Source of the DNA: Tubulanus polymorphus
Lineage: Eukaryota > Animalia > Nemertea
Length of the DNA stretch: 64,000 bases
Direction of reading: 5' to 3'
Assembly (NCBI RefSeq): GCF_964204645.1
Contig: NC_134029.1
Location: forward strand, 15,556,950 to 15,620,949
Shown: positions 1 to 64,000 of the stretch, in pieces
How positions within the stretch are numbered: position 1 is the first letter of the stretch
How the letters are laid out: every line of letters begins with the position of its first letter
Translations under genes and position numbers: made by a program
The notes under the pieces: model-generated
Databases searched by the model: none
Told to the model about the DNA's origin: nothing
Seen by the model: the letters and a program-made list of their open reading frames with translations, nothing else

Positions 1-1178
1 CTATTCATGTCAGCAGGTCAGAGAAGGCCTGGCCAAATTTAACCACATGGCTCAAATCAATTAGCCTTTCTGCGTGTGAATACTTCACTGTATTGTTTTA
101 AAAATAGGCCTATCGAGTGAATTAGTACAAAGACTGAATTAGACTTTAGGCTAGTCCTGACCAAATCCTATCCATGTTATAATTGCACCAGTTATAGTAA
201 CATCACTGTAGGGCCGACGAGAGGAGAAAAGTTGTGTTTGTAGTACATAGGCATGGTTGGCTTGTCGTACTCACTTAATACTTAAAATGCTGTTGTTACC
301 TGTACGTGACTGGTCGGTGATTTCTACAGGTTAGCTGTATGTGAGTACGTTGACGCTCAGACTTGCAATATTGGGATTCGAAACCAAACAAAAAAAATCC
401 AGTTGTAGTCCAGTGATTTACCCACCACGGTGCCAGAGAACGTAACTGCAGGGTGGATGAAATTTGATTAATCTGCAAACGCGCATGCGTGAAAGAATAG
501 AGTTTGGGTTAGGTGAGGCTAGGCTATTCGTAAATCAAATTTCATCCACCCTGCAGTTCCTATAGGAACTCACGTACGGCGTTTTTAGGGAACCTGTACG
601 GTTAACCTGTGGATATCACCGTACACTCACGTACGCGTAACAACTTCGTACTTAAAAAATGGTATTGGCTACTATATAATAGGCCTATAGACAAATAAAT
701 ACCGGTAGGCTTTCTTAGCTTCCACACTTCACAACCGAACCAACTGACCAACCAGTATATTTATTCCCAGTACGCACCAACCGGCATAGGCCTAACACTG
801 TTTGTCAACTGTGTGTACCGTAGTAGGCTATCGATAATCACCTGATACTTTGCTGTCGTTTGTTTTCTCTCTGAGACGAACGTAATTCTGCACCGTAATT
901 CTAGTAGCCCTCCGCGACTCAACGACCTTGATTTAAACTTGATAAATTCAAAATCTGTTTATTGACGCTTTTGTTTACATGAACTGATCAGCAATATACT
1001 TAAATGAAATAACCGGAATAACAAGAAATCAAAAATATTAAAGAGGTAACAAACAAATGCCCGTAAACCTGTCAGACACGCGAACGCCGGACTCGTAAAC
1101 TATTGGACTCGGACCCGCTGAGCAATAAATTCATAAAATTGACTTTGAAATTGATTGTGGAGAAGAGAGGGAATAATT
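1..1178. repeat. Copy 1 of a >=1.2-kb dispersed repeat, inverted relative to 14736-16003
   Basis: Position 1 (ctattcatgtcagcaggtcagagaagg) matches the reverse complement ending at 16003; similarity continues to gagagggaataat near 1175. Confidence 0.9.
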
Positions 1179-1193
1179 TTAATAAATTTACTT

Positions 1194-1394
1194 CTAATAA
1201 AAAACTAAAAAGGATCTATGATCAAAACTTTTATCCGATATATTATAAAAAGAATTACATAAACTTATATTTACTAAATTTAAATCTACACAATTTTTAA
1301 ATTCTCTATCTAATTGTACTAGTAAATTATGTGATTTATAGTTTGTAAGTTTTCTAGAATCAACAAATATTCTACATTCTTTTAATTCAACCAT
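1194..1394 (-). pseudogene. Minor capsid (penton) N-terminal fragment
   Basis: Near-identical to 24652-24846 (RIFVDSR...LDREFKNCVDL). Confidence 0.7.
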
Positions 1395-1464
1395 TATTTA
1401 TAACACAAAAAAATCAAAACCTCAAACCACTAAAAATAATTTTAATAAAATTTTTCCTATATAA

Positions 1465-2794
1465 ATGGATGACAAGATAGAATGTAAAATTTGTGGTGAA
1501 CTTCAAAGAAAAAGTAATATGGCTCGACATATGAAAAAACATGATAAAAATTACAAACCCCCTAAAATAAACTGCCCAAATTGTAATAATTTATTCTCAT
1601 GAAATTATGTTAAAAACATTCAGAGAAGTGTAAAATTAATGATTCAACGGTTAATGTTGATAACAACCAAAGTAATAATAATTCTGTTGAAACTGAGCCA
1701 GAAATTATTTGGAAAAGACCTTTCTTATTCTATGATAAGAATAATATAAAAGATCATTTCTGTGAGCCTTTTCGAATAAAATATAGCCCTGAAAATATAG
1801 AAGATTGGGAGAATCATCAATTTCGTAAAGCACATACAGATAAAATTTCTTAAATAGAAATAATTTAAAATAGATTTGAAGCAGAATTTAATGAAAGAAA
1901 AAAATAATATATTAGAAAAAGTAAAATACGAGAAAACGTTACTAGATAATAAAGAAATACTTGAAAAGTTGGAAAAACAATAAGACGAATTAGTAAGAAA
2001 AACTTATTATTGCAAATATTGTAAATTGATTATTACAACAAGTAATTCAAATTTACATAATAGAACAATAAAACATAAAGAAAACGTAAGAAAATACCTA
2101 GAACTTAATGAAGATCTATTGCCAAGATATGATAGAAACAAAAGCCTACGATGTATTTATGTGTACTTAAGACAAGAAGATTCTGTGATATTTTGTAATG
2201 AATGTGGATGGCAAAGAAATTTATGGGGTGATGAAAAACTAGAGATATTCTTATAGAACCAAAATTAAAATATCTAGATGAAATTTTTAAGATATTTTCT
2301 ATGGAAGATCATACACCAGAAGATAAGCAATGGCTTGAAAAATGAAAATGATAGAAATTAAAAATGGTGAAATAACTAAGAAAGATATAATAAAACCAAT
2401 TATTCCATCAACATGTAACACAAAAGAAAAGAAAATGTATTTGTATTTATTATTTAACGATTATTATAAAAAACCTAAATTAACAAAAGAAGATATGGAA
2501 AATATAAAAGAATCATTCACAAACATATTAAAATATTATGTGGATAATAAAATAACAGATTCATTGAATTATGAATTCTGTTTGAATAAGTTTGTACATT
2601 TTTTAAACATCGATATTATAATTCCATTTGATGAATTAACGAACACAAAGAAACAAAGAGAGCTAGATGAAATGTGGAATAATATAGAACTTTATTTAAA
2701 TGAGAAAAATGAAATGGAAGAACCTAAACAATTCAATGAAAATGAAGAAGCCAATAGTGATTTCGAGTATGATGATATTGATTTTCTGTTTTAA
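1465..2794 (+). pseudogene. Frameshifted Polinton accessory ORF with C2H2-type zinc fingers
   Basis: TAAATG start; CKICGE..RKSNMARHMKKH and YCKYCK..HNRTIKH; acidic C-terminus in ORF 2342-2794. Confidence 0.55.
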
Positions 2795-4460
2795 TGGCCA
2801 TAAGGTGATGTTTTTATTCCATCACCTAAAATATATCTTTTATTGTCGAATGGATTTAAGCTAGCTTTTTCATCTTCATGAATGTACATCTCGTGATCTT
2901 CTGATCTTAAACAATTCATTTTATGTTTCATTACAATTGAGTTATTATAAACACTTTATATAATCTTGAAATTCTATATGTTTGTCAACCACATGCTTTT
3001 TTATTCCTTTTAATTTTTTACCCTCATGATCTTTTGTTCTATAACTATACATTTTACTTCTTATCACAACAAATTCAATCATTTCATCACCCCGCAGTTC
3101 ATCTTTTAATTTACCAGGAATTTTCTTATTATCATTGCTAAATAATTCATGATGTTTTGGATAATTGCTAAAATCAAAATGATGTTTTAATGTTTTTAAG
3201 TCTTTTGTTATGTCATTTGTCTTGATTTTAAGTATGTAGGCGTCCGTATTGACCGCTATTAATGGAATTCCACAGTTAAATGTTCCATCTCCAGTTGTTA
3301 AATCATAAACATAATCTGTTGGGTTATATATTTCAAATAAATCTCTAACTTCTTCAGTTATTTCTTTTTCTGTGTGCCTTAGAATAAAACAATTTGGTTT
3401 AGATTTAATCAATCCAATATTCATATTAAAACCTAATGAATTGCATAATATATTTAATCCTGATATACCAACTTTTCCTTTTTGTGCAAATGTTATTACT
3501 GGAGAACTCGGAAATTTTTTAGCACCATCTGCTGCGTAGAATCCAATGAAGAACCATTTTCTGAAATTATCTTTTGCATTTAATACATAATCTGGAACTA
3601 TCTTTTCTTTTGTTGAGGTATTACTTTTAACTATTGCATGAATAAAGAATTCATCATTATATTTTATAGCAAAATCTTTAGGATTATTCACAAGTATTCT
3701 ATGAACTGCTGATGATTCTAAATGTTTTATTTGGATAAACATCTTCACAGCATTTTTTAATTCTTTCTAATAATTTCAAATCTTGATTGCATACATACCA
3801 ACAATATTTATTGCCCCAAACATAATTATACACACCTGCTGAACCATCACCCATGACAAATCCTTTGATAAAATATTCTTTTTCTTCTAATGTTTCAGGT
3901 TCTATATTATGAATATTATCAATTATTTCATCAATTGACATATAATTCATTCTTTGGAAAATTATTTTATGTAATGATTCATCTCCAATTTTTATATCAG
4001 TTGGTTTTATTTCATCACCATTTTGTTTAATTAAACTATGATCTTCAGAAACATCAACGAATCCTAATTTAGTTCTAACTCTATAGATTTTCTTATTTGT
4101 TTTATGCCTAATAATATTCTTTAATTTTTTCCATCCATTTCTTGTCCAAACATCTATTAATCCATTTATTTGTATTAATTCTTTTTCACCATATGAAATA
4201 TAAAGTTCATTTTGTTTTGGAAATATTTCTGAAATTCTTCTAATTAATATTTGGTTATTGAATTTTAATAATATTGGGGTATCAGCTATTCCAGAATCAA
4301 AATATAATATTTCAATATGTTTTTCCCCAAAAAGTGGTTGTAAAACATTATAATAAAAATCATACATTAATAATTTTGATATTTCTAAAACAGTTGAACC
4401 AATGAATATAGGTTTATTAAATTTCATTGACGTTCTTTTTGAATTTTACTGCTGTTAAAT
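2791..4460 (-). pseudogene. pPolB C-terminal fragment interrupted by an intein
   Basis: FNKPIFIGSTVLEISKLLMYDFYY..ILYFD|intein|TDAYIL..FDFSNYP..KLKDE..RSKMYSY..LNPFDNKRYIL; co-linear with the intein-free pol at 25247-25930. Confidence 0.93.
3248..4295 (-). mobile_element. Intein with LAGLIDADG homing endonuclease at PolB motif C (Pol-c site); one frameshift near 3720
   Basis: Block A SGIADTPIL; block B VDVSEDHSL; LAGLIDADG motifs FIKGFVMGDGS and FFIGFYAADGA; block F YVYDLTT; block G LIAVN|T with +1 Thr. Confidence 0.93.
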
Positions 4461-5016
4461 AATCCTTTTTGCTATAAATTCATTACAAACTTCAAATTTT
4501 ATTTCATCCACATTCATATTTTCTAATTGTTCTTTTCTTTCATTGGAATTTTCTGGAGTTTCAAAATCGATAACATTTTTTTATGATTTGCAGTTTTTTC
4601 ATGCCGAGCTTTATTAGATTTATCAATGTATTTTTACAATATTTACAATAATATCGATTTTCATTAACATCATTTTTTTTCTGTCTGGTAAACACTGTCT
4701 CCCATTTATTAGGGAAAAAATTACTTGTGGTGATGAGTGATTTAAAAAAGCAAAAAAAAATTTGATTCATTAAAAAATTAAATGAACCTGGATCATATGA
4801 GCGCGGTCACCTTCCCCCTGTATATAGCAAACACGCTATCAACCGTTTTCATTAGTGCCTCACTGCATCGATCTATCCGAGCGCAGCTGGTACACAATCA
4901 CTGTACTACTATATATAGCACAACGCTATCGACCGTTCTCGTCAGCGCCTCGATCAATCAAATTGTCCAGATAAGTCAATTCGGATTCTTAATATTTAAT
5001 TAATTTTATCATCAAT

Positions 5017-5346
5017 TTATTTTTTAACAACTTCTAAATCATGATGCCCGTCTTCATTTTGCCCATGGTAAATTATTTTAAATCCTTCTAAATCTTTTAA
5101 TTCCTCTGTACTTAATGAAACCCATTTATCAGGTAAAAATACTTTAAATTCTCGCGTTGTACTAACATTACAGTAACTTAAATTTGCTGATACTTTCTCT
5201 CCATGTTTAGTTTTAATCTTTTCTAATTTCAATGTTTTATGTCCAATTTCTTTTGTAACATCGACTAACTTTTTTATTTCAAATTGTTTTTTGCTGGTTT
5301 TATTGCGTTATTTATTGTTGCTAAGAATGCTTTTCTATCTCCCATT
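5017..5346 (-). pseudogene. Small Polinton ORF (TKxG..FLPxxW..YxG family), frameshifted; possibly OB-fold/SSB-like
   Basis: Homologous to 59303-59630 and, more distantly, to 24864-25217 and 46272-46610; function is inferred only. Confidence 0.5.
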
Positions 5347-6565
5347 TATTATGGGAAAAAATTACTTGTGGTGAGGAGTGGTGTGTCGTCCTCTCGTCCT
5401 CTGATCTGAACCCCTGATATTCCAATTACTGCTATCATGCACAAAGGTCCATGGGGTAGTTAGCTACGGCACATTTCCAATATGATCATTACAGCGCGCA
5501 TCTTTATTTTCACGTCACTGCTCTCCACATATCAAATAATTTGCGATATCTTGTAAACTTTGTTTGTGGGGTAGGCCCATGGATGTAACGATCGAAAATT
5601 AGTTTTTCGTTTATCCAATACGATCGCCACGGTGGACATCTTGAATTGCTTGGTTGTGCTCAACTCACATAAAATAACAAACGATTTCTTTTCAACTTGG
5701 TTTGTCAAATGGGGTAAGCTCATGGATAAAACCTATAAAAACACCGTTGTCGCTCTTCCACGGGCTACCACGGCAGACATCTTCAATTTCTTGTTAGCGC
5801 TACACACATCAAATAACATGCGATTTATCGATAACTTGATTTGTGTAAAGGGGTAGATCCAAGGATGAAACCTATCAAAAAATGAGCTTTCTCGCTCCTT
5901 TAATGTGGCCGGCACGGAGAACATTTTTTGAATATTGAATATCTTGAATATATTGTTAGCGCCCAACGCACATCAAGTCAATCATTTCTTTTGATTTTGG
6001 TTGAAGTGTTGGATAGGATAGCTCGATAGATGAAATCTATCAAAAGTAGTCTATTCACTCACCCAAGAAGGCCGTCAGAGCGGGCACCTTGAACATCTTG
6101 TGAGCGCTCTACACACATCAAATGATGTGCGATATCTTGGTATCTGTAATGGGGTTGGTACGACGTGAAATACATCTATTAGAAATAATAAGCGTTTTCA
6201 CTCGTCTACCATGCGTTAATGGCGGACATCTTGTTTGCCCTCTCCCTCATCCAAGGAAGAATTTTCAGAAGACATAACGGGGAAAACATGCTTGGTTTTA
6301 AACCACTTTTTAGGTAAAACGGTTTTAAGAAGATGGCACCGACAAGACCAGGTACGACCCGAACCGGTCGTATTCAGGTGGCATTGAAATCTTTGTGTTA
6401 TTTCATCATTGTTGTTCATATCAGACGTCGACAATCACTTAAGTAGGGTTAACATAGATCTATCACATGTTATTAACGTCTAAGTGATAGTGATTTGAGG
6501 CTAAAATGTCTCTAGGTTACGGTCTCCGCATTGATTGCTGCAATCAATTCTTTCTGAATTTTCAG

Positions 6566-6694
6566 ATGATGATGAATGCCGCACTGGGAGGAATAATTGT
6601 GTGGGTAATGCCATTTGTGTAAACGAACCTGGTCGTTATAGATGCAAGTGTCCGAATGGTTACGACTTACAACCAGATCGCTCTTCGTGCAGAG
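6566..6694 (+). CDS. Fibrillin-like host gene, cbEGF exon
   Basis: ttttcag|...|gtaaaa, 129 nt, phase 1; DDDECRTGRNNCVGNAICVNEPGRYRCKCPNGYDLQPDRSSCR fits the cbEGF consensus. Confidence 0.93.
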
Positions 6695-7260
6695 GTAAAA
6701 TTACTAGGCGCATCATGATGCTGACTGTTTAAACATGATATTCCACCGAATATATTCATAATACATTATATACATCTACATTGACAAGGTTAATTCTTGG
6801 TGGTAGATTTTCGTCACGATTGATATCGCTAATTGATCAGGCCTGCGTTTTTCGAAGCGGTGTTAAGTTTTCCCTTTGATAAGACTATTCCAGTGTTAAA
6901 TTTAACTATCCCGGTGATTGTTATCACAGGGATAACTTCTCGTTTTTCAAAGCATTTTACCCCAGTGATAACTATCACCGGGATAAGATCATTTATCCCA
7001 GTGATAAAAATAAGAAAATGGCCGACATTTCAGCCTAATCTCTCACTTCAAGAACTAACTTATAGGATTTCTTCAACATCACAGGATCACTGAGGCTACA
7101 CAGTGGTGTTTTAATATATTTTGTATATCTTATGTCACATATATGGATGTAGTATTGCCATCAGTAACCGTGCAACCATAACAATGAAAAAGAAATCAAT
7201 ATTTTGTTCCTATGTCTCTGTACAAGACCACAATTTAAGTCCGACAGTCACAGACACACA

Positions 7261-8491
7261 ATGGATAAATTTTCTGAGGACAAGAATTCTAACCTAAAAA
7301 GGAAACGAAAAGCTAATTTTACTTCGAGTGAGCGTGTTATTCTAACTGAAATTGTGAAGGCTAATGAAGATGTACTATTTTCAAAACTAACAAACACTGT
7401 AACGAATATCAAGAAACAGAAGTTCTGGGAGTCAATTGTCGCTAAAATTAATAGTCTAAGGTATCTGCGAAAGGACTGTTAGTGAGGTGAAAGATAAATG
7501 GAAGCACTGCGTTTCAGGCGCAAAAAAAGTTTGTCGCTTACGAAAAACGATATAAAGAAAACAGGAGGTGGCCCACCCACAGTGACATTAAACGACACGG
7601 ATGAAGTAATTTTGGTTATTTTTGAAGACTGTCCTTCTTTTCATGGAATCGATACCGGTATAGAAACAGATCGTAAGTTTGATAAACAAAAATTAACCCA
7701 TTGTTTTCTTAATGACGCCCTCAAAGAATCATTAAATTTAAAACAGCAATATACAGTTTTGACAGTTTTATATCTTGAAGGCCGAATTATTTAAACTGCA
7801 GTTATTTGTAGTAGTCCGCAGGTAGGCCTGCATATATTTTATTCTTACATTTCAGGCTTTGACAGTAGGTCTACTATTACCAGTCTACCGCCTACAGCTA
7901 CAATTTCGAAACAACCAGAAATTGATGAAAGACCAATCTTAACTGAAGGTAGGCCTAGCTGATTGTATCTATTGTATTGCATATTATATTCTTTCTTATG
8001 TAATATGCGATTGTCACATGAATACTATGCAAAATCTACCAGCTTTTGCTTTGTTCCATGAATGGATCAATTCAAATATTTCAATCTTGATTCCCTTTCA
8101 CAGTACCTCAGCAACTCACGAATGTGTCTAAAATAAGTGACGCCACAACATCAAATGACTGCAAGGAAGGTACGAAATGTCATGTCGTTCATAAACGAAA
8201 AAATGAAATATACAATAAATGCCTTATCGATAAACATGTAATATTTATTGTAACGGTTATAATAAGATTTCATTTACAGATATGGAGGCCACTTCGAACA
8301 AACCAAAGATTCCTCAGCAAATCCGTGTAACTCAGGATATGATTCGGCGGGTTCAATACGAAAATCTGAAATTAGATAGTGAAAGATTGCGCTTGACAAA
8401 AACCAACTTGGAACTTCAAAATGAAAAGATTATTTTGGAAATATATTTACTGCAGCAGCAGAATGGCGTAAAAGTTGTTAATGAACAATGA
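7261..8491 (+). pseudogene. Harbinger Myb/SANT-like DNA-binding protein, spliced and frameshifted
   Basis: KRKANFTSSERVILTEIV..KKQKFWESIVAKINS..ERTVSEVKDKW..KKTGGGPP; coiled-coil last exon. Confidence 0.85.
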
Positions 8492-8689
8492 TTTAACAAA
8501 TAAGATACATGTTTGTCTTATTTTAACCAGCCAACAGGCTTCCGAAATTCATCCGTTCAAAGTTTATATGTTTAATGATTTTCAGATATTTGTCTTTTTC
8601 GACATTTTTCAATGAGTTTAATTACATGAATAGATTATATTTAACGGATATGAGCTTTCTTGTTTTCTTTAGAAATCCAAACGCAAAAC

Positions 8690-10148
8690 GCACCAGTTAT
8701 ATGAAAAAGTCTGCACAATATGATTCCTCACAGCATTGCCAATATCTCGTCCTTCATACGGCTCCAACCAAATCGGAATTTGTTGTTGTGGTTCATATTC
8801 TATGTCAGGTTCTCCAAATTCTATGGCTAGATTATGCAACGCAAAGCACGCCGCAATTACATGACAACAACATGCTGGTTTCAATTGCAGTTCACCATGA
8901 AGAACTTGAAAATAATGTATAGAAAAATTAGTATCCTATTTCTCTATAGTTGATTTGATTGTCTGATAGAGTCTCAATCAGTTAATCAACTGCAATTAAT
9001 TGTTTATCCCCTTGAAGTATGTATCCGTGTTTTTCAAGAAAATAGAAAATCGCGATTTAATCGATGCATCGTAAAAACCTAAAATAAATGTAGTTCTTGA
9101 AAAGTGGAAGTTGAATTCTAGTCATAGTTGCTTCCCAGCAATTGAGTAATTTGATGATTACCAAAAAACGTTTTTTTTTCAATTTTCCAAAAGCCATTTC
9201 AATTTGTACTCTTGATGATGTATGCGCTCGGTTGTAACGCTCCTGTCCTAGATTACTTGGCCGCAAATATGGTGTCATTAGGTATGATGAGCAACCATAG
9301 CCACTATCACCAATAATCAATCCGTCTTCAAGGGTTCTGTAATTATCTTCTAAATATCTAAAATGCAATTTTCAGACAATATAAATGAATTAATTTAGAC
9401 AATATAAATTTAAACAAGGTACCAATTTTTTACCTCTTGAGTGCCGAGTTGCGAAAAATATGTGAGTCATGGCAGGAGCCTGGCCACTTCGCTACAACAT
9501 TGATAGATTTACCTATTTAAAAGAAAGTTGATTTACTGATAAACTCGATACTGACAGAATAAACCAACAAACAAGAAGCAAAACATACCTGTATGGTCAC
9601 ATACTGCCTGGGTATTTATTGAATGAAATCCTTTTCTATTAACATATGCATTTTCATTCTCTTGCGGGCCCTTGATACGAATCTGCGTACAATCAATTGC
9701 ACCAATACAATAAGGAAAACCTCCAAAATCGTAGAAACCTTGGCGTATTCGATTTTTATCCTGATTTGTGGTCGGCCAGACTATATATTCGTTACTTTTC
9801 CTGGCAAGCGCCTCTGATACTCTATGGACACATTTCCAAACAGTTGATTTAACAAGACCAAATGCCACCCAGTGCTTCCAAATAACTACCCGTTGCGTAA
9901 TATCGGAGAGCATCCTTCACTTGTAACTCAGCAGAAAGTGCTTTGGAACGTTGTGTATCATACGTTATATCTTCTCGAATTAAATCTGTTATTCGTGTGA
10001 TATTTTCCGAAGTAAATCTATATTTCTGTCTCACTTCATTTTCTTAATAATCATTAATTGCAAATTTAACTGTTTCGTGATATCGATAGCGGCGTGAGTG
10101 TCTATAAATTCGTTGTTGATAGATATCATCATAAAAAATGGCAGCCAT
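8690..10148 (-). pseudogene. Harbinger DDE transposase (HARBI1/DDE_Tnp_4 family), intron-containing, frameshifted
   Basis: KYRFT..ALRYYATGSY; GFPYCIGAIDCTQI..YVNRKGFHSINTQAVCD; KWPGSCHDSHIF; LIIGDSGY..RYNRAH..IEMAFGKLK; ACFALHN. Confidence 0.92.
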
Positions 10149-11744
10149 TTTGATAATTTATCCTGGTGATAGTGTTGCTATCACCACGTCGGAGGTGTGT
10201 TAACTTTATCACTGGGATAGCTGATTTTATCCCGGTGATAAAGTTAACACAGGTTTGAAAAACACACTATCCCAGTGATAAAAATATTTAACACCGGGAT
10301 AGCGATTTATCACCGGGATAGGGCTTATCACCGCTTTGAAAAACGCAGCCCAGTTTGATGCGGTCAGATTATAGGGGCTATCGGATAAGTCTGATACGCA
10401 TATAGTCCGCTCTCCTGAAAGCCGCAGGATGAAATAAAGCGTCGATAAGTTGTTTCGAAACTCAAATCAACAAAAATGCAAAGAATTAAATCCAGAAAAA
10501 ATTGTATATTTTATTGTTGGTTGACAAGAAGGTCTGGACTTCTCCATCTACCGACCACATAATTGTTCTCCTTTGAGACTGGCTTGGGCGGTCGCTATTA
10601 GTCGAGGAATTGGACTGACTCTCCTTCTCCCACTTGCAGCTTTTGTGGCTCGTTTAATGAACCCCTTGTTTCCAAGGTGCAGCATACATGAAAAACCATA
10701 TCTATCATAGATGAATGGCAAGACCTGTTATTATCTACATTGGGAACGGATGTATGAAATAAAGTCACACCCTAATTGTATCATAAAAGTCACACTCTCA
10801 GTATGTCGTGCATGTGTCATACTCTCCGTACGTCGTGCATGGGTGCATCCGAACCAATTCTTCACCACACACTTCTTTGTACCCGTTTAAGGTAATTTCA
10901 TGAAAATCGTTATACTCATTTAGGGTATAGTTGCATATGTTGCTCTTGAAGGAAAACTTGATACTTTGTCAGGGGCCTTAGTTGTATTTTTTCTCAGTGA
11001 CCGTTCAAGATAATTTCATGATTTCGAGATAAAATTTGAAACTAACTCTGGGCGTCGATCGGCCGGGCGCCTTGTCCGACACTGGTATCCCGCGAGAAAC
11101 CCCCATTTTTGGAAAATTTCGCTATTCCGGGATTCCACGATATGACGACACCAGATTACTCATCACAAATGAGGATGGCTGACGCTTCTATCGAGTTCGT
11201 GATTGTGTTCCGCAATAAAGTTTCTACTTCGTTCGGTCTTGTAGCACCAGGTGAAATGTAACTTTCAGTTGTAAGTTTGCGTTTCCTTTTACTCCAGGGA
11301 GAGACACACTAAATGATTGGAAGGTTGGTAGCGAAGCAGTTGGTAGATAGGAGTCTGATCGGTATTAGGGTGATCTGTGTGTATTTTATGACCAGCACAC
11401 GGACCACAACGATCATTGTCAATTCGGCAGGTGATGCCTATGCGTTAAAAAACCATAACAACATAGCGTTAACAATTCACGCTAATGCGACAATATTAGC
11501 GAAGAGTGCGACATGCGAGGCGTGTGAAGAAAAATGTGGAGTAAAGAGTTACAGAATATATAAAGTTTACAGTGGCGGTAGTCGAAGCTGGGCCAGCAAG
11601 TTACAAGCATAGCAAGTTTCCACTCGACCACCTCATGCACTCCTCATGACAATCATTAACTCCATGACGCTGAAAGACCCAGCCATTGTATTGTGACGTG
11701 CACCTTATCCTATAAAGCTTTATACTTTACGGAATTAATAAAAA

Positions 11745-12525
11745 TTAATTGAATTGATCCCTCCCCCATTTTGTCCAAAATTTAACGATTCTCAGTTTAA
11801 CATAAGTCTCTAAAGGATAGCGCCCAAGCTCATCGTAGATAAATACACTAGACGTAGATCTTTTCAATCTGAGTAGATATTTAAAAAATTGTAGCTGAAC
11901 ACGTTTGAGGACCAGTGTGTTCTCAAAAACCCTAAATTTCACTGCCAAATAGCAATATTGGTAATACCATACTATCATAAAGTTTCAAGGTCAGATCTAG
12001 GTCTAATGAATGTTCACTTGGCTTTTTTGATACAAAAAATACCGCTTTCATAGCTTGAACCGAAAGATTTTTACGACATTGTGTGAACGATCCAGTGTAT
12101 GAAAAGAGAACACCCAGGACCTTGAACTTATCAACTATTTCTAATTTGTGGCCATTAATGTAAAATTCTGGTACGATTCTTAATCTTCTTTTTGAGAAGA
12201 TAATGACCTTTGTCTTATCATCATTAATCGCAAGTTTCCATTCTTGGCAATATTCGCAGAGATTATCTACAAGTTTTTGGATTCCCTCGGGCGAATCACT
12301 TAATAAACCGTGTCATCAGCATACATGTTAGGTCCGAAAAAATCTAGAGTTGGACTATTTCGTTCTAATAGATAGCTTTCCAGGTCGTTTAAAATGATAG
12401 AAAATAACATAGGAGACAGATTTTCACCTTGTCTTACCCCTAAATAGCTATCAAAAAATCTGACATTTTATTATCAGAAAAAAACACATGATTTGATACC
12501 TTGATACATATTATGTATAGTTAAT
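11745..12525 (-). mobile_element. Non-LTR retrotransposon (LINE) reverse transcriptase fragment
   Basis: GVRQGENLSPMLFSIILNDL near 12380-12440; YADDT near 12310-12325; WKLAINDDKTKVIIF; ELGRYPL tail. Confidence 0.88.
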
Positions 12526-12529
12526 AAAG

Positions 12530-12790
12530 TTAAAGAATTCTAGTATTGACTACTGATACTAGCTATTTGAATTTAAAGAATTTCTATTTGAATCTATTCA
12601 AAATATAAAGTACTCTCTTTTTGAACAGAAAATATAAAAAATATAATAGAACTCACTAGCTAGTTGAAGTTATTTTTTTTTTTATATTTTATTTATATTA
12701 GGATTTAATATCTCACTACTATTGTCTATCTATTAGGAGCAGTAATTATAACTGTCCAGATAAGTCATTTCGGATTGTCGATAATAAATC
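12530..12790. mobile_element. Polinton subterminal non-coding fragment
   Basis: ctcactactattgtc...tgtccagataagtcatttcggatt matches the reverse complement of 59686-59750; the motif also occurs at 4964. Confidence 0.65.
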
Positions 12791-13705
12791 CTCAAACTGA
12801 AAATAAATTCAAAGAAACGACTGGTGGAAATACTATTTCATAAACACATATATTTTATTCTACAATCATTATCGATTTCCACATTCCAAGCCGCTCGGCA
12901 GCCGAGCGGTAAGGTATGCGCGGAATGCAGGAATCAATAAAGTATAATACAACATCTGTCACTGTGTGTCATTAACAACAGCTTAATGATGCAATTGAAA
13001 TTCCGGCAAACGTAATGCATTGAAAGCCTATACAGTAAGGCTAAACTGCTACAATCTCATGAGTTGAAATATCCATAATTTCTGATTCCACATCCATCCA
13101 TCTTCACTTTCTTGGTTCAAATGGCAATGGTCTTCTTGTTACGCGTAGCATTTTGCTATCTAAAAGATAAATATCTAGCGTAGAATAAAACTAACTTGAA
13201 GTTGTAGTTTTCAAATAAGATTAATACACTTAAACAAGTTTAACGTTTCTCGGCGTCTTAATAACAACAAAAACAGTACTTACATTTATAACTATAAACT
13301 CCTAATTGTGTTTCTAGTGAGAAATCCTAAGCGTTCTATATTCCACCTTTTCAGTTCGACTGTTGTAATGTGTTTGCGCTCAATACACCCAGGCACTGTC
13401 TGTCTAAGCAACAGATGTTCCTTTGTAATGTAATTGATTAATCCTTTTCAACTGAAATAGCACATTCGATCAATATTCAAATGAGGTGCGTCGCATTCAA
13501 CTGAATATAAAATGCGGCACAGATGTTTTTGTAAACAACCTAATACAATTACATATAGGCGGTTTGACATAGATCGAGAGTAACCGGTTTTCTGAGCGTT
13601 TAAGCTTCAACATATTTTTCATTATATGTTGAATTCCATAATTCAACAAATGTCTTTGCTTTATCCAGTTGATCTAAATATAATTTCATATCTAGTTTGT
13701 TTGTT

Positions 13706-13948
13706 TTATTTAGATATCGGCAACACATGATCAATATGGTAATAATCCCCATAATTATCTATGTTCATTTTATCGTCGAATTGAAATATAATCCATGATT
13801 TTAAGAATTCATCTGTACAACCCAACAAATTAGATAGTGTTTCTGAATGTGTTTCTTTGTTGAATAATTGTGTTAATCTAGATCTTAAACATTGTTTTAA
13901 TCTAAAATTAAGATCTGTTTGATATCTTTCTCTCATATATTCTGTCAA
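13706..13948 (-). pseudogene. HNH-type endonuclease fragment of a family common in large DNA viruses
   Basis: DLNFRLKQCLRSRL..LLGC..EFLK..FQF..M..DNYG..HIDHVLP; adjacent 13950-14220 resembles Polinton non-coding DNA at 50640-50760. Confidence 0.7.
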
Positions 13949-14735
13949 ATAATCATTGTAAGCCCTTTTTTTAAATAAATATTATTTATACAATTTTCAA
14001 CCAATTTATTTTTATTTTTTCAACTAATATATGAATAAGTTTGAAAATAATAACGGTTATTTATTATTACTGAGGTTTCAATATAAATTTAAAAAAATAT
14101 ATAATTTAAGGTATTTTCAAATAATATGTATTAGATATGTATTAGATATGTATTAGATACCTTAATACTTAAAACCCCCTTTTTTTATTTACTATTATTT
14201 TATACAATTTTCAACCTCTATTACTTTTTGAGTGTTAGATAATTACTTTCTGAATCACTTTCATCATCACTCTCCAATTCATCATCAAACCCTAACAATT
14301 TATTCAAATGCTCTACCGTATCTTCATCATTAGTTGTTTTTATTGTTATGCTTATTCATCCAATCAAATTTATCATTATTTTCTACTTTATGTTTCATAG
14401 AATCTTTATTATCAATATGCTTATTAGGGTTTTCTGTTTCTTCACAGAAAACCCTATTGAAATTCGCGTGATTATTATTATTTTTTTTTCCCTTTTCCAC
14501 ATAGTTTTTGTTAAAAGTGTAAAGGCTTCCTTACCTTACCGCTGTCGCCGATACAATCCGTATGATGTCCTTCAGCTCACTTCAATCTCCAGATACTGCA
14601 TGGGAATTTTGATAAATCCACGTTATAAAGGCACTGTCGAGCCGTAAACATCAGAAATTTGGCTCCATTCAATTAGTAGCCATGTTGTGTTTTCTTACCG
14701 ATATTTCTCTCTTCTTTTCGAGGAAGAGCTATCGA

Positions 14736-16003
14736 ATAATTCCCTCTCTTCTCCACAATCAATTTCAAAGTCAATTTCATGAATTTATTGCTCAGCGGGT
14801 CCGAGTCCAAGAGTTTACGAGTCCGGCGTTCGCGTGTCTGACAGGTTTACGGGCATTTTTTTGTTACCTCTTTAATATTTTTGATTTCTTGTTATTCCGG
14901 TTATTTCATTTAAGTATATTGCTGATCAGTTCATGTAACCAAAAGCGTCAATAAACAGACTTTGAATTGATCAGATTTAAATCAAGGTCGTTGAGTCGCG
15001 GAAGGCTACTAGAATTACGTTCGTCTTCGTCTCAGAAAGAAAACAAACGACAGAAAAGTATCAGGTGATTATCGATAGCCTACAACGGTACACACAGTTG
15101 ACAAACAGTGTTAGGCCTGTGCCGGTTGGTGCGTACTGGGACTAAATATACTGGTTGGTCAGTTAGTTCGGTTGTGAAGTGTGGAAGCTAAGATTATAAG
15201 AAAGCCTACCGGTATTTATATGTCTATAGGCCTATTATATAGAAGCCAATACCATTTTAAGTACGTAGTTGTTAACCGCACGTGACTGTACGGTGATCTC
15301 CACAGGTTAACCGCGTACGTGAGGTCCCTACTAAGTATATAATGCCATACGTGAGTTCCTAGTAGCCAATACCATTTTAAGTACGAAATTGTTACGCGTA
15401 CGTGACTGTACGGTGATATCCACAGGTTACCCGTACGTGAGTTCCCTACTTACGCCGTACGTGAGTTCCTATAATCTGCAAACGCGCATGCGTAAAAGAA
15501 TAGAGTTTGGGTTAGGTGAGGCTAGGCTATTTGTAAATCAAATTTCATCCACCCACCAGTTACGTTCTGTGGCACAAGGGGTAAATCACTGGACTACTAC
15601 TGGATTTTTTTTTCGTTTGGTTTCGAATCCCAATATTGCAAGTCTGAGCGTCAACGTACTCACATATGGCTAACCTGTAGAAATCACCGTACAGTCACGT
15701 ACAGGTAACAACAGCGTTTTAAGTATTAAGTGAGTACGACGAGCCTACCATGCCTATGTACTACAAACACAACTTTTTCCCTCTCATCGGCCCTACAGTG
15801 ATGTTACTATAACTGGTGCCATTATAATATGGTTAGGATTTGGTCAGGACTAGCCTAAAGTATAATTCAGTCTATGTACTAATTCACTCCATAGGCCTAT
15901 TTTTAAAACAATACAGTGAAATATTCACACGCAGAAAGGCTAATTGATTTGAGCCATGTGATTTAGTTTGGCCAGGCCTTCTCTGACCTGCTGACATTAA
16001 TAG
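14736..16003. repeat. Copy 2 (inverted) of the repeat at 1-1178; probably extends further on both sides
   Basis: Reverse-complement match to 1-1178; has an internal ~120-bp tandem duplication (agccaataccattttaagtacg at about 15244 and 15365). Confidence 0.9.
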
Positions 16004-16760
16004 TCAAACCAAAACGTTCATGTGGTCACGGCTTGTATTACCAGAAATAATTGTAGGCCTGTACATTTTGCTGTTCGTAGGTTTGGTATACCGATTTCTC
16101 CATTCTTGACTGATAAGTGTACGGTACAGCTGTACGCATTATATAATTGTTCCAATGGGAATAGGGCCTATTGATTGGGCTTATTATTTCCTGCTTTAGA
16201 GTACTGAAATAAACCTAATGTTCATTCAAATATCCAACATCGGTGAAAGTTTGATTAATACTGTATACATGTACTGTAGGTTTTCATGTTGTATGAATAT
16301 TTTGCAGTTCAAATGGGTATGATGCTGATTCCAATGTCAAACGCATGAAGTTAGATGGTCAAGGACAGTCAACACCAAGATATCTCTCTTCGACTGATGT
16401 TGTACCATAGAAGATCTGATTCTTTCAACTCAAGGAAAGTGATTCAACACAATCGACATAACACTGGAATAGGTTTGCAGTAACTAACCGTTCATTTCAT
16501 TTAGTCCTATGTACTTTTTAGCCAATTTGGATTTGATTGTTATTGAAACTCTGGAACTGTTAACAAAAGACAAGTAAGACAAGTTGAAAAAACACAAGTT
16601 ATGCTTGATTCTCATGTTCAAATTTAATTCAAATTTATTTTATTACATCATATTTACAAAGCATATCATTGGTTCATACAGTAATAAAAATTAGGGCAGA
16701 ACAAATATTATTACAGAAACTCCAAAAAGGCAATGAATTTCTATGACTAAATGAACATTA

Positions 16761-17322
16761 TTTTTAGCCCACTTGGGACATTAGTCCCAGCGGGCTATTG
16801 CGTTCACTTTTCGTCCGTCGTCCGTCCGTAGACGGAAATCAGTTATTTTAGGAAGTTTTGAAGACGCTTCAATGTAATGTCTTGATATCTGGGTTTCACA
16901 TGTATCTACCCTAGACACATCTTCAGCTCAAAAACTGGCCCTGTCAGAATCAAGATGGCCGACTGGCAGCCATTGTTGTTCGCCAAAATCAACACTTTTT
17001 ACACATTTTTGAACTTTTTGAGGGAAATTTTGAAGATGCTTTGATCAATTACCTTGATCTTTCGGATATATGTGAATGCCCCTGGGCCCATCAGCATAAC
17101 AAAAATTGGGATACGGACTCAAGATGGCCGTCCTATGACCTTTTTTAGTGCCCAAAAATGTCAATTTTGGCCCGAATTCTGAGTTTGCCATTTCTCATTG
17201 CAATTTGTGATGGGTATTCTTTGAAAAGGGATGTTTTATACCTTTGATACCTGAATTGGTAGATTGTTGAGCATTTGGAACCACTTCCCAAGTGGGCATG
17301 GTGTCCCTGGACCCCTAGTTTT
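16761..17322 (+). mobile_element. Helentron-associated non-autonomous element (HINE/DINE-like)
   Basis: TTTTTAGC start; subTIR cccacttggga / tcccaagtggg; (gtcc)n microsatellite; 3' hairpin followed by ctagtttt. Confidence 0.75.
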
Positions 17323-17929
17323 AACAACTCAGATCAAGAGTGACTCTCCCGTTTATTAGGAAACACACGCAACTAGTGGAATAGGTTTGATTTACACACA
17401 TGTTGCAGGTATCAATTGTTTATCACTGTAGAATTTGTAATCCATAAAAGCCAAAATCAACATCAGCCGGAAACCCAGACCAAATCAATACATAATTTAT
17501 TGATTGAATCTACACTACGATATATGTATTTATTCAAATATTTCAATAAAAACATTAACTTCTTAAATCTAATCTATTCTAAATCATAATACGTTCTTAT
17601 CTGTGAATTCACTCAATCTATCGGCTCAGCAGGTGCTTAAGATGAGTTCTTAATAGGACAGATCCATTTTTAAGGATGGTGATAATACAGTATCATGATG
17701 TTTGAATGCCAAAATAAGTGCCTGGTCAAATATATTAATATTTGTGATTGTACGTCCACGTATGTTCGGTTTCAAAGCTGAATCATATTTGACGTTGACA
17801 CAGTGGTTGCATATTAGGTTCGAATCTGTCAATGCATTTTATTCTATGTATCGATATTTCAATTTACTACAATTCCCATCATTCTGAATGGCTTTACAGA
17901 AAACCCGTCATCGCTGCTTTGCAGCTATA

Positions 17930-18553
17930 TTATGTAACTATATTTTCATTATCATATTTCTTAGTGTTTGCTCCTAATATTTCATTTACAATGTTTGATC
18001 CTAATATTTCATAAGCATCGGTTAAATCTAATTCATCTTTATTAGGTGTTGCTAATAATAAATCTTCATATAATTCTTTACCATTTACTTTTTTATTTGA
18101 AACAAAGTTTGTAACATATATAAATGGGTGTTCTATAAATTCTCTTAAACCAACGCGTTCTCTAACATTAGTAATATGTATCTTTGTATTCATATGTTTA
18201 TTCCAATTTGATGGAGCGTTTGAAAATTCGCCTTTACAATAATCACAATAATTTCTATTTTCACTAATATTTAATATTATTTCATTATTAGATGTAGAAG
18301 GTATTGCATTATTAGATGTAGAAGGTATTACATTATTAGATGTAGAAGGTATTACATTATTATCAATTACATTACTTAAATTATCAACAACACCACTTTT
18401 ATTATTATCGATTTCTATTAGTTTAGTTTTATAAATTTTGAAAATAGGATCAAATATCAAAGCTATATTACAAGGTACTACATAATATAAACCATCATTA
18501 TTTTCATGTGTATCGATGTATGGCATATGTTTATATACTTTACCTCCTTCCAT
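17930..18553 (-). CDS. Polinton accessory ORF with a C2H2 zinc finger and 3x NN(V/A)IPSTS repeats
   Basis: YCDYCK..WNKHMNTKIH; 24-bp tandem repeat at about 18283-18360; TAAATG start. Confidence 0.55.
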   Translation of the reverse strand: MEGGKVYKHMPYIDTHENNDGLYYVVPCNIALIFDPIFKIYKTKLIEIDNNKSGVVDNLSNVIDNNVIPSTSNNVIPSTSNNAIPSTSNNEIILNISENRNYCDYCKGEFSNAPSNWNKHMNTKIHITNVRERVGLREFIEHPFIYVTNFVSNKKVNGKELYEDLLLATPNKDELDLTDAYEILGSNIVNEILGANTKKYDNENIVT

Positions 18554-18585
18554 TTATTATATAAATTTTTATTAAAGTTAAAATT

Positions 18586-19815
18586 CTAATACATAACACT
18601 ATTTAATTGAGAATTTACAATATTTAATTGCGCGTCAGATATAACATAAATGTGAAATTGTTGATTCTTTTATTCTTTGTCATGAATAATTGTATTCCAT
18701 CTTTAGTGTTCTGTAGTTTTTTTCCAGAACCATGTAATGGATTATCCTCTGTTGTTCTAAAATCTAACCATCATGCATATTTATTACCGGTATAATAATC
18801 AATTTGATTAATATTACAATTTTCAGATGATTTTACTTTTTCATTCATAAAATGTTTTCTAATTTCTGGCCATTGATCAATCATTCTCATTCCTTGACAA
18901 AATATTGTATTTGCTATTCCTTCGATAGTTATTTCTACTTTTGTTATTTTAGGATTATAATAATTATCAACATTTATTGCACCATTAGTATATGTTGCAA
19001 TGGTAAAAAATATTAATATACCTTTAATAGATCTTCTTGGGAAGTTAATATTCTCATTAATTATTTCATCATTTGCATTAATAGTTACAGTTTTAAATTT
19101 ATCAATATAATCATATAATAATGAAAATCCTTGATTGTATTGAGTTTGAATTGTGTTAGCAATATTTTCATCAGTTACTGTATCATATTCTAAACATATA
19201 TTCGATAATTTATAACCCCTATCTTTATTAACGCTAGATATTACAATTTCATTTACAGGAGCAAATGTTATCTCAAATATAACGTCTTCTTGAATTGCGT
19301 ATTTATATAAAGGCGCATTATTATTTATCAATTCAAAGTCTAATGGAATTTTATATTTGCTTCCATATATTCTTTTTTACTAATTTATCTATAGCATTAG
19401 TTAATATTGCATTATGTGCTTCTGATCTTAATTTATTTTGGTTTTCTGATTGGATTCCTTGAAATATCATATTATTTCTTTATATTAAATCTTTATAATG
19501 CATAAATAAATTATAATCATCTAATGAGAAAACTGTTTCTGGACCGATCTTTATTGTTAATTTTTTAATCAAATATCGTCCAACATTATCAACAACGTAA
19601 TTATTATTATTACCGATTACTTTTATATCAGCTGATAAATAAATACTATTTGGAACATAAAAAGTATTTTGTGTTAATCGAGGAATTCTAACATATAAAG
19701 TTTCATCGGGATTAATATTAGAAGGGTTATGAGTAATTATATGATGTGATCTTTCTGCTTTAATAGCATTAGATATTCTATGATTCTTAGAAGGATTGAT
19801 ATAACTCCCACTCAT
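18586..19815 (-). pseudogene. Major capsid protein, frameshifted
   Basis: ITHNPSNINPDETLYVRIP..LSNICLEYD..PRRSIKGILIFF..YALWLDFRT; highly similar to 62580-63860. Confidence 0.8.
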
Positions 19816-19834
19816 TTATTTAACAAAAAATTAA

Positions 19835-21265
19835 TTATTTATTTTTTATCATGTTTACTAACCCAAAAATAATTGCACTTACAACTGTAATTAAAAATAA
19901 AATAATATGTTCAGCAGCAAAGTTAAGAATATTCCCAGCAGATTTCAATATAAAACCAACAATCGATGCAATAACTCCGGGTAATGCTGCAGCAGATTTT
20001 TTAGATAGTTCCCATAAATATTTTGCTAATTTCTTTAAACCATCTTTAACTTTATCTTGTATAGAATTATTATTATCTGGTGGTTTATCCGGTTTATTGG
20101 GAGTAGGAGTAGATTTCAAAGAATTTGATATTGCCAAACCAATTGTTGTAAATAACATAGTTACAGCTGTTAGAATTGAAAGAATTGTTATTCCTTCTAA
20201 TTTGAATAATAATTTTATTCTATCTTACAACGATATTTCAGAATTTGGTTTTATCAACAAATCTTTAAAAATAACTTTTAATCTATTAATATTATAATCA
20301 TATGATTTTAATAATAATTTAATTTCTTCTTTTTGTAATTCTATGTTATATTCTAAATCATCTTTTTCTTTTTCTAAATACGCATTTCTTTTTTTAAATT
20401 CAATTTCTTCAATAACTTTATTATCTCTATCTAATTTTAGTTGTTCTATTTCTTTAATTTTATCAGTTCTATCTTTTTCCAAAGTTCTAATTTTAAAATC
20501 TCTTATACTTTTATCATGCGCAATTTCATCAGCTTCATTTCTTATACTAACAATTTCTCTTATTGCTTTATCAGAAAATATATCTAAATCGTCTAATTCT
20601 TGATCTGTTGCATCAAGTAATCCATTTGGTAAAAGTTTTTCAATTGGAACTTTATTTGATTTAAGTTTACCAGAAGTTGTTTCTGTTTCTAAATTATTAT
20701 CGATTGTTTCAAATAATTTTTCAATTCTTTGTTTGAATACTTTTCTATTTTTATTTATTTCTTCTTGTGTTACATCTTCTATTTCATTACTATTTCTTAT
20801 TCTTTTAATTCTATCTGGTTCTAATTTTCCCAAAGTTGATTCCGCTAATATTTTATCTTGATTTTTATAAGAGATATCAATATAATAATCATCTTTCAAA
20901 CGATAATAATATTCACCATCTAAATATTTTAATTCTTGTACTAAATATCTAGCGCCTCTATCATTGATATTATATCCAGAATTTTCAAATACATGTTTGA
21001 AATCATAAATATATTCATTATATTCTAAATTTTGCTTTAATAAACCTTGATTTTCATTTTCAGGATTTATTCTCGATCTAGTTCTTCTATCAAGTTCATC
21101 TGTTGATGGGCCTTTAGAACCTCTATCTGCTAAATTAGAATTATATGATGATGAATCATCATTATCAATATTAATATCAGCAGACACATAATCATCATTG
21201 TTAGTATTGACATCATTATTATTTCCCATTTCTTCCATTTCATAATCTTCTCCACCTTCTTCCAT
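19835..21265 (-). pseudogene. Large coiled-coil protein with C-terminal hydrophobic helices; premature stop at 20225
   Basis: ORFs 20225-21265 and 19835-20158 are in the same frame; C-terminus is homologous to 63880-64000. Confidence 0.6.
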
Positions 21266-21281
21266 TTACATAATAAAAAAA

Positions 21282-21518
21282 TTAAAATTTGAAATATAAT
21301 ATTCCTCCGATTACAATTCCTATAAAAGTTAAAGCTAATTTAGCATTTTCATGGGATTTATTATCATTATCAGTTTTAATTATATCATGTTGAATATTAT
21401 CAGTTTTTATATCTTCTGATGTATTGTAATCTTTTATTTTAGAATCATTATTTAATTTAATATTATTAGTTTTAGTTTCTGTTGATTGAATATGTTTTTT
21501 ATTTTTATCGCCTTCCAT
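21282..21518 (-). CDS. Small Polinton protein with a C-terminal transmembrane helix
   Basis: TAAATG start; LALTFIGIVIGGILYF. Confidence 0.5.
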   Translation of the reverse strand: MEGDKNKKHIQSTETKTNNIKLNNDSKIKDYNTSEDIKTDNIQHDIIKTDNDNKSHENAKLALTFIGIVIGGILYFKF

Positions 21519-22575
21519 TTAATTTTGGAGCAGTAATAATCTTTTTATTTAAATCATTTAATCCAAATGAATTATTTATTGTTGCAGTTTTAATTAGATT
21601 ATTATAACCAATTATATTTCCCATCTTTAATACTAAATCATTAGAAATAATTAATAGATCAGGGCCTATACAATAATTTAGTCTAATATGTGATTTATCT
21701 AAATAATTTTGATATCTTACAATGTTTTCTGGAATCGATCTATTTTTATCATTATGAATGGAATCTTCAAATAATACTTTGAATTGTTTCTGCGCATCAA
21801 ATGAAGTGTTATCATTTCCAACTATTGGTGATCTTGTTTCAACTTGCGCACCTAGAATACATATCAAATAAGTTCTAATAGATTGATTTATTCTTTGTAT
21901 ACCTGATTTTGTAAAACCTTCACCATTTTCTAAAATGAAATAAACCCAACCATTATTATTATCAATGTTATAATTATGATAAGCTGAAATTCTATGCATA
22001 TAATCAATTTCATACTCTTCACCAACACCTTGCAATTTACCATGCGCTCTAAAATCGGAATTAATATTTATGTTAAATTCATTACATATCTTATAAAACT
22101 TAGATAGATTAATATTATTATCCAATTCTTTAAAATATTTAGATCTGGGTAAAGGACATTCTAATTCATTTAATATCATTCTGATTTGAAAATATGCGTG
22201 AAATCTAAATATTGTGTGAATTAATTTTAAATCAGAATAATTCAAATTTTTATCTAAGTTATTTAAATGATCATTCCAGCTTATACCACAACCAGTTGTT
22301 GCACAATAAACAGCAAAATTTAATTGATTCTGCCAATATTTCATATTAGATTTTACTTTATATATATGATATTCATCTCGAGTAAAAGTAACTTCATATG
22401 TATTAAATATATTTTCCATTTTAGAAATAAAAAACTGTGATTCAGTAACATAAATTTCTAAATTAGTTAATGAATTTAAAACTACATTTTTATATGTAAT
22501 ATTTTTGTTAAAACCTATTGCAGGAATATTATATTCAATTGATTTATTATATTGGAAAGCTTTTGGAAACCCCAT
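21505..22575 (-). CDS. Polinton protein of unknown function (356 aa)
   Basis: Intact ORF, TAAATG start; WQNQLNFAVYCATTGCGIS and FHAYFQIR motifs. Confidence 0.7.
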   Translation of the reverse strand: MGFPKAFQYNKSIEYNIPAIGFNKNITYKNVVLNSLTNLEIYVTESQFFISKMENIFNTYEVTFTRDEYHIYKVKSNMKYWQNQLNFAVYCATTGCGISWNDHLNNLDKNLNYSDLKLIHTIFRFHAYFQIRMILNELECPLPRSKYFKELDNNINLSKFYKICNEFNININSDFRAHGKLQGVGEEYEIDYMHRISAYHNYNIDNNNGWVYFILENGEGFTKSGIQRINQSIRTYLICILGAQVETRSPIVGNDNTSFDAQKQFKVLFEDSIHNDKNRSIPENIVRYQNYLDKSHIRLNYCIGPDLLIISNDLVLKMGNIIGYNNLIKTATINNSFGLNDLNKKIITAPKLNGRR

Positions 22576-22589
22576 TTATATAATTAAAA

Positions 22590-23027
22590 AATTAATAATT
22601 AACTAATTCTTTTAATAATTTATCTTGTTCTTCAACTGTTATATGACCATTTAAACTTATTATATAATCTAGTGTATTTTCAATTTATTAATCTCTTTTA
22701 TATTAGTTTTAATTTTTTCTTTATTACTTTTTATATTTAATTTTGAACTTATACCAGTTAAAACACTTGAACTTAATCCTAACACACCAATTGATATAGC
22801 TAAAGGTGTAAATGGTGAAAATATTGCTAGAAATGTTATTACAGAACTAATTGTAACCGAACCACTAATAATAAGATAATATATAATTTTAGATTTTAGA
22901 TATTTTTTCTTTTTTATCTTCAAATTCAAATTTAGTCACTTTCAAATTCTAATATTTGTTTTTGTAAATATATTTTTAATTTAGTTTTATTTATATCATG
23001 AGGAATAATATCAATATTATCATCCAT
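22590..23027 (-). pseudogene. Small two-TM Polinton protein, frameshifted
   Basis: TAAATG start at 23027; hydrophobic stretch in ORF 22669-22929. Confidence 0.5.
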
Positions 23028-23044
23028 TTATTTAGCAAAAAAAT

Positions 23045-23480
23045 TACTAACTAGTAAATCTATACGCTACAAATATAACAATAACTGTTCCACCTAAAAT
23101 CCATATTATTTCATATTTCTGTTGTTCTTTACTTGGCTTTACTTGGGGCATAATAATCTGATAATTTAGGTTTGTATAGATGTAATTTTTCTTTATTGGT
23201 TACCGCGTTATATAAACTCATTGCATCTTCAACTGATTGAAAATCTCTGTGTGAAATTTTCTGATCATATAATTCCTTGTTAACATAATCCATATAGTTT
23301 TGTCTCTTTTCTCCATATTCTTCTGCTGCTTTATTATATTTTTTCTAATGCTAAGTTATGTCTTTTTTGTTCTGTTAATGATCCATTTTTATCAATATGT
23401 TTAAATAAATATCCACCACCAGTAAATGCTAAAGCGTTAACAATTGCCGATCCCATAATAGTTATAACTGCAGAAGCCAT
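23045..23480 (-). pseudogene. Small Polinton protein (MASAVITIMGSAIVNALAFTGGGYLF..EQKRHNLALEK), frameshifted
   Basis: Manual translation from TAAATG at 23480; N- and C-terminal hydrophobic segments. Confidence 0.55.
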
Positions 23481-23504
23481 TTATTTAGTAAAATCATTAC
23501 GCAT

Positions 23505-23726
23505 TTATATGGGTGGAATATATTTTTGTTTTTCCAAATAATCAATAGTTAAATTAGATAAAGTAACTGCTAATGTAGATTTTAAAATATCATTTATATC
23601 AAATCTATCAACATTAACACTTCCCATTTTAAATACTTTTTTTAATACCATTGAATAACCAACAGTTCCAACTGATAGTAATGCTCCATTATATAATCCA
23701 GTTATTATCCACTTATTACCACTCAT
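23505..23726 (-). CDS. 73-aa Polinton membrane protein
   Basis: Intact ORF; its ATG directly follows the upstream TAA (TAAATG). Confidence 0.6.
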   Translation of the reverse strand: MSGNKWIITGLYNGALLSVGTVGYSMVLKKVFKMGSVNVDRFDINDILKSTLAVTLSNLTIDYLEKQKYIPPI

Positions 23727-24071
23727 TTATTTATCAAAAAAATTACAAAAATCATCAAAATATTTAGTTAACATATTTATGATTAATTCAACATTTATTT
23801 CATTATTCCTTTTATGATTATCATATATTTTGGTTAATATGTTTTTAATATCATCAATAATTCCATCTTCATTTAATTCATAATATTCTAAAGGCGTTTT
23901 AATTAAATCAATTACTTTTTCCATATTATAATTTTCTTTATTAATCATTGATGCATTGTTAAATGATTTACTTTTTATATCAGTCATTACATCATTTAGT
24001 TTAATTCTTATTTCTTTACCATGTTTAAAATCAAACCCAAAACATATACTCGGTCCAATAGTTATATTCAT
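23727..24071 (-). CDS. 114-aa Polinton hypothetical protein
   Basis: Intact ORF with TAAATG start. Confidence 0.55.
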   Translation of the reverse strand: MNITIGPSICFGFDFKHGKEIRIKLNDVMTDIKSKSFNNASMINKENYNMEKVIDLIKTPLEYYELNEDGIIDDIKNILTKIYDNHKRNNEINVELIINMLTKYFDDFCNFFDK

Positions 24072-24095
24072 TTATATAGTGAAAAAAATTACTCT

Positions 24096-24846
24096 TTACA
24101 TCTTATAAACTAATTCATAAATTACAGGAAAGTTATTCAAATCAATTAAATATCCATTATGATTTATGATTTCTAATCTAAAATTATTAAATTGAGGAAT
24201 GCATGGTTTGAAATCACATTCAGCTAAATTATAATTTATTTGCGTTCCAAATTCTTTAACATTCTTCAATGGTAAAATGTTTAATAAACCAGAATTACAA
24301 GTAATATCTTTAGTTGCTTCGAATGTTTTTGTAGGATCAATTAAATTGCAATAAATATAAAAGTGTGTAAAAGGTATTAAGTTTGGTGTAGCATCAGCAT
24401 TGCGCATCCTTACATCTGGGGTTATTCCTAAAATTTTAGCTAAAGGTTTTTTAACTAGAAATTGATGTTGATCTTCATTACCTAATTTTATTCTTATTTT
24501 ATCGGAGCTATCACTTTTAATCAGTCTTTATCCAAATCCAGCAGATGCACCCATTTTCAACCGAGCTCTTCTATTAATTTCCTGCGCTAATGTATCTAAA
24601 TTATATAATCCTGGTTTAAGATAAAGATGAAACCATTTACTTTTATTTCTATCATGAATTAAAAAGAAAATGTTCAATAGTTTTATCCGATACATTGTAA
24701 AAAGAATTACATAAACTTATATTTACTAATTTTAAATCAACACAATTTTTGAATTCTCTATCTAATTGTACCAGTAAATTATGTGATTTATAATTTGTAA
24801 GCATTCTTGAATCAACAAATATTCTGTATTCTTTTAATTCCGCCAT
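24096..24846 (-). pseudogene. Minor capsid protein (penton), frameshifted
   Basis: IFVDSR..NSFYNV..PGLYNL..FYIYCNLI..LLNILPL..LEIINHNGYLIDLN, a pattern typical of Polinton/virophage pentons. Confidence 0.72.
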
Positions 24847-24863
24847 TTATTTTACATATTTTC

Positions 24864-25217
24864 TTATTCGAAATCTATTTCATCGTGCCCTTTTTCATTC
24901 TTACCTTTGTATACGAAATAGAAATCACCAGAACATAATTCTTCTAGATCTTCACTTGATAATCTATGAAATCTATCCGGTAAATATGTTCTGAATTTAT
25001 ATGTATTTCCTTTTAATCCTTCATATTCTAAGTGTATAACTAATCTATCTCCATATTTGTTAGTAACTGTAACAATATCTGTACTTAGATATTTCTTATG
25101 GATTATTAATTCTTTTAACTTCTTAAATTTATAATCTACTGATTTGACATTTGAAGTATCTTTTATTCTATCTAAAAATAATTTGTTGTTCTCACTGTTT
25201 GCTTTTTTACTCTCCAT
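24864..25217 (-). CDS. 117-aa Polinton protein, possibly OB-fold/SSB-like
   Basis: Intact ORF next to pol; near-identical copy at 46272-46610. Confidence 0.6.
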   Translation of the reverse strand: MESKKANSENNKLFLDRIKDTSNVKSVDYKFKKLKELIIHKKYLSTDIVTVTNKYGDRLVIHLEYEGLKGNTYKFRTYLPDRFHRLSSEDLEELCSGDFYFVYKGKNEKGHDEIDFE

Positions 25218-25246
25218 TTATAATACATATTTTTATTAAAATTTGA

Positions 25247-28200
25247 TTAACACGTTAGAATTCTTTTCATTATCTCGTTCTCTTTGGTTTCTTCTCTTTT
25301 AAATTTTAGATATTCATCTAAATTGCAACCATAAGCAACTGTATGAATTCCATCATCTAAAATATATCTTTTATCATCAAATGGGTTTAGACTTATCTTT
25401 TCAATTTCTTCAATAAAAATTTCATGATCTTCAGATCTTAAACATCTCATCTTATGTTTTCTAACTTCTTCATTGAATATACAATTGATGTAATCTTTGA
25501 AATGAATATTCTTTTCTACTACACTTTTGGTTATTCCTTTTAACTTTTTAGGTTCATGTTCTTTAGTTTTATATGAATACATTTTAGATCTAATTCCTAT
25601 GAATTCTATCATTTCTTCACCACCTAATTCATCCTTAAACTTCCCTGGAACTTTTTTATTATCACTGCTAAACAATTCATGATCTTTAGGATAGTTGCTG
25701 AAATCAAAATGATGTTTTAATGTTTTTAAATAATCAGTTATGTTATTAGTTGTTATCTTTAATATGTAAGAATCTGTATCAAAATATAATATTTCTATAT
25801 GTTTTTCTCCAAAAAGTGGTTGTAATACATTATAATAGAATTCATACATTAGTAATTTTGATATTTCTAAAACTGAAGCACCAACATAGATTGGTTTATT
25901 AAATTTCATAGAAGATCTTCTCATTTTAACTGCAGCTAAATTTTCATCAGATATTCTGTTACCTAAAAACTTAGGATATGATTGTAAATGCCTTATCCTT
26001 TTGCCATTACTTACTAACTCAATATCATTTCTATTTCTAATATTTTCACAAGTCTTACCATAGAATGCATTGTTCATTAACTTGAAGAAATCTTTCTCAA
26101 AATCAGTTTTAGCTTCAGTTCTCCGTTTGGTGTTAAAATCTATATATTTTTCTAACCATTTAGATTGGCTAAATGAAATATATCTATGTACTTTTTTTAG
26201 GACCATTCCTTGTTTTAGATAAAACTTTAACATTCTATAATGTACTACATAATTATATTTATCTTCTTGAGTTACCATTAACTTTTCTGTATGAATATGA
26301 TTTTCGGGTTTAATTCCTTTTTGATAATTTGATAATTCTTCATGAGTAACAGTTTTATGTTCGGGGCAGTATGCTAGATTTCTAGATTTAAATTTAATAT
26401 GTTCAGGATATTCTAAATCTACAACAAAAAAGTAACCAGTATCTGAATCATCTGCATTCTTCATGAGTAACAGTTTTATGTTCGGGGCAGTATGCTAGAT
26501 TTCTAGATTTAAATTTAATATGTTCAGGATATTCTAAATCTACAACAAAAAAGTAACCAGTATCTGAATCATCTGCAATATCTAGGATTCTTTTCTTCCA
26601 ATCAAATTTATCATTATTTTCATGTTGTAAAACTTCACTTATTTCAAATACTCCATAGGGTTGTGGTTCCATCAATGCCCAACCGTATAAATCATTTGCA
26701 TCTATATATAATAACTTATATCCAGGGTTATCATTTACATTGAAATATCTATCACCTAATACACCTGAAACTCCTCCTCTTATAGATTTTTCAAATAATA
26801 GTAATTGATCTATATTTGTTAACAAATCCATTTTTATATCTGTAAATTTTAATCCACAATCCCATGTTAAACCTGGGCTAGAATAACAATGACACGGATC
26901 AATGTTAAAATATTTTAGGTTTACATCTCTAAACCTTTCAAATATATCAGTTAATAAAAATACATCTGATTTTAGATATAAATCTACTAATTGCCCATGA
27001 TTTTTCATTCCAAAATGATTCCAAATATTCAATGTTCTATTATATCCTTCATCTTTAACATATTCATTTTTTAATTCATCATAGAATTGTTCTTTTAATA
27101 ATTCAGTTATATTGAAATCATTATGTGATTTATAAAATGAATATGGAATTGCGCCTTTATATCTCATTAATTGAAAATCATCATTATTTGGGTAGTGTTG
27201 CTTTAATATTTTTAATTCATCATCAACTAATGATTTTGATAAGTTATCTAATGAACTATCAAAAAATCTATATGAATCTATAAATCTTAAACACCCAAAT
27301 TGGAATGATATATAATTCTCAGATGTTCTAGCTAACATTTTAAATCTATAAGTTGGTATTTTATCTTTTGATCTATTTGAATTTAATCTTTCTATTTCAT
27401 TATTAATTTCTTCTATTTTATGGCATAACTGTTTGATGAATAAATGTGCGTCATAGCCTGATAGATTATGAAATATAACTGGTATAAAATTGATTTTCTT
27501 AGCTTGTAAGTTACAATTCTCATGTGCAGCGCCTCTAAACTTTCCATTCAAATGATCATGGTCTCTTACTTTTTTATCTTTATAATTAAATATCTTTTCA
27601 CAATAATAACATTTATCTGCAAACTCAAATGCTTCTTTATCTTCTTCTGTCATCATAATTTCTATATTTTCATTTAACTTTTCATTAAATTTTATTTCAT
27701 ATTCAATTAATAAGTCACAAAAATGATTGATAACATTTTCATTACTATAATGATAATATTCACTTCTAATTAGTTCTGGATAATCAGATTTAATATATAA
27801 CCCAAAAGCTGCGGCTGATTGATGAATCTTTTTAATTGTATTTGTTATTGGCGGTTCTTCTGAAAAATCATTTTCATTAGAATTTAATTTCTTTCTTTTA
27901 TAATATATTTCTTTTCTATCTTGATCAGTTAATTTAACTTTAGTTCTTTTAGTTTAGTTCTTTATTTAATGATTCAAAATCTCCATATACGACAAATGGA
28001 ACTTTATTTTTGTAATCATATTTTTTTTATTCTAATATTTTATCTTTTTCATTTGGTAAAACTAATTTACAATAATCATGATTATCACATAATTGTTTAT
28101 GATTTAATAATGCACTTTCAGTTCTGAATTTATGTAAACATTTTCTACATAGATATATTTTATTATCAAAATCATTTTCTGATTTAAAAAATAAATCAAT

Positions 28201-29430
28201 TCTTTTAATCCACATATAATGATTCTCATAATATAATATATCTATAACATCATTTGACTCATAATCTTTTGATAGGTATAAAAGTTCTAATGTATAATGT
28301 TTTATATTGTTACCTTTTGTATTTGGAAATTTGATTAAATCAAATACATTTATTCTTAAATTATTATCTCTTTCTATTTTTGGGATATTTTTGATTCCAA
28401 CAGGGTAATTATCTATCTTATAATTTTTTTCAAATGGTTTATAATGTGTTAATCTATAAGTATGTTTATTATAATCTTCAACTGGGTGTAAACAACTAAT
28501 TATTGCCCATAGAAAACATTTATCATCAGAATTTTGTACATTTATAACAGCATTAGTTTTAAATGGTAATTTGATATAACTCGATGCTTCAATATCTGGT
28601 CCTTTATAATATGATAAATTATTTTCATCAATTGGTTTTGATTTAGTTAACTTATTATATTTTGTGTTATAAACATGTAAAGTCATAAATATTATTTCAT
28701 CAAATATTAAACCTGATCCTTCAAAATATTTCTCTTCTATTTTAGTTTTTTCTTCATTATAACATTTATCTAATTTATCATCTATATGTTGTTTAGATAT
28801 AATATGTTGTGAATGAGAATTTATATTATATATTGGTTTATCTTCACATTTTATAAACTTTACTTTAGAAGATATACTAATTTTAGGGTATTCAACATCT
28901 GTAATTATTTTTATGATATTTTTCATATTTTCTAAATGTTTTTTATTTTCTTCTAATGATTTTCCTTTATGAAATTTAAACTCAATAGCAGCTGGGCCAA
29001 TATCACTTTTGAATGCTTCAGTTATTTCTATATCTTTTTTATTATCTAATGAATTAATATAATTTCTTACATCTTCCATGTATGGTCTTTTATTGTTTAA
29101 TTTATTTCTTTTAATTGTCTTATGTTTCTTATCATTATCAAAATAATCTTCACCTAAAATATCATTATTCATATTTCTAATATGACTTTTAGATTTTAAA
29201 TGTTCTTTATAATATCTTTTATCACTGAATGATTGATTACATGTATCACATTTGTATGTTTCTTTTTCATTCTTTAATTCATATAATTTAGTTTCTAATA
29301 TATCATCTTCATATTCTAATTTCAATTTATTCTCTAAACGTGTTTTAGTTTTATTGTGTCTTGTTTTTGAGATTTATCTATATTTATTCTACATGTTGAA
29401 CAGTAATACTTATTTGCTTCGATTTTAATA
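25247..29430 (-). pseudogene. Protein-primed family B DNA polymerase (pPolB), intein-free, frameshifted
   Basis: N-terminal zinc fingers; EndoVII-like VRDHDHLNGKFRGAAHENCN; exonuclease FHNLSGYD and YLKSDV; motif A YIDANDLYG; motif B KLMNNAFYGK; motif C YFDTDS. Confidence 0.96.
26336..26577. repeat. 121-bp tandem duplication that frameshifts pPolB
   Basis: ttcttcatgagtaac...tctgca at 26336 and 26457. Confidence 0.92.
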
Positions 29431-29687
29431 CTAAATTTTTTTTAAAATTGATTTTAGAAGTTCAATGATTTAAATATTTAAATTATTTCAATCACACTTT
29501 ACTAACACTTTTAATGTTTAAAAATCTAACTCATACAAATATAAATATTGAAATAATGTTTAAAATATATCTATATATCTATTCTATAAGAGCTCGTACT
29601 CTCGTACTCTGGCTTGAAAGCCTACTTTTCTAATAACTTATATATGTTATTCATTTATATTTTATTCATGTATATGAATATTTTAAG

Positions 29688-30098
29688 AGTAATAGGGGTT
29701 TACTTGTTCTAGGTTAAAGGTTGAATGGTCGAGTTCATTAAAAAACAAATATTAAAAGTAATTTAAAACTATAATATATTTTCATAGTCGTGTGTATTTT
29801 AGTTAAATAATAGAATTATTAATTATTATTTGAATATATTTGATTATATGTATTTGTGTATTGTAAATAAATCAATTGGTCGCGGAGCGGAGCTTTAGCA
29901 AAGCGGAGCGACCAATTGATATAATACAATATGCTTTTTAAATTTAAATTATTAATATCTTAGAATAAATATTTAGTTATAATATGAAATACACACGGCT
30001 GTGAAAATATATTATAGTTTTAAATTACTTTTAATATTTGTTTTTTAATGAGCTCGACCGTTCGACCTTTGGCCTAGAACAACTAAACCCCTATTACT
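29688..30098 (+). repeat. 411-bp terminal palindrome of Polinton B
   Basis: agtaataggggttt...aaacccctattact arms with a central atcaattggtcgc/gcgaccaattgat stem. Confidence 0.88.
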
Positions 30099-31554
30099 TA
30101 CCGCTATGTTAGCTTCCGTGGCCATACAATGGAACAGGTTGTCAAGACTTTTAATATTTAGCTACTCCCCGATTGGTGATATCATATAAATTCTATTCAA
30201 ATATTTTTCATTTTGTGAAAAATATTTTTTTGCAAATATGAATTAGTTTTCCTGCCTACCTACATCGTTTTAGACGTGAACTGTAAACAAATTTGAAATT
30301 TGGCCTCGATTTGACTTAAAAAATAATTCTTTGAAGAAGATCAAATACAACAATGGAACTTTGAGGTCACGAATTAAACCTATTTTTCATAAGCAATGCC
30401 CTTGCCAAACAAGCTCGAGTTTTCCATACGTTGCCCATGGGCAATTTATCTACATATTATCCTAAAGTATTAGAAAATGTCGATAGCAAGACCGTGGAAA
30501 ATTTTCTATCGTTGGATGGGCACATCACGGCGGCAGAGTGCACCTATAATAAGGCGGAAGTAGTTCCATATGAGGGCTTAGCTTTTAAATGATTAGACAG
30601 TCGGATGTGGTTTATCAACTTTTATTAACTACTGAAGTGCTGATACTTTTCTAATTGAGTTGCTAGATTTCTGCCATCTTGAATTTCTTGTTTGCACGAT
30701 GCAGCCCGCAATTCTCGAAACATTTTCACAATATTTGCTTTGAGGATCAGGGTAGGTAGTTGTCCATACCTATTTAGTTTGGTGGTTATCGGCTTTCAGA
30801 TAAGACGGCCATCCATCTTCGATTTCTTTTTAGCATGATACAGCCTGCATGTTTGATGCCTACGTCCAAATTGTAAATAGACTCCATTGGCCATTAAAGA
30901 TGGCCACCGGGCAGCCATCTTCAATCTTCTAACTCGAATCGAACTGCAATTCTTGACCTTTTTTCATGAAACTTAGTGGGAGAATTTGGGTGGGTGTATG
31001 TCTAGCCCTCATTGAAAATTGAGTTCATTGAATTCATAATACATTAACAGAAAATGAACATTATTGCCACATAGCCGATACCATCTTAACTATTTTAAAA
31101 TTGTTACATCGTTACAATTTTCTATCTGTAAAACTTTGAATACTGAAACATTTTACTTCTACTAGTATATGGCCCGTTCGCCTCTTCTTTATACTTTAGC
31201 AACTGCACAAGATTCTCCGCATACGTGATTGGCTTACCCTCTCAAATCAGCACGTGTTGGTGCGAATCCGCTGTTGGATATCCCGTTTTTCGTTCGGGCT
31301 TTAGTTGGAGTTTGAACCCAAGGAAAATTATAATACAGTGTAATGAGAAGTGAATTATCGCGAAAACAACCGATCCCTGATCCAATTTTAATTCACAACC
31401 GGTATTGAAAACCCAGAACTTAACAAGCCTACGTAGATGGTCAACACCCTTTATCATACTTGAATTGGTGGTTTCGCGGTATCTTGGTGGACCGATATTA
31501 CATAACTAGGCCGCCGGGACAAAATCGCTTGCTTGAATATACCTTATGTATGCT

Positions 31555-31835
31555 AAGTAACGAGACGAGTAGTACCGTATAGGTTAACGATTTATTTGAC
31601 GCACGAGCTTTCGCTTCTAATGAATAGAAGCTTCATCAGGTGAATGAGTATAGTCAATGGAAAAACAACAGTATTTATAGGTAGACTGACACTAATTACA
31701 GAGAACTGAGTGAGAAGAGTAATTACAAATAAATGATGAGTGACATGATAATTAATAGTTAAAATAAAAAGTTAACCTATACAGTACTACTCGTCTCGTT
31801 ACTTATCTTAAACACGGCTACTCTACGAATATTCT
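31555..31835. mobile_element. Penelope-like retroelement remnant with inverted ends and 13-bp TSD
   Basis: TSD ccttatgtatgct at 31542 and 31836; inverted repeat aagtaacgagacgagtagtac.gtataggttaac; hammerhead core inside. Confidence 0.65.
31600..31645 (-). ncRNA. Minimal type I hammerhead ribozyme-like motif
   Basis: Minus strand reads cac-CUGAUGA-a-gcuucua(uucau)uagaagc-GAAA-gcUC-gug. Confidence 0.55.
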
Positions 31836-31891
31836 CCTTATGTATGCTGTAGATTATTGAAAGTAAATCAGAGAAAAATCTTAATTTTCAG

Positions 31892-32020
31892 ATATCGATG
31901 AGTGTACCAATTCAGTTGCAGAAAATTGTAAATTTGGTATCTGCCGTAATAATATTGGAAGTTACAGTTGCCTGTGTAACCAAGGTTTCAAGTTGAACGT
32001 GGGAGGAAATGAATGCATCG
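31892..32020 (+). CDS. Fibrillin-like host gene, cbEGF exon
   Basis: ttttcag|...|gtctgt, 129 nt; DIDECTNSVAENCKFGICRNNIGSYSCLCNQGFKLNVGGNECI. Confidence 0.93.
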
Positions 32021-34137
32021 GTCTGTATATTTTCTCAGAATATTTGAAGAAGCATGTAATGTAAAAAAAAACAAAAAATTATAGCCGCAAAGCAGCGATA
32101 ACACTTTTCTGGCTTGCTTTTTCATATGGCGTACTTCGAAGCGCACAATGATCGCAAGGTAATTTTGGTTGAGCGAAACCTAGAGGTCGACACTTATCGT
32201 TGATGTGGATCCATACGGGTTACTATATACAAAGTATACCGATGCCCCGAGTTTAGTCAAAATAGCTTTCATGGAAACAAATAGCTTTCACAATTCCCTG
32301 GTGTAAGTTGAAATAATCATGCCATCACATAGTTTGCGTTCAAGACAGATTGTCATATATTCGTGGAATGAGTAACAATGCAAACATTGTCCGGATCACA
32401 GCATGATTCAGCTGGCCGCCAATGTCCAATGTCTTAATTGTTTATCGTAAGGTTTTGTAGAATAGCAAGAAAAGCATAGAATAGCTAAGACGTTTGCTAT
32501 TCTATGCTATCATTAGGTTTTGTAGAATATCATAAAGTTTTGCAGGTAAGCAAGAATAGCAATAAATACTGCGATTTAGTGTCCTTCTCGCTATTCAGAA
32601 ATATCGCACCTTGATGGGATACTGTAAATCAGAAAGTTTTCAAAAACTTTTCATGCTCGAATTTATTAAACTAATTTACACATATTTTCAATCGTGGATA
32701 GGTACACATTTGGATCATTATGAGAATGTTGATTAACATAAAATAAACCTACTTATAAAGCATTTCTTATGTCAGCATTTTTCCATACTGTCCTTCTAAA
32801 AAAGCATGGTTTACATCCGGCACACATGGACACTGGCTGAAATGTGTTTATAGAAATGACGGTCACGGACGGACTCTCGTCGAAACTTGCGGGCGGCAAC
32901 GGTCGTAAGTTTCAATACGGGAATGAAGGATTCCAAGATGATTTTCACTTCATCTTCAAAATCTTTACGAAGAAAATTAACAAAATAATGTCAATAATTA
33001 TGTCTTATTTTTAGTTAGGATTTCCCCTCAGTAACCGATTGTAAAACTGGATTCGAATCCCAAAAAAAGCACAGTCAATAGACTGTGTCCGAGGATCAAA
33101 TGTCAAGGTCAAGGTCATTCATGTTAACCATTGATAGCAGGACTATGTATGGAATAGGCCTGCAATGGCCCTTAATTCCGGAGAGAAAAAAAAACATGAA
33201 AGTTCCAGATATACTATGGCTGACAAACTCGTCAGCTCCCCCTATAAAATATACAGTAGACAGTATACAGTATACTATTGTGGTAATTTGAGGCGCTTTA
33301 AACTAAAAGAAACAAAATTTGCCAAATTTGAAAATTTCAGACTTATTGTTAGTGTTGAGGAGTTGTATATGTTTAAAGACTGATTGATGACGTATGTAGA
33401 TAGGTTTGATATACTGCTTTCTAATATCGCCGAAACGGTTATATCCAGGTATTTGTCTCTAATGAATAAACATTTGGAGTCCCTGTAGAAGATATCCTTA
33501 AGTAGGCCTTCCTAACTTGGGTTTTTTTTTTCTTAAGGTAACGATGGAGGAGTATTGGTCGATTTTCAGTTCAGTCAACTCTGCTTACATGCATTTAATC
33601 ATAATTTAACACTAAATCTAAAGATCGTAGACAATTTCACCAAATAAAAAGGTTTTTTTGATGCAGTACCGGTAATTGTATATTTCTTTAAGTAATGTGA
33701 CTTCTTTGAAGTAGAACTTCTTTTCATACCACGCTAGACCGAAATGTGTTTATTATTGTTATTGTTTACGTCTAGCGAAAGATATGTTCTGTGCATGCCC
33801 CGGTCCCTTGTGAAAAATAAATTCGGCTTCAGAGGCCGCGGGGACATAGATGCGTGATATCAATTTGCCTTGTTATCAGTTGCCCTTATTGATCAAGCAT
33901 CTAGTGTGGCGCGACCTTATTTTATGCGGAATGATGAAACGGATCATTCCATCGATGTACGGGCATTCCAACGAGCTGGGCAGATACACCCGTTATGGCT
34001 TCTTTGTAGCTACATTTTTATTTGTAATTTCATATTTCGGCGATTTTTTCTTGTCTTAATGTTTGGAAGCGTAATACTTATTTATATACCTATACTTATA
34101 TATACCTATATCTTAAAGTGAATGGAATTTTCTTCAG

Positions 34138-34260
34138 ATATTGACGAGTGTTCAACCCAACCAAGCATTTGTCGAAATGGCACGTGCACAAATACAAATG
34201 GATCGTATCGGTGCACTTGCAATCAAGGTTTCACGATTACATCAACTGGTGACTGTTTCG
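34138..34260 (+). CDS. Fibrillin-like host gene, cbEGF exon
   Basis: cttcag|...|gtaagt, 123 nt; DIDECSTQPSICRNGTCTNTNGSYRCTCNQGFTITSTGDCF. Confidence 0.95.
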
Positions 34261-35449
34261 GTAAGTGTTCTTTGTCAATTAAGTGTAAACTATCTATGGA
34301 CTTTAATTGATTTGATTTTAAATTCGAACTAATATCAAGGATTAACTAGAATAGGAAATTATTAAAGTGAAACCCTATTTTATTAGATCGAGAGTTGGTA
34401 AGAGTTGATCATTTGAATTTAATACTAGGCAGAAACAGCTAACGGTCCTTGACCCAGTATGATACGTACTCGGCACGTACTTGTTCAAAATGTAAGATGT
34501 TACAAACTAAACCGATTGGTGCGTTGATGATTGATGGGCCGTCATAAGGTTAGAAAATTTTCAAAATGTGTCCGGGTAACGTAAATAAGAACCGTATGCG
34601 ATGACAACCACGAAATCCTATTACTGAATACGTCTACACAGTAAACATACACATAAAAGGTGATATTTGCCGACGCAGGATAGCTAAGTAGTAATATGTT
34701 GTTTGGGTTAGCAGATTATAGGTCGACGGGTCGAAAACTTAAAATAAGAAAATTAACAAAATTAATTTTTGATGTTTTGAATTTCGGCAATAAAGAATAC
34801 GACTGAAGTCGAGGCCACAATTCGGTGGGCCACAATTTATATTTTGTCTCGATTAAATACATTCAAATTGGAAATTACACACGGGATAAGTAATTCATCA
34901 ATTTGTGAAATCAAAGCGACAGAAATGGAATTTTAAGAAAAACAATGGAAACAAACGGGCCCTTCGAAACTTAAATTAGAAAATATAAATATATCGAAAC
35001 TCAAATTATATTAAATCAAATTAATCAAGAATCGACAAAAATTATTTCCAAAAGTTTGTAAAGTTCAACTTAGCGTTAATATTCGCTGTGGTTCCCGCTG
35101 TCAGTGTCTCGCTTGGTTCCTGTCGTTGTCTCGCTGTCCGAAAGTCTAGGTATGCGATGATCCTTGGTCCTGAAAAATTTAATGATGATCTGTGCGTTCG
35201 GAAATTTCTAATTGATGACCAGCACGTTAGGAAATTCTACGGTCGCTGACGCAAAGCGTAACATTAAAAATTTTAACTTCCACGACACGCGCAAATTTTT
35301 ACTTTATTTTTACAAATTTTTAAAAGTCCACGGGTGGTTCGCAAAAATAGAAATTTTCACAAGTTTTTTATCGCCAAGCTTATTATTATTTCTTAACTGT
35401 AACAACTAAACAACTATAACTGTAACAACTATTTAAAAAGTTACAAATT

Positions 35450-35472
35450 ATATGTATGTATGTTTGTATATT

Positions 35473-35510
<38 letters not shown>

Positions 35511-35560
35511 CATGCGTGCGTGCGTGCGTACGTACGGACGGACGGACGGGCGTATGTATG
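35450..35560. repeat. Compound microsatellite (TATG)/(TG)/(TGCG)/(GGAC)
   Basis: Read directly from the sequence. Confidence 0.9.
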
Positions 35561-36069
35561 AAAATTGGAAATAGCTTTAACAGATAGTTAGATATTTCAA
35601 AATTAATAAATATCGCGATTTCTTTTTCGTGCGGTTAAAATATGCGGTTATTGGTTTCACTATTGGTTTCACATCGTCACTGCTCTCTATTGTTGGGTTC
35701 ATAAAATCCAAGAATCACCAGCAAATATCTGAATTTCATTTCCTTAAAAATGGTGTATAAATTCAGTTCATCGAGCAAGGGATTGCAGAACTATATGATA
35801 TTCAATCTAAATTTATGTTTTAAAAATGAGCGCAAATTATCGCAACAATGGGGACCTCGAGGGACCGCCACAAAATGGCGCCTAGAAACTGGAAACTTCT
35901 TTGTTGTTTCCTCATCGCTGGTTTTCGTCAATGTACTGCTTAATAAGTTCACCAAAATACAGTTTTCCTTTATTTGTCATTACCGACTCGATAATCTCCG
36001 GATTCTTCCGGTCCCTGGCAATCTCATTATTATCTTTGCTCATATGTGTTACTATATTTGTTACCTAAC

Positions 36070-36268
36070 GCAGTCTCGGGTGTTTTGTGAATTTCTCAAA
36101 ATGTATCAAAAATATAACTAATTTTTAGTTCATAAGTCCTCAAATATTCATAAATGAACAGCTGAAAATTGTTGAAACTTGTCGACTCTGCCGTAAAATC
36201 AACCTATTAACAGTCCAGAAATTGGGATAATGTCGGGCTTTAGAAAACACAATTCCCCCGAGGTCTTC
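36070..36268. repeat. ~200-bp repeat, inverted relative to 39051-39252; probably DNA-transposon derived
   Basis: ctcaaaatgtatcaaaaat..cctcaaatattcataaatgaacag..gtcgggctttaga matches the reverse complement at 39051-39252. Confidence 0.75.
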
Positions 36269-37170
36269 GCATTTTTTACCCTTACCCTTTTTTTGTCCTT
36301 TTACAGAAATCTTGACGTATCAAACCATAGATAAATAAAACTGAAAAATTGCTACAATCGTTTTTACGCATGATGATTTTGAAAGGCAGTTGTTGACGTG
36401 TGGGGAAAAATTGAAAATTTTCACAGAAATCCTTATAAAACGATTCTAGTTATTTTGGACTTAATTTTGCAATACAAACGAAACATGCCAGCGGCAGCAA
36501 ATCATAAGGGGATTTTTACCGGGGAATCTCGTGTAGACGAGTCGGTAACAAAAACCTTTGGAAACAACAAATTATTCACTCGTATGAATTTACACCACTC
36601 TTGATAGGACTGCCTAATCAAATATTTCATTTATGGAGATGACGAGTTGACTGAGCCCGAGGCGCACAGTCAGTAGTCGTTATATAGAAACTACAAACAT
36701 AATGCATTTTCCTTAAAAGTGTTTCATCTATAGAGATTTAATACAGCTTGTCAAGAGTTCAATTTCTATAATGCGATGACCTATGTATGAACAATTTTTT
36801 CTGTTTCTTTCACGCGTTATACCGGGGGGATAATACCTTCGCCCAAACGTTCTACACACACATGACACCATTTAATGAATCCGAAATATATCCATGCCAA
36901 AAATCTAGAGTTCATGCTGAAGGATGAAGACTAGGAATATCTTAGCAATATGATTTTTAGAAAGTGATTTTTATCTACTGAAGTTTAGAACAGCAGGCCG
37001 GACTCTTTGTTAGGATCGACCACAGTTCTATAGTGAATTGATTACAAGTAGTTAATTTAGCAAAACAAAGTAAATTGTTCATTGCAGTGCATTGCTAAGG
37101 GTTAGCGGTAAAAAAACCCAGGAAAAAATGGCCAAGGAAAAATGGCCACGGAAAAAAGGCCAAGGAAAAT

Positions 37171-37530
37171 AGTAATTGGGAATATCGGGGTTCAGATCAA
37201 AGGTCGAGAGGTCGAGCTCATAAAAAATGAAAATAAATTCTCGCACGCTCGAATTTATTTTCATTTTCTACTCACTCGCCCTCTCAACCTTTAATCTGAC
37301 CCCCCATATTCCCAATTACTCAATTACTCAATTACTCCTAAATTAAAATTTCATGTTTTAAAAGTGAGAGTAAAATGTTAGCATAATAATCTAAAAAATG
37401 AGATCAAATATAATCGAATGATAAAATATAAATTTTTAACATTAAAAATGTGCGTATAGTGTGAGTGAAATAATTCATATTTAAAACAGCGAATATTCAT
37501 ATTTTTATGAGTTAAATTCTTATTTTTAAC
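37171..37530 (+). mobile_element. Isolated Polinton end with a 150-bp terminal hairpin
   Basis: agtaattgggaatat...atattcccaattact (37171-37320), followed by sequence matching the reverse complement of 54370-54460. Confidence 0.8.
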
Positions 37531-37566
37531 GTTTGGCACCCGTGTGAACAATCATGACCCACATAG

Positions 37567-37824
37567 GCCGCGATCACACGGAGACGATTTGGCCCGGGCC
37601 AAATTAGCACCGATCAGGCTCGGGCCAAATTTGGTAATTAGAGAGCGCGTTCACACGCAAACCATTCACTCGATACTAAACAATGCTCAAACAAAGCGAA
37701 GTGGATCATTTACGGTGCTAGTTGCAATTCAAACGCAGTCATTTGTCTGGTGCTCGGGCCTGGTCCGACGTTTTTGGTCGGGCCAAATTTGGCCCGGCCC
37801 AAAAATGCACGTGTGATCGCGGCT
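37567..37824. mobile_element. MITE, with a partial second copy to about 38100
   Basis: TIR gccgcgatcacacg / cgtgtgatcgcggc; internal gggccaaatt repeats. Confidence 0.65.
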
Positions 37825-38679
37825 ATAGAGACGATTTGTCGGAGCTAAATTGGCTCGCATCAGGTCCGACTTAAATTTTACGCATTGCTTACCAAAGAGC
37901 GCGCCGATTTTCATGTTCAAATTCATTTCACATTCAAATTCAAACCCATTCATTCGTTACTAAACAATGCTTAAACCATGGAATCTAAAACAAGTCCATA
38001 CATAAACAAAGCGCAGTGACTGTCTTCCAGAACCAGTTTAAATTAACACGCTTAATTTGACTCAGGTCTGGTCCGTCGTTTTTGGTCGGGCAATTAGGCA
38101 CGGGTACATTTTGCGCCCATTACTGTTTTTTTTTCGCAGGATCTCTCCGCCCCTACACCTTTTAACTTGATTTTTGAATCATCCACGTATTTGAATTTCG
38201 ATTTTTTTCAGCTTGTGTTAATTTTATACTCATGCAAAGCACACTGATTACAATTTGCAGCAGTGCGCTGTATAATGAAATAAGTAATATTGATTATTAA
38301 AATCAATTGTGAATTTGCAGTTGAAAAATAATTGATTTGATTAACAATATGATTTGATGTAGACCTCCCAGTGTCAATCAATCAAAAAAATTAACTTGTC
38401 AAAGACTCAAGATCAAGTAAAGAAAAAGGAAGATGCATTCTAACAACTGATTGCGATGTGAAGACTATATTAGGCTCATTATTAGAACCTGCACTGCAGC
38501 TTTTTAACTTTCTAAAAATCATTCATCGCAGACCCTCAAATACCGTGTACTTAATCACTCAAATTGCCTAAATATGTCTGATGGTGTCGCCGCTATAGTA
38601 TACTACTTATTAAAAACGATGATTACACCAATATAATTGATATATATACCTATCATTCTAAAAGCTCAGGTTTTTAGCG

Positions 38680-38935
38680 TTTAGTGGTTTGGAAGAACAT
38701 TCATCCCAAAGTATATATTTGGAATAACAGACCAGGTCCAGTTTCCTTCGTTTGACATTCGGAGGAACATTCTTCCCGAAGTCGATACTTTGAATATCAG
38801 ACCAGAAGGTCAAATTCTCTTCGTTTGACCTTGGGAGGAATATTCCTCCCAAAGTCAATTGTTAGAATATCGGACCCCTTGGTCAGGTTTCCATCGATAG
38901 ACTTTGGGAGGATTGTTCCTCCCAAGGTCAAGTTT
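38680..38935. repeat. Degenerate ~63-bp tandem repeat
   Basis: ttgggaggaa..ttcctcccaaagtc unit, about 4 copies. Confidence 0.7.
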
Positions 38936-39575
38936 CACAATAGCGGTCCTCTTAATTGGTGACTCTCAAAGAACGAGCGGCTCAGAATTCTATTGTGCGT
39001 CTATCGCGCGCTGCGCGTGAATCACTTACGTAATCTTTTCTGTAAATGTAAAGACCTTGGGGGCATTATGTTCTCTAAAGCCCGACATTATCCCACATTC
39101 CGGACTGTTAATAGGTTGATTTTAAGGCAGAGTCGATATGTTTCAACAATTTTTAACTGTTCATTTATGAATATTTGAGGACTTACGAACTAAAAATTAG
39201 TTAAATTTTTGATACATTTTGAGAAAGTCACAAAACATTTGATTCTGCGTAACCAGTGTTCTTTACGAGATGGCAAATAAAGTACAAAATACAAAATACC
39301 CAGATTGACTGACGAAAATTATAATATATTAATTAAACTGTTCGGCGCTTGTAGTAGAAAAAAGTAAAATTAGAAACGCAGGGTTTCCGTGATCGTTAAA
39401 AATGTATATTACTATTTAATTTGGGTTAAACATAGTACAAGCGTGTATCCAAGGCATACCAAGGCGAACATATCAGGCGTGAAGCCCAAAAGTTGGAAGT
39501 TATGAGGATTTTTTGGAGACATTTTGCGTGCATTATATTGTTATCGTGGTCTTTGCCGAAATTAAAACCACCCCG

Positions 39576-39951
39576 GACCCGGTTCCACAGTTCTTGATGA
39601 ACTTTAAACTCAGAGTTAAATTCACTAACTCAGAGTTAAAAGTAACTCAGAGTAGAATCCGGTTCCACAGTTGTGTGTTAAATTTAACTCTAGACTCAAA
39701 TTCCTTAACTCAGGGTGAAATTCTACTCTGGGTCAGACCTGAATTAAAATGCTTAACCCAGAGTTTAAAATGGCGGCATTCTACTTATTAGCGGGTAGAG
39801 AAGCCAAAAATAAAGAATATCGAAGGATTACCAATCTACTCGAAATCACGGATGTTGAATGCTATAATAGATATCGCTTTACAAGAGCGGGTGTGCAGAG
39901 AATCGTTGAAATATGTAGACCATTGATGGCAGAAAACTGTGGAACTGGGTC
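39576..39951 (+). mobile_element. Internally deleted Harbinger element, TSD CCG
   Basis: TIR gacccggttccacagtt / aactgtggaactgggtc; CCG on both flanks; aactcagag subterminal repeats; retains transposase N-terminus MAAF..TDVECYNRYRFTR. Confidence 0.78.
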
Positions 39952-42900
39952 CCGGAGTATAATGCCTGTTACATGAACTTCATTCATTAATTGAAGCATC
40001 ACACATACACTCAGAGATCACCGTCAATACGGTACACAGTTTCATTGGCTTATGTGTATGGACTGTACTATTATCGAAAATAGGATGGGAAGGAACTGTC
40101 TGGGCGATTACACTATGCTTTGTAGGGAAGGTACATATGTCATATGCGCTATCACTATTACATGTACACCACATGCATTTCATTATTGAAACAGATCGTT
40201 ACATTGAAATACACTAAAATAAGAACACCGTAACGTCCTTAGAGAATGAATAATCAATTTATTTTCACAATTCCTCAAAGAATTAAAGAAGGGGGAAAAT
40301 GTCCGTTTAACGGTATAAACAGCCTCATGGAAACCCTGGAAACGAGCATTTGTTTTCACTGATAAAACTGGCATCTCGTGCATCCACTCACTAGTTTTTT
40401 GTCACTTTTAAACTCTGTCTTCGACCATTTGGACCTTATAGCCCCCTTGTTAATTTAGTTATGTATTTGTTGTTGTAACTACATTTCGTTTCGGAAGAAC
40501 GCTGGGTTGTTACGTATATTCATGCTTCATAAACGTTCGCGTCACACACTCGCTGCTATCTGGTATATTTTGATCTTAAAATAGGGATTGACCCTGTGAT
40601 TTATTTGATTGGTAAATTTCGTTTGATTTTTTGATTTGGTGTCCCTTACAAACCCACCACACCTGCCGGGAACGAAACAGGGGGTTTGATTTTGAAATCG
40701 GAAATCGAAGTACAAATATAGTTGTGTGATCGGCGGTCGAGTTTACAGAATTTTTTGTTTAAATCGAAGTACATAATTTGAAATTTTCGGTTCCGGTTCA
40801 TTCAAACAATCATCCAAGCGACTGATTGGGGTTAATTTAGTTGGCTGCCTAATTTAATACATCAAGATTTAGGAAATAACTATATTACAAGGTTGAAGAT
40901 CATTTTGTCAATTTTTAACATTTTTTTGGTCGTTTTCCACGTGTAAATAGTCCGAATGTTTATTGTAGCCTTTCCTCGGGTAGATGTTGGTGTAAAAATC
41001 CTCTAAGTTGATTGTCCCGCGTGCTGACTAGATAAAACGGAAGCACATTTTGAAAAGCAAATTATCCAGATGAGAGTTTGGTCCTGGTATCCGAAGTGTA
41101 GTTGTATGACATCGACGGTGCACGCTCCGATGAGGATAGGTTTCTCCGTCAAGGGGTGCAGTTGGTACTTCACATCTGGTGCTGAGTTTGCCTAAAAGTA
41201 AAAGTTGTACACGGGGAGCAGTTTGGTGTTTCTAATATACAGTGCATAGTTAGGTCCGTGGATGCGTCGCGATCAAACAGACAGTGCTATGCGCATTGAT
41301 AGACCGTCAGTAAGAAAGCGACACAGGCACGCGAGTTTGATTAATACAACGATACATATGTACAGTCCTGATCGGGTTTTATTTACAGGCATGATAAAAA
41401 AATTGCATGCCACTCTGGCGGCTATCTGACAGTGCTAGCGTAATGGAAGACCGTCAGTGATCACCAAGGCGGCACGCCCAGTTAATCATTTGTCACAATT
41501 AGGTTTTTTTTTTGGTAGGTCTTAATGAGACCGGTGTCAGGAGGCAACCTTCCAATCACCACTGCACAAAAATAGCTATCTGGTATATTAACGTGTGCAT
41601 GTATATGAAAAGTATGCCATGTGCGTGGGCTCGTTAGGCCGATATTGGTATACTAGAATTTCAGGGTAAATCTTGAATTTCTCAGTTTTGTCATGTTGTA
41701 ATGGGTCCAAAAATCGAATTTTTGCTAACAAATGAGGTTATTACTTTGACACGAAGTCATGCAATCTGCTATGTTAATGTGCAAAATGTAGCTTCATCAT
41801 GCGGCTAAAATCTGTTGGATATGGAATTTTGAATATCGCGTTCATTTAAGAGAAATCGACGATTTTTGTGACGATTTTTAAAGAAATTTTAAGGAGCATT
41901 TCGTTTCATAAAACGGCTAGGAGGCCGATGTACAACATTACATTGAAGTAAATTAACTGCTCCCTGCGGTTGGCTGAGATCCCGCTGTCAATCAATGCAA
42001 GGGCATATTCGATTGACGCAGACAAACCGGTCTTTTAATCTTCTCATCTATATCTATTAATCTGCTCGGTTCTAGTTTCTCATTTCCCAATCATGGGAGA
42101 GTCTTATATGTTAATTTTTAATTTGATAGCCGTAGTATCGATTCCGTCTCCCCATATCTATTTCATTATGCAAATAACCGAAGATTCAATCGATACGCTA
42201 CTTCACAGAAGATTATGCGCGCACAATCGAATATGCCCAAACCTCGTGTATTGCCGCGATGATTGCTGATTAGATTTCGATGATGTTGTTCGCCGAAATC
42301 AGCAGATTTTTTACATCCATGAAGTGTTCAAGGAAAACCTTACAGATGCATCAATCAGATGGCACCTATACATTACAAAGATAACATTCTTCGCCCGAGA
42401 TATTAAGATCCGTGGATCTCTTGTTTAAAAAGTACTGTTATTGAACACTATAGATGGGTAGAATTACCGCTGAAAGTGGTCAGATAACGGCAAAGGCATG
42501 TTTTTGGGAGTCAAACAAGACCCCTCCGATCTCAAAGCCCTTAGCAACGGCCCTTAGCAACGTGTTCTAAGTTACTTTTAGAGGTGTTAAACTGATACTA
42601 TTTATTACCGTGCAGTGCTGCCATCTACAATAGATTCACAATAGACTTTATAACCCAAAACATTGATCTGAAGGTCGTTGGGTGTCTTTTTTTGAAAGAA
42701 ATGAAAATCATGAAATTTTACGGAATTTTGACTTTTACAGAATTTCGTAGCATATTTTGCTTTAGTCTCGTGAATACATGCTTCATTGGGCTTTTAAGGG
42801 GTAAACTTTAAACTGTTATCTATCAATGAGGAAAGTTAAAAACATTCGAAGAAAAAGAAAAAAAGTTTACGGGTTATCCAATCAGCCCACCCCCTGCTAG

Positions 42901-44719
42901 AAATAGCCAGCCACCAAGGGTGAATGCAATAAATTCAGCATCAGGATGAAAATTATGGCAACTTCTGCACAATATGGTGACACCGGAGCTACCTGCAGGG
43001 TAACCGGCATTCAAATGAGCAATTTGATAGGTGTAATTTGAACAATTTGATAACCTACTAAAGTGTTACATTTTAGATAAATTATGTCAAATTCCTTGAG
43101 AAATTTCTAAAAATTTGTGTTTTCTCGCAATCATCATTTACGGCTGACGCACATTACCGAAAACATGATTTTGAAAAAAGTATTTGAGGTAGAGCCTTGA
43201 AATTTGAAATACTTGTTATCTATACATAAAGCTAGTGCATGTGCCTTGAAAAAGTTAATATCTACGTTATGGTAGGCTAGGTACCTCTATGAATATATAA
43301 TTAGGTAGAAAATTTTTGAAAAAAATTGTGTAGTTTCAACTTTAAAAATAATTTTTTGAAAAACATAACTTGTGTAAACACTAGATAGAGGCACAAGCAC
43401 TAGCCATGTTAATTATGAACCAAATGCTGAAAGAATTATGTCAATATATCAATTCGTTTATATTTTAGAGTGTTTTTCGTAAACCCATCTAATTGCGCAT
43501 AAAAATCCACCTAATTAGCATAAATTTAAAAAAAAATTAATTTTTGAATGTGTAACATTTTCTATAGAGGTCATACTACCGTAGGTCTAATATCTGTAAC
43601 TTGCTATTTGAAGAATTTAGAAATTCTACTATACCAATTTAAGTGTTCCTGGAAACTACAAATGATTCCACTGCCAGGGTTCGATGGGGCTGTGAGAGCA
43701 GGTACATGCGCAACTTTGCCGCACAAAAACTTGCCTCATTTCTTAAAAAGTCGCTCCAGTTGGTAGTGAATTTGGAATAAGATGGACAGTGAATGGCAGT
43801 GAATTTGGGTCAGCAGTGGCATAGACCACCTTGCACCGCACACTCCATGTTAAAAACTAACGGCAAACGCGCATTAATCTTTAAAAATGGGAGTAAGCCT
43901 ATATTTTAATCTTCATGACTTATAAATTTTTAAACACTAGCTTGTTTAGAGTATATTTCTTAATGTTTAATTTTGATACTGGAGTATATACCATCATGTA
44001 AATTTAGAAAAGTCCATGTTAAGAATTTCGTTCCTTGTTTGGAATTTAGCACGAAATATTGGGTCAGTTTAGATGTCCGAAAATAAAGGTGGAAAATAAA
44101 GGTTGTTGGTGATCCAATATGGCTGCCAGGGTGGCCATCTTGAATTCCTCGCTTGCCGCCCAGCAGTTATCGGAAGAATGTGCACACAACTTGGTGTGAG
44201 CATCAAAGCATGTAAGCTGTCCACCCCATTGAATATCGAGGTCATCGGGTCTCAAATGTGGCTGCCAGGACGGTTATCCATCTTCGATTTCTTTTTAGCA
44301 CGATACCACCAGCATTTCCTGATAAGTTGTATGAACTTAATGCGAGGTTTTGGGTACGTGGGATGTCCACTCCAAATGAAAATCGACTTCGTCGGCTACC
44401 AGGGAAGCCATCACCTGTTCACCCAGATTCGGGGTATTACAGGGTTTACAACATCAGTAAAACACCAATCACATCGTCGATATAAGAAAGTATCCTCTAC
44501 GCTTACGTTGCCACCCCATCGAACCTTTTACACAATAAATCATATATGATAAAGGTCGTGCCAGTATTGGTGAGAATTCGTACACTGGAAATAACATGTC
44601 TAAATATTATAAGGCATTCCCTCATACGACACAACGAACACATGGAAAAGGTTATAATATCTAGAAACATCGCTTATAATGCTATTTCAGCTATACTTAT
44701 AAATGATGATATTTTGTAG

Positions 44720-44842
44720 ATAAAAACGAATGTCGTGATTTAGGAGATGTGTGTTTTAATGGTCGATGCAAAAATGTTGTTGGTAGTTATACTTGTCAAT
44801 GTCAACCTGGATTTAGTGTGGATGCTAACAAAAATTGTAAAG
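44720..44842 (+). CDS. Fibrillin-like host gene, cbEGF exon
   Basis: ttgtag|...|gtaagg, 123 nt; DKNECRDLGDVCFNGRCKNVVGSYTCQCQPGFSVDANKNCK. Confidence 0.94.
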
Positions 44843-46271
44843 GTAAGGTATTTAATCACTTTTTGGTTACACTTCAGGTTTGAGTGTAAAAAAGTAATCG
44901 CAATGTCGAAATCATATCAGCTTGAAGCGATCGGGCATTTTATTTTTTTCGTGATGGGTGTTATGATATATTGAAAACATTTGTGGCTCTATGCTGTTAC
45001 TTTGATTCGCAGGCTGCAGAACATTGTTATGCACATGTTTTGTTTTTTTCGACATAGAAATCTTAAAGGAGATTAGTACAAACGGAGATCTCGGCTACGA
45101 TGCTGCCTTAAAACTTTGTATTCAGTTCACCGAGAACTAGCTTGAAAGCTGTTTTGCCCTTTTCTCTGCCCTGTTTATGCTATCCTTACTCTTTCTCCAA
45201 CGCAATAGACGCAAATCGGATATTCGCACTGCACACCCCTTCTACACCTCTAACAAGGTGTAATTCTTGTTTCTCGTGAACCATTAATGATGAGCACAAT
45301 ATCCTCACTTTTTCACAAGTTACACACACACCGGATGGTTATCGAACGGTAACCAACTGAACGTTTCCATGACTATGTAAGAACAGAGAACATTTGGGTA
45401 GGGGACCAGTCGATGGGAGTGCTGACCCTTACGTATTGGTTTTTGGCCCGGCCCAAAGTGCTGGGGTGGTGGCCCCTACCACTCGTTCACGGTAGCTAGG
45501 CTGGTCATATCTTTCTTATCCTCGATTTGATGCAATTTCGTGTACCCGATGGCCAAAAGAGCGTACATGTAGGGGGATGGGGCTGGGGAAATTTCTTGAA
45601 AAATCTGAGCGTCCCAGGGGCAAGTGGTATTCCAACTTCGACATGAGCTGTGTGTCAGGATATTTGTTTTCCAGCAGCGTGTGTTTTGTGACAAACCTAA
45701 CTAATCATGGATGGTGGTACCCGAAGAAGGTGATAACGTGGCAATCGTGGATTCTACGTGTAGCTGGCCAGGATCCACCAGGTTCGCCATTCGACAGTTG
45801 GTTGTCCGCGTTCGTTTTCTTCTTCATTTCGATTAAATCTGAATGAAATTTTCTCAAATGAATCGTTTATGAAAACTGTACCGAATTCCGAGTAGAAGAA
45901 TGAAAGTATCGTATATTTGATGGGTGCTGTGATATAATATTTGGAATCTGGACTTGAAAATCCAGTCCAAAGTTCATTGAAAATGACTTTTCGACAACGG
46001 ACGACCTACAGCTCGTCACGCAATCTTATGCTGATTTTGTGGATTCCCCATTATTGGCAAGAAATCTGTCACTCATCTAAACATCGATCGTGAAATACAA
46101 TTCTTTTATTGTCGAAATACAATTCTTTTATTATAAGTAAAATAAATTCTCGCAAGCTCGAATTTATTTTTTCGACCCTTCAACCTTTGACTTGAAACAA
46201 CCTATTCCCTATTTTTCTTATAATATTCATATTTATGAATATGAATGACTTCTAAAATCAATTTTGATAAA

Positions 46272-46610
46272 AAATTTGATATTAAAATGGAAAGCGAATT
46301 CCTAAATAGAATAAAATATACTACAAATGTAAAATCTGTAGATTATAAATTTAAGAAGTTAACAGAATTAACATTACATAAGAAATATTTAATTACAAAT
46401 ATTTATATAGTTACTAACAAATATGGAGATAAATTAGTTATTCACTTAGAATATGAAGGATTAAAAGGAAATATTAAATTCAGAACATATTTACCAGATA
46501 GATTTCGTAGATTATCAAGTAAAGATTTAGAAGAATTATGTTCTGGGGATTTCTATTTCATATACAAAGGTAAGAATGAAAAATGGCACCATGAAATAGA
46601 TTTTGAATAA
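46272..46610 (+). CDS. Copy of the 117-aa Polinton protein
   Basis: Near-identical to 24864-25217. Confidence 0.6.
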   Translation, partial: KFDIKMESEFLNRIKYTTNVKSVDYKFKKLTELTLHKKYLITNIYIVTNKYGDKLVIHLEYEGLKGNIKFRTYLPDRFRRLSSKDLEELCSGDFYFIYKGKNEKWHHEIDFE

Positions 46611-48574
46611 TAAAAAATCAATTTTAATGAAAAATTTTATATTAAAACGGAAGCAAATAAGAAGTACTACTGTCCAACATGTAAAATCAATATAGATAAA
46701 TCTCAAAAAGCAAGACATAATAAAACTAAATCACACTTAGAAAATAAATTGAAATTAGAATATAAAGATGATATATTAAAAACTAAATTAGAAGAATTAA
46801 AGACTGAAAAAGAAATATATAGATGTGTTACATGTAATCAATCATTCGGTGATAAAAGATATCATAAAGAACATTTAAAATCTGAAAGTCATATTAGAAA
46901 TACTAATAATGAGTGAAATAATATAAAAAGTAACGAGTTAAAGAAAATATAAATTTTAAACATAAAAAGTGTGAGTAAAGTGTGAGAAGTAATTCATATC
47001 TTAACAGATTTCGAATAAAATCATAGTCAATTAATCAAATTTTTAAATATAAAAAGTAACGAGTAATTAACGAGTTGAAGAAAATATCATTAATTACACA
47101 TAAATGAATGAACAGATACTACAGTTCAAAGATATCGATGTAAATGAATTAGAAAAATATTTTACAATTAGAAATTTTATTCCTATTAAAGATTTGATTA
47201 AAACTGCACGTTTTCGTTTTCAAGCGAAAAATATTACTGAATTAATATTTAAAAATCATTATCTAATGGTGAGTTATCGAATGAAAAAGATAAAATCTTA
47301 TTCAATACACTAATTCCAAAATTCACTTGAAGAAATAGATCGACATTTAATAATTACAGATGAAATGCAATCACTTTAAAATAATGAAAATTCACATAAA
47401 ACATTATTTTTACACTTACGTTATTGCCCTTTCAGAGAATGCTATGTAATGTTTTTCAGAGTAGAAGAAAAAAGATATATCCCTGTCATTCCAAATGAAA
47501 AATCATTGAAAGATGTGGGAATTCAATGTGAATTAGATGATAATAAGTGTTATAAAGATGTTGGAATTCAATGTAACTTAGACAATAAAATTGATACATC
47601 GAAATATAATCCTAATGAAATCGTTTTATGTAATTGTGGAAAATATTATACTCGAAGAATTAGATCACACCATCTTAATTCAAAATATCATAACTCAAAA
47701 TAATAATTCAACTCTAAATATTCAAAATAAGATATTTCAAATTACTTTTTTTCTTAAATAAATGTATGATTTCAACATTCCAACCGGAAGTAGTGATTTG
47801 AAACATTATTTAGTTGCTGGAGGTTTAATATTAGCTGCACTTTACTTTTACTATGAGAATATTAGTAAAGATCTAATGAATGAAAACATAAATTGAGTAA
47901 AAAGTTTAAGAAGTTAAATGGGTATAATCATAGAAAAAATAACAATAAAAAAGTTAATGATTTAAAAGAATTAGAGGATTAAAACAGCATCTTTTAATTT
48001 GATTTATTTTATATGTTTTAACTATAAAAAAGAGTGAGAGTAAGGTATTAGAAATATTACATCTAATATATAAAAATCGACAGAATATTAAATCAATTAT
48101 TATGCTTACAGGATTAGTTTCTTTTTCATTTTATAGTATAAAACAGTAGTAATTGGGAAAGTGGGCTTTCAGATCAGAGTACGAGAGTACGAGACACCAC
48201 TCATCACCACAAGTATTTTTTTTTCTTTTAAATGGGGGAGAATGAACAACATACAGAAAACAATAATGTCAATAAAAATCAATATTATTTTCCATATTGT
48301 AAAAAATACATCGATAAATCCCCAAAATCACGTCATGAAAAAACGTAGATAGACAAAAGTAGTGTGTTTAGAAAAATTAATTTTTTTTTTGCTTTTTTCC
48401 TAAAATAAACAAACTTTTTAATATAAAAGAGGCTAATTAAATGAAAAAATTGTTCAATGTTAAAAGTGTGAGTAAAATAATTTAGATTTTCAATGTTAAA
48501 AGTGTGAGTAAAGTGTGAGTAAAATAATTTAGATTTTCAATGTTAAAAGTGTGAGTAATAATTTTGCTATATAA

Positions 48575-49291
48575 ATGAAAGAAGAAATGGAATTTAAAAT
48601 TGAAACAAAAGAATTTAATGAATTATTTTCACTATTTAACATTAAAAATTGTATCTCAGCAAAAAATTTAGTGTATGGAAGACAATATAAAATTGATGAT
48701 ATTACTGTAATTAATCAGATATTATTAAATGAAACATATTTAATTACTGAACTAATAGATACTCTAGATAATGGTGCCAAAATCCTAAAATATTTAATAC
48801 AGTTTTAAATTATAAAGGTAATTTAGATGAAAACATAATAAATATTCTTAAATTTCCTTTTAATGAAAGAGAAAGTGATATAATACTTTCAAAAAGTAAT
48901 GATAGGATAGACTTAAGAATTGAAACGACAATTATATTATTGTAATTTTGATAATAAACAAATTATCTATAATGAAAATTCATCAAATATGGGAATTCAA
49001 TGTGATTTAGAAAACAATAATTCTTTTAAAGATATTGCAATTCAATGTGATTTAGAAAACAATAATTCTTTTAAAGATATTGCAATTCAGTGTGATTTAG
49101 AAAATAGTAAATCTTTTAAAGATATTGCAATTCAATGTGATTTAGAAAATGAATTCAAAAGATTTAATCCTAATGAAAAAATTGTTATTGCGGAGGTAAA
49201 TATTCAAAATCACATAAATCAAAGCATTATCAAACAATTAAACATAAAAACTGGTGTAAAGAGTAACAATTCTACATTAAAAATAAATTAA
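48575..49291 (+). pseudogene. Accessory ORF with KDIAIQCD repeats, frameshifted; mirror copy at about 52950-53656 (-)
   Basis: ORFs 48575-48808 and 48920-49291; mirror ORF 53131-53559; paralogue at 47104-47703. Confidence 0.6.
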
Positions 49292-49339
49292 ATAGTCAAA
49301 TAATTATTGAATTAAGTTAAATGATTTAAATATCTAATA

Positions 49340-49585
49340 GACTGTTAAAATAATAAATTGTCAGACTGTTAAATGTTAAATTGTTTGACTGTTAAAATAA
49401 TAAATTGTTTGACTGTTGAAATGTTAAATTGTTAGACTGTTGAAGTGATAAATTGTTTGACAGTTGAAATGTTAAATTGTTTGACTGTTAAAATGTTTAA
49501 TTGTTCGACTGTTAAAATGATAAATTGTTTGACTGTTGAAATGCTAAATTGTCAGACTGTTGAAATGTTAAATTGTTTAACTGTA
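49340..49585. repeat. 21-22-bp minisatellite in the left arm of E
   Basis: gactgttgaaatgttaaattgttt-type units. Confidence 0.85.
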
Positions 49586-49698
49586 AATTTAATTGTTATT
49601 TGATTTAATCATTTAAGAGTTTAATATTTTAAAAATGATTATAAAATATTTAATTAAAAACTAGCAAATATTTATTAATTTTCTAGTTTCTTAAATAA

Positions 49699-49896
49699 AT
49701 GGATGGTTTCATCCCAACTGGGAAAAGTGATTTAAAACATTATCTTGTAGCAGGAGGATTAATATTTGCGGCATTATACTTTTACTATGAAAATATTTCA
49801 AAAGATTTGATGAATGAAAATATAAAATTGAGTAAGAAATTGAAAAAATTAAATGGAAATAAAAATAATCATAAAAAAGTTATTGAATCAGATTAG
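49699..49896 (+). CDS. 65-aa single-TM accessory protein; mirror copy 51938-52135 (-)
   Basis: TAAATG start; HYLVAGGLIFAALYFYY; third copy at 47762. Confidence 0.55.
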   Translation: MDGFIPTGKSDLKHYLVAGGLIFAALYFYYENISKDLMNENIKLSKKLKKLNGNKNNHKKVIESD

Positions 49897-49916
49897 TGAA
49901 TTAATTAAATGAATAA

Positions 49917-50219
49917 ATGAGTGGAAATATATTAAACTTATTACATCTAATATATAAAAATCAACAGAATATTAAATCAATTATTGTGCTTACAGGTTTA
50001 TTTTCATTCTCAGTTTATACTATAAAACAGTTGTTAGAATTTTATGATTCTTGTAAAATTAGATACGCTGAATTGAAAGATAACATAAATTATATTTCAG
50101 ATCGAATAAATAATAGTAAGTGTTGTGAAGTATGTAATACAAGATATAAAAATTTAAAGAGTTTAAAAACTCATAAATATATTCATGAATTAGATGAGAA
50201 ATTTCATAATTCAAATTGA
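49917..50219 (+). CDS. 100-aa TM plus C2H2 zinc-finger accessory protein; mirror copy 51615-51917 (-)
   Basis: CEVCNTRYKNLKSLKTHKYIH; TAAATG start. Confidence 0.55.
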   Translation: MSGNILNLLHLIYKNQQNIKSIIVLTGLFSFSVYTIKQLLEFYDSCKIRYAELKDNINYISDRINNSKCCEVCNTRYKNLKSLKTHKYIHELDEKFHNSN

Positions 50220-52249
50220 GAATAAGACTGTTAAATTGGTTGAAAATATAAAAATAGATAATATTATAACTATTTTTATTTTTAGATTAATAATTTATAT
50301 TTATAATTATTATAAAACTAATTTATATATATATTTACTAGACGTACGAGTAAGAATGTAAGAAAGTAAGATTTCTTGGATTCTTGGATTCTTACTCGTA
50401 CGTCTAGTACATAGATATATAAATAGTTTTATCATATATGTTTCTGTTTCAATATTTATTTATCTCACGGATTTATTATAAATATTTGGACAAGTATAAA
50501 TCATATTTAATTATGTATTAACATTTATAATTAATAAAAGAGGATTACAATGAACCCGCTAGATTGTTTAACTGTTTAAGTATTAAATTGTGTACATTGT
50601 ATATTCATAAATTAAATGAAATAAATCACGACTAAGACTGTTAAATTAGTTGAACTGTATGAAATATTGTATGAAATATTAGTTAATTAAAAAAGGGGGT
50701 TGAGGTATCAATGTATTAAATACATATTAAATACGTATTAATGTATAAAATGCATATTATGTTTTATTTCTGAAAATAAAGTAACAGAAGTAATTTATGT
50801 TTTAATTTATTCAAATATGATATTGTAAATTCTTTACATTTGACTAGGATAATACAAGAGTGATATTAGTTAGTTGGCTTATTCAATAAGAGAAACAATG
50901 AAATAATACAAGAGTGATACTAACAGTTAAAGTTATTGAATTTCTTGTTAAATCTATTTGAATTCTAGTCAATCCTTGTTAACCAATAGCGTGAATAGAA
51001 ATCAAAAAGATTTAAATAAAAAAACAATAAGTTAAATAAGTTAGTATTAGATAAAGTAACTTATTGTTTTTTTATTTAAATCTTTTTGATTTCTATTCAC
51101 GCTATTGGTTAACAAGAATTGACTAGAATTCAAATAGATTTAACAAGAAATTCAATAACTTTAACTGTTAGTATCACTCTTGTATTATTTCATTGTTTCT
51201 CTTATTGAATTCGTGATTTATTTCATTTAGTTTATGAATATACAATGTACACAATTTAATACTTAAACAGTTAAACAATCTAGCGGGTTCATTGTAATCC
51301 TCTTTTATTAATGATAAATGTAAATACATAATTGAATATGATTTATACTTGTCCAAATATTTATAATAAATCCGTGAGATAAATAAATATTGAAACAGAA
51401 ATATATGTGATAAAACTATTTATATATCTATGTACTCGACGTACGAGTAAGAATCCAAGAAATCTTACTTTCTTACTTTCTTACTCGTACGTCTAGTAAA
51501 TATATATATAAATTAGTTTTATAATAATTATAAATATAAATTATTAATCTAAAAATAAAAATAGTTATAATATTATCTATTTTTATATTTTCAACCAATT
51601 TAACAGTCTTATTCTCAATTTGAATTATGAAATTTCTCATCTAATTCATGAATATATTTATGAGTTTTTAAACTCTTTAAATTTTTATATCTTTTATTAC
51701 ATACTTCACAACACTTAATATTATTTATTCGATCTGAAATATAATTTATGTTATCTTTCAATTCAGCGTATCTAATTTTACAAGAATCATAAAATTCTAA
51801 CAACTGTTTTATAGTATAAACTGAAAATGAAAATAAACCTGTAAGCATAATAATTGATTTAATATTCTGTTGATTTTTATATATTAGATGTAATAAGTTT
51901 AATATATTTTCACTCATTTATTTATTTAATTAATTCACTAATCTGATTCAATAACTTTTTTATGATTATTTTTATTTCCATTTAATTTTTTCAATTTCTT
52001 ACTCAATTTTATATTTTCATTCATCAAATCTTTTGAAATATTTTCATAGTAAAAGTATAATGCCGCCAATATTAATCCTCCTGCTACAAGATAATGTTTT
52101 ACATCACTTTTCCCAGTTGGGATGAAACAATCCATTTATTTAAGAAAGAAATTAGAAAATTAATAAATATTTGCTAGTTCATAATTAAATATTTTATAAT
52201 CATTTTTAAAATATTAAACTTTTAAATGATTAAATCAAATAACAATTAA

Positions 52250-52882
52250 ATTTACAGTTAAACAATTTAACATTTCAACAGTCTAACAATTTAACATTTC
52301 AACAGTCAAACAATTTATCATTTTAACAGTCGAACAATTAAACATTTTAACAGTCAAACAATTTAACATTTCAACTGTCAAACAATTTATCACTTCAACA
52401 GTCGAACAATTAAACATTTTAACAGTCAAACAATTTAACATTTCAACTGTCAAACAATTTATCACTTCAACAGTCTAACAATATAACATTTCAACTGTCA
52501 AACAATTTATCATTTTAACAGTCGAACAATTAAACATTTTAACAGTCAAACAATTTAACATTTCAACTATCAAACAATTTAACACTTCAACAGTCTAACA
52601 ATTTAACATTTCAACAGTCAAACAATTTTTCATTTTAACAGTCGAACAATTGAACATTTTAACAGTCAAACAATTTAACATTTCAACAGTCAAACAATTT
52701 ATCATTTTAACAGTCGAACAATTAAACATTTTAACAGTCAGTCAATTTAACATTTCAACTGTCAAACAATTTATCACTTCAACAGTCTAACAATTTAACA
52801 TTTCAAAAGTCAAACAATTTATTATTTTAACAGTCGAACAATTTAACATTTAGCAGTCTGACAATTTATCATTTTAACAGTC
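52250..52882. repeat. Expanded 21-22-bp minisatellite in the right arm of E
   Basis: aacagtcaaacaatttaacatttc-type units with ~86-bp higher-order periodicity. Confidence 0.9.
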
Positions 52883-54463
52883 TATTAGATATTTAAATCA
52901 TTTAACTTAATTCAATAATTATTTGACTATTTAATTTATTTTTTATGTAGAATTGTTACTCTTTACACCAGTTTTTATGTTTAATTGTTTGATAATGCTT
53001 TGATTTACGTGATTTTGAATATTTACCTCCGCAATAACAATGTATTTTTTCATTAGGATTAAATCTTTTGAATTCATTTTCTAAATCAAATTGAATTGCA
53101 ATATCTTCAAAAGATTTACTATTTTCTAAATCACACTGAATTGCAATATCTTTTAAAAGAATTATTGTTTTCTAAATCACATTGAATTGCAATATCTTTA
53201 GAAGAATTGTTGTTTTCTAAATCACATTGAATTCCAATATTTGATGAATTTTCATTATAGATAATTTGTTTATTATCAAAATTACAATAATATAATTGTC
53301 GTTTTTCAACTCTTAAGTCTATCCTATCATTACTTTTTGAAAGTATTATATCACTTTCTCTTTCATTAAAAGGAAATTTAAGAATATTTATTATGTTTTC
53401 ATCTAAATTACCTTTATAATTTAAAACTGTATTAAATATTTTAGGATTTTTGGCACCATTATCTAGAGTATCTATTAGTTCAGTAATTAAATATGTTTCA
53501 TTTAATAATATCTGATTAATTACAGTAATATTATCAATTTTATATTGTCTTCCATACACTAAATTTTTTGCTGAGATACAATTTTTAATGTTAAATAGTG
53601 AAAATAATTCATCAAAATTCTTTTATTTCAATTTTAAATTCCATTTCTTCTTTCATTTATATAGCAAAATTATTACTCACACTTTTAACATTGAAAATCT
53701 AAATTATTTTACTCACACTTTACTCACACTTTTAACATTGAAAATCTAAATTATTTTACTCACACTTTACTCACACTTTTAACATTGAACAATTTTTTCA
53801 TTTTATTAGCGCTTTTATATTAAAAAGTTTATTTTTGGAAAAAAGCAAAGAAAAAATTAATTTTTCTTAACACACTACTTTTGTCTATCTACGTTTTTTC
53901 ATGACGTGATTTTTGGGATTTATCGATGTATTTTTTACAATATGGACAATAATATTGATTTTTATTGACATAATTGTTTTCTGTATGTTGTTCATTATCC
54001 CCCATTTATAAGGAAAAAAAATTACTTGTGGTGATGAGTGGTGTCTCGTACTCTCGTACTCTGATCTGAAAGCCCACTCTCCCAATTACTAACAGTTGTT
54101 AGAATTCTATGATCATTGCAAAATTAGATACGCTGAATTAAAAGATAACATAAAATTATCTATCAGATAGAATTAATAATATTTAGTGTTGTGCAATATG
54201 TAATAAGAAGTATAAAAATGAAAAATCATTAAGAAATCATAATTATATTCATTAACTCAATGAAAAATTATATGAATCAAAATAAGATATATGATATTTC
54301 AATTAATACCCCTTGTGTCTTTATTATCTTTAGTAGGTTTAATTACTAGTTACTTTTTATATTGAAAATTGATTTTTTATTATCCGAAATCTATATTTTA
54401 TCTTATTTTCTAGATTATTATGCTAACATTTTACTCACACTTTTAAAACATGAATATTTTAAG

Positions 54464-54613
54464 AGTAAATAGGAATAAGTTGTTTCAGGTTAAAGGTTGA
54501 AGGGGCGAGTGAGTAAAAAATAAAAATGAATTCGAGCGTGCGAGAATTTATTTTTATTTTTTATGAGCTTGGCCCCTCGACCTTTGGCCTGAAACAACTT
54601 ATTCCTATTTACT
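54464..54613 (+). repeat. 150-bp terminal palindrome of Polinton D
   Basis: agtaaataggaataagttgtttcagg...cctgaaacaacttattcctatttact. Confidence 0.88.
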
Positions 54614-54774
54614 ATTGTTCTATTAGACACAGAGGACTCTCATAGCGATGGAAGATGTCTCTGTGGGATTGATTTGATTTGGGTTGTTTCAACAATTATT
54701 ATTAGTTCTTTATCAACTTACTTGTTTTTACTTCTATCAAAATGTTTTGTAATCGATGGTCATACTTATTCCAG

Positions 54775-54900
54775 ATATCAATGAATGTAGGGAAAATGCG
54801 TCTTTGTGTCTGAATGGAAAATGCGAAAATACACCTGGGACATATCTATGCATTTGTAATGCTGGATATGAAGTAACAGCAAATCGAGATACTTGCGTAG
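54775..54900 (+). CDS. Fibrillin-like host gene, cbEGF exon
   Basis: ttccag|...|gtaagg, 126 nt; DINECRENASLCLNGKCENTPGTYLCICNAGYEVTANRDTCV. Confidence 0.94.
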
Positions 54901-55022
54901 GTAAGGCATAGATAATAAGTTGTCTAACCAAAAAGAGTTATAAGCGAGCATAATTATTTCATGAACGTCTTCGTTAACATATAAGCTCATTTGCCATCCA
55001 TTAGCCAATTACTTTTGACCAG

Positions 55023-55148
55023 ATGTAAATGAATGCGAACAGGACCCTCATCTATGTCATGGTGGAATATGCAAGAACAGTTTAGGGAGTTTTCGTTGTA
55101 TATGTCGTAGAGGATATGTATTATCATCAAATGGAAGAATATGTGTGG
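55023..55148 (+). CDS. Fibrillin-like host gene, cbEGF exon
   Basis: gaccag|...|gtgagt, 126 nt; [42 protein letters not shown]. Confidence 0.94.
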
Positions 55149-55655
55149 GTGAGTAGAATATTTATATCAACTTATTCTTATTCTATTAGTTCTGATGGCC
55201 TCTTGCTTATATCGCTAAACAGTGATGTTAATAAGCCACATTTTGAATGTATGTTAGCACCAGTTGGAAATTGCAGATGATTTAGATAATCAAACAAGCT
55301 ATTGTTTAAATTTCCTGGCTGTGACTCGGCTGTTCAACTTTCGAAAGTCCTGTTTTGTGGTTCGCATTTTGGTAGATCGATAACCATTCGTATGCTTATT
55401 ACACTACGCTCAAATTTATCTTAGCATATTCAAGTGCAATTTCAGTAGCCTGTTATTTCACCAATAACAGGCGAATTGAGCCGAATTACCAAATATATAT
55501 TTCCTTATTTGTTTTTCTTTATGGTGCGCAAAGTTGAAGGCCATTTTTGACAAATTTTCAAACATACATATTTTGCAAACTGGGTATCGGTAAAACGTAC
55601 AGGGACAAATTGTCTGAGGCAAAATTATCTAAACTTGTTCCTGGTTATCTCGCTA

Positions 55656-56015
55656 CAGTAAAAATGGCGTAAGTCGGGCACGGTGAGATAACGGAAAATG
55701 TCGTACTCCCATGGGTAAGTCGGATTTTAGGGGCTTTCTAAGAAATATTCGGGTTAGCTAAACATTAAGATTCAGTAAGAAAAAGTGATTTTATCCTCAC
55801 CTCGCATGAAACACAACTTTATAATCCAGAGAAGATTTAGAACGTGAATCGAAGAAATTGACTCGAAATTGAATTTATTAAATCCAAAATATCATATTTG
55901 TTTCAAGTCCGTAAATCGCCGTTATTCCATACACACTAATGATCAGCATTTTTCGCACTAAGTCCTCTCGAGGAAGTCAACGACTTCTAGCATTCGACTT
56001 ACGCCATTTCTACCG
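55656..56015. mobile_element. Tc1/mariner-type MITE with TA TSD
   Basis: ta|cagtaaaaatggcgtaagtcg...cgacttacgccatttctaccg|ta. Confidence 0.72.
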
Positions 56016-56683
56016 TATCGCCATTTATCAATTTCAATTCGGTAACCATTCTGAGGGGTGCTGGCATTAGTTGGTATAACGTAACGGAACAGATAATAAG
56101 GGTCCACGGTCCTTTTCTCTTTACGTCATCTCTCTAGATCAAATCACGGCCCCTGGCGAGAAAGTCGATCACGAACACGAATAAACAAGCAACCAAGTAT
56201 AAAAGGAACTCCAAATTTGATTTTGATGGAAATATACAATGAAAATCTATTCACTAAATCAGAAATTGTTCCTACCTTTGACCTGATTTTGAATAGATAT
56301 ACAAATTATATTTCAAATCCGATACATAAAACTTTAACATCCAACCACACAATCCAAAAATGTAGCTCTCCCTGCTCTACGAGACGAGTTCCCTCCACTC
56401 ACAGGATATGCGACTCGTTTTATACGACCAAGTCCACACCAAGGAAAACCCAGAACAAGGAATGTAGCCGGACTTAAAAGGGCCTCATTGCCCCTAGCAA
56501 ATTCATTCCGTAACTATAGCACCGTGATGACCTTCGAGTAACAACCGATTTTTCACCATAGTATTAGACTATTTGTTATCTTAATCAAAAAGATATCTAA
56601 ATATTTGTGCTAATAAATTATAAGTAACGATCACTTTCTAAATTCTAACATGATGTTGTTTTAATTAGTAAATACTTTTCCAG

Positions 56684-56839
56684 ACAAAAGAGAGGGATAC
56701 TGTTATAAGAAATTTGAAAATGGACGATGTCATGATCCCCGAAGAACCAGGACAAGTCTAGCCAACTGTTGCTGCACATCAGGTGCTGCGTGGAGTTGGG
56801 GGAATGGAGCCTGTGAAGTCTGTCCTGACCGTGACCAAG
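56684..56839 (+). CDS. Fibrillin-like host gene, TB (8-Cys) domain exon
   Basis: ttccag|...|gtatgg, 156 nt; DKREGYCYKKFENGRCHDPRRTRTSLANCCCTSGAAWSWGNGACEVCP has the CCC..G.AW..CE.CP motif of fibrillin/LTBP TB domains. Confidence 0.93.
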
Positions 56840-57529
56840 GTATGGTTTTTTGAGACTGTTGATAATTAGTTAAGAGTTATCGGTGTCACAAAGGAGACGA
56901 TCTATTCATCATTGCCGATTTCCGATTGAAAGATTTCCATTGCGCGTTGTACCAGTGAACCCGACCGACTAGATTGAGCAAATGTTGATATAAAGAAGTA
57001 ACGCTGCGATCTCCTCTTATATATCATTAACGGGTAACAATGAGTGACCCATGTGGTACAGTTTGCAGAAAATCTCTTATTCAGGTACGAGTCGATTACA
57101 TATGACATGTGTCGTATGATATCTCCGACGATATGGAATCTAATATGACACGTCGTATCCACTGCTGCCAATGAAAGATCTCGGAAAAAGCCAACGACAT
57201 ACATGATAATCAAACACAAAACGTATGGTAGTTGTAACGTTTAACGTTACAACTACCATACACTTTGTGTAATTTTTCCTAATTACCGAACTGATTCAAA
57301 TAACGGCGGCGGATCCGGAGCCAACTAATTTTAAAAAGGCCTTAGATGCAACATACCACCAAATAAATGCTGCATTGTATCCGCCACTGCACTTGAAACT
57401 GCTCTGTCTATAAAAGAAGAAATCCCACATTTCGAAGTAAATAAAACTGTTCTGCCTAGTCTTATTAGAACCAGCGGTCTTAAATTCTTAAGCCAACGGC
57501 TCAACTTTTGTTGAGAGGGGCATATAGAT

Positions 57530-58635
57530 TTACCTGCCATTGGGTTGATTTGAATCAAATTATCGCCACCAGGGGCCAACATAAAAAAATGACGTTAACA
57601 GCCTAAATGCCGCAATTGGTGACCGTTTCATGGTGACCGTTTCATTTCAAACTTGGTGCACAAGTAGGATGTCATCTGGCCGAGAACCATATTTGAAATT
57701 AGGTTGATTCGATTCAAATTATGGCAACCTGAGGACCGGCATGAAAAACAACGTTAACAGCCTAGAGGCCGCAATCATTGACCGATTCATTTCAAACTTC
57801 GTACACAAGTAGGGGAATACTTGGGCCAGAACCTTACTTATAATTGGGTTGATTTCATTCAAATTATTGCCACCAGGGGGCCGACATGAAAAACGATGTT
57901 AACAGCCTAGAGGCCGCAATTGTTGACTGATTGTTTTCAGACTTGGTACACAAGTAGAGTATCACTTGGGCCGGAACCCTATTTAGAATTGAGTCAATTC
58001 GAATAAATGGCCACCTGGGGTCTGAAATGAAAACTCGAGGCCACGATTGTTGGCCGATTTATCTCAAACTTGGTACACAAGTCGGCCAAAGGCCTATTTA
58101 AAATTGATTCAAATTATGGCCACCAGGGGCCGACCTGAGGAACAACGTTAACAGCCTAGAGGCCGCAATCGTTGACCGATTCAAATTATGGCTATCAGGG
58201 GAAAACAGCGCACTTGGTTAAGCCTACACAAGTAGAGTATCACTTGGGCCGGAACCCTATTTAGAATTGAGTCAATTCGAATAAATGGCCACCTGGGGTC
58301 TGAAATGAAAACTCGAGGCCACGATTGTTGGTCGATTTATCTCAAACTTGGTACACAAGTCGGCCAAAGGCCTATTTAAAATTGATTCAAATTATGGCCA
58401 CCAGGGGCCGACCTGAGGAACAACGTTAACAGCCTAGAGGCCGCAATCGTTGACCGATTCAAATTATGGCTATCAGGGGAAAACAGCGCACTTGGTTAAG
58501 CCTAGAGGCTGCAACTGTCGATCAATTTCTTTCACTTACTTTGTGCACATGTTCTCTAATATTATTTACCACAAACCCTGTAACTCACGTGGCGGTGAAT
58601 TTCAGGCCGGGGGCATTCGAGGCTTGCCTCATTCT
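57530..58635 (+). repeat. HINE-like core tandem array (~150-bp units) with a 278-bp near-perfect duplication
   Basis: aacagcctagaggccgcaat / aaacttggtacacaagt units; duplication starts at 57947 and 58225. Confidence 0.75.
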
Positions 58636-60078
58636 TTAGCAAATCATTACGATCGTCAGATCTTTACTAGAATATGACCAGGATATGACCAATTAGCGGA
58701 CGATTTCAGGCACAGACCAATAGATCTTATCACCAACATATCCAGGACAGACATCGCCACCAATGAGACTCTATTCAAGTTTGAAACCTTGATTATTTCG
58801 GTTCGAACAAAGTGGCTGATTGTTTTGGAAATTTCATAAGATGTGAAAATCTAGAACTTAACATTTTGTTGTCGTACTAGGAGAAAAGACGATAAGCTTC
58901 TTGAAAGGCAGAGGCAAAACTTGTCTGGGCTTGCTAGTCTGGGAAGGTTATCATAAGGCCAAAACTAATAGATTAGTGTTCCTTATAAAGTAATCATATT
59001 AAATCCATTGTGTTTAAACATAGGCAGATCTATTAGCTCTATCACTAGTCCGAGATTTTGTTCGTTCACATTGAGAAGATAATGAAAGATACATCATCTT
59101 TCTTGTATTTATGGTACAGATGACACGGGGGATGCCTAATTGGATATGTGCAAATTTCACACTCAAGTCAACTGTATATTTCCTTGAAGTCAATAGTACC
59201 ATAGTTATCATGTGTATGAGTAATTGTAATATGGCGTTTTCAGACCAGAGGACTAGAGGACGACACACCACTCATCACCACAAGTAGTTTTCCCCATAAT
59301 AAATGGGAGATAGAAAAGCATTCTTAGCAACAATAAATAACAGAATAAAACCAACAAAAAACAATTTGAAATAAAAAAGTTAGTCGGTGTTACAAAAGAA
59401 ATTGAACACAAAATAATGAAATTAGAAAAGATAAAAACTAAATATAGAAGAAAGTAACAGCAAATTTAAGCTACTGTAATGTTAGTACAACGCGAGAATT
59501 TAAAGTATTTTTACCTAATAAATGGGTTGCATTGAGTACAGAGGAATTAAAAGATTTAGAAGGATTTAAAATAATTTACCATGGGAAAAATGAAGACGGG
59601 CATCATGATTTTGAAGTTTTTGATTAAAAAAATAAATTGATAATAAAATTAATTAAATATTAAGAATAAAAAAATAATATCAAGAATCCGAAATGACTTA
59701 TCTGGACAATTTAATTGCTCCGCATAGACTGACAAAAGTAGTGAGATATTCAATTAATTAAAATAAAATCATTTTTTTGCTTTTTTTCTAAAATATTATT
59801 CCATTTTTTTTTTGTGAATTTTGGAATATCAGAAGTATTTTCATTTTTAATAGCAGTAGTTTCAGAATTATTGATAACATAAATTTTATTTGATTTCTTA
59901 TACCAACTACACCCAAACAAAATGAATACAATTACAAATCCAGTTGTAAAATACAGATATTTATCAAATATTCTATTATTAGAAGGAGGAGAAATAACAA
60001 TATTTTCACCATTTTTATTGACATTTTTATTACTTATTTTTTCTTTTACAGCTTTTTTATATTCCTGTGATTTAATTC

Positions 60079-60705
60079 CTAATTGCCGAGACCATTCAAT
60101 TTGTTTCTGAGTTCTCGGTTTTTTTCTTCACAGTTAATCCTTTCACCTCTTCCACTTCGCCCATTTATTGTAGAAAAATTTTTACTTTCAAGATTTGAAA
60201 ATGTTATAGCTCCAGTTGATAATAGCGTCATAAATCCCCCTAATTGAAATGATGAATATCCAATCCATTTATTTAATTCAGTCATAACTAAATAATCATT
60301 TTTTAAATCGGAATATGATTTATTTTCATCTTGAATTGGCAGCATATAATTACATAATTTACTATAACCTTTTACTACATTTTCTGATATCGCATCATTA
60401 ATTCTAGCTATTCTCGCAGTTTCATTAATCTTAAATAATTTATTAATTTCATCTGATTTCATTGTATCTAATTCATCATAAGTTACATTTTTACTAATAA
60501 AACTTTTACATTTCCCAGATGCTATTAATATTTCTAATTGATGTTTGCAATAAAGGTAATATTCATAATTATTGTTTGTAGTTATATCATTCAAAGCACC
60601 ATTATTATCTGACGCTTATTTTGTTTCTGTTATACCTAAATCATCCAAAGTTTTTTCAATTGGAACATCACTATTTTTAGATTTTATTTTCTTTTCACCT
60701 CCCAT
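60079..60705 (-). pseudogene. Polinton hypothetical protein downstream of the ATPase
   Basis: TAAATG at 60705; 171-aa ORF 60079-60594. Confidence 0.5.
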
Positions 60706-60734
60706 TTATATAAGAAACAATTTAGTTGCGTTGT

Positions 60735-61020
60735 TGCAACTAGAATTCAACTAGAATTTAACTAGAATGTAAATAAAAATATACTAGATTAACAAGCTAG
60801 TTGAAATATTGTTTTTATTTATTTTTGTTGAATTTTATTTGATTTTTGTTTCAACTACCAATAACTAGAATTCAACTAGAATGTAACTAAAAATATACTA
60901 GATTAACAAGCTTGTTGAAATATTGTTTTTATTTATTTTTTTTTTTGTTTCAACTACCAATAACTAAAATTTAACTAGAATGTAACTAAAAATATACTAG
61001 ATTAACAAGCTAGTTGAATT
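60735..61020. repeat. Three imperfect copies of a ~90-130-bp repeat
   Basis: aactagaatgtaa.taaaaatatactagattaacaagct.gttgaa occurs three times. Confidence 0.8.
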
Positions 61021-61034
61021 TAAATAAATTCATA

Positions 61035-61624
61035 TTTAAATCGGTGTTGTAATCGAAATAGTAATTTTGATCTTTTATCATTTTTCAATTTATCCATATA
61101 TTATGTAAATCATGTGGAATCATATCATTTTCCTCAAGTGCATTTTTCATCGATTTCCTATCTTTATTGTAGAATAATACTAAAAATCTTATATTCTCCC
61201 TAAAATCTTTCACAATCGAATTATATTTTTGATTTAAAACACACGTTGTTATTCCAAAATGTCTCCCAGAGAAAGCTAAATAGCATAACTCACTTTCTCT
61301 AACTTTTGAATCATGTAAATTTGCCCAATCATCTATGATAAATAATGCATTTGATCCTTTATAGATATCAATTGCTATTTTGATACAATTATCTAAATTT
61401 TCTTCAACTGTTTTAGGATTTAATACAATAAATTTATTATTTCTAGTAATATTTCTATCATAAGTTTGATTAAATTCAGACGTTTGACAAAATAATACTA
61501 TATTATCAAAATAGTTTTTATAAATAGTTTCTAATAAATTTAATATAAATTAAGTTTTTCGACAATTTGTTACACCAGAAATTAACATATTATGAGGCTC
61601 AAATATAAATAATTCCCTATTCAT
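61035..61624 (-). pseudogene. A32/FtsK-HerA-type packaging ATPase with internal stops
   Basis: Manual translation: MLISGVTNCRKT (degenerate Walker A), LFIIDD (Walker B), SGRHFGIT..NQ..REN. Confidence 0.85.
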
Positions 61625-62548
61625 TTATGTATTTTTAATTTTACTCGATAATATCCATTCATTGTATTTATCTGGCCATCCAACCCATTTTACTAAAGAA
61701 TATTTTTTTCTATTAACAGTTTTTGTTTTTAATACTTTTTCAATTTTATATTCTTGTTCTAGATTTTCAGTAGTTAAACTTAATTCTTCTTCATAAAAGT
61801 ACCCATCTACTTCTTTACCATTTAAATCTTCTAATTTATAGACATATGGTTTTGTTGTTATTACCTTTTTTATTTTGTATATATCTCTAGTAAAATTACG
61901 ATCATATCCTTTGTCAAATATCTTTTCATACTTAGAAATTCTAACATTTTGACCAACTTTAAATTTAGGTTCACCAAAATCATCTATAAGAAATAATATA
62001 AATTATTCCATATAAAATTTTGTGATTATCTAAGAGTTCATGAACAAGTGAATGATCGAATTCTTTTCCATCATCAAATTGTATTTTTTCTGGTTTTAGT
62101 TTATCATCCGAAAGAAATTTTCTTAAAACATTTGATGTTTGTACAGCATCTTTTTTGTAAAGTGGGAAGCTCCATACATAACCACTAAAAATATCAATTA
62201 TATTTAATATCCACCAATAATCATTATTATCTTTCTCAACATTTTTCTTATCAATTAAATCTCCTTGCCACTGTTGATCTACATAACTTACCATAGTTTT
62301 ACGAGTTTTATATTTTCTAACAATTTTTTTATGCGTTGTATATGTTGGTTGTTCTAACATAAATTCATTTTATCTTTATATTTAACTAAACTTTGTGGGA
62401 TTATCTTATCTAATTTATCTAATTTTACTTGACGCCATATGTTTTTTACAGAAGAATAAGCAACCGAACTCTCAGGATTATAATATAAATTTCTTAGATA
62501 TTGTTCTCTAGTATTTCGAGTTTTTTTTACCCCCCCCCCCCCCCCCAT
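61625..62548 (-). pseudogene. Retroviral-like (rve) integrase with C-terminal chromodomain; frameshifted and internally deleted
   Basis: YYNPESSVAYSS; QWQGDLID..IIDIFS..IQFDDGKEF; KFKVGQNVRISK..FDKGY..YFYEEEL; LVKWVGWPDKYNEW. Confidence 0.92.
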
Positions 62549-62579
62549 TTATATATCGTTAATTTTAAACTTTATATTT

Positions 62580-63860
62580 CTAATATTGAATACTATCTAA
62601 TTGAGAATTTTCAATATTTAATTGCGCGTCAGATATAATATAAACGTGCATTTTGAAATTTTTGATTCCTTTTTTCTTGTTCATGAATAATTGTATTCCA
62701 TCTTTTGTATTTTGTAATTTGTTCCCAGAACCATGTAATGAATTATCCTCTGTTGTTCTAAAATCTAACCATAGTGCATATTTATTGCCGGTATAATAAT
62801 CAATTTGATTCATATTACAATTTTCAGATGATTTTACGTTTTCATTCATAAAATGATTTCTAATTTCTGGCCACTGATCTATCATTCTCATTCCTTGACA
62901 AAATATTTTATTCGCTATACCTTCAATAGTTATTTCTACCTTTGATATTTCAGGATTATAATAATTATCAACATTTATTGCACCATTAGAATATGTTGCA
63001 ATGGTAAAAAATATTAATATACCTTTAATAGATCTTCTTGGGAAGTTAATATTCTCATTAATTATTTCATCATTTGCATTAATAGTTACAGTTTTAAATT
63101 TATCAATATAATCATATAATAATGAAAATCCTTGATTGTATTGAGTTTGAATTATGCTTGAAATATTTTCATCAGTTACTGTATCATATTCTAAACATAT
63201 ATTCGATAATTTATATCCCATATCTTTAACAACGCTAGATAGCACAATTGCATCATCTTTAACAACGCTAGATAGCACAATTTCATTAACAGGAGCAAAT
63301 GTTATTTCGAATATAACATCTTCTTGAATTGCGTATTTATACAAAGGTGCATTATTATTTATCAATTCAAACTCTAATGGAATTTGATATTTGCTGCCAT
63401 AAATCTTTTTTATCAAATTACCTGTAGCATTAGTTACTACTGGATTATTAGCTTCTGATCTTAATTTATTTTGGTTTTCTGATTGGATGCCTTGAAATAT
63501 CATATTATTTCTATTTTCTTTTGTTAACCATAAATCTTTATAATGCATAAATAAATTATAACCATCTAATGAGAAAACTGTTTCTGGTCCAATCTTTATA
63601 GTTAATTTTTTAATCAAATATCCTCCAACATTATCAACAACATAATTGTTATCATGACCAGTTACTTTTATATCAGCAGATAAATAAATACTATTTGGAA
63701 CATAAAAAGTATTTTGATTTAATCTCGGGATTCAAACATATAAAGTTTCATCAGGATTAATATTAGAAGGATTATGAGTAATTATATGATAAGATCTCTC
63801 TGCTTTAATAGAATTAGATATTCTAGAATTCTTAGAAGGATTTATATAACTCCCACGTAT
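62580..63860 (-). pseudogene. Major capsid protein, second copy; 5' end disrupted, 33-bp in-frame duplication
   Basis: 345-aa ORF highly similar to 18586-19815; IVLSSVVKD occurs twice. Confidence 0.8.
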
Positions 63861-64000
63861 TTATTTTAAAAAAGATTAATTATTTATTTGTTATCATATT
63901 CACTTACCCAAAAATAATAGCACTTACAACTGTAATTAAAAATAAAATAATATGTTCAGCAGTAAAGTTAAGAATATTCCCAGCAGATTTTAAAACAAAA

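Follow-up and report, generated by a model that had tools for sequence, protein, structure and literature searches.

The window, as we call the whole 64,000-nt stretch of Tubulanus polymorphus DNA analyzed here, contains a broken copy of a Pol-c intein within the protein-primed DNA polymerase (pPolB) of a multi-copy Polinton; intact relatives of this intein are predicted to self-splice and have likely spread by homing. We give this reading a probability of about 0.8. The original prediction had placed a Pol-c LAGLIDADG intein in a Polinton pPolB in the intron of an animal gene, and this is supported by the insertion site, the motifs, the intein family and a spliced contig.

The insert in motif C of the polymerase is 1,048 nt long (349 codons plus 1 nt), lies at 3248-4295 on the minus strand and separates YFD from TDAY. 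Its boundaries are exact when set against an empty paralog in the same window: the second pPolB copy is intein-free and reads YFD|TDSY at 25778/25777. Filled and empty copies share 57 of 60 nt of the adjoining N-extein and 43 of 60 nt of the C-extein. The position of the insert, with YxD before and TD after it in motif C of PolB, together with kinship to Pol-c inteins, assigns the insert to the Pol-c allele, the site being defined in a passage of PMC549080. The insert consists of two overlapping ORFs with a single frame change near 3715-3725, and relatives carry it in frame at this conserved site with its known empty allele. An insertion of about 349 codons between YFD and TD, a frameshift near 3720, intein blocks A, B, F and G and two LAGLIDADG motifs had all been predicted, and all were confirmed by comparison with the empty copy and by direct reading of the insert. 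That the polymerase belongs to the protein-primed type is seen from its exteins, which are 59-78% identical to P0001, a PF03175 protein. The Polinton features of the window are as follows.

1179..5430 (approximate), no strand assigned: AT-rich, internally deleted Polinton remnant holding the intein, delimited by a depth drop and with loose ends.
2794..3247, minus strand: pPolB C-extein, starts TDAY, 76% identical to the window's empty copy.
3248..4295, minus strand: Pol-c intein with predicted Hint and LAGLIDADG homing endonuclease parts, one frame change near 3715-3725; identity to the intein of the intact relative P0001 is 56% (356 columns).
3248..3310, minus strand: intein blocks F and G, from VYDL to the terminal Asn, penultimate His absent (motif inspection).
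3524..3550, minus strand: second LAGLIDADG motif, FIGFYAADG (motif inspection).
3843..3869, minus strand: first LAGLIDADG motif, IKGFVMGDG (motif inspection).
4038..4052, minus strand: block B, VSEDH, which is TEDH in most relatives (motif inspection).
4296..4445, minus strand: pPolB N-extein remnant, ends YFD, shares 85% of its amino acids with the window's empty copy.
25247..29373, minus strand: second pPolB copy, split over three ORFs; its Pol-c site (25778/25777) is empty, and it has Endonuclease_7 and C2H2 domains.
61088..62369, minus strand: from a related copy, Polinton packaging ATPase (Pox_A32), chromo and rve integrase fragments.

The intein-bearing polymerase copy is dead, since in addition to the frameshift it keeps only about 50 N-extein residues, with ~1,100 residues missing from the start of the polymerase, and its C-extein is broken again near 2945-2960. 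The retroviral-type integrase and the packaging ATPase are found in the related copy at 61088-62369 and are absent from the intein-bearing remnant. A candidate capsid ORF at 62583-63731 showed no Pfam family and no PDB match, and its model has a pLDDT of 29. The intein-free pPolB copy is broken by an exact 121-nt tandem duplication at 26335-26577.

The host gene is fibrillin/LTBP-like, as judged from its sequence, because six EGF-type exons with ag/gt ends are found on the plus strand together with an exon that carries a CCC motif and is presumably TB (8-Cys)-like. Genes of this type are animal genes. The exons are listed below.

6566..6694, plus strand: calcium-binding EGF exon (PF07645, E 1e-10; splice sites; spliced contig), the first host exon downstream of the intein element.
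31892..32020, plus strand: the EGF_CA exon that follows, spliced to 6694 over an intron of 25.2 kb.
34138, 44720, 54775 and 55023, plus strand: further host EGF exons.
56684..56839, plus strand: exon with the CCC motif, presumably TB (8-Cys)-like (splice sites, motif).

A contig of run X3 splices 6694 to 31892, and the exon upstream of 6566 is located outside the window; the element thus lies in the intron 5' of exon 6566-6694. The prediction that the intein sits in an intron of a spliced fibrillin-like gene is borne out by this contig. X3 also contains intein-bearing contigs (3248-4440). Given its spliced host contig, this run probably contains cDNA, which hints that intein-bearing copies are transcribed.

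The 25.2-kb intron 6695-31891 is crowded with remnants of mobile elements, among them a PIF/Harbinger remnant at 7168-9916 (Myb_DNA-bind_5, DDE_Tnp_4), a reverse-transcriptase fragment at 11932-12312 and a decayed Polinton at ~17900-30100. Inverted arms at 1-1178 and 14735-16003 enclose a host exon; we rejected them as the ends of one element, the exon between them being spliced. This 1.2-kb repeat is inverted, lies in neighbouring introns, has a very high copy number (X5 depth ~1,600 at 900-1110) and is possibly a Polinton terminal repeat. A further Polinton-like structure, a near-perfect palindrome of 5.9 kb, was found at 48147-54091; its arms are ~96-99% complementary and it contains 24-nt tandem arrays.

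Raw reads and contigs were compared with the window to determine how the element is linked to its surroundings. Contigs from three runs (X1, X2, X3) span the N-terminal intein junction, and X1 contigs cover 5401-6919 with 0 differences, joining the end of the element to the host exon. Among the reads and contigs listed, none connects the intein itself to a host exon or bridges the C-terminal junction. The missing connection to the exon is what a chimera or a contamination from a free virus or protist, rather than an animal chromosome, would lead one to expect. We consider such an artefact very improbable, because the insert is present at high depth in the raw whole-genome reads of X5, which come from another sample and another study under the same species label: the mean depth is 176 over five insert bins and 9.6 over six host-flank bins (~18x), and 274 and 329 in the extein bins adjoining the insert. 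Of 16,034 X5 reads over 900-7200, only 580 are at least 99% alike, whereas 4,038 fall between 95 and 99%, 8,870 between 90 and 95% and 2,546 below 90%, a spread that agrees with a large number of diverged copies, of which some carry the intein and others lack it. The decay of the copy by frameshifts and deletions, the related Polinton remnants filling neighbouring introns and the junction covered by X1 likewise speak against an artefact.

The window intein shows Ser1, VSEDH, VYDL, a terminal Asn and a +1 Thr, and its penultimate His is absent. Its N half scored 28 bits with TIGR01445 (intein_Nterm), above the cutoff of 24.5 (E 3e-6). Pfam alone was weak on the intein halves: Intein_splicing remained sub-threshold on the N half (E 0.12), and the C half matched no intein or LAGLIDADG family in Pfam and no PDB sequence. 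The AlphaFold model of the P0001 intein (pLDDT 64) matches TliVMA (E 6e-15), PI-PkoII, PI-PfuI and PI-SceI. The TIGR01445 profile on the window's N half and the model of the intact relative P0001 together point to a Hint fold. Ser1, the terminal Asn, the +1 Thr and both LAGLIDADG Asp residues are conserved in 25 of 25 full Polinton inteins, a set that includes several near-copies; the block B pattern is matched in 23 and the penultimate His is present in 19 of these. PF14528 was found on P0001, P0071, P0073 and P0359, and the family carries two LAGLIDADG motifs with their acidic residues.

Searches with the window intein yielded 59 matches, the best of which is the intein of P0001, an intact 1,693-aa PF03175 pPolB carrying the same intein (59%, E 1e-68); 54 of the remaining 58 matches are PF00136 PolB. 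Using the P0001 intein as query, three more protein-primed hosts (P0063, P0071 and P0073) were detected among 120 listed of 1,392 matches, and inspection of one locus, L001, from a metagenome scan (80 of 229 loci) added a further pPolB with this intein. In a search for shorter proteins, 105 of the 120 listed (2,468 in total) match a Polinton-type intein best, 100 of these the intein of P0063. Many of these proteins are truncated and located on contigs of 100 kb to 1 Mb, as one would see for chromosomal copies in decay, and the number of genomes behind them may be small. P0359 is encoded on a 2.5-kb contig filed under the MAG of a bacterial symbiont, Ca. Thiodiazotropha 'ex Ctena', and we infer that this contig is host clam DNA. 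No further full pPolB intein was found among the best 150 of 3,306 representatives, 43 of 324 proteins having been left out of parsing. In IMG/VR no Polinton with this intein was recognised: the scan with P0063 returned no relative, and the 11 motif matches are all rPolB.

Polinton inteins are 38-74% identical to one another and, judged by their sequences, form an old clade of their own that largely tracks the exteins. Identities of inteins and exteins run in parallel (82/74/79% for P0073 and P0359, 48/47/46% for P0001 and P0063), which suggests long residence in Polintons and speaks against constant movement. The exteins of P0071 do not align with those of the others (best E 3e-6, most >0.01), whereas its intein shares 39-46% identity with theirs and clusters with those of the window and P0001 with support of 98/89 and 95/84 in two trees. 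An intein so related between exteins that cannot be aligned argues for a jump between polymerase classes; based on the strength of the PF03175 match, P0071 is likely Alpha-class and the type found in the window Beta-class. The copy in the window is not unique, and by sequence the clade occurs in several Polinton families, with many of its inteins intact.

Phylogenetic trees were calculated to compare these inteins with those of large DNA viruses and archaea. The Polinton inteins are monophyletic in every tree, with an SH support of 0.998 (7 of 244 rows) in one tree, 95/78, with the bootstrap unsettled, in another, 96/82 in a third and 100 when long outgroups were left out. The trees contain 7, 15 or 11 Polinton rows, viral rows were thinned by identity and near-copies dropped, and the sample is skewed to sequences found by Polinton queries. 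Polinton and giant-virus-type inteins group apart from seven archaeal Pol-c inteins and from P0027 and P0052 (98/97), supporting giant-virus-type PolB inteins as the nearest relatives outside Polintons. In no tree is the Polinton clade nested within viral inteins with support, and with distant inteins as the root it is either the sister group of the giant-virus-type inteins as a whole or forms a polytomy with them. For the proposed NCLDV source this means that the closest kin are as predicted, and that separation from archaeal inteins is clear, while nesting is not obtained and the trees identify no donor.

The motif FNxG[FYT]PL in block G is common to Polinton inteins, 32 of 237 viral-type inteins and 11 IMG/VR rPolB loci. 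Giant-virus PolB inteins with this motif (P0004, P0080, P0203; L173-L183), all hosted by RNA-primed PolB, are the top BLAST matches outside Polintons, and their blocks F and G are 64% identical to those of Polinton inteins, compared with 48% for other rPolB inteins. Forced grouping with this subclade, which was picked as test group after the BLAST matches were seen, is 23.8 log units better in a 69-row set and 7.0 log units worse in a 52-row set, and it is not rejected in either test (p-AU 0.8 and 0.32, the latter in the 52-row set). The free 52-row tree does not recover this sisterhood, and shared columns count 4 for and 12 against it.

The likeliest direction of transfer, as far as the sequences tell, would be capture from an RNA-primed into a protein-primed PolB, because all outgroup inteins (the seven archaeal ones, P0027 and P0052) reside in RNA-primed PolB; co-infection, as originally proposed, would be a possible setting. 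A different origin, either from an unsampled phage or archaeal-virus lineage or with movement from Polintons to giant viruses, would agree with the sister or polytomy position of the Polinton clade. We regard it as doubtful in view of the hosts of the outgroup inteins, the block G motif shared with viral-type inteins and IMG/VR loci that are all rPolB, and a yield of only one weak match among 50,697 phage records.

A specific link to the Mimivirus PolB intein, which the original prediction had drawn from sequence likeness and from the missing penultimate His, was rejected: identity is only 33-40%, the two do not group in the trees, and absence of this His is not diagnostic given its presence in most full Polinton inteins. 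The Mimivirus intein (P0151), a pol-c allele described in PMC549080, has the motif-C site, a length of ~350 aa, Ser1, Asn and +1 Thr and the LAGLIDADG motifs in common with the Polinton intein. The latter, in contrast, belongs to a separate clade, is found in animal chromosomes and has a protein-primed host whose exteins cannot be aligned with Mimivirus PolB.

The viral intein family also occupies other sites, namely topoisomerase II-domain proteins (P0024, P0059), D|TDG or D|CDG sites (P0205, P0319) and PolB motif B (SAN|SMY), with P0062 and P0134 among the other-site set. On sequence grounds this family is evidently prone to non-allelic jumps. Two giant-virus-type PolB inteins, L161 and L162, are located on contigs filed in Bacteroidales MAGs and are probably misbinned viral DNA.

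Filled and empty alleles were compared within protein clusters for traces of homing. In the P0063 cluster (136 members), 7 of the 15 members listed are filled, 6 are empty and 2 lack coverage of the site. All 10 fixed differences between filled and empty members (1,191 extein columns) are located at -7 to +44 residues from the site, and the empty alleles are 78% alike just upstream of it and 98% farther off. This pattern, read from proteins rather than DNA, is what co-conversion and target escape would leave; its first part, the differences flanking the site, could also stem from a single old conversion followed by amplification. In the P0350 cluster (121 members) the exteins of the filled P0446 and the empty P0449 match at 100% over stretches of 300 and 169 residues. 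The empty alleles P0182 and P0184 read YTD|CDS, with the Thr of the catalytic motif changed to Cys, and represent a candidate escape allele.

The same alleles could be explained by an intein that still splices and no longer homes, a passive passenger. Filled and empty copies would then be no more than subfamilies, or would stem from precise loss, and transposition would have multiplied them. Vertical descent of this kind predicts the parallel identities of inteins and exteins among related polymerases, and far from the site the filled P0063 members are indeed slightly closer to each other (99.4%) than to the empty ones (98.5%). We nevertheless judge this explanation unlikely: both nuclease Asp residues are retained in every full member across deep divergence, the fixed differences cluster solely at the site, where the empty alleles have diversified, and P0071 requires a lateral move.

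Class-1 splicing, and cutting by LAGLIDADG nucleases followed by gene conversion, are established intein biology. Applied to the reading we prefer, an actively homing intein, Ser1 would start the N-O acyl shift, aided by the block-B His, the +1 Thr would take over the ester and the terminal Asn would cyclise, rejoining the YxD|TD active site, so that the polymerase would work only if splicing works. The freed LAGLIDADG nuclease would then cut motif C of Polinton copies that lack the intein; with a filled copy as repair template, the site and its flanks would be converted, and copies with an altered site would escape cutting. Empty targets would be supplied by dispersed Polinton copies, and probably by co-infecting free forms too, whereas single-copy animal genes could not provide them. 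The lineage would go back to one old capture from the RNA-primed PolB of a large DNA virus, after which it would have descended for a long time together with Polinton polymerases and jumped at least once from one polymerase class to another, a move that the short stretch of YxD|TDS codons probably allowed although the polymerases are otherwise unalignable. We think it somewhat more probable than its opposite that the lineage has long persisted in animal germlines by homing among Polintons, has crossed major pPolB classes and drives escape mutations in motif C.

Several known systems come close to this one. A section of PMC10710043 describes nuclear scaffolds of Klebsormidium, Tetrabaena and a labyrinthulomycete whose viral-like DNA polymerases contain inteins; there, too, an intein entered a nuclear genome inside a viral polymerase gene, whereas the hosts are non-animal and that section mentions neither Polintons nor protein-primed PolB. 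For nematode Polintons, passages of 10.1101/2023.08.22.554363 report HNH and VSR nuclease domains in pPolB, with the word 'intein' occurring 0 times in that paper, and nuclease insertions in Polinton pPolBs were suggested to result from 'intein invasions' in a passage of PMC11071308. Those insertions are likewise nuclease domains inside a Polinton pPolB, but the passages give no Hint or LAGLIDADG, whereas the window shows the catalytic motif interrupted by a complete intein. Polintons/Mavericks (adintoviruses) as treated in PMC8502044 share pPolB, rve integrase and A32 ATPase with the window, and 'intein' occurs 0 times in that paper. The word is likewise absent from PMC11131425, 10.1101/2025.04.19.649669 and 10.64898/2026.10.13.758929, and passages in PMC12220804, PMC3671162, PMC5718144 and PMC13768754 are generic. 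Direct homing between distant PolBs was judged implausible in a passage of PMC549080, which makes the jump between unalignable polymerases notable. The literature searched, outside Repbase, InBase, subscription journals and the supplements of PMC10710043 and PMC5784728, yielded no account of a Hint-type intein from an animal genome or from a Polinton pPolB. The intein allele as such is known; what is new is the class of its host protein and, in the case of this window, its location in chromosomal DNA of an animal.

According to passages in two reviews (PMC5784728, PMC8529194), metazoan genomes lack inteins, and work on intein inhibitors as drugs relies on animal genomes being intein-free. If a lineage has indeed persisted in animal germlines by homing among Polintons, no earlier intein family would be known that resides in animal genomes, nor any in protein-primed polymerases. 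The Polinton Pol-c family would qualify the rule of absence from animals, since its inteins are located in multi-copy viral elements and not in host genes, and it suggests that the barrier in animals is a shortage of empty homing targets rather than splicing chemistry. It would also record gene exchange between RNA-primed and protein-primed polymerases, which have little in common beyond the catalytic motif, and thereby mark past contact of large DNA viruses with Polintons. With filled and empty alleles present in one genome, homing, co-conversion and escape would become measurable from assemblies.

Follow-up and report, generated by a model that had tools for sequence, protein, structure and literature searches.

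Animal Polintons could be autonomous viruses of the nucleus or parasites in the manner of virophages, and on this question a promoter signature makes sharp predictions; the one described here comes from a stretch of 64,000 nucleotides from the nemertean Tubulanus polymorphus (NCBI RefSeq assembly GCF_964204645.1, contig NC_134029.1, positions 15,556,950 to 15,620,949; hereafter the window). The Polinton family found there has roughly 90 copies, and its core genes in the window are broken copies [Table 1]. A sequence-only reading had claimed that more than 20 of the Polinton ORFs start with TAAATG, a motif like that of poxvirus late promoters, and that the family may depend on a helper virus.

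Several predicted proteins are those expected of a Polinton. An intact relative of the capsid protein (P0001, which shares 72% identity with the copy in the window) was modelled with a pLDDT of 90, and the model matches the capsids of iridovirus, PBCV-1, ASFV and mavirus (best E 2.5e-16), pointing to a double-jelly-roll major capsid protein; the capsid is 36% identical to a coral protein. The putative integrase matches Pfam rve (6.5e-9, above cut-off) and Chromo (1.8e-5), and the predicted A32-like packaging ATPase matches Pox_A32 (1.2e-7, above cut-off). PolB-type motifs were found by eye and by regular expression (in copy B: FHNLSGYD, DSYRF, DANDLY, KLMNNAFYG and YFDTD), which would indicate a family B polymerase; searches of Pfam, PHROG and PDB gave no polymerase match. 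No adenain-like maturation protease was detected among the 42 window ORFs and the scanned ORFs of relatives, which include no complete element. Small zinc-finger proteins are also encoded, and we presume that the element belongs to the Beta-type PolB group of animal Polintons/adintoviruses. The intein and the HNH gene noticed previously both exist, but little speaks for calling them NCLDV-like: the best relatives of the intein are other Polinton-type PolB inteins, two phage records match it weakly, and the atlas matches of HNH and intein are viruses that belong in part to Nucleocytoviricota, at the level of a lead. The 1.2-kb inverted repeat flanking copy A extends past the window edge, and no target duplication is readable.

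Table 1. Polinton features of the window (positions in the window; L numbers are fetched loci with positions therein).
Feature	Position	Strand	Remarks
Decayed Polinton copy A	1..16003	.	long inverted repeat bounds 1-1178 / 14735-16003; left arm off window
Host repeats interrupting copy A	about 5500-12400		
TAAATAATG start, TAAAT shifted off ATG	1392..1400	-	homolog of L001 565-1329 gene; divergent from 1465 gene
Zinc-finger gene TAAATG start	1462..1467	+	anchored
Putative PolB, C-terminal part, broken	2794..4445	-	catalytic motif split into YFD and TD by intein/LAGLIDADG insertion
TAAATG	4703..4708	-	apparent partial duplicate of 5345 start
TAAATG start	5343..5348	-	L001 125-469 family
HNH-type endonuclease gene, broken	13603..13981	-	start not located
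Decayed Polinton copy B, from capsid through PolB	17930..30070	-	all genes minus strand
TAAATG start	18551..18556	-	L011 2461-3687 family; upstream TTTAATAAAAA
Predicted double-jelly-roll major capsid gene, broken	18589..19818	-	TAAATG 19813-19818, T6 run 7-12 nt upstream
TAAATG start	21263..21268	-	L001 4328-5785 family
TAAATG, non-start	21516..21521	-	internal Met of 22575 gene
TAAATG start	22573..22578	-	L001 2996-4324 family
TAAATG start	23025..23030	-	L001 2541-2975 family
TAAATG start	23478..23483	-	L001 2014-2433 family
TAAATG start	23724..23729	-	L001 1733-1960 family
TAAATG start	24069..24074	-	L001 1333-1713 family
TAAATG start	24844..24849	-	L001 565-1329 family, presumably minor capsid
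TAAATG start	25215..25220	-	L001 125-469 family
Putative family B DNA polymerase gene, fragmented	25250..29373	-	lacks an intein but has an endonuclease VII-like insert; start not located
AT-rich island C	46170..54500	.	Polinton fragments and small ORFs in inverted duplication; 24-bp tandem arrays; inverted ends of about 40 bp
Island C TAAATG	47101, 47759, 48229, 48572, 49696, 49914	+	
Island C TAAATG	51920, 52138, 53659, 54008	-	
TAAATG start	59300..59305	+	L001 125-469 family
TAAATG start	60162..60167	-	L001 9951-10343 family
TAAATG start	60703..60708	-	L001 9410-10030 family
Putative A32-like packaging ATPase gene, broken	61023..61627	-	TAAATG 61622-61627
Putative rve integrase with chromodomain, broken	61628..62551	-	TAAATG 62546-62551
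Second major capsid copy (predicted)	62583..63868	-	start ATG lost; TAAAT and T-run kept

TAAATG is present at all 25 coordinates cited by the sequence-only reading (5346 being 5345), and for 17 sites an alignment with the N-termini of intact relatives confirms a true start. The site at 21518 is instead an internal Met, at the KLMEG position of the intact L001 protein, in the 22575 gene, which is frameshifted nearby; that at 4705 has the motif but apparently duplicates part of the 5345 start. Those at 47104, 47762, 48232, 48575, 49699 and 49917 have TAAATG but no homolog in the fetched loci, and most of them have a motif-keeping paralog in the window (51917, 52135, 53656, 54005). The last four had not been listed previously.

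TAA directly precedes ATG at 17 of the 18 homology-anchored window starts, a set chosen after the motif list was known, thus biased toward the motif, and omitting the unplaced starts of PolB, HNH and the second capsid copy, versus 79 of the 1241 remaining ATGs of the same AT-rich islands (Fisher P 4e-19); shuffled sequences gave 362 of 5310 first ATGs, and the chance rate is 6-7%. A less biased, mechanical count of starts on the fetched loci found TAA abutting ATG at 50 of 59 starts (50 of 64 with five dropped antisense shadow ORFs included) in one capsid clade of metagenome relatives (20-44% GC) versus 16 of 410 in other clades, the clade being one side of a quick capsid tree (SH-aLRT 93) and its loci not being independent replicates because the trait has a single origin on that tree. 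TAAAT occupies -8 to -3 in 54 of the 59 starts inside the clade and 29 of the 410 outside. The motif is held at 44% GC (L004) and occurs at none of seven starts in outgroup loci of 29-31% GC (L053, L055, L066), and the base at -3 is T in 51 of 59 clade starts versus a purine, as in the Kozak context, in 345 of 448 starts of other clades. AT content combined with Kozak context, which had been named as a way to explain the motif away, therefore does not account for it: the shuffled rate is low, the motif survives at 44% GC and T stands at -3. Nor are most of the TAAs the stop of an upstream gene, as had been noted (one of 50 starts, counted in the loci only). The motif with its T-run is conserved across the clade, and neither base composition nor the Kozak context nor the stops of upstream genes explain it.

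Its architecture is bipartite. TAAAT lies at -8 to -3 in 72 of 77 starts and is followed by G in 64 and by A in four of 68 unique starts. The T-run said to stand often ahead of it is borne out, TTTT occurring at -14 to -5 of TAAAT in 39 of the 68 versus six of 67 non-start TAAATG sites in the window (P 1e-9). The run sits 7-12 nt upstream; the T fraction is 0.57-0.88 at -12 to -7 and falls at -6/-5, and T at -10 is found in 51 of 68 starts versus 23 of 67 non-start sites, the maximum being at -9 (88%) and not at -10. The starts thus combine a T-rich core some 10 nt upstream, a spacer of 5-7 nt and, at the start codon, a TAAAT with G or A as its next base, the full late architecture of vaccinia, whose consensus is given in the accessible text of two reports as T residues, a 5-7 bp spacer and TAAAT(G/A), with T near -10 (PMC5294985, PMC11980589). 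Kept clade-wide with its anti-Kozak T, the motif deserves the description as poxvirus late-promoter-like. A subset of starts has an A-rich core in place of the T-rich one. TAAAT is retained where it is shifted off the ATG (TAAATATG, TAAATAATG, TAAATGAATG), which we count in favour of a promoter. Six of eight divergent gene pairs have just 19-30 nt between their ATGs, with TAA ahead of ATG on both strands.

Since nearly every gene of the element and of its closest relatives starts with a pox late signal, the element probably relies on a pox-like virus for its transcription enzyme. We consider it probable that the T-run and TAAAT(G) constitute a poxvirus-type late/intermediate promoter, transcribed with the RNA polymerase that a co-infecting pox-like virus would supply; the Polinton lineage would then be a hyperparasite of the virophage kind. 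Precedents are mavirus, which is driven by the late promoter of its helper, and the polinton-like viruses that accompany entomopoxviruses. The proposed transcription by a helper NCLDV is strengthened by the promoter match, but dependence on a helper is something that we infer, and scans of viral contigs with capsid, HNH, intein and kinase queries found no helper virus (the kinase scan returned one unrelated giant-virus-like contig, L084, lacking the motif pattern). The suggested antiviral protection of the animal host found no support; none of the window's genes for capsid, polymerase, integrase and ATPase is intact. A promoter of this type predicts mRNAs with 5' poly(A) leaders, no expression unless a helper is present and activity in cells infected by a poxvirus; slippage at poxvirus late promoters is described in the accessible part of PMC4542343.

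AATAAA is not avoided on the sense strand (153 observed versus 159 expected), a weak and non-diagnostic test because 'coral-type' loci are also undepleted (O/E 1.28); it is depleted only in a small AT-rich outgroup (O/E 0.47, 7 genes). Depletion of TTTTTNT in coding strands of the loci (O/E 0.38) was dropped as support for a poxvirus early terminator because homopolymeric runs of A and T are under-represented in general; in the genes of the window no specific effect was seen. We note that an integrated nuclear copy must meet a cytoplasmic polymerase, a difficulty for the helper reading; the shortness of TAAAT and the use of TAAAN by yeast virus-like elements also count against it.

An autonomous nuclear Polinton, in which host RNA polymerase II, perhaps aided by a zinc-finger factor that the element encodes, starts at TAAAT and yields a near-leaderless mRNA, seems unlikely, although several observations fit it. 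In outgroup clades the promoters adjoining the ATG are just as compact and AT-rich (divergent spacers of 34-36 nt, some TAAATG at the ATPase start), the element has its own zinc-finger proteins, and its high copy number in the host is most easily explained by mobility that needs no helper. Genes of a coral polintovirus and a cavefish Beta adintovirus, both related animal Polintons, are reported as transcribed, the accessible text of these reports containing neither mention of a helper nor promoter analysis. Against this, T at -3 breaks the Kozak rule that the outgroups obey, and internal AATAAA recurs every ~170 nt, undepleted, in AT-rich members. A TATA box (TATAAAT, 24 of 68 starts) was ruled out, as transcription would begin downstream of the invariant Met1, and so were a YY1/TISU-like element (ATGGC is not fixed, occurring in 18 of 60) and a trans-splice acceptor (AG in none of 68).

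It is more doubtful still that a viral initiator is served by a non-pox enzyme, be it of another nucleocytovirus (egovirus, asfuvirus-like or unknown lineage), a cytoplasmic linear element or an unseen part of the Polinton itself, of which no complete copy was found in one piece. Yeast virus-like elements have a TAAAN initiator with slippage (PMC6211774), and basal egoviruses, tied to Polintons by gene transfer, are reported in marine sediments; but the T-run with TAAAT(G/A) specifically fits poxvirus late promoters, and PolB is the sole RNA-polymerase-sized ORF in the window islands or L001. The yeast UCS (ATNTGA, one of 60 upstream regions) and the mimivirus early motif (AAAANTGA, two of 60) were ruled out. 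An origin of the motif in translation or by chance, be it from stop-restart coupling, from an AATAAA poly(A) signal lying across it, or from AT content together with biased ORF calling, is highly improbable and largely refuted, despite islands of 76% AT, tightly packed genes and AATAAAT at 32 of 68 starts, given the low chance rate, the rarity of upstream stops (which rules out stop-restart), the presence of the motif at both starts of divergent pairs, which have no gene upstream, its retention at 44% GC and lack in AT-rich outgroups, and the 36 of 68 starts without AATAAA.

Building on the pox-type promoter, we tentatively entertain a wider possibility: a widespread integrating clade of animal Polintons may be virophages of an undiscovered invertebrate pox-like virus, wholly dependent on its late machinery, and the start-proximal motifs in which sister clades differ may be fingerprints of different helpers. 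If true, promoter motifs could predict the helpers of animal Polintons. The pox-type promoter itself would point to an unknown helper virus, and promoter hijacking, a feature of mimivirid systems in protists, would reach the pox-type viruses of animals as well.

The literature searched contained no earlier report of the TAAATG/T-run motif in Polintons. Its closest counterparts are the poxvirus late promoters, with their T-rich core, 5-7 nt spacer and TAAAT overlapping the ATG before G or A, and the intermediate promoters, whose A-rich core recurs in the subset of starts mentioned above; here, in contrast, the promoter belongs to a Polinton without a recognised gene for an RNA polymerase, on essentially all genes examined, and its T peak is at -9. 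Animal Polintons/adintoviruses and coral polintoviruses have in common with the element the capsid, rve-chromo integrase, A32 ATPase and, probably, PolB and the inverted repeats, but in the outgroup loci the motif is missing and the Kozak purine is retained. The yeast pGKL elements, protein-primed linear DNAs with 5' poly(A) leaders, have a TAAAN initiator resembling the motif, yet encode their own RNA polymerase and need the UCS that is nearly absent here. Polinton-like viruses occurring with entomopoxviruses, likewise proposed as poxvirus hyperparasites in animals, are highly diverged lineages from occlusion bodies, set apart from ours by description (PMC11296320); the main text of that report does not contain 'promoter', 'motif' or 'TAAA', and its supplement has TAAATG twice, in repeats, without 'promoter'. 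Mavirus (CroV late; 10.1101/068312), Sputnik/Guarani (mimivirus late) and Gezel-14T (PgV early) are likewise small capsid-coding DNA elements with one viral-type promoter, that of the helper in mavirus, which also has an rve integrase and integrates; they have protist hosts, mimivirid motifs and known helpers, whereas the Polinton described here bears a pox-type motif and its host is likely an animal.

The AT-rich islands of the window (76% AT, in surrounding DNA of 38% GC and CpG o/e 1.01) are decayed Polinton copies, as their rve integrase with chromodomain, A32-like ATPase, PolB pieces and capsid gene indicate; an intact relative of the capsid gene product is modelled as a double jelly roll. 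The sequence-only reading had listed 25 ORF starts bearing TAAATG. The motif is present at 25/25, although site 21518 is an internal Met rather than an ORF start. Homology-anchored starts in the window carry TAA|ATG in 17 of 18 cases (the eighteenth reads TAAATAATG), with the qualification that these starts were picked with the motif list known and that unplaceable starts were left out. Elsewhere the motif occurs at 79 of 1241 other island ATGs and at 362 of 5310 in shuffles.

The observation was confirmed and extends beyond the window. A capsid alignment search yielded 395 metagenome matches, of which the best 80 were fetched with three genome contigs, starts being called mechanically as the first ATG of clustered ORFs; three near pairs among the loci are near-duplicates. 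Fifteen loci (L001-L015) have TAA|ATG at 50 of 59 starts (50/64 when five antisense shadow ORFs are counted) and TAAAT within -8..-3 at 54/59. The remaining loci have 16/410 and 29/410, respectively, a set that includes mis-called starts in broken genes and to which one family, represented by few records, contributes most. A quick capsid tree was built from 32 of the 80 loci together with the window copy and 15 unlabelled proteins (48 rows); all 14 rows with the motif group on one side of it (SH-aLRT 93). AT content does not explain the motif, since it is kept across 20 to 44% GC and found at 0/7 starts in three outgroup loci of 29-31% GC.

Start-proximal motifs differ among the sister clades (L016-L079, L053, L055, L066, L070): in the largest group, TTTTCAATTGAAAGTATA precedes the capsid ATG by about 14 nt, and L053, L055 and L070 have TATA/TATAG near the ATG. 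Such motifs may be signs of different helpers or of promoters of the host. Some capsid homologues (protein P0020, contigs L081-L083) come from assemblies named as bacterial or archaeal and are likely contamination from the host animal or from eukaryotes.

When the 68 unique starts are aligned on TAAAT, the T fraction is 0.57-0.88 at -12..-7, the A fraction is 0.69-0.74 at -15/-14, and TAAAT is followed by G (64) or A (4); a T-run precedes 39/68 starts versus 6/67 non-start TAAATG sites. In reviews, the late promoters of vaccinia consist of T residues followed by a spacer of 5-7 bp and TAAAT(G/A), and the T ten bases upstream is conserved (PMC5294985; PMC11980589). The sequence-only reading had held that most of the window's TAAs are not stops of upstream genes; in the fetched loci TAA is such a stop at 1/50 starts. 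Where divergent genes are separated by 19-30 nt, the motif is present on both strands. Some starts have the ATG displaced by a few bases, yet TAAAT is kept, so the signal is separate from translation. Position -3 is T in 51/59 motif-clade starts and a purine in 345/448 outgroup starts. Animals favour a purine there. In vaccinia, late initiation inside TAAAT and slippage are reported to give 5' poly(A) (PMC4542343); such a leader would remove the conflict at -3, because the T would be left untranscribed; +4 is G in 45/64 starts.

On non-structural genes, a second promoter class has TTTAATAAAA(A) upstream of TAAATG in place of the T-run. A C-rich stretch, CACCACTCATCACCACAAGT, lies directly before the T-run/TAAATG in two different gene families. 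Coding strands of L001-L015 and the window genes avoid A-/T-runs of 5-7 bases (O/E 0.3-0.8 versus codon shuffles), possibly through selection against polymerase slippage.

Features of the window and of related loci, with coordinates in nucleotides
Feature	Sequence	Position	Strand
AT-rich islands (composition)	window	about 900-5500, 12300-14500, 17850-29700, 46100-54450, 59250-64000	
PolB part with intein	window, copy A	2794-4445	-
Remnant of a Harbinger-type transposon; fragment of a non-LTR reverse transcriptase	window, copy A	7168-9916, 11935-12467	
HNH remnant	window	13603-13981	
99% inverted duplication	window, island 46170-54500	49687-50385 / 51449-52147	
Recurrence of inverted ends	window	29690, 30070	
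Second-class promoters	window	1465, 18553, 25217	
Second-class promoters	L001	565, 11054	
Second-class promoter	L002	2287	
Second-class promoter	L011	2461	
CACCACTCATCACCACAAGT sites	window	5383, 48195, 54043, 59266	-, +, -, +
Deoxynucleoside kinase gene	L001	10340-10981	-

Median bin depth in the DNA read run X5 (both mates, from the depth table) is about 570 over copy B, a decayed Polinton, versus 6-7 in the lowest host bins, giving roughly 90 family copies or more; of the 72029 mapped reads, only 1382 match at 99%. The host part of the window, probably from an invertebrate animal, holds Harbinger-type (Myb/SANT, DDE_Tnp_4) and reverse-transcriptase fragments; remnants of both kinds are inserted within copy A, another decayed Polinton. 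Island 46170-54500, with its inverted duplication, 24-bp tandem arrays and about 40-bp inverted ends, is possibly a non-autonomous derivative. One PolB copy in the window, that of copy A, carries an intein with a LAGLIDADG-type insert within the catalytic motif; it is missing from copy B, and relatives of it are present on long contigs in further fragments of PolB. For a genome that is likely an animal's, carrying an intein is unusual. Relatives of the element carry deoxynucleoside kinase and HNH genes; the kinase of L001 (Pfam dNK, 1.7e-31) starts with TAAATG.

The motif is best read as a putative post-replicative promoter, one that a viral RNA polymerase of pox type would use. The window islands and L001 hold no RNA-polymerase-sized ORF besides PolB, from which we infer a helper virus whose polymerase would transcribe these genes. 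The virophage-like promoter interpretation is supported in part: the late-promoter architecture (T-run, TAAAT) stands, and scans of viral contigs found no helper of the clade. The proposed antiviral protection of the host gained no support. Counting against the pox-type promoter reading, outgroup Polintons are compact too (divergent spacers of 34-36 nt), and Polinton transcripts are reported from coral (PMC11131425) and cavefish (PMC8502044). AATAAA is not avoided in the motif clade (O/E 0.96) nor in coral-type loci (1.28), and TTTTTNT depletion in coding strands is confounded by general homopolymer avoidance.

In the literature searched, which included few subscription journals, TAAAT(G) promoters were nowhere described for Polintons, and an earlier mention is possible; two hits proved to be primer sequences. 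Polinton-like viruses are reported to occur with entomopoxviruses (PMC11296320), a paper whose abstract and Introduction, and main text and supplement by term search, gave no promoter analysis. Also counting against the pox-type reading, egoviruses, other pox relatives, are tied to Polintons (10.1101/2024.03.23.586382), and TAAAN initiators are described in yeast virus-like elements as well (PMC6211774). Our second promoter class is similar to the A-rich core that intermediate promoters of poxviruses have. Gezel-14T is reported to have early motifs in common with PgV (10.1101/2022.07.28.501842). Mavirus, whose promoters are reported to match the CroV late motif and whose integrated copies stay silent until infection (10.1101/068312), provides the model for the helper-dependent transcription proposed for this Polinton lineage.

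Follow-up and report, generated by a model that had tools for sequence, protein, structure and literature searches.

Polinton copies and an interrupted polymerase gene

The window, the whole 64-kb stretch of DNA that was analysed, contains AT-rich Polinton fragments (20-27% GC) embedded in host DNA of 36-39% GC. No host genes were found in these 64 kb, and an Rfam search gave 0 matches. Three copies, referred to as A, B and D, were distinguished (Table 1). Domain matches in copy D to Pox_A32 (E=1e-7) and rve (E=7e-9), with Chromo at the cut-off, define a gene set that, as judged from sequence, places the A/B/D family among the Polintons. The match of the capsid-like region of copy B to PF16903 was weak and under the cut-off (E=0.005). 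The Polinton/Maverick gene set of protein-primed PolB, rve integrase, packaging ATPase and capsid was found at family level, across copies B and D; with the capsid match weak, no single copy of the window holds the full set. Terminal inverted repeats and a 6-bp target duplication also typify Polintons/Mavericks; A and B are both fragments, and a 250-nt inverted repeat at 29688-30098 adjoins copy B.

Several further features accompany these copies. The CpG observed/expected ratio was 0.53-0.67 in Polinton DNA (1100-4700, 17900-29600, 59300-64000) versus 0.94-1.05 in flanking host DNA, which could reflect methylation targeting the elements or an inherited viral bias. Between A and B lie a decayed Harbinger transposon (Myb_DNA-bind_5, DDE_Tnp_4) and a reverse-transcriptase fragment, at 7168-9916 and 11748-12312. 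A near-palindromic AT-rich element at 46600-54100, whose arms (48147-50631 and 51211-54091) are about 96% complementary, contains 24-nt and 45-nt arrays and starts with pieces of the B polymerase N-terminus and end sequence.

The protein-primed polymerase of copy B is 67% identical to P0001, which matches PF03175, and its named relatives are from arthropods, at about 50% identity. Together with the Harbinger transposon and its Myb_DNA-bind_5 domain, and with Atlas neighbours that fall in Chordata and Arthropoda clusters, all scoring under 0.9, these relatives suggest that the host is likely an animal. One of the breaks in the gene is an exact 121-nt tandem duplication, representing either decay or an assembly artefact. 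The same gene carries a second nuclease, an endonuclease VII-like domain at 26451-27953 (PF02945, E=1.5e-5) that is common in the family.

Comparison of the two polymerases revealed an insertion site in copy B that is empty and in copy A filled. On the minus strand, the sequence of B is QPLFGEKHIEILYFD|TDSYILKI, the site lying between 25778 and 25777; A has the identical 15 residues, then a 1,048-nt insert (4295..3248) and then TDAYILKI. This arrangement in copies 22.5 kb apart (22,530 nt from start to start) had been pointed out in the initial annotation and was confirmed, as was the difference in the first downstream codons, ACG GAC GCC in A and ACA GAT TCT in B. The N-exteins, described there as almost identical, are so near the site, where 2/48 nt differ, and less so farther out (87% identity over the 144 nt upstream); on the downstream side, identity is 76% over 300 nt. 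Homology of the A N-extein to B stops at 4460, and frame breaks lie near 4441 in the N-extein and near 2945 in the C-extein. Against the 2/48 differences in the last N-extein stretch stand 17/48 in the first C-extein stretch (Fisher p=2e-4, for a window picked post hoc), and by codons the two sides differ at 8/41 (N) and 33/76 (C) positions (p=0.014). Some of these differences are private to B: at two positions, 97-99% of reads differ from B. A GC-richer start of the A C-extein had likewise been proposed. The GC3 excess is real, with 8/16 codons compared with 18/132 elsewhere in the A exteins (p=0.0016, post hoc) and a GC3 of 8 reached in 2/346 and 0/486 windows of the B ORFs; its peak, however, straddles the junction and takes in the last codons of the intein.

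Table 1 Features of the Polinton copies in the window, by position.
Feature	Position	Strand	Remarks
Copy A	about 1.1-4.7 kb		polymerase remnant of ~200 codons flanking a 1,048-nt insert
C-extein of A polymerase	2797..3247	-	75% DNA identity to B; tblastn match in two frames
First 16 C-extein codons of A	3200..3247	-	17/48 nt differ from B; GC3 8/16; haplotype tracks intein in host reads
Intein of A	3248..4295	-	1,048 nt; Ser first, Asn last, then Thr+1; frame-shifted
Second LAGLIDADG motif	3524..3553	-	Asp at catalytic position
Frame break between the two endonuclease motifs (approximate)	3700..3720	-	ORFs 3699-4445 and 2945-3766 overlap; alignment to P0001
First LAGLIDADG motif	3843..3875	-	Asp at catalytic position
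N-terminal splicing region	3960..4295	-	blocks A and B; block-B His kept
N-extein remnant of A protein-primed polymerase	4296..4460	-	85% to B over 165 nt
Copy B	about 17.9-29.9 kb		protein-primed polymerase gene split over three ORFs
Capsid-like region of copy B	18550..19955	-	88% identity to copy D at 62545-64000 (1,458 nt)
Polymerase gene of B, protein-primed	25247..29373	-	three ORFs; 86% to unbroken 1,363-aa P0060
Empty intein site of B	25777..25778	-	junction of YFD and TDS, polymerase motif C
Exact 121-nt tandem duplication	26335..26577	-	one of the breaks in the B polymerase
Third Polinton copy (D)	59.2-64 kb		ATPase, integrase and capsid-like genes
Copy D genes	61085..63731	-	packaging ATPase, integrase with chromodomain, capsid-like gene

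Class 1 inteins are characterized by an N-terminal Ser or Cys, a block-B His, a C-terminal Asn and a Ser, Thr or Cys at +1; a penultimate His is common in them, though not universal. The insert of A has Ser1, the block-B His, two LAGLIDADG motifs with Asp, a block-F motif, the terminal Asn and Thr+1. Its splicing motifs are worn, with Ser replacing Thr in block B and Val preceding the terminal Asn; the penultimate residue is Ser in P0001, Lys in P0198 and the giant-virus relatives, and His in the P0193 and P0200 groups. The insert length equals 1 mod 3, i.e. one net frame shift, and because the break falls between the two LAGLIDADG motifs, A cannot encode the endonuclease as it stands. The first intein piece scored 28.7 bits against the intein N-terminal model TIGR01445 (cut-off 24.5), and the two pieces are 59% and 55% identical to the unbroken intein of P0001. 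In a PDB sequence search the N piece matched PI-PkoII at E=0.004 and the C piece gave no match. Pfam gave no match in either piece; among unbroken relatives, PF14890 was above the cut-off for P0193 and P0228, and PF14528 for P0001, P0193, P0200 and P0228. At this conserved site an insert is missing from B and from 119/120 relatives, and is in frame in P0001 (354 aa).

For structure prediction we used P0242, an unbroken natural relative of the A intein, in place of A itself. With a 47-row alignment, P0242 folded as an intein with a LAGLIDADG domain (pLDDT 90.5). PDB matches of the model were TliVMA, PI-PkoII, PI-PfuI and I-DmoI, the best of them inteins carrying endonucleases (E 1e-17). Among named viral matches, those at the top were giant-virus polymerases, the best one a phycodnavirus polymerase. 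By its sequence features, the A insert is a class 1 intein of the pol-c allele with a LAGLIDADG endonuclease, and splicing and cleavage are predicted for its unbroken relatives. A free-standing nuclease insert lacking a splicing domain was rejected, since splicing blocks are present, and so was an assembly artefact as the source of the intein, since reads cover the whole intein and skip it cleanly.

Filled and empty alleles in the host and across Polintons

To survey alleles we used read set X5, of which about 12% was read and which has the same species label as the best holders; it was taken as the species of the window. Mean depth over the intein was 212 (133-260 in 15 bins). Exact skipping of the intein is seen in at least 76 reads (those of the two main joint rows), and a further 130 exit A at the same place; 100 reads exit B precisely at 25778 into intein-like sequence. 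The intein is thus polymorphic within one Polinton family, as the initial annotation had proposed. The filled share in X5 was about 20% at 88% likeness (108/545) and 38% at 80% likeness (212/555). As reads that are 99% alike put the single-copy depth at 3-4 or below, the host has roughly 50-70 or more filled copies, a rough figure that assumes X5 to be the species of the window.

Depth on B drops by about 108 at the site. A second drop, of about 112, lies at 25729, and 83 reads exit B there into A-like flank. Among the top six rows of loose ends for X5, none joined the downstream flank of B itself to the intein. Depth steps and loose ends on B together imply that most filled copies have one downstream haplotype in common. 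In the host the intein follows one subfamily; the common downstream haplotype is as compatible with a single filled subfamily as with co-conversion, and A and B can be read as relics of a filled and an empty subfamily. The GC-richer Asp codon occurs in 206/394 reads crossing the B site. Other intein-bearing contigs (three in X2, two in X3) leave the A sequence at 3239-3258, a few codons before the intein end, a weak hint from few contigs that the junction patch differs between filled copies. A hypervariable target site in the host was rejected because other places are equally polymorphic.

Among the 120 best relatives of the B polymerase, P0001 alone (1,693 aa, unbroken) has the intein. A search with its endonuclease region returned 31 matches, comprising 15 Polinton-type exteins, 3 of giant-virus type and 13 too short to call, and 146 new representatives included 133 Polinton polymerases without and 3 with the intein (3/136). 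The nearest exteins of A, P0064 and P0183 (92% and 78%), are empty. Besides A, the filled branches are P0198, P0001 (which P0209 resembles closely in its intein), P0200, the P0193/P0202 group and P0268; public data thus place the intein in five or more branches of Polinton polymerases other than that of A. The intein also occurs in clusters P0193, P0194, P0197 and P0207, which comprise 4, 41, 55 and 22 members and whose contigs measure 12-825 kb, indicating at least one other large genome with many filled copies. P0200 (MBV2113503.1) is filed under a clam-symbiont bacterial genome bin, and its 2.5-kb contig is likely host or viral DNA in that bin.

On an extein tree of 33 rows (8 filled and 25 empty, hand-chosen from about 140), the filled label needs 6 changes, 5 of them forced by starred branches. 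One filled clade was rejected (AU p=7.9e-6), as was a clade of A, P0198 and P0001 (2e-4), and A is separated from P0198, its nearest filled relative, by empty P0064. The filled label was clustered no more than in shuffles (74/500). A 138-row tree, from which P0063, P0074 and P0132 were left out for misregistered sites, gave 5 changes, 3 of them forced. The initial annotation had suggested comparing extein and intein trees of pPolB copies genome-wide, with a single clade of filled exteins lacking shared junction SNPs as the argument against homing; across genomes the intein-bearing polymerases are not one clade, so that this argument fails at the cross-genome scale.

Filled alleles resemble their empty sisters up to the junction, where residues match those of the own sister (YFD, YQD, ASD), and filled P0200 shares 88% identity with empty P0078 across 481 aa. 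Both A and P0198 have Thr-Asp-Ala; the empty sister P0064 has Ser. The ratio of intein to extein distance was 0.64-2.7 over 55 pairs, with the intein distance never far below the extein distance. Since the two distances track each other, spread appears to have been local, without long jumps between Polinton lineages. Wherever a Polinton intein covers the two motifs, both of their Asp residues are retained, and between deep lineages the endonuclease region is conserved at 48-52% and the splicing region at 40-49%.

One pair stands apart: the empty allele P0181 differs from P0061 at 7/1,241 aa, and 5 of these lie no more than 15 aa from the site (p about 2e-7; 0/9 other pairs). The patch spans residues 1052-1068. 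In this one case, at the protein level, the pattern points to site-centred conversion, possibly as a scar of cut-and-repair or of exact intein loss.

Origin and persistence of the intein

The sequences nearest to the A intein are inteins of giant-virus-type PolB, at 40-44%, and 53/59 matches in a search with the first piece of A were giant-virus-type PolB. From a metagenome scan we fetched 80 loci and from viral contigs 1 weak locus; 71 of these 81 had a giant-virus-type extein and none a Polinton-type extein. Neighbours of three giant-virus-type loci encode PCNA, an adenine methylase and a ubiquitin protease, which fit giant viruses, and no hallmark capsid gene was found among them. Inteins related to that of A also match P0024 and P0059, proteins with topoisomerase II domains, i.e. 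a different host gene. In half-intein trees, 10 and 11 Polinton rows form one clade (SH-aLRT 99 and 100) beside 44 other rows; these are quick trees, and long branches come together close to where the Polinton clade begins. The trees show the Polinton inteins as one clade nested inside giant-virus pol-c inteins, and this nesting together with the wider spread in giant viruses points to transfer from giant virus to Polinton.

We consider a single entry of the intein into Polintons, from a giant virus, to be probable, followed by long survival through homing into empty alleles of close relatives. This proposal starts from what was observed, an insert with its site and motifs and two alleles in many copies, and from trees in which the Polinton inteins, as opposed to the exteins, form one clade in the giant-virus pol-c inteins. 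Splicing would restore a working polymerase, as Ser1, the block-B His, the terminal Asn and Thr+1 suggest. The endonuclease would cut empty sites and repair would copy the intein in, presumably mostly within a lineage, given that intein and extein distances track each other. Least sure is the place of homing, which may for the most part involve Polinton genomes that replicate in the same cell rather than decayed copies in chromosomes; replicating genomes are favoured because decay marks the chromosomal copies seen here, and because the filled copies of the host look like one expansion. Continued homing is suggested by an endonuclease as conserved as the splicing domain, by both Asp residues being kept and by filled alleles that match their empty sisters up to the junction.

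As no long jump between Polinton lineages was seen, the deep tree is compatible with vertical inheritance and recurrent loss, and one could propose a single ancient gain with no later homing, after which the intein was inherited with the polymerase and often removed by recombination with empty alleles or by precise deletion. The parallel intein and extein distances, an intein tree that broadly follows extein groups and the one filled haplotype in the host all agree with such a history. It would, however, need many exact losses, with the intein in 1/120 nearest polymerases and 3/136 representatives, and precise loss has been called difficult (PMC10710043); moreover, the endonuclease is not decaying across lineages, and no Polinton mini-intein was found in the search with the first piece of A. 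We regard a purely inherited intein as unlikely. Independent capture of giant-virus inteins by several Polinton lineages would account for the patchy distribution, for the giant-virus-like YGD before the intein of P0001 (1/120) and for the same site being filled in many giant-virus-type polymerases (53/59 matches), but all sampled Polinton inteins fall in one clade in both half-trees, which makes repeated capture highly improbable.

Homing between integrated chromosomal copies, with the GC-richer codons marking a co-conversion tract and with A and B representing donor and target types, is close to what the initial annotation had put forward. Filled and empty alleles do occur in one genome in many copies, the divergent 48-nt tract adjoins the intein and is common to most filled reads, and A and P0198 have Thr-Asp-Ala where the empty sister P0064 has Ser. 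Nevertheless, A has no nuclease-coding capacity as it stands, and none of the reads listed links the B flank to the intein. The named codons proved poor markers of a tract, even though the downstream haplotype common to most filled reads does provide shared flanking SNPs: the Asp codon variant is present in about half of the empty-site reads, Thr-Asp-Ala is also found in the empty alleles P0181 and P0073, and synonymous change in the first 16 C-extein codons is not above that of the remainder (7/11 vs 26/65, p=0.19). Private decay of A as the source of Thr-Asp-Ala was rejected, since it also occurs in P0198, P0181 and P0073. As A and B are both broken and 13-24% diverged, the two copies do not qualify as a donor/target pair, and the nearest exteins of A are other, empty proteins. 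For the most part, then, the data do not support a donor/target pair linked by a co-conversion tract, and homing among chromosomal copies seems improbable to us.

Beyond single entry with homing among close relatives, a bolder reading, which we put forward tentatively and with more doubt than confidence, is that the giant-virus intein acts to this day as a natural gene drive among the endogenous Polintons of animal germlines, with site-centred conversion patches as scars of cutting and escape. If true, animal chromosomes would here have their first working intein, and with it their first intein-borne homing endonuclease.

Relation to known inteins and polymerase inserts

Polinton polymerases contain a giant-virus-type pol-c intein with endonuclease that is polymorphic within and across genomes. 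Full-text literature searches gave no earlier description of an intein from a Polinton polymerase or from an animal chromosome; sources outside this scope, among them Repbase, InBase and subscription papers, may contain one. The word 'intein' occurs 0 times in the main texts of Jeong 2023 (10.1101/2023.08.22.554363), Starrett 2021 (PMC8502044) and Barreat 2021 (PMC8097293), and the available parts of PMC12220804, PMC5718144 and PMC2777158 mention inteins only in general. The Polinton pol-c intein appears undescribed. Inteins were stated to be absent from metazoan genomes, with 0 tabulated for Metazoa, in the available parts of the 2018 survey (Green 2018, PMC5784728); here, an intein of complete type was found in tens of copies of a likely animal genome and in further eukaryotic assemblies. 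Gene flow from giant virus to Polinton would have crossed polymerase subfamilies, a distance at which pol-c homing was called implausible (PMC549080), and would imply that both replicated in one cell. With filled and empty alleles in one genome, the homing-cycle question of how an endonuclease persists without fixing becomes approachable by phasing alone.

The pol-c site of family B polymerases is known from the Mimivirus PolB intein and corresponds to archaeal PolI position III (Ogata 2005, PMC549080). Polinton inteins have the same site (YGD|TDS there, YFD|TD here), the Ser start, the Asn end and Thr+1. In contrast to the pol-c inteins described, their host is a protein-primed polymerase of PF03175 type, in which a variable residue replaces Gly, and they reside in a nuclear chromosome, in many copies of an integrating element. 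Inteins in viral-like DNA polymerases were also reported on nuclear scaffolds of algae and a labyrinthulid, with intragenomic spread between paralogues discussed (Gallot-Lavallee 2023, PMC10710043). The Polinton case likewise is a viral polymerase intein within a eukaryotic nuclear genome, whereas those inteins belong to giant-virus insertions in protists and algae; neither Polintons nor metazoans are mentioned in the available parts of that text or in two of its supplements.

HNH and VSR nuclease inserts are known in Polinton pPolB (Jeong 2023; Krupovic 2024, PMC11071308) and, like the A intein, place a nuclease domain inside the polymerase. No splicing domain is described for them in the available parts of these sources, whereas the A intein has splicing blocks and interrupts the catalytic motif, so that its removal would be needed for polymerase activity. 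That such nuclease inserts stem from intein invasions was offered as a suggestion only (Krupovic 2024), and the Polinton pol-c intein provides a concrete case for this untested idea. For LAGLIDADG inteins such as VMA1 and PRP8, the homing-cycle model predicts that an unused nuclease decays (Gogarten and Hilario 2006, PMC1654191). As in that cycle, the Polinton endonuclease persists long and filled and empty alleles occur side by side; unlike the allelic microbial loci of VMA1 and PRP8, the population in which they occur is a multi-copy mobile-element family.

Follow-up and report, generated by a model that had tools for sequence, protein, structure and literature searches.

The window, a stretch of 64,000 nucleotides of the nemertean Tubulanus polymorphus (contig NC_134029.1, positions 15,556,950 to 15,620,949), has the base composition of animal DNA (host GC about 35-40%) plus four AT-rich blocks. 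These blocks carry Polinton/Maverick genes, namely pieces of pPolB with an EndoVII-like motif, an rve integrase with a chromodomain, and an A32-type ATPase. Pfam scans, which covered 28 and 38 ORFs out of the 94 listed, gave matches to pPolB (PF03175, E 7e-10) and, in a plain-ended sister, to the rve integrase (PF00665, E 6e-09, with chromodomain, 61625-62369) and to Pox_A32 (E 1e-07). This sister is tied to the hairpin-ended element by 88% identity across 1.4 kb. Among the window ORFs scanned with Pfam, Capsid_N matched weakly (E 0.005, below the cut-off), no protease was matched, and the rve integrase was not seen inside a hairpin-ended copy. AGT...ACT termini were found at all complete ends, and both the hairpin-ended and the plain-ended elements are Polintons/Mavericks by their pPolB, the rve integrase of the sister and their AG...CT ends. 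The window also holds Harbinger-like pieces at 7168-9916 (Myb/SANT PF13873 and DDE_Tnp_4 PF13359), flanked by long inverted host repeats (1-1178 and 14735-16003). The host sequence at 54781-54860 resembles a calcium-binding EGF exon by eye, with no Pfam hit, so that a large gene may harbour the Polinton cluster in its introns. The features of the cluster are the following.

29688..30098, plus strand: terminal hairpin of 411 nt at the polymerase-side end; terminus at 30098, plus being the 3'-end strand
29882..29909, plus strand: apex region with three GCGGAGC units, in one copy only
37171..37320, minus strand: terminal hairpin of 150 nt; terminus at 37171, minus being the 3'-end strand
54464..54613, plus strand: terminal hairpin of 150 nt; terminus at 54613, inner flank of the type seen at 37171-37320
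46136..46216, minus strand: half hairpin (inner arm and loop, outer arm absent) at the opposite end of the deleted element that ends at 54613
25247..29373, minus strand: pPolB gene split into three reading frames, with a terminal-protein N-part and, further in, an HNH/EndoVII-like motif
24864..25217, minus strand: small gene with a predicted OB fold, SSB-like (copy)
46245..46610, plus strand: 121-aa gene with a predicted OB fold, SSB-like, directly inside the half hairpin
4952..5430, plus strand: plain end with a 46-nt motif and no hairpin, TIR about 500 bp; comparison family
59219..59720, plus strand: plain end with the TIR of 4952..5430, leading to A32-type ATPase and rve-chromodomain integrase pieces (61085-62369)
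48148..54090, no strand assigned: palindromic derivative of 5.9 kb with plain ends, inserted in a hairpin-ended element and flanked by a 6-bp target duplication; comparison family
29593..29638, plus strand: a further short copy of the 46-nt end motif, lying within the element

A preliminary description of this DNA had placed terminal palindromes at 29688-30098, 37171-37320 and 54464-54613, and all three are present there. Arm identity was 104/112 bp in the first (counting the well-aligned part), 60/70 in the second and 59/70 in the third. The folding z-scores of the favoured strand were -23, -17 and -17, and this strand folded better than its complement by 10, 6 and 11.5 kcal/mol; the three palindromes are far beyond chance. 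The description had also stated that both arms change together between copies. The first 26 nt agree with this, since the arms of one copy differ at 0-2 places there, in comparison with 8-13 differences between copies (an ungapped count that includes indel offsets). Each hairpin is flush with a junction that has conserved element sequence inside and unique sequence outside, and in the predicted fold the 3' end is paired flush, with template continuing beyond it. No target duplication was found at any of the three window hairpins, which are therefore termini. The possibility that they are independent MITEs with target duplications of their own, raised in the same description, was rejected on this ground and on the conserved inner and unique outer flanks. 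Their placement "inside the TIR" is loosely right, the hairpin being most of what both ends have in common.

The loops, 10 to about 190 nt long across the hairpins, matched the description in part. GCGGAGC occurs at 29882, 29887 and 29903, which are three of the six plus-strand GCGNAGC sites of the window, but only in this one copy, and it was rejected as a family feature; the GA...GA loop is as described in the other two copies. The argument from GCGGAGC mini-hairpins proved weak, because the units are confined to a single copy, ViennaRNA pairs this region otherwise than the mini-hairpin reading, and the complementary heptamer is described as forming a loop of equal stability (PMC5449611). 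The element carrying 37171-37320 is truncated about 200 nt inside. At 37321-37336, right next to the inner arm, the terminal 8-mer is repeated twice more in tandem, which resembles a slippage or jump-back footprint.

We analyzed the mismatches between the arms by strand. An excess of T-G mismatches had been assigned to the strand ending in ACT, which is ambiguous because both strands of the palindrome end in ACT. Here, the 3'-end strand is the strand whose 3' end is the element terminus, namely plus for 30098 and 54613 and minus for 37171. Read on this strand, the 29 mismatches comprised 19 G·T/T·G, 6 G·A/A·G, 2 G·G, 1 C·C and 1 A·C, and the excess on one strand (19 G·T versus 1 A·C) was thus confirmed. 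This count takes the well-aligned 112 bp of the first hairpin and leaves out about 93 poorly aligned inner columns; with the inner columns included, the whole arm of 29688-30098 had 15 G·T/T·G and zero A·C. When positions common to copies were counted once, the 19:1 ratio was reduced to 11:1 (binomial p=0.006), and these 11 positions are not fully independent because the window copies are related. In contrast, seven control inverted pairs gave 40:44 G·T versus A·C (Fisher p=0.005 against the hairpins), although a single control pair reached 7:1 on its own. Four small local palindromes outside the control pool gave 5:6, 1:0, 1:0 and 0:1. The description had named random mismatch polarity genome-wide as evidence against its reading; this refutation failed, the control inverted repeats being without polarity. 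Fixed G·A pairs outnumbered T·C pairs 6:0 in the window hairpins. The 3'-end strand was C-rich in five of six inner flanks, which is opposite to C-to-T pressure and partly a coding effect.

Variation among genomic copies was also investigated using reads of an independent run. Read depth was about 2000 on the hairpin and 2-6 beyond 54613, a fall that suggests several hundred such ends as an order of magnitude. A total of 4364 reads were placed on 37186-37305, with a complete listing of 32 variant rows in which the arms are unphased and the depth of the inner arm is several-fold lower. At five stem positions, both arms had variants that lead toward a Watson-Crick pair, in one case by a transversion (31% and 27%), and all eight variants at mismatched positions restore a Watson-Crick pair. 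One-sided stem transitions in these reads gave G·T at 35, 26 and 7% and A·C once, at 4%. Six one-sided variants at frequencies of 12-33%, most of them in A/T runs beside indels, yielded A·A, T·T, T·C or G·A pairs. CpG decay was present at three of seven sites (26, 34 and 41%), all on the 3'-end strand, and at 4% or more none was seen on the other strand in the 37186-37305 reads. In the same reads, the two outer GGTCGA repeats had zero variants at 4%, and the inner T at wobble positions 35 and 47 was fixed above 96%. In the reads on 54280-54700, at least five symmetric change pairs were present among the 40 of 115 variant rows listed, and among the same rows four letters were private to 54464-54613. 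Sixty reads with about 40 starts change strand at 37260/37261, which may reflect ends that are fully symmetric, a subfamily with two loops or an artefact of the library. Loose read ends at 54526-54567 suggest that there are other abundant subfamilies, whose hairpin arms are longer and again mutually complementary.

Deamination is a serious confound, because it yields the same wobbles. If fold-back copying once duplicated the end and gene conversion keeps the arms alike, deamination of one exposed strand (C to T, A to G) could make the G·T excess as a neutral by-product. Deamination of the 3'-end strand would give exactly G·T and T·G, three of the four private changes in 54464-54613 (among the 40 of 115 variant rows listed) go this way, and plain ends function without a hairpin. 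However, deamination does not produce the fixed G·A pairs of the window, and the flanks are skewed the other way, in part through coding. During strand displacement it would be the 5'-end strand near the end that is exposed longest, which predicts the opposite polarity. Conversion would also erase the wobbles, yet these are fixed above 96%, and a separate relative (L009, described below) has the same architecture. We regard the neutral origin as distinctly improbable.

Next to the hairpin ends, the window has ends without a hairpin. The motif of about 46 nt occurs without a hairpin at five window ends or fragments (5430, 59219, 48148, 54090 and 29638), and three of these, when folded over 300 nt, had energies of no more than -12 to -26 kcal/mol. 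The inner flanks of the four full plain ends match in pairs over 400 or more nt. The hairpin ends have two flank types, the polymerase side (30098, 46216) and the other side (37171, 54613), and no match between the two types was found in the inner flank. The deleted element 46136-54613 has one end of each type, and the part common to its ends is the hairpin plus about 18-25 nt; read depth halves where this common part stops, and 542 reads go on in another flank. These few elements suggest that a local hairpin and a long TIR are alternatives. None of the hairpin-ended elements seen was intact at both outer ends, so the evidence for a short TIR comes from a single deleted element and from read depth. 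A 6-bp target duplication was found for the plain-ended 48148-54090, whereas both outer ends are present in none of the hairpin-ended copies. Since the plain-ended sisters transpose without it, the hairpin is not required.

Several other traces of the end sequences were observed. An extra short copy of the end motif lies ahead of the polymerase start, a few hundred bases in, both at 29593-29638 and in L009 (948-968). The derivative at 48148-54090 is a near-perfect palindrome whose arms each contain a 24-nt satellite and whose centre is a 330-bp hairpin, and its segment 49668-50221 is a 71-81% homolog of the sequence that hosts the insertion. It also has internal hairpins (50308-50436 and 51410-51522) with the GTACGAG motif of the element's own ends, situated about where the related hairpin-ended element terminates. 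A remnant at 34687-34800 starts with AGTAGT and the end motif, and no hairpin partner was found for it.

The polymerase was examined for its mode of priming. The middle pPolB piece is 79% identical to an unbroken 1363-aa relative. In the structure model, the N-part has the terminal-protein topology described in bioRxiv 2024.03.18.585575, and Ser204-Gly205 lies in a loop between the final helix (178-201) and the final strand (207-219) of this fold. Ser204 and Gly205 are conserved in 98% and 94% of 65 sequences, and Cys270 and His369 of the vOTU are invariant (65/65). Judged by the model and the alignment, protein priming appears retained; with the terminal-protein and vOTU residues kept, initiation is likely by protein-primed strand displacement. 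Relatives with hairpin ends and relatives with plain ends, among the latter L012, both have the HNH motif intact, and EndoVII was rejected as a hairpin-specific partner because it is also present with plain ends.

Priming by the hairpin itself is unlikely in our judgement. In such a scheme, known from parvoviruses and proposed for the Halocafeteria virophages, synthesis would start from the flush 3'-OH, and asymmetric resolution of the end would fall to a nuclease, for which the polymerase's own HNH/EndoVII domain is a candidate. The flush pairing of the 3' end with template beyond it, the giant palindromic derivative, the sixty strand-switching reads and the intact HNH motif of the relatives all fit this scheme, as does the left end of MVM, where a mismatch bubble is reported in the flip form only (PMC1185569). 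However, the polymerase retains its terminal-protein and vOTU residues, a plain-ended relative has the HNH motif as well, the giant palindrome is plain-ended, and the strand-switching reads may be library artefacts. No HUH/Rep family was found among the ORFs scanned with Pfam (28 and 38 of 94, from incomplete elements). Flip/flop is not apparent either, since the T-type arm is the inner arm in six of six ends, two of which are half hairpins; this polarity covers the ends seen, and short reads could miss a minority loop orientation.

We also analyzed the small gene beside the hairpins. The 121-aa gene lies just inside the end at 46245-46610, in L009 (625-933) and in L011 (380-685), and copies occur in the plain-end TIRs (5017-5307 and 59451-59615). 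Its model is an OB-like barrel (pLDDT 81). The best named BFVD match was a phage SSB (E 4.8e-05, TM 0.52), the PDB matches were mostly OB folds and modest (Z 4-5.5), and no family annotation was obtained for the gene. The protein is thus predicted to be SSB-like, the match being modest. A distant homolog is named from a spider genome (P0128).

Relatives elsewhere were searched for by protein scans, which returned 8 viral and at least 80 metagenome loci. Among the 88 loci listed, the end motif was present only in L009, L011 and L012. Exact scans for the end motif gave zero matches in viral_contigs and metagenome_contigs, and a tblastn comparison of a polymerase piece with phages gave no match. 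L009, from a metagenome, has a pPolB that is 86% identical and its own terminal hairpin of 257 nt, which differs in sequence. On the 3'-end strand, this hairpin has 3 T·G, 0 A·C and 3 T·C and a C-GAA-G apex; it folds equally on both strands (-69.0 versus -68.9). L011 starts within a hairpin-like end whose T-type arm is the inner arm, and L012 has a plain end. A 184-nt imperfect palindrome on a distant pPolB contig (L003, 4656-4840) had no polarity (3:2) and was not counted as an end.

Polarised G·U and G·A pairs are the usual signature of RNA stems, and the hairpin could in principle act as RNA, in an outward transcript, a small-RNA precursor or a terminator. We consider this very improbable, since the palindrome is flush with a DNA terminus, loops range in size from 10 to about 190 nt, L009 has at its apex a GNA-type motif of DNA mini-hairpins, the favoured strand runs antisense to the genes beside it, and Rfam gave no match in four sources.

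We are confident that a fold on the 3'-end strand has been selected, as the preliminary description had proposed. The polarity exceeds that of the controls, variation on the two arms is matched, CpG decay is confined to one strand, and an independent relative has a terminal hairpin.

For the function of this fold, we propose, at about even odds, that the displaced 3' end folds back and rebuilds a duplex origin for protein priming, with repair on the inner arm keeping the arms matched. Strand displacement would release a single strand, probably coated by the SSB-like protein, whose 3' end would fold on the inner copy and offer a duplex end to the terminal protein-polymerase; a long end-to-end panhandle would then be unneeded. 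Trimming of the 3' end and refilling on the inner arm may keep the first 26 bp or so matched while the copies diverge, and such refilling, as in Streptomyces telomeres, would explain the matched distal stem. The fixed T·G and G·A pairs would keep the fold on the 3'-end strand yet alter the conserved GGTCGA repeats of the inner copy, which would leave the outer copy as the sole origin or integrase site in duplex DNA, comparable to the effect of the bubble in MVM.

The same polarity and covariation data could come from a selected fold that serves end protection, packaging, or excision and integration as a cruciform or single-strand substrate, and not initiation. GNA loops with sheared G·A in Streptomyces telomeres are described as probably nuclease-resistant (PMC5449611), and mismatched bases of poxvirus hairpins are described as serving virion maturation (PMC8956199). 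The most invariant part of the hairpin, however, is the repeat motif that plain ends have in common. To rve integrases, whose substrates are duplex ends, the polarity of the strands would be irrelevant, and we find a role of this kind improbable.

The fold-back origin was compared with known systems. Animal Polintons/Mavericks (adintoviruses), as described in PMC8097293, PMC8502044 and bioRxiv 2023.08.22.554363, likewise have pPolB with TP-vOTU, an rve-chromodomain integrase, an A32-type ATPase, AGT...ACT ends and a 6-bp target duplication (here in the plain-ended derivative). Unlike the ends described in these accounts, those reported here are imperfect palindromes with strand-polarised mismatches and have little else in common. 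The main text of the three papers does not use the word "hairpin", and in the relevant part of bioRxiv 2022.05.25.493380 it means protein beta-hairpins. Searches of the open-access literature yielded no account of animal pPolB Polintons with imperfect, strand-polarised terminal hairpins; supplements or RepBase entries may have them.

Terminal palindromes with a hairpin-priming model are already in print for protist virophages/PLVs, mostly without pPolB (bioRxiv 10.64898/2026.07.28.741278). In the endogenous virophages/PLV subtype 4 of Halocafeteria seosinensis, as presented there, palindromes (52 nt in the example given) stand at the TIR tips beside the target duplication, preferentially with non-pPolB replicases. 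In contrast, the hairpins reported here are 150-411 nt long, in an animal host, and pPolB with its terminal protein is kept. The words "wobble" and "mismatch" occur 0 times in the Halocafeteria paper. What is new here is the presence of plain-ended sister families with long TIRs, in comparison with hairpin ends that have only the hairpin and about 25 nt in common.

The closest functional analogue is the Streptomyces telomere, which, as described in PMC5449611, belongs to a protein-primed linear replicon in which the 3' strand folds back, sheared G·A pairs close the GNA loops, and the fold-back serves in the repair of truncated ends. According to the same source, however, this system is bacterial, with an internal origin, end patching by Tap/Tpg, several short palindromes and no family B polymerase or integrase. 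A Streptomyces-type telomere proper was rejected, as the proteins and host differ, and the comparison is one of how the ends work. In the adenovirus/PRD1 panhandle, as described in PMC11886824, the displaced strand also rebuilds a duplex end for protein priming, with SSB involved and end homology restored, but the pairing is between the two genome ends and not local at one end; direct evidence is described there as lacking even for panhandles. Parvovirus ends, such as the left end of MVM (PMC1185569), likewise have a terminal hairpin of about 150 nt, in which a mismatch leaves only one arm active in the duplex. Parvoviruses are otherwise unlike the present elements, being described as self-primed and nicked by an HUH protein, whose gene was not found here among the scanned ORFs.

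Neither the start of Polinton replication nor the reuse of the displaced strand has ever been shown directly. Here, the sequence itself singles out one strand, one end and a few fixed positions, and the plain-ended sisters in the same genome are a natural control, so that short natural oligonucleotides and long reads make the single-stranded step testable. In genome annotation, such elements may be overlooked or misidentified, given their short TIRs and the resemblance of their ends to MITEs. The layout of the terminal hairpin is comparable in kind to parvovirus ends such as the AAV ITR. It is a doubtful but possible further step that hairpin-ended Polintons are a distinct replication type, in which long TIRs would have been traded for AAV-like ends (the hairpin plus about 20 nt) and a long-lived, possibly packaged, ssDNA genome would have its own SSB. 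If true, such a type with an ssDNA stage would be a living intermediate between double-stranded Polintons and ssDNA bidnaviruses.

Follow-up and report, generated by a model that had tools for sequence, protein, structure and literature searches.

The window, i.e., the whole 64,000-nucleotide stretch of Tubulanus polymorphus DNA that was analysed, includes two host exons encoding calcium-binding EGF-like repeats (44720..44842 and 54775..54900, forward strand), the upstream one fibrillin-like, a gene name inferred from the motif. Between them, on the forward strand, lies an older mini-Polinton (46139..54616, approximately 2.5 kb without the insertion it has received), comprising a truncated left end, a 121-aa ORF, a polymerase 5′ stub, accessory ORFs and a right end that terminates in a 156-nt hairpin (54461-54616). 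Nested in this outer element, and thus in the host intron, is a near-whole-length palindrome of 5,943 bp (48148..54090).

Approximately 41% of the remaining window, by rough borders, is Polinton-like and 2.5% is similar to the palindrome's arm; a single insertion event gives no support to homing of the element to its own sequence. Among the coding remains of Polinton relics in the window are B-family polymerase motifs accompanied by an endonuclease VII domain, an rve integrase bearing a chromodomain, and an A32 ATPase. Two relics, at 5430(-) and 59219(+), have about 500 nt of their end, including an ORF, in common and different gene modules beyond. One neighbouring polymerase ORF matches three viral loci at 37-44% identity, to which the arm peptides show no match; since this ORF has no match in Pfam, NCBIfam, PHROGs or PDB, its name rests on translation motifs and the adjacent endonuclease VII domain. 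A 383-aa ORF was placed near double-jelly-roll capsid clusters by Atlas (0.97; recognition 1896, weak), which returned no name for the accessory ORF of the outer element. Local hairpins are found at Polinton ends in the window (37171-37320, 54461-54616, 29688-30098).

Architecture, insertion and gene content of the palindrome

The element has AGT...ACT ends and is enclosed by a 6-bp target-site duplication, AACAGT, at 48142..48147 and 54091..54096 (both on the forward strand). Aligned to the element itself, the left flank falls on 49668-50031 and the right flank, from 54097 onwards, on 50032-50221, with no gap between the two; because the flanks abut in this way on the element's internal homologue, the duplication is genuine. 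Integration in palindromic form, as proposed by the first-pass annotation from the termini and the duplication, is upheld. The Polinton terminal motif (48148..48240, forward strand) has approximately 80% similarity both to the two termini found at 5430(-) and 59219(+) and to a further copy at 29638(-) that resembles a terminus. The element's ends can be aligned with the termini of relics within the window that bear polymerase, integrase and ATPase, the closest being approximately 80-85% alike, and no helper with exactly the same end was found within the window.

Self-BLAST resolves the palindrome into three inverted matches: 48147-49587 with 54091-52634, 49340-50631 with 52499-51211, and 50881-51210 with itself. 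The left arm, L (48148..50631, forward strand; delimited by self-BLAST and global alignment), runs from the Polinton terminus into ORF remnants, and the right arm (51211..54090, reverse strand) mirrors it and ends in ACT. A 24-nt minisatellite counts 10 units in the left arm (49340..49584) and 26 in the right (52254-52882), and an imperfect internal palindrome of approximately 130 nt (50308..50436) has its mirror copy at 51410-51526. The centre (50881..51210) consists of 154-nt inverted arms, 50881-51034 and 51057-51210, around a 22-nt spacer (51035-51056) that is also present in contigs of public sequencing runs. These relations agree with the mirror pairs and the spacer of about 22 nt first described.

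Global alignment of the left arm against the right gave 23 mismatches in 1185 columns from terminus to minisatellite, 21 in 1031 from minisatellite to 50631, and 1 in 154 in the centre hairpin. About 2,640 columns pair per arm, with one kind of end, instead of the pairing length of approximately 2.9 kb originally suggested. Arm divergence is 2.0% plus indels: 44 substitutions, 12 small indels, 384 nt of minisatellite, and U, a stretch of 249 nt (50632..50880, forward strand) that by global alignment is partnerless in the present copy. The statement that only about 250 bp is unpaired therefore describes U correctly and omits a second unpaired part, the 384-nt length difference of the minisatellite. 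Outer and inner arm divergence are equal (Fisher p 0.88), and 12 of the 44 differences fall within the first 300 nt (post hoc p 0.013), a pattern not predicted by a strict model in which the arms were identical at insertion and decayed uniformly. A younger age of the centre hairpin was considered and rejected, the difference between 1/154 and 44/2216 not being significant (p 0.36). U resembles another Polinton-like relic at 14130-14213 (81% over 85 nt); its origin as a separate transposon insertion was also rejected, given borders without a duplication, the match to that relic, and the U-hairpin junction seen in the runs.

At a threshold of E<0.01 the element is matched by none of the 10 core ORFs of the window's Polinton relics, and no stop-to-stop frame in it is longer than 163 aa, in keeping with the absence of pol, integrase and capsid genes noted earlier. 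The polymerase is represented by a zinc-finger 5′ stub of approximately 35 aa, one in each arm (left copy 48232..48345, forward strand), resembling the start of the polymerase ORF in relics at 46662-46727 and 4674-4592 and, for the right-arm copy, also at 29423-29364. Further inward on the same strand lie a frameshifted accessory ORF with 45-nt repeats (DxxIQC; 48575..49291), homologous to the outer element's 47482-47691 and otherwise with neither family nor homologue found; a 65-aa ORF with a hydrophobic stretch (49699..49896), which shows 83% similarity to 47777-47914 of the outer element; and a 100-aa ORF with a weak C2H2-type zinc finger, below the Pfam cut-off, that is open in both arms (49917..50219). 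The outer element's homologue of this last ORF is the insertion site of the palindrome. Neither the 100-aa ORF nor the 163-aa ORF yielded a relative: for the former, none of 28 candidate stretches in viral contigs was confirmed and none of 3 candidates in the protein collection passed; for the latter, none of 27 candidates passed. Each arm is collinear with the surrounding two-ended 2.5-kb mini-Polinton across four ORF remnants, which marks the arm as a deleted mini-element and not a plain end. The description of the element as one Polinton end copied head-to-head thus stands as regards its Polinton origin, while the arm is laid out like a whole deleted mini-Polinton.

Family evidence in public sequencing runs

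Contigs from four public runs, representing at most two samples of one study, cover 49610-51056. Those holding the centre and spacer are about 40-50 times as deep as one-off contigs, whose depth was taken from diverged contigs; in run X1, three near-exact records reach 1559-2061x against 34-61x for five diverged one-off records (8 of 784 X1 records listed). Summed depth, which is not equivalent to copy number, lies at 2300-3400 in 11 of 30 bins, which are distributed across L, U and hairpin arm, and exceeds 3400 in the other 19, reaching 23,264; arm, U and hairpin are about level. The border between U and the hairpin is crossed unbroken by records in three runs, one of them with 0 differences over 108 nt, and none of the 10 joints listed skips U. 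In three X1 contigs the hairpin arm is followed by the spacer in reverse complement, and the spacer itself is the sole loose end at the hairpin tip among the 24 of 226 loose-end rows listed. No run record spans the whole queried stretch, and the central 45 nt had no exact match in metagenome contigs or in viral contigs.

Among the 40 of 155 variant rows listed, run variants carry the right-arm letter at 10 of the 21 inner-arm differences (nine at ≥95% of X1 depth, one at 48%), the outcome expected of two arms that started from a single sequence and decayed independently. The same pattern is also compatible with identical long TIRs.

Taken together, the high depth of centre and spacer, the level depths of arm, U and hairpin and the lack of a U-less joint among those listed point to a family that, judging from these contigs, likely has tens of palindromic copies. 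One whole palindrome copy was seen, at the present locus, with neither a second target site nor a non-palindromic parent in the run, metagenome and viral contigs searched, and the high-depth records concern 49610-51056. The idea of a single defective event consequently gives way to that of a likely multicopy family, and the high-depth records point to the proposed mobilisation in trans. The unpaired 249 nt is likely not the fold-back loop; as U joins the hairpin in the run contigs, the asymmetry likely reflects later deletion of one U in the present copy.

Origin of the palindrome and competing explanations

The presence of Polinton ends and a duplication with core genes absent identifies a non-autonomous Polinton derivative, and self-complementarity over nearly the whole length with one type of end is characteristic of a snap-back product. 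We consider it probable that the 5.9-kb palindrome belongs to a non-autonomous, helper-mobilised family, tens of copies strong, that arose by fold-back of a deleted mini-Polinton, snap-back being the best reading of its origin. An internal deletion would have left a mini-element with a terminus, polymerase 5′ stub and accessory ORFs, the architecture now seen in the arms. During strand-displacement copying, a strand may have reversed direction at the site of the present 22-nt spacer and used itself as template, so that one end gave rise to two identical ones. Once displaced, a strand of this kind of molecule would form a duplex hairpin of approximately 3 kb that re-forms the terminal origin and could be copied by a helper polymerase, keeping the arms alike. 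A Polinton integrase would then have inserted the palindrome into the older, related mini-Polinton in the host intron, where the duplication and the nesting are observed. The differences now present between the arms would have followed insertion, with approximately 1% drift per arm, a minisatellite change of 16 units and the likely loss of one U.

A rather unlikely alternative, differing from this explanation in origin only, is that an autonomous Polinton with gene-bearing TIRs of approximately 3 kb lost its internal 10-20 kb, leaving two TIRs and 22 nt, and subsequently spread in trans. Gene-bearing TIRs do exist: butterfly polintons are reported to have TIRs of about 2 kb with hexon and adenain genes, resembling the present element in having kilobase inverted ends with ORFs in two copies (10.1101/2025.02.07.637071), and the end shared by relics 5430(-) and 59219(+), with its ORF and differing modules inward, is in line with such an arrangement. 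The butterfly elements, however, are described as full-length, with core genes between their TIRs (10.1101/2025.02.07.637071), where here 22 nt separate the arms. The deletion would have to end no more than 22 nt from each inner TIR border, the arm is built like a whole deleted mini-element, and the loose end at the hairpin tip, in the rows listed, is the spacer only. Vertebrate Maverick TIRs are given as 46-1447 bp (PMC8097293), compared with approximately 2.6 kb paired per arm here.

Fold-back of a mini-Polinton also accounts for the run data better than an ordinary non-palindromic mini-Polinton family whose inverted repeat (U and hairpin) is confined to a central or subterminal position and of which the locus palindrome would be a rare single rearrangement, integrated once. 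That only one whole palindrome was seen, that Polintons of the same genome bear the local end hairpins listed above, and that whole-element structure is beyond the reach of short contigs would all fit such a family; however, the floor depths of L, U and hairpin arm are similar in X1, whereas a local hairpin predicts about twice the depth of L for the hairpin, and the junction of U with the hairpin arm is branchless in the run contigs, which makes it improbable. Foldback transposons (FB, Galileo, Tc6 and MITE-like non-autonomous elements) typically have long inverted arms that are modular and contain tandem repeats, and duplications of the FB/Galileo/Mutator type measure approximately 7-11 bp. 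Such arms are present here, and the element is likewise non-autonomous, nearly all inverted repeat and likely moved in trans, but foldback transposons differ in their ends, duplication lengths, cut-and-paste transposases and lack of Polinton-derived ORFs. A foldback DNA transposon of another superfamily with captured Polinton pieces is accordingly very improbable: the duplication is 6 bp, the ends can be aligned with the termini of relics bearing polymerase and integrase and are of Polinton type, not of a cut-and-paste superfamily, and all identified arm parts are Polinton-like. Two head-to-head insertions, a post-insertion rearrangement at the locus or an assembly fold-back artefact, of which insertions and artefact had been raised as possible refutations, are close to excluded. 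Nothing was found in their favour beyond the general fold-back risk in long reads (PMC12870357). Against them, a single duplication encloses both arms, no terminus lies at the centre, and hairpin and spacer recur in independent run contigs; the arms also differ by the substitutions, indels, minisatellite and U described above, which argues against an artefact.

Relation to known systems and wider meaning

Snap-back defective genomes are known from AAV and RNA viruses, and the protein-primed linear plasmids pGKL1 of yeast and pSLA2 of Streptomyces have palindromic or hairpin derivatives. In the plasmid derivatives, as proposed here, a single telomere suffices, through fold-back, to restore a palindromic replicon with two ends, although these are extrachromosomal and the present element is integrated. 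AAV snapback subgenomes are described as self-complementary molecules from one parental end, in symmetric and asymmetric forms, for which dsRNA and a regulatory effect on the helper have been proposed (PMC8235507). Whereas AAV is an ssDNA parvovirus with transient particles (PMC8235507), the palindrome is heritable, probably integrase-inserted, likely multicopy and derived from a protein-primed dsDNA replicon. With Polintons/Mavericks it shares the 6-bp duplication, the inverted AGT...ACT ends, and termini and ORF remnants common to core-gene-bearing relics of the window; it differs in size (5,943 bp against 12.7-24.6 kb, i.e., 12,723-24,620 bp), in a single AGT in place of the vertebrate (AGT)2 motif (both from PMC8097293), and in lacking the core genes for protein-primed polymerase, integrase, ATPase, protease and capsid. 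No description of palindromic Polinton elements was found in the literature searched.

To our knowledge, the mechanism of Polinton copying is undemonstrated in animals. In the proposed replication model, an excised strand with annealed ends is copied by the protein-primed polymerase (cited in 10.64898/2026.07.28.741278). Multicopy whole-element palindromes are the parasite that this model predicts, so that comparison of arms within and between copies tests it from genome data alone. More tentatively, such elements may be recurrent, undescribed animal Polinton satellites: palindromic self-priming-origin hairpins replicated by a helper polymerase and inserted by a helper integrase into Polinton relics, outcopying their helpers as heritable defective-interfering genomes and, from introns, supplying hairpin RNA against the family. 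If this satellite reading is true, these palindromes would be fossil replication intermediates that put the single-strand panhandle model of Polinton replication to the test. A multicopy palindrome family would also extend snap-back defective genomes to heritable germline elements. An intronic inverted repeat of 2.6 kb could, in addition, readily give rise to hairpin RNA and make its locus unstable, and elements of this kind, being without marker genes, would be missed by gene-based Polinton surveys.

Structure of the palindrome and its integration

The palindromic Polinton-like insertion at 48148..54090 is composed, by self-comparison of the window, of two long inverted matches, the left arm (48148..50631) and the right arm (51211..54090), and a self-inverted centre (50881-51210) with a 22-nt spacer at 51035-51056. 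Base-by-base alignment gave 23 mismatches in 1185 columns for the outer arm, from the end to a minisatellite, 21 in 1031 for the inner arm, from the minisatellite to 50631, and a single mismatch in 154 for the centre hairpin (50881-51034 versus 51057-51210). Combined, the long arms differ at 44 of 2216 columns, or 2.0% (95% interval 1.4-2.7%), and 12 small indels separate them as well. Two longer stretches have no partner: U (50632-50880, 249 nt), and 384 nt belonging to a minisatellite of 24-nt units, of which the left arm has 10 and the right arm 26. Both analyses bear out the 5.9-kb palindrome of the first-pass annotation, whose 2.9 kb of pairing was somewhat too long, as pairing extends over about 2,640 nt per arm.

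The hexamer AACAGT stands on either side of the element, which itself reads AGT...ACT. The left flank (47732-48147) aligns with element-internal sequence at 49668-50031 (71%) and the right flank, from 54097, with that at 50032-50221 (80%), and after one AACAGT is set aside both flanks abut on the internal homologue; no terminal motif was found at the centre. The AACAGT repeat is a true target-site duplication, so the palindrome entered as a whole in one integration event, in agreement with the earlier proposal of integration in palindromic form with a 6-bp duplication.

The surrounding host gene has at least six exons with AG/GT borders encoding calcium-binding EGF-like repeats, and is putatively fibrillin-like, a name taken from the motif; exons of other domain types would be missed by the scan. 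Between two such calcium-binding EGF-like exons, at 44720-44842 and 54775-54900, the palindrome is nested in an older mini-Polinton at 46139-54616 (about 2.5 kb without the insertion). The left part of this outer element matches the large relic at 17.9-30.1 kb at 89-90%, in the relic's end, polymerase 5' part and a small ORF; the right end of the outer element bears the terminal hairpin of the family. The landing site (48142-54096 within 46139-54616) is the outer element's copy of an ORF that the palindrome carries too, and arm-like sequence makes up only 2.5% of the window outside the palindrome; a single insertion is too few to distinguish targeting from chance.

Polinton relics and the composition of an arm

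Polinton-like sequence occupies some 41% of the window outside the palindrome (with rough borders), as relics near 1.2-5.4, 12.5-14.4, 17.9-30.1, 37.2-37.5, 46.1-54.6 and 59.2-64 kb in introns of the gene with EGF-like exons. Coding sequence in other relics of the window specifies an endonuclease VII domain, an A32-type ATPase and, at 61628-62369, an rve integrase that carries a chromodomain. The integrase chromodomain might steer insertions into silenced relics. A 415-aa ORF carries KxxxNxxYG and DTDS, which we take to be B-family polymerase motifs, and had no match in the profile and structure libraries searched (Pfam, NCBIfam, PHROGs, PDB); a 383-aa ORF weakly resembles double-jelly-roll capsid clusters. 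The ends of relics with Polinton genes align with that of the palindrome at about 80-85% over 46-93 nt, so that, judged by this alignment, its ends are Polinton ends. None of 10 relic core ORFs matches the palindrome, upholding the earlier statement that it lacks core genes.

Several features of the relics deserve description in their own right. A terminus-like motif at 29638-29593 (-), 85% alike to the palindrome's end, is located within the large Polinton, immediately behind the terminal hairpin. Two relics, at 5430-4952 (-) and 59219-59720 (+), share an end of about 500 nt holding an ORF alike to the 121-aa ORF of the outer mini-Polinton; one leads into a polymerase and the other into an ATPase/integrase/capsid module. 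Gene-bearing TIRs thus exist in this genome. At three Polinton ends (37171-37320, 54461-54616 and 29688-30098) an inverted copy of the terminal motif is found 150-410 nt further in, and the end thereby folds on itself as a hairpin; the terminal 8-mer at 37320 is tandemly repeated, and one hairpin-bearing end in the window leads into a polymerase ORF. Terminal palindromes are described in protist virophages and PLVs, mostly those without pPolB (10.64898/2026.07.28.741278). The three hairpins suggest that, in this family, template switching or turning back often occurs near the ends. At 4460-2800 (-), in a frameshifted region, an apparent intein interrupts a Polinton polymerase fragment at the DTD motif; the intein N-terminus model TIGR01445 reaches 28 bits there (cut-off 24.5), and two visible motifs are presumably LAGLIDADG-like. 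An intein in an animal Polinton polymerase was not found among the papers listed, by title or abstract opening. Tandem duplications at 26335-26577 (122 nt at 100%, within the polymerase ORF) and 57947-58504 (280 nt at 99.6%) may be recent or assembly-made.

Peptide comparison shows the arm to be collinear with the outer mini-Polinton and in the same orientation, from a polymerase 5' zinc-finger stub through a repeat-bearing accessory ORF and a 65-aa hydrophobic ORF to a 100-aa zinc-finger ORF; these ORFs had no relatives in the viral contigs and protein collection searched. In the outer element, a second end follows the last ORF after about 170 nt; the arm instead extends across a 130-nt palindrome, then U, then the centre. 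U matches another Polinton-like relic at 14130-14213. Thus, the arm is best read from its sequence as a deleted mini-Polinton without its second end. The first-pass annotation had described it as one Polinton end; the Polinton origin stands, and the plain end gives way to this collinearity.

The family in public sequencing runs

The region is partly present in four runs of one study, from at most two samples, and family-level structure rests on their short contigs, compared over 49610-51056. Among the matches listed for run X1 (8 of 784 records), near-exact contigs reach depths of 1559, 1779 and 2061x and diverged one-off contigs 34-61x. If the one-offs are single copies, the near-exact contigs would represent some 40-50 arm copies, i.e., tens of elements, an order of magnitude only, contig depth not being a copy number. 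Eleven of 30 bins, spread over the left arm, U and the hairpin arm, have summed depths of 2300-3400; the other 19 are deeper, up to 23,264, where contigs overlap or relatives add.

The centre and its spacer are present at high depth. In runs X1, X2 and X3, contigs extend across the border of U and the hairpin without a break, none of the 10 joints listed skips U, and in three X1 contigs the hairpin arm continues into the spacer in reverse complement. Read most simply, this means that family members share the spacer and carry U on each arm, one U having been lost from the copy in the window. Contigs drop rare variants, and these data say nothing on the presence of the window copy in the samples; metagenome and viral contigs held no exact match to the centre.

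Among the best 40 of 155 variant rows, the right-arm letter occurs at 10 of the 21 inner-arm differences, at 9 of them with at least 95% of X1 depth; one further difference lies in a misaligned patch and 10 are absent from these rows, as expected if the left arm has the family letter there. Thus, the two arms seem to have diverged to a similar extent from a single sequence, although 12 of the 44 arm differences are concentrated in the first 300 nt (post hoc p 0.013).

A proposed fold-back origin and its implications

In the replication model cited in 10.64898/2026.07.28.741278, Polinton ends anneal, a protein-primed polymerase copies the element and integration makes a new duplication; a displaced strand re-forms the origin only by pairing of its two ends. 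A molecule with one end lost could regain an end if its strand turned back and copied itself. From the resulting palindrome, a displaced strand would fold up as a complete duplex, which the polymerase of a helper would copy and the helper's integrase would insert. The main rival is a parent with gene-bearing TIRs of about 3 kb that lost its middle. Gene-bearing TIRs of about 2 kb are described in butterfly polintons (10.1101/2025.02.07.637071), but both breakpoints of such a deletion would need to fall within 22 nt of the TIR borders. We infer a fold-back origin and replication in trans. The structural observation of the first-pass annotation is confirmed, and its interpretation as a snap-back defective Polinton partly supported and refined.

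In its workings the element resembles a non-autonomous Polinton, and in its architecture a snap-back genome; it is not an autonomous Polinton, lacking the core genes and falling short of the size. Protein-primed linear plasmids have palindromic derivatives. Self-complementary "snapback" genomes from one end are given as a major class of AAV subgenomes (PMC8235507), and vertebrate Polinton/Maverick TIRs as 46-1447 bp (PMC8097293). The titles and abstract openings listed, from outside subscription papers and Repbase, describe no whole-element palindromic Polinton, and prior mention is possible. Copies of the palindrome might interfere with their helper or give rise to silencing by hairpin RNA. 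Foldback-like non-autonomous elements and snap-back genomes are already familiar ideas; a multicopy whole-element palindrome is of note to specialists and makes the Polinton replication model testable from genomes.
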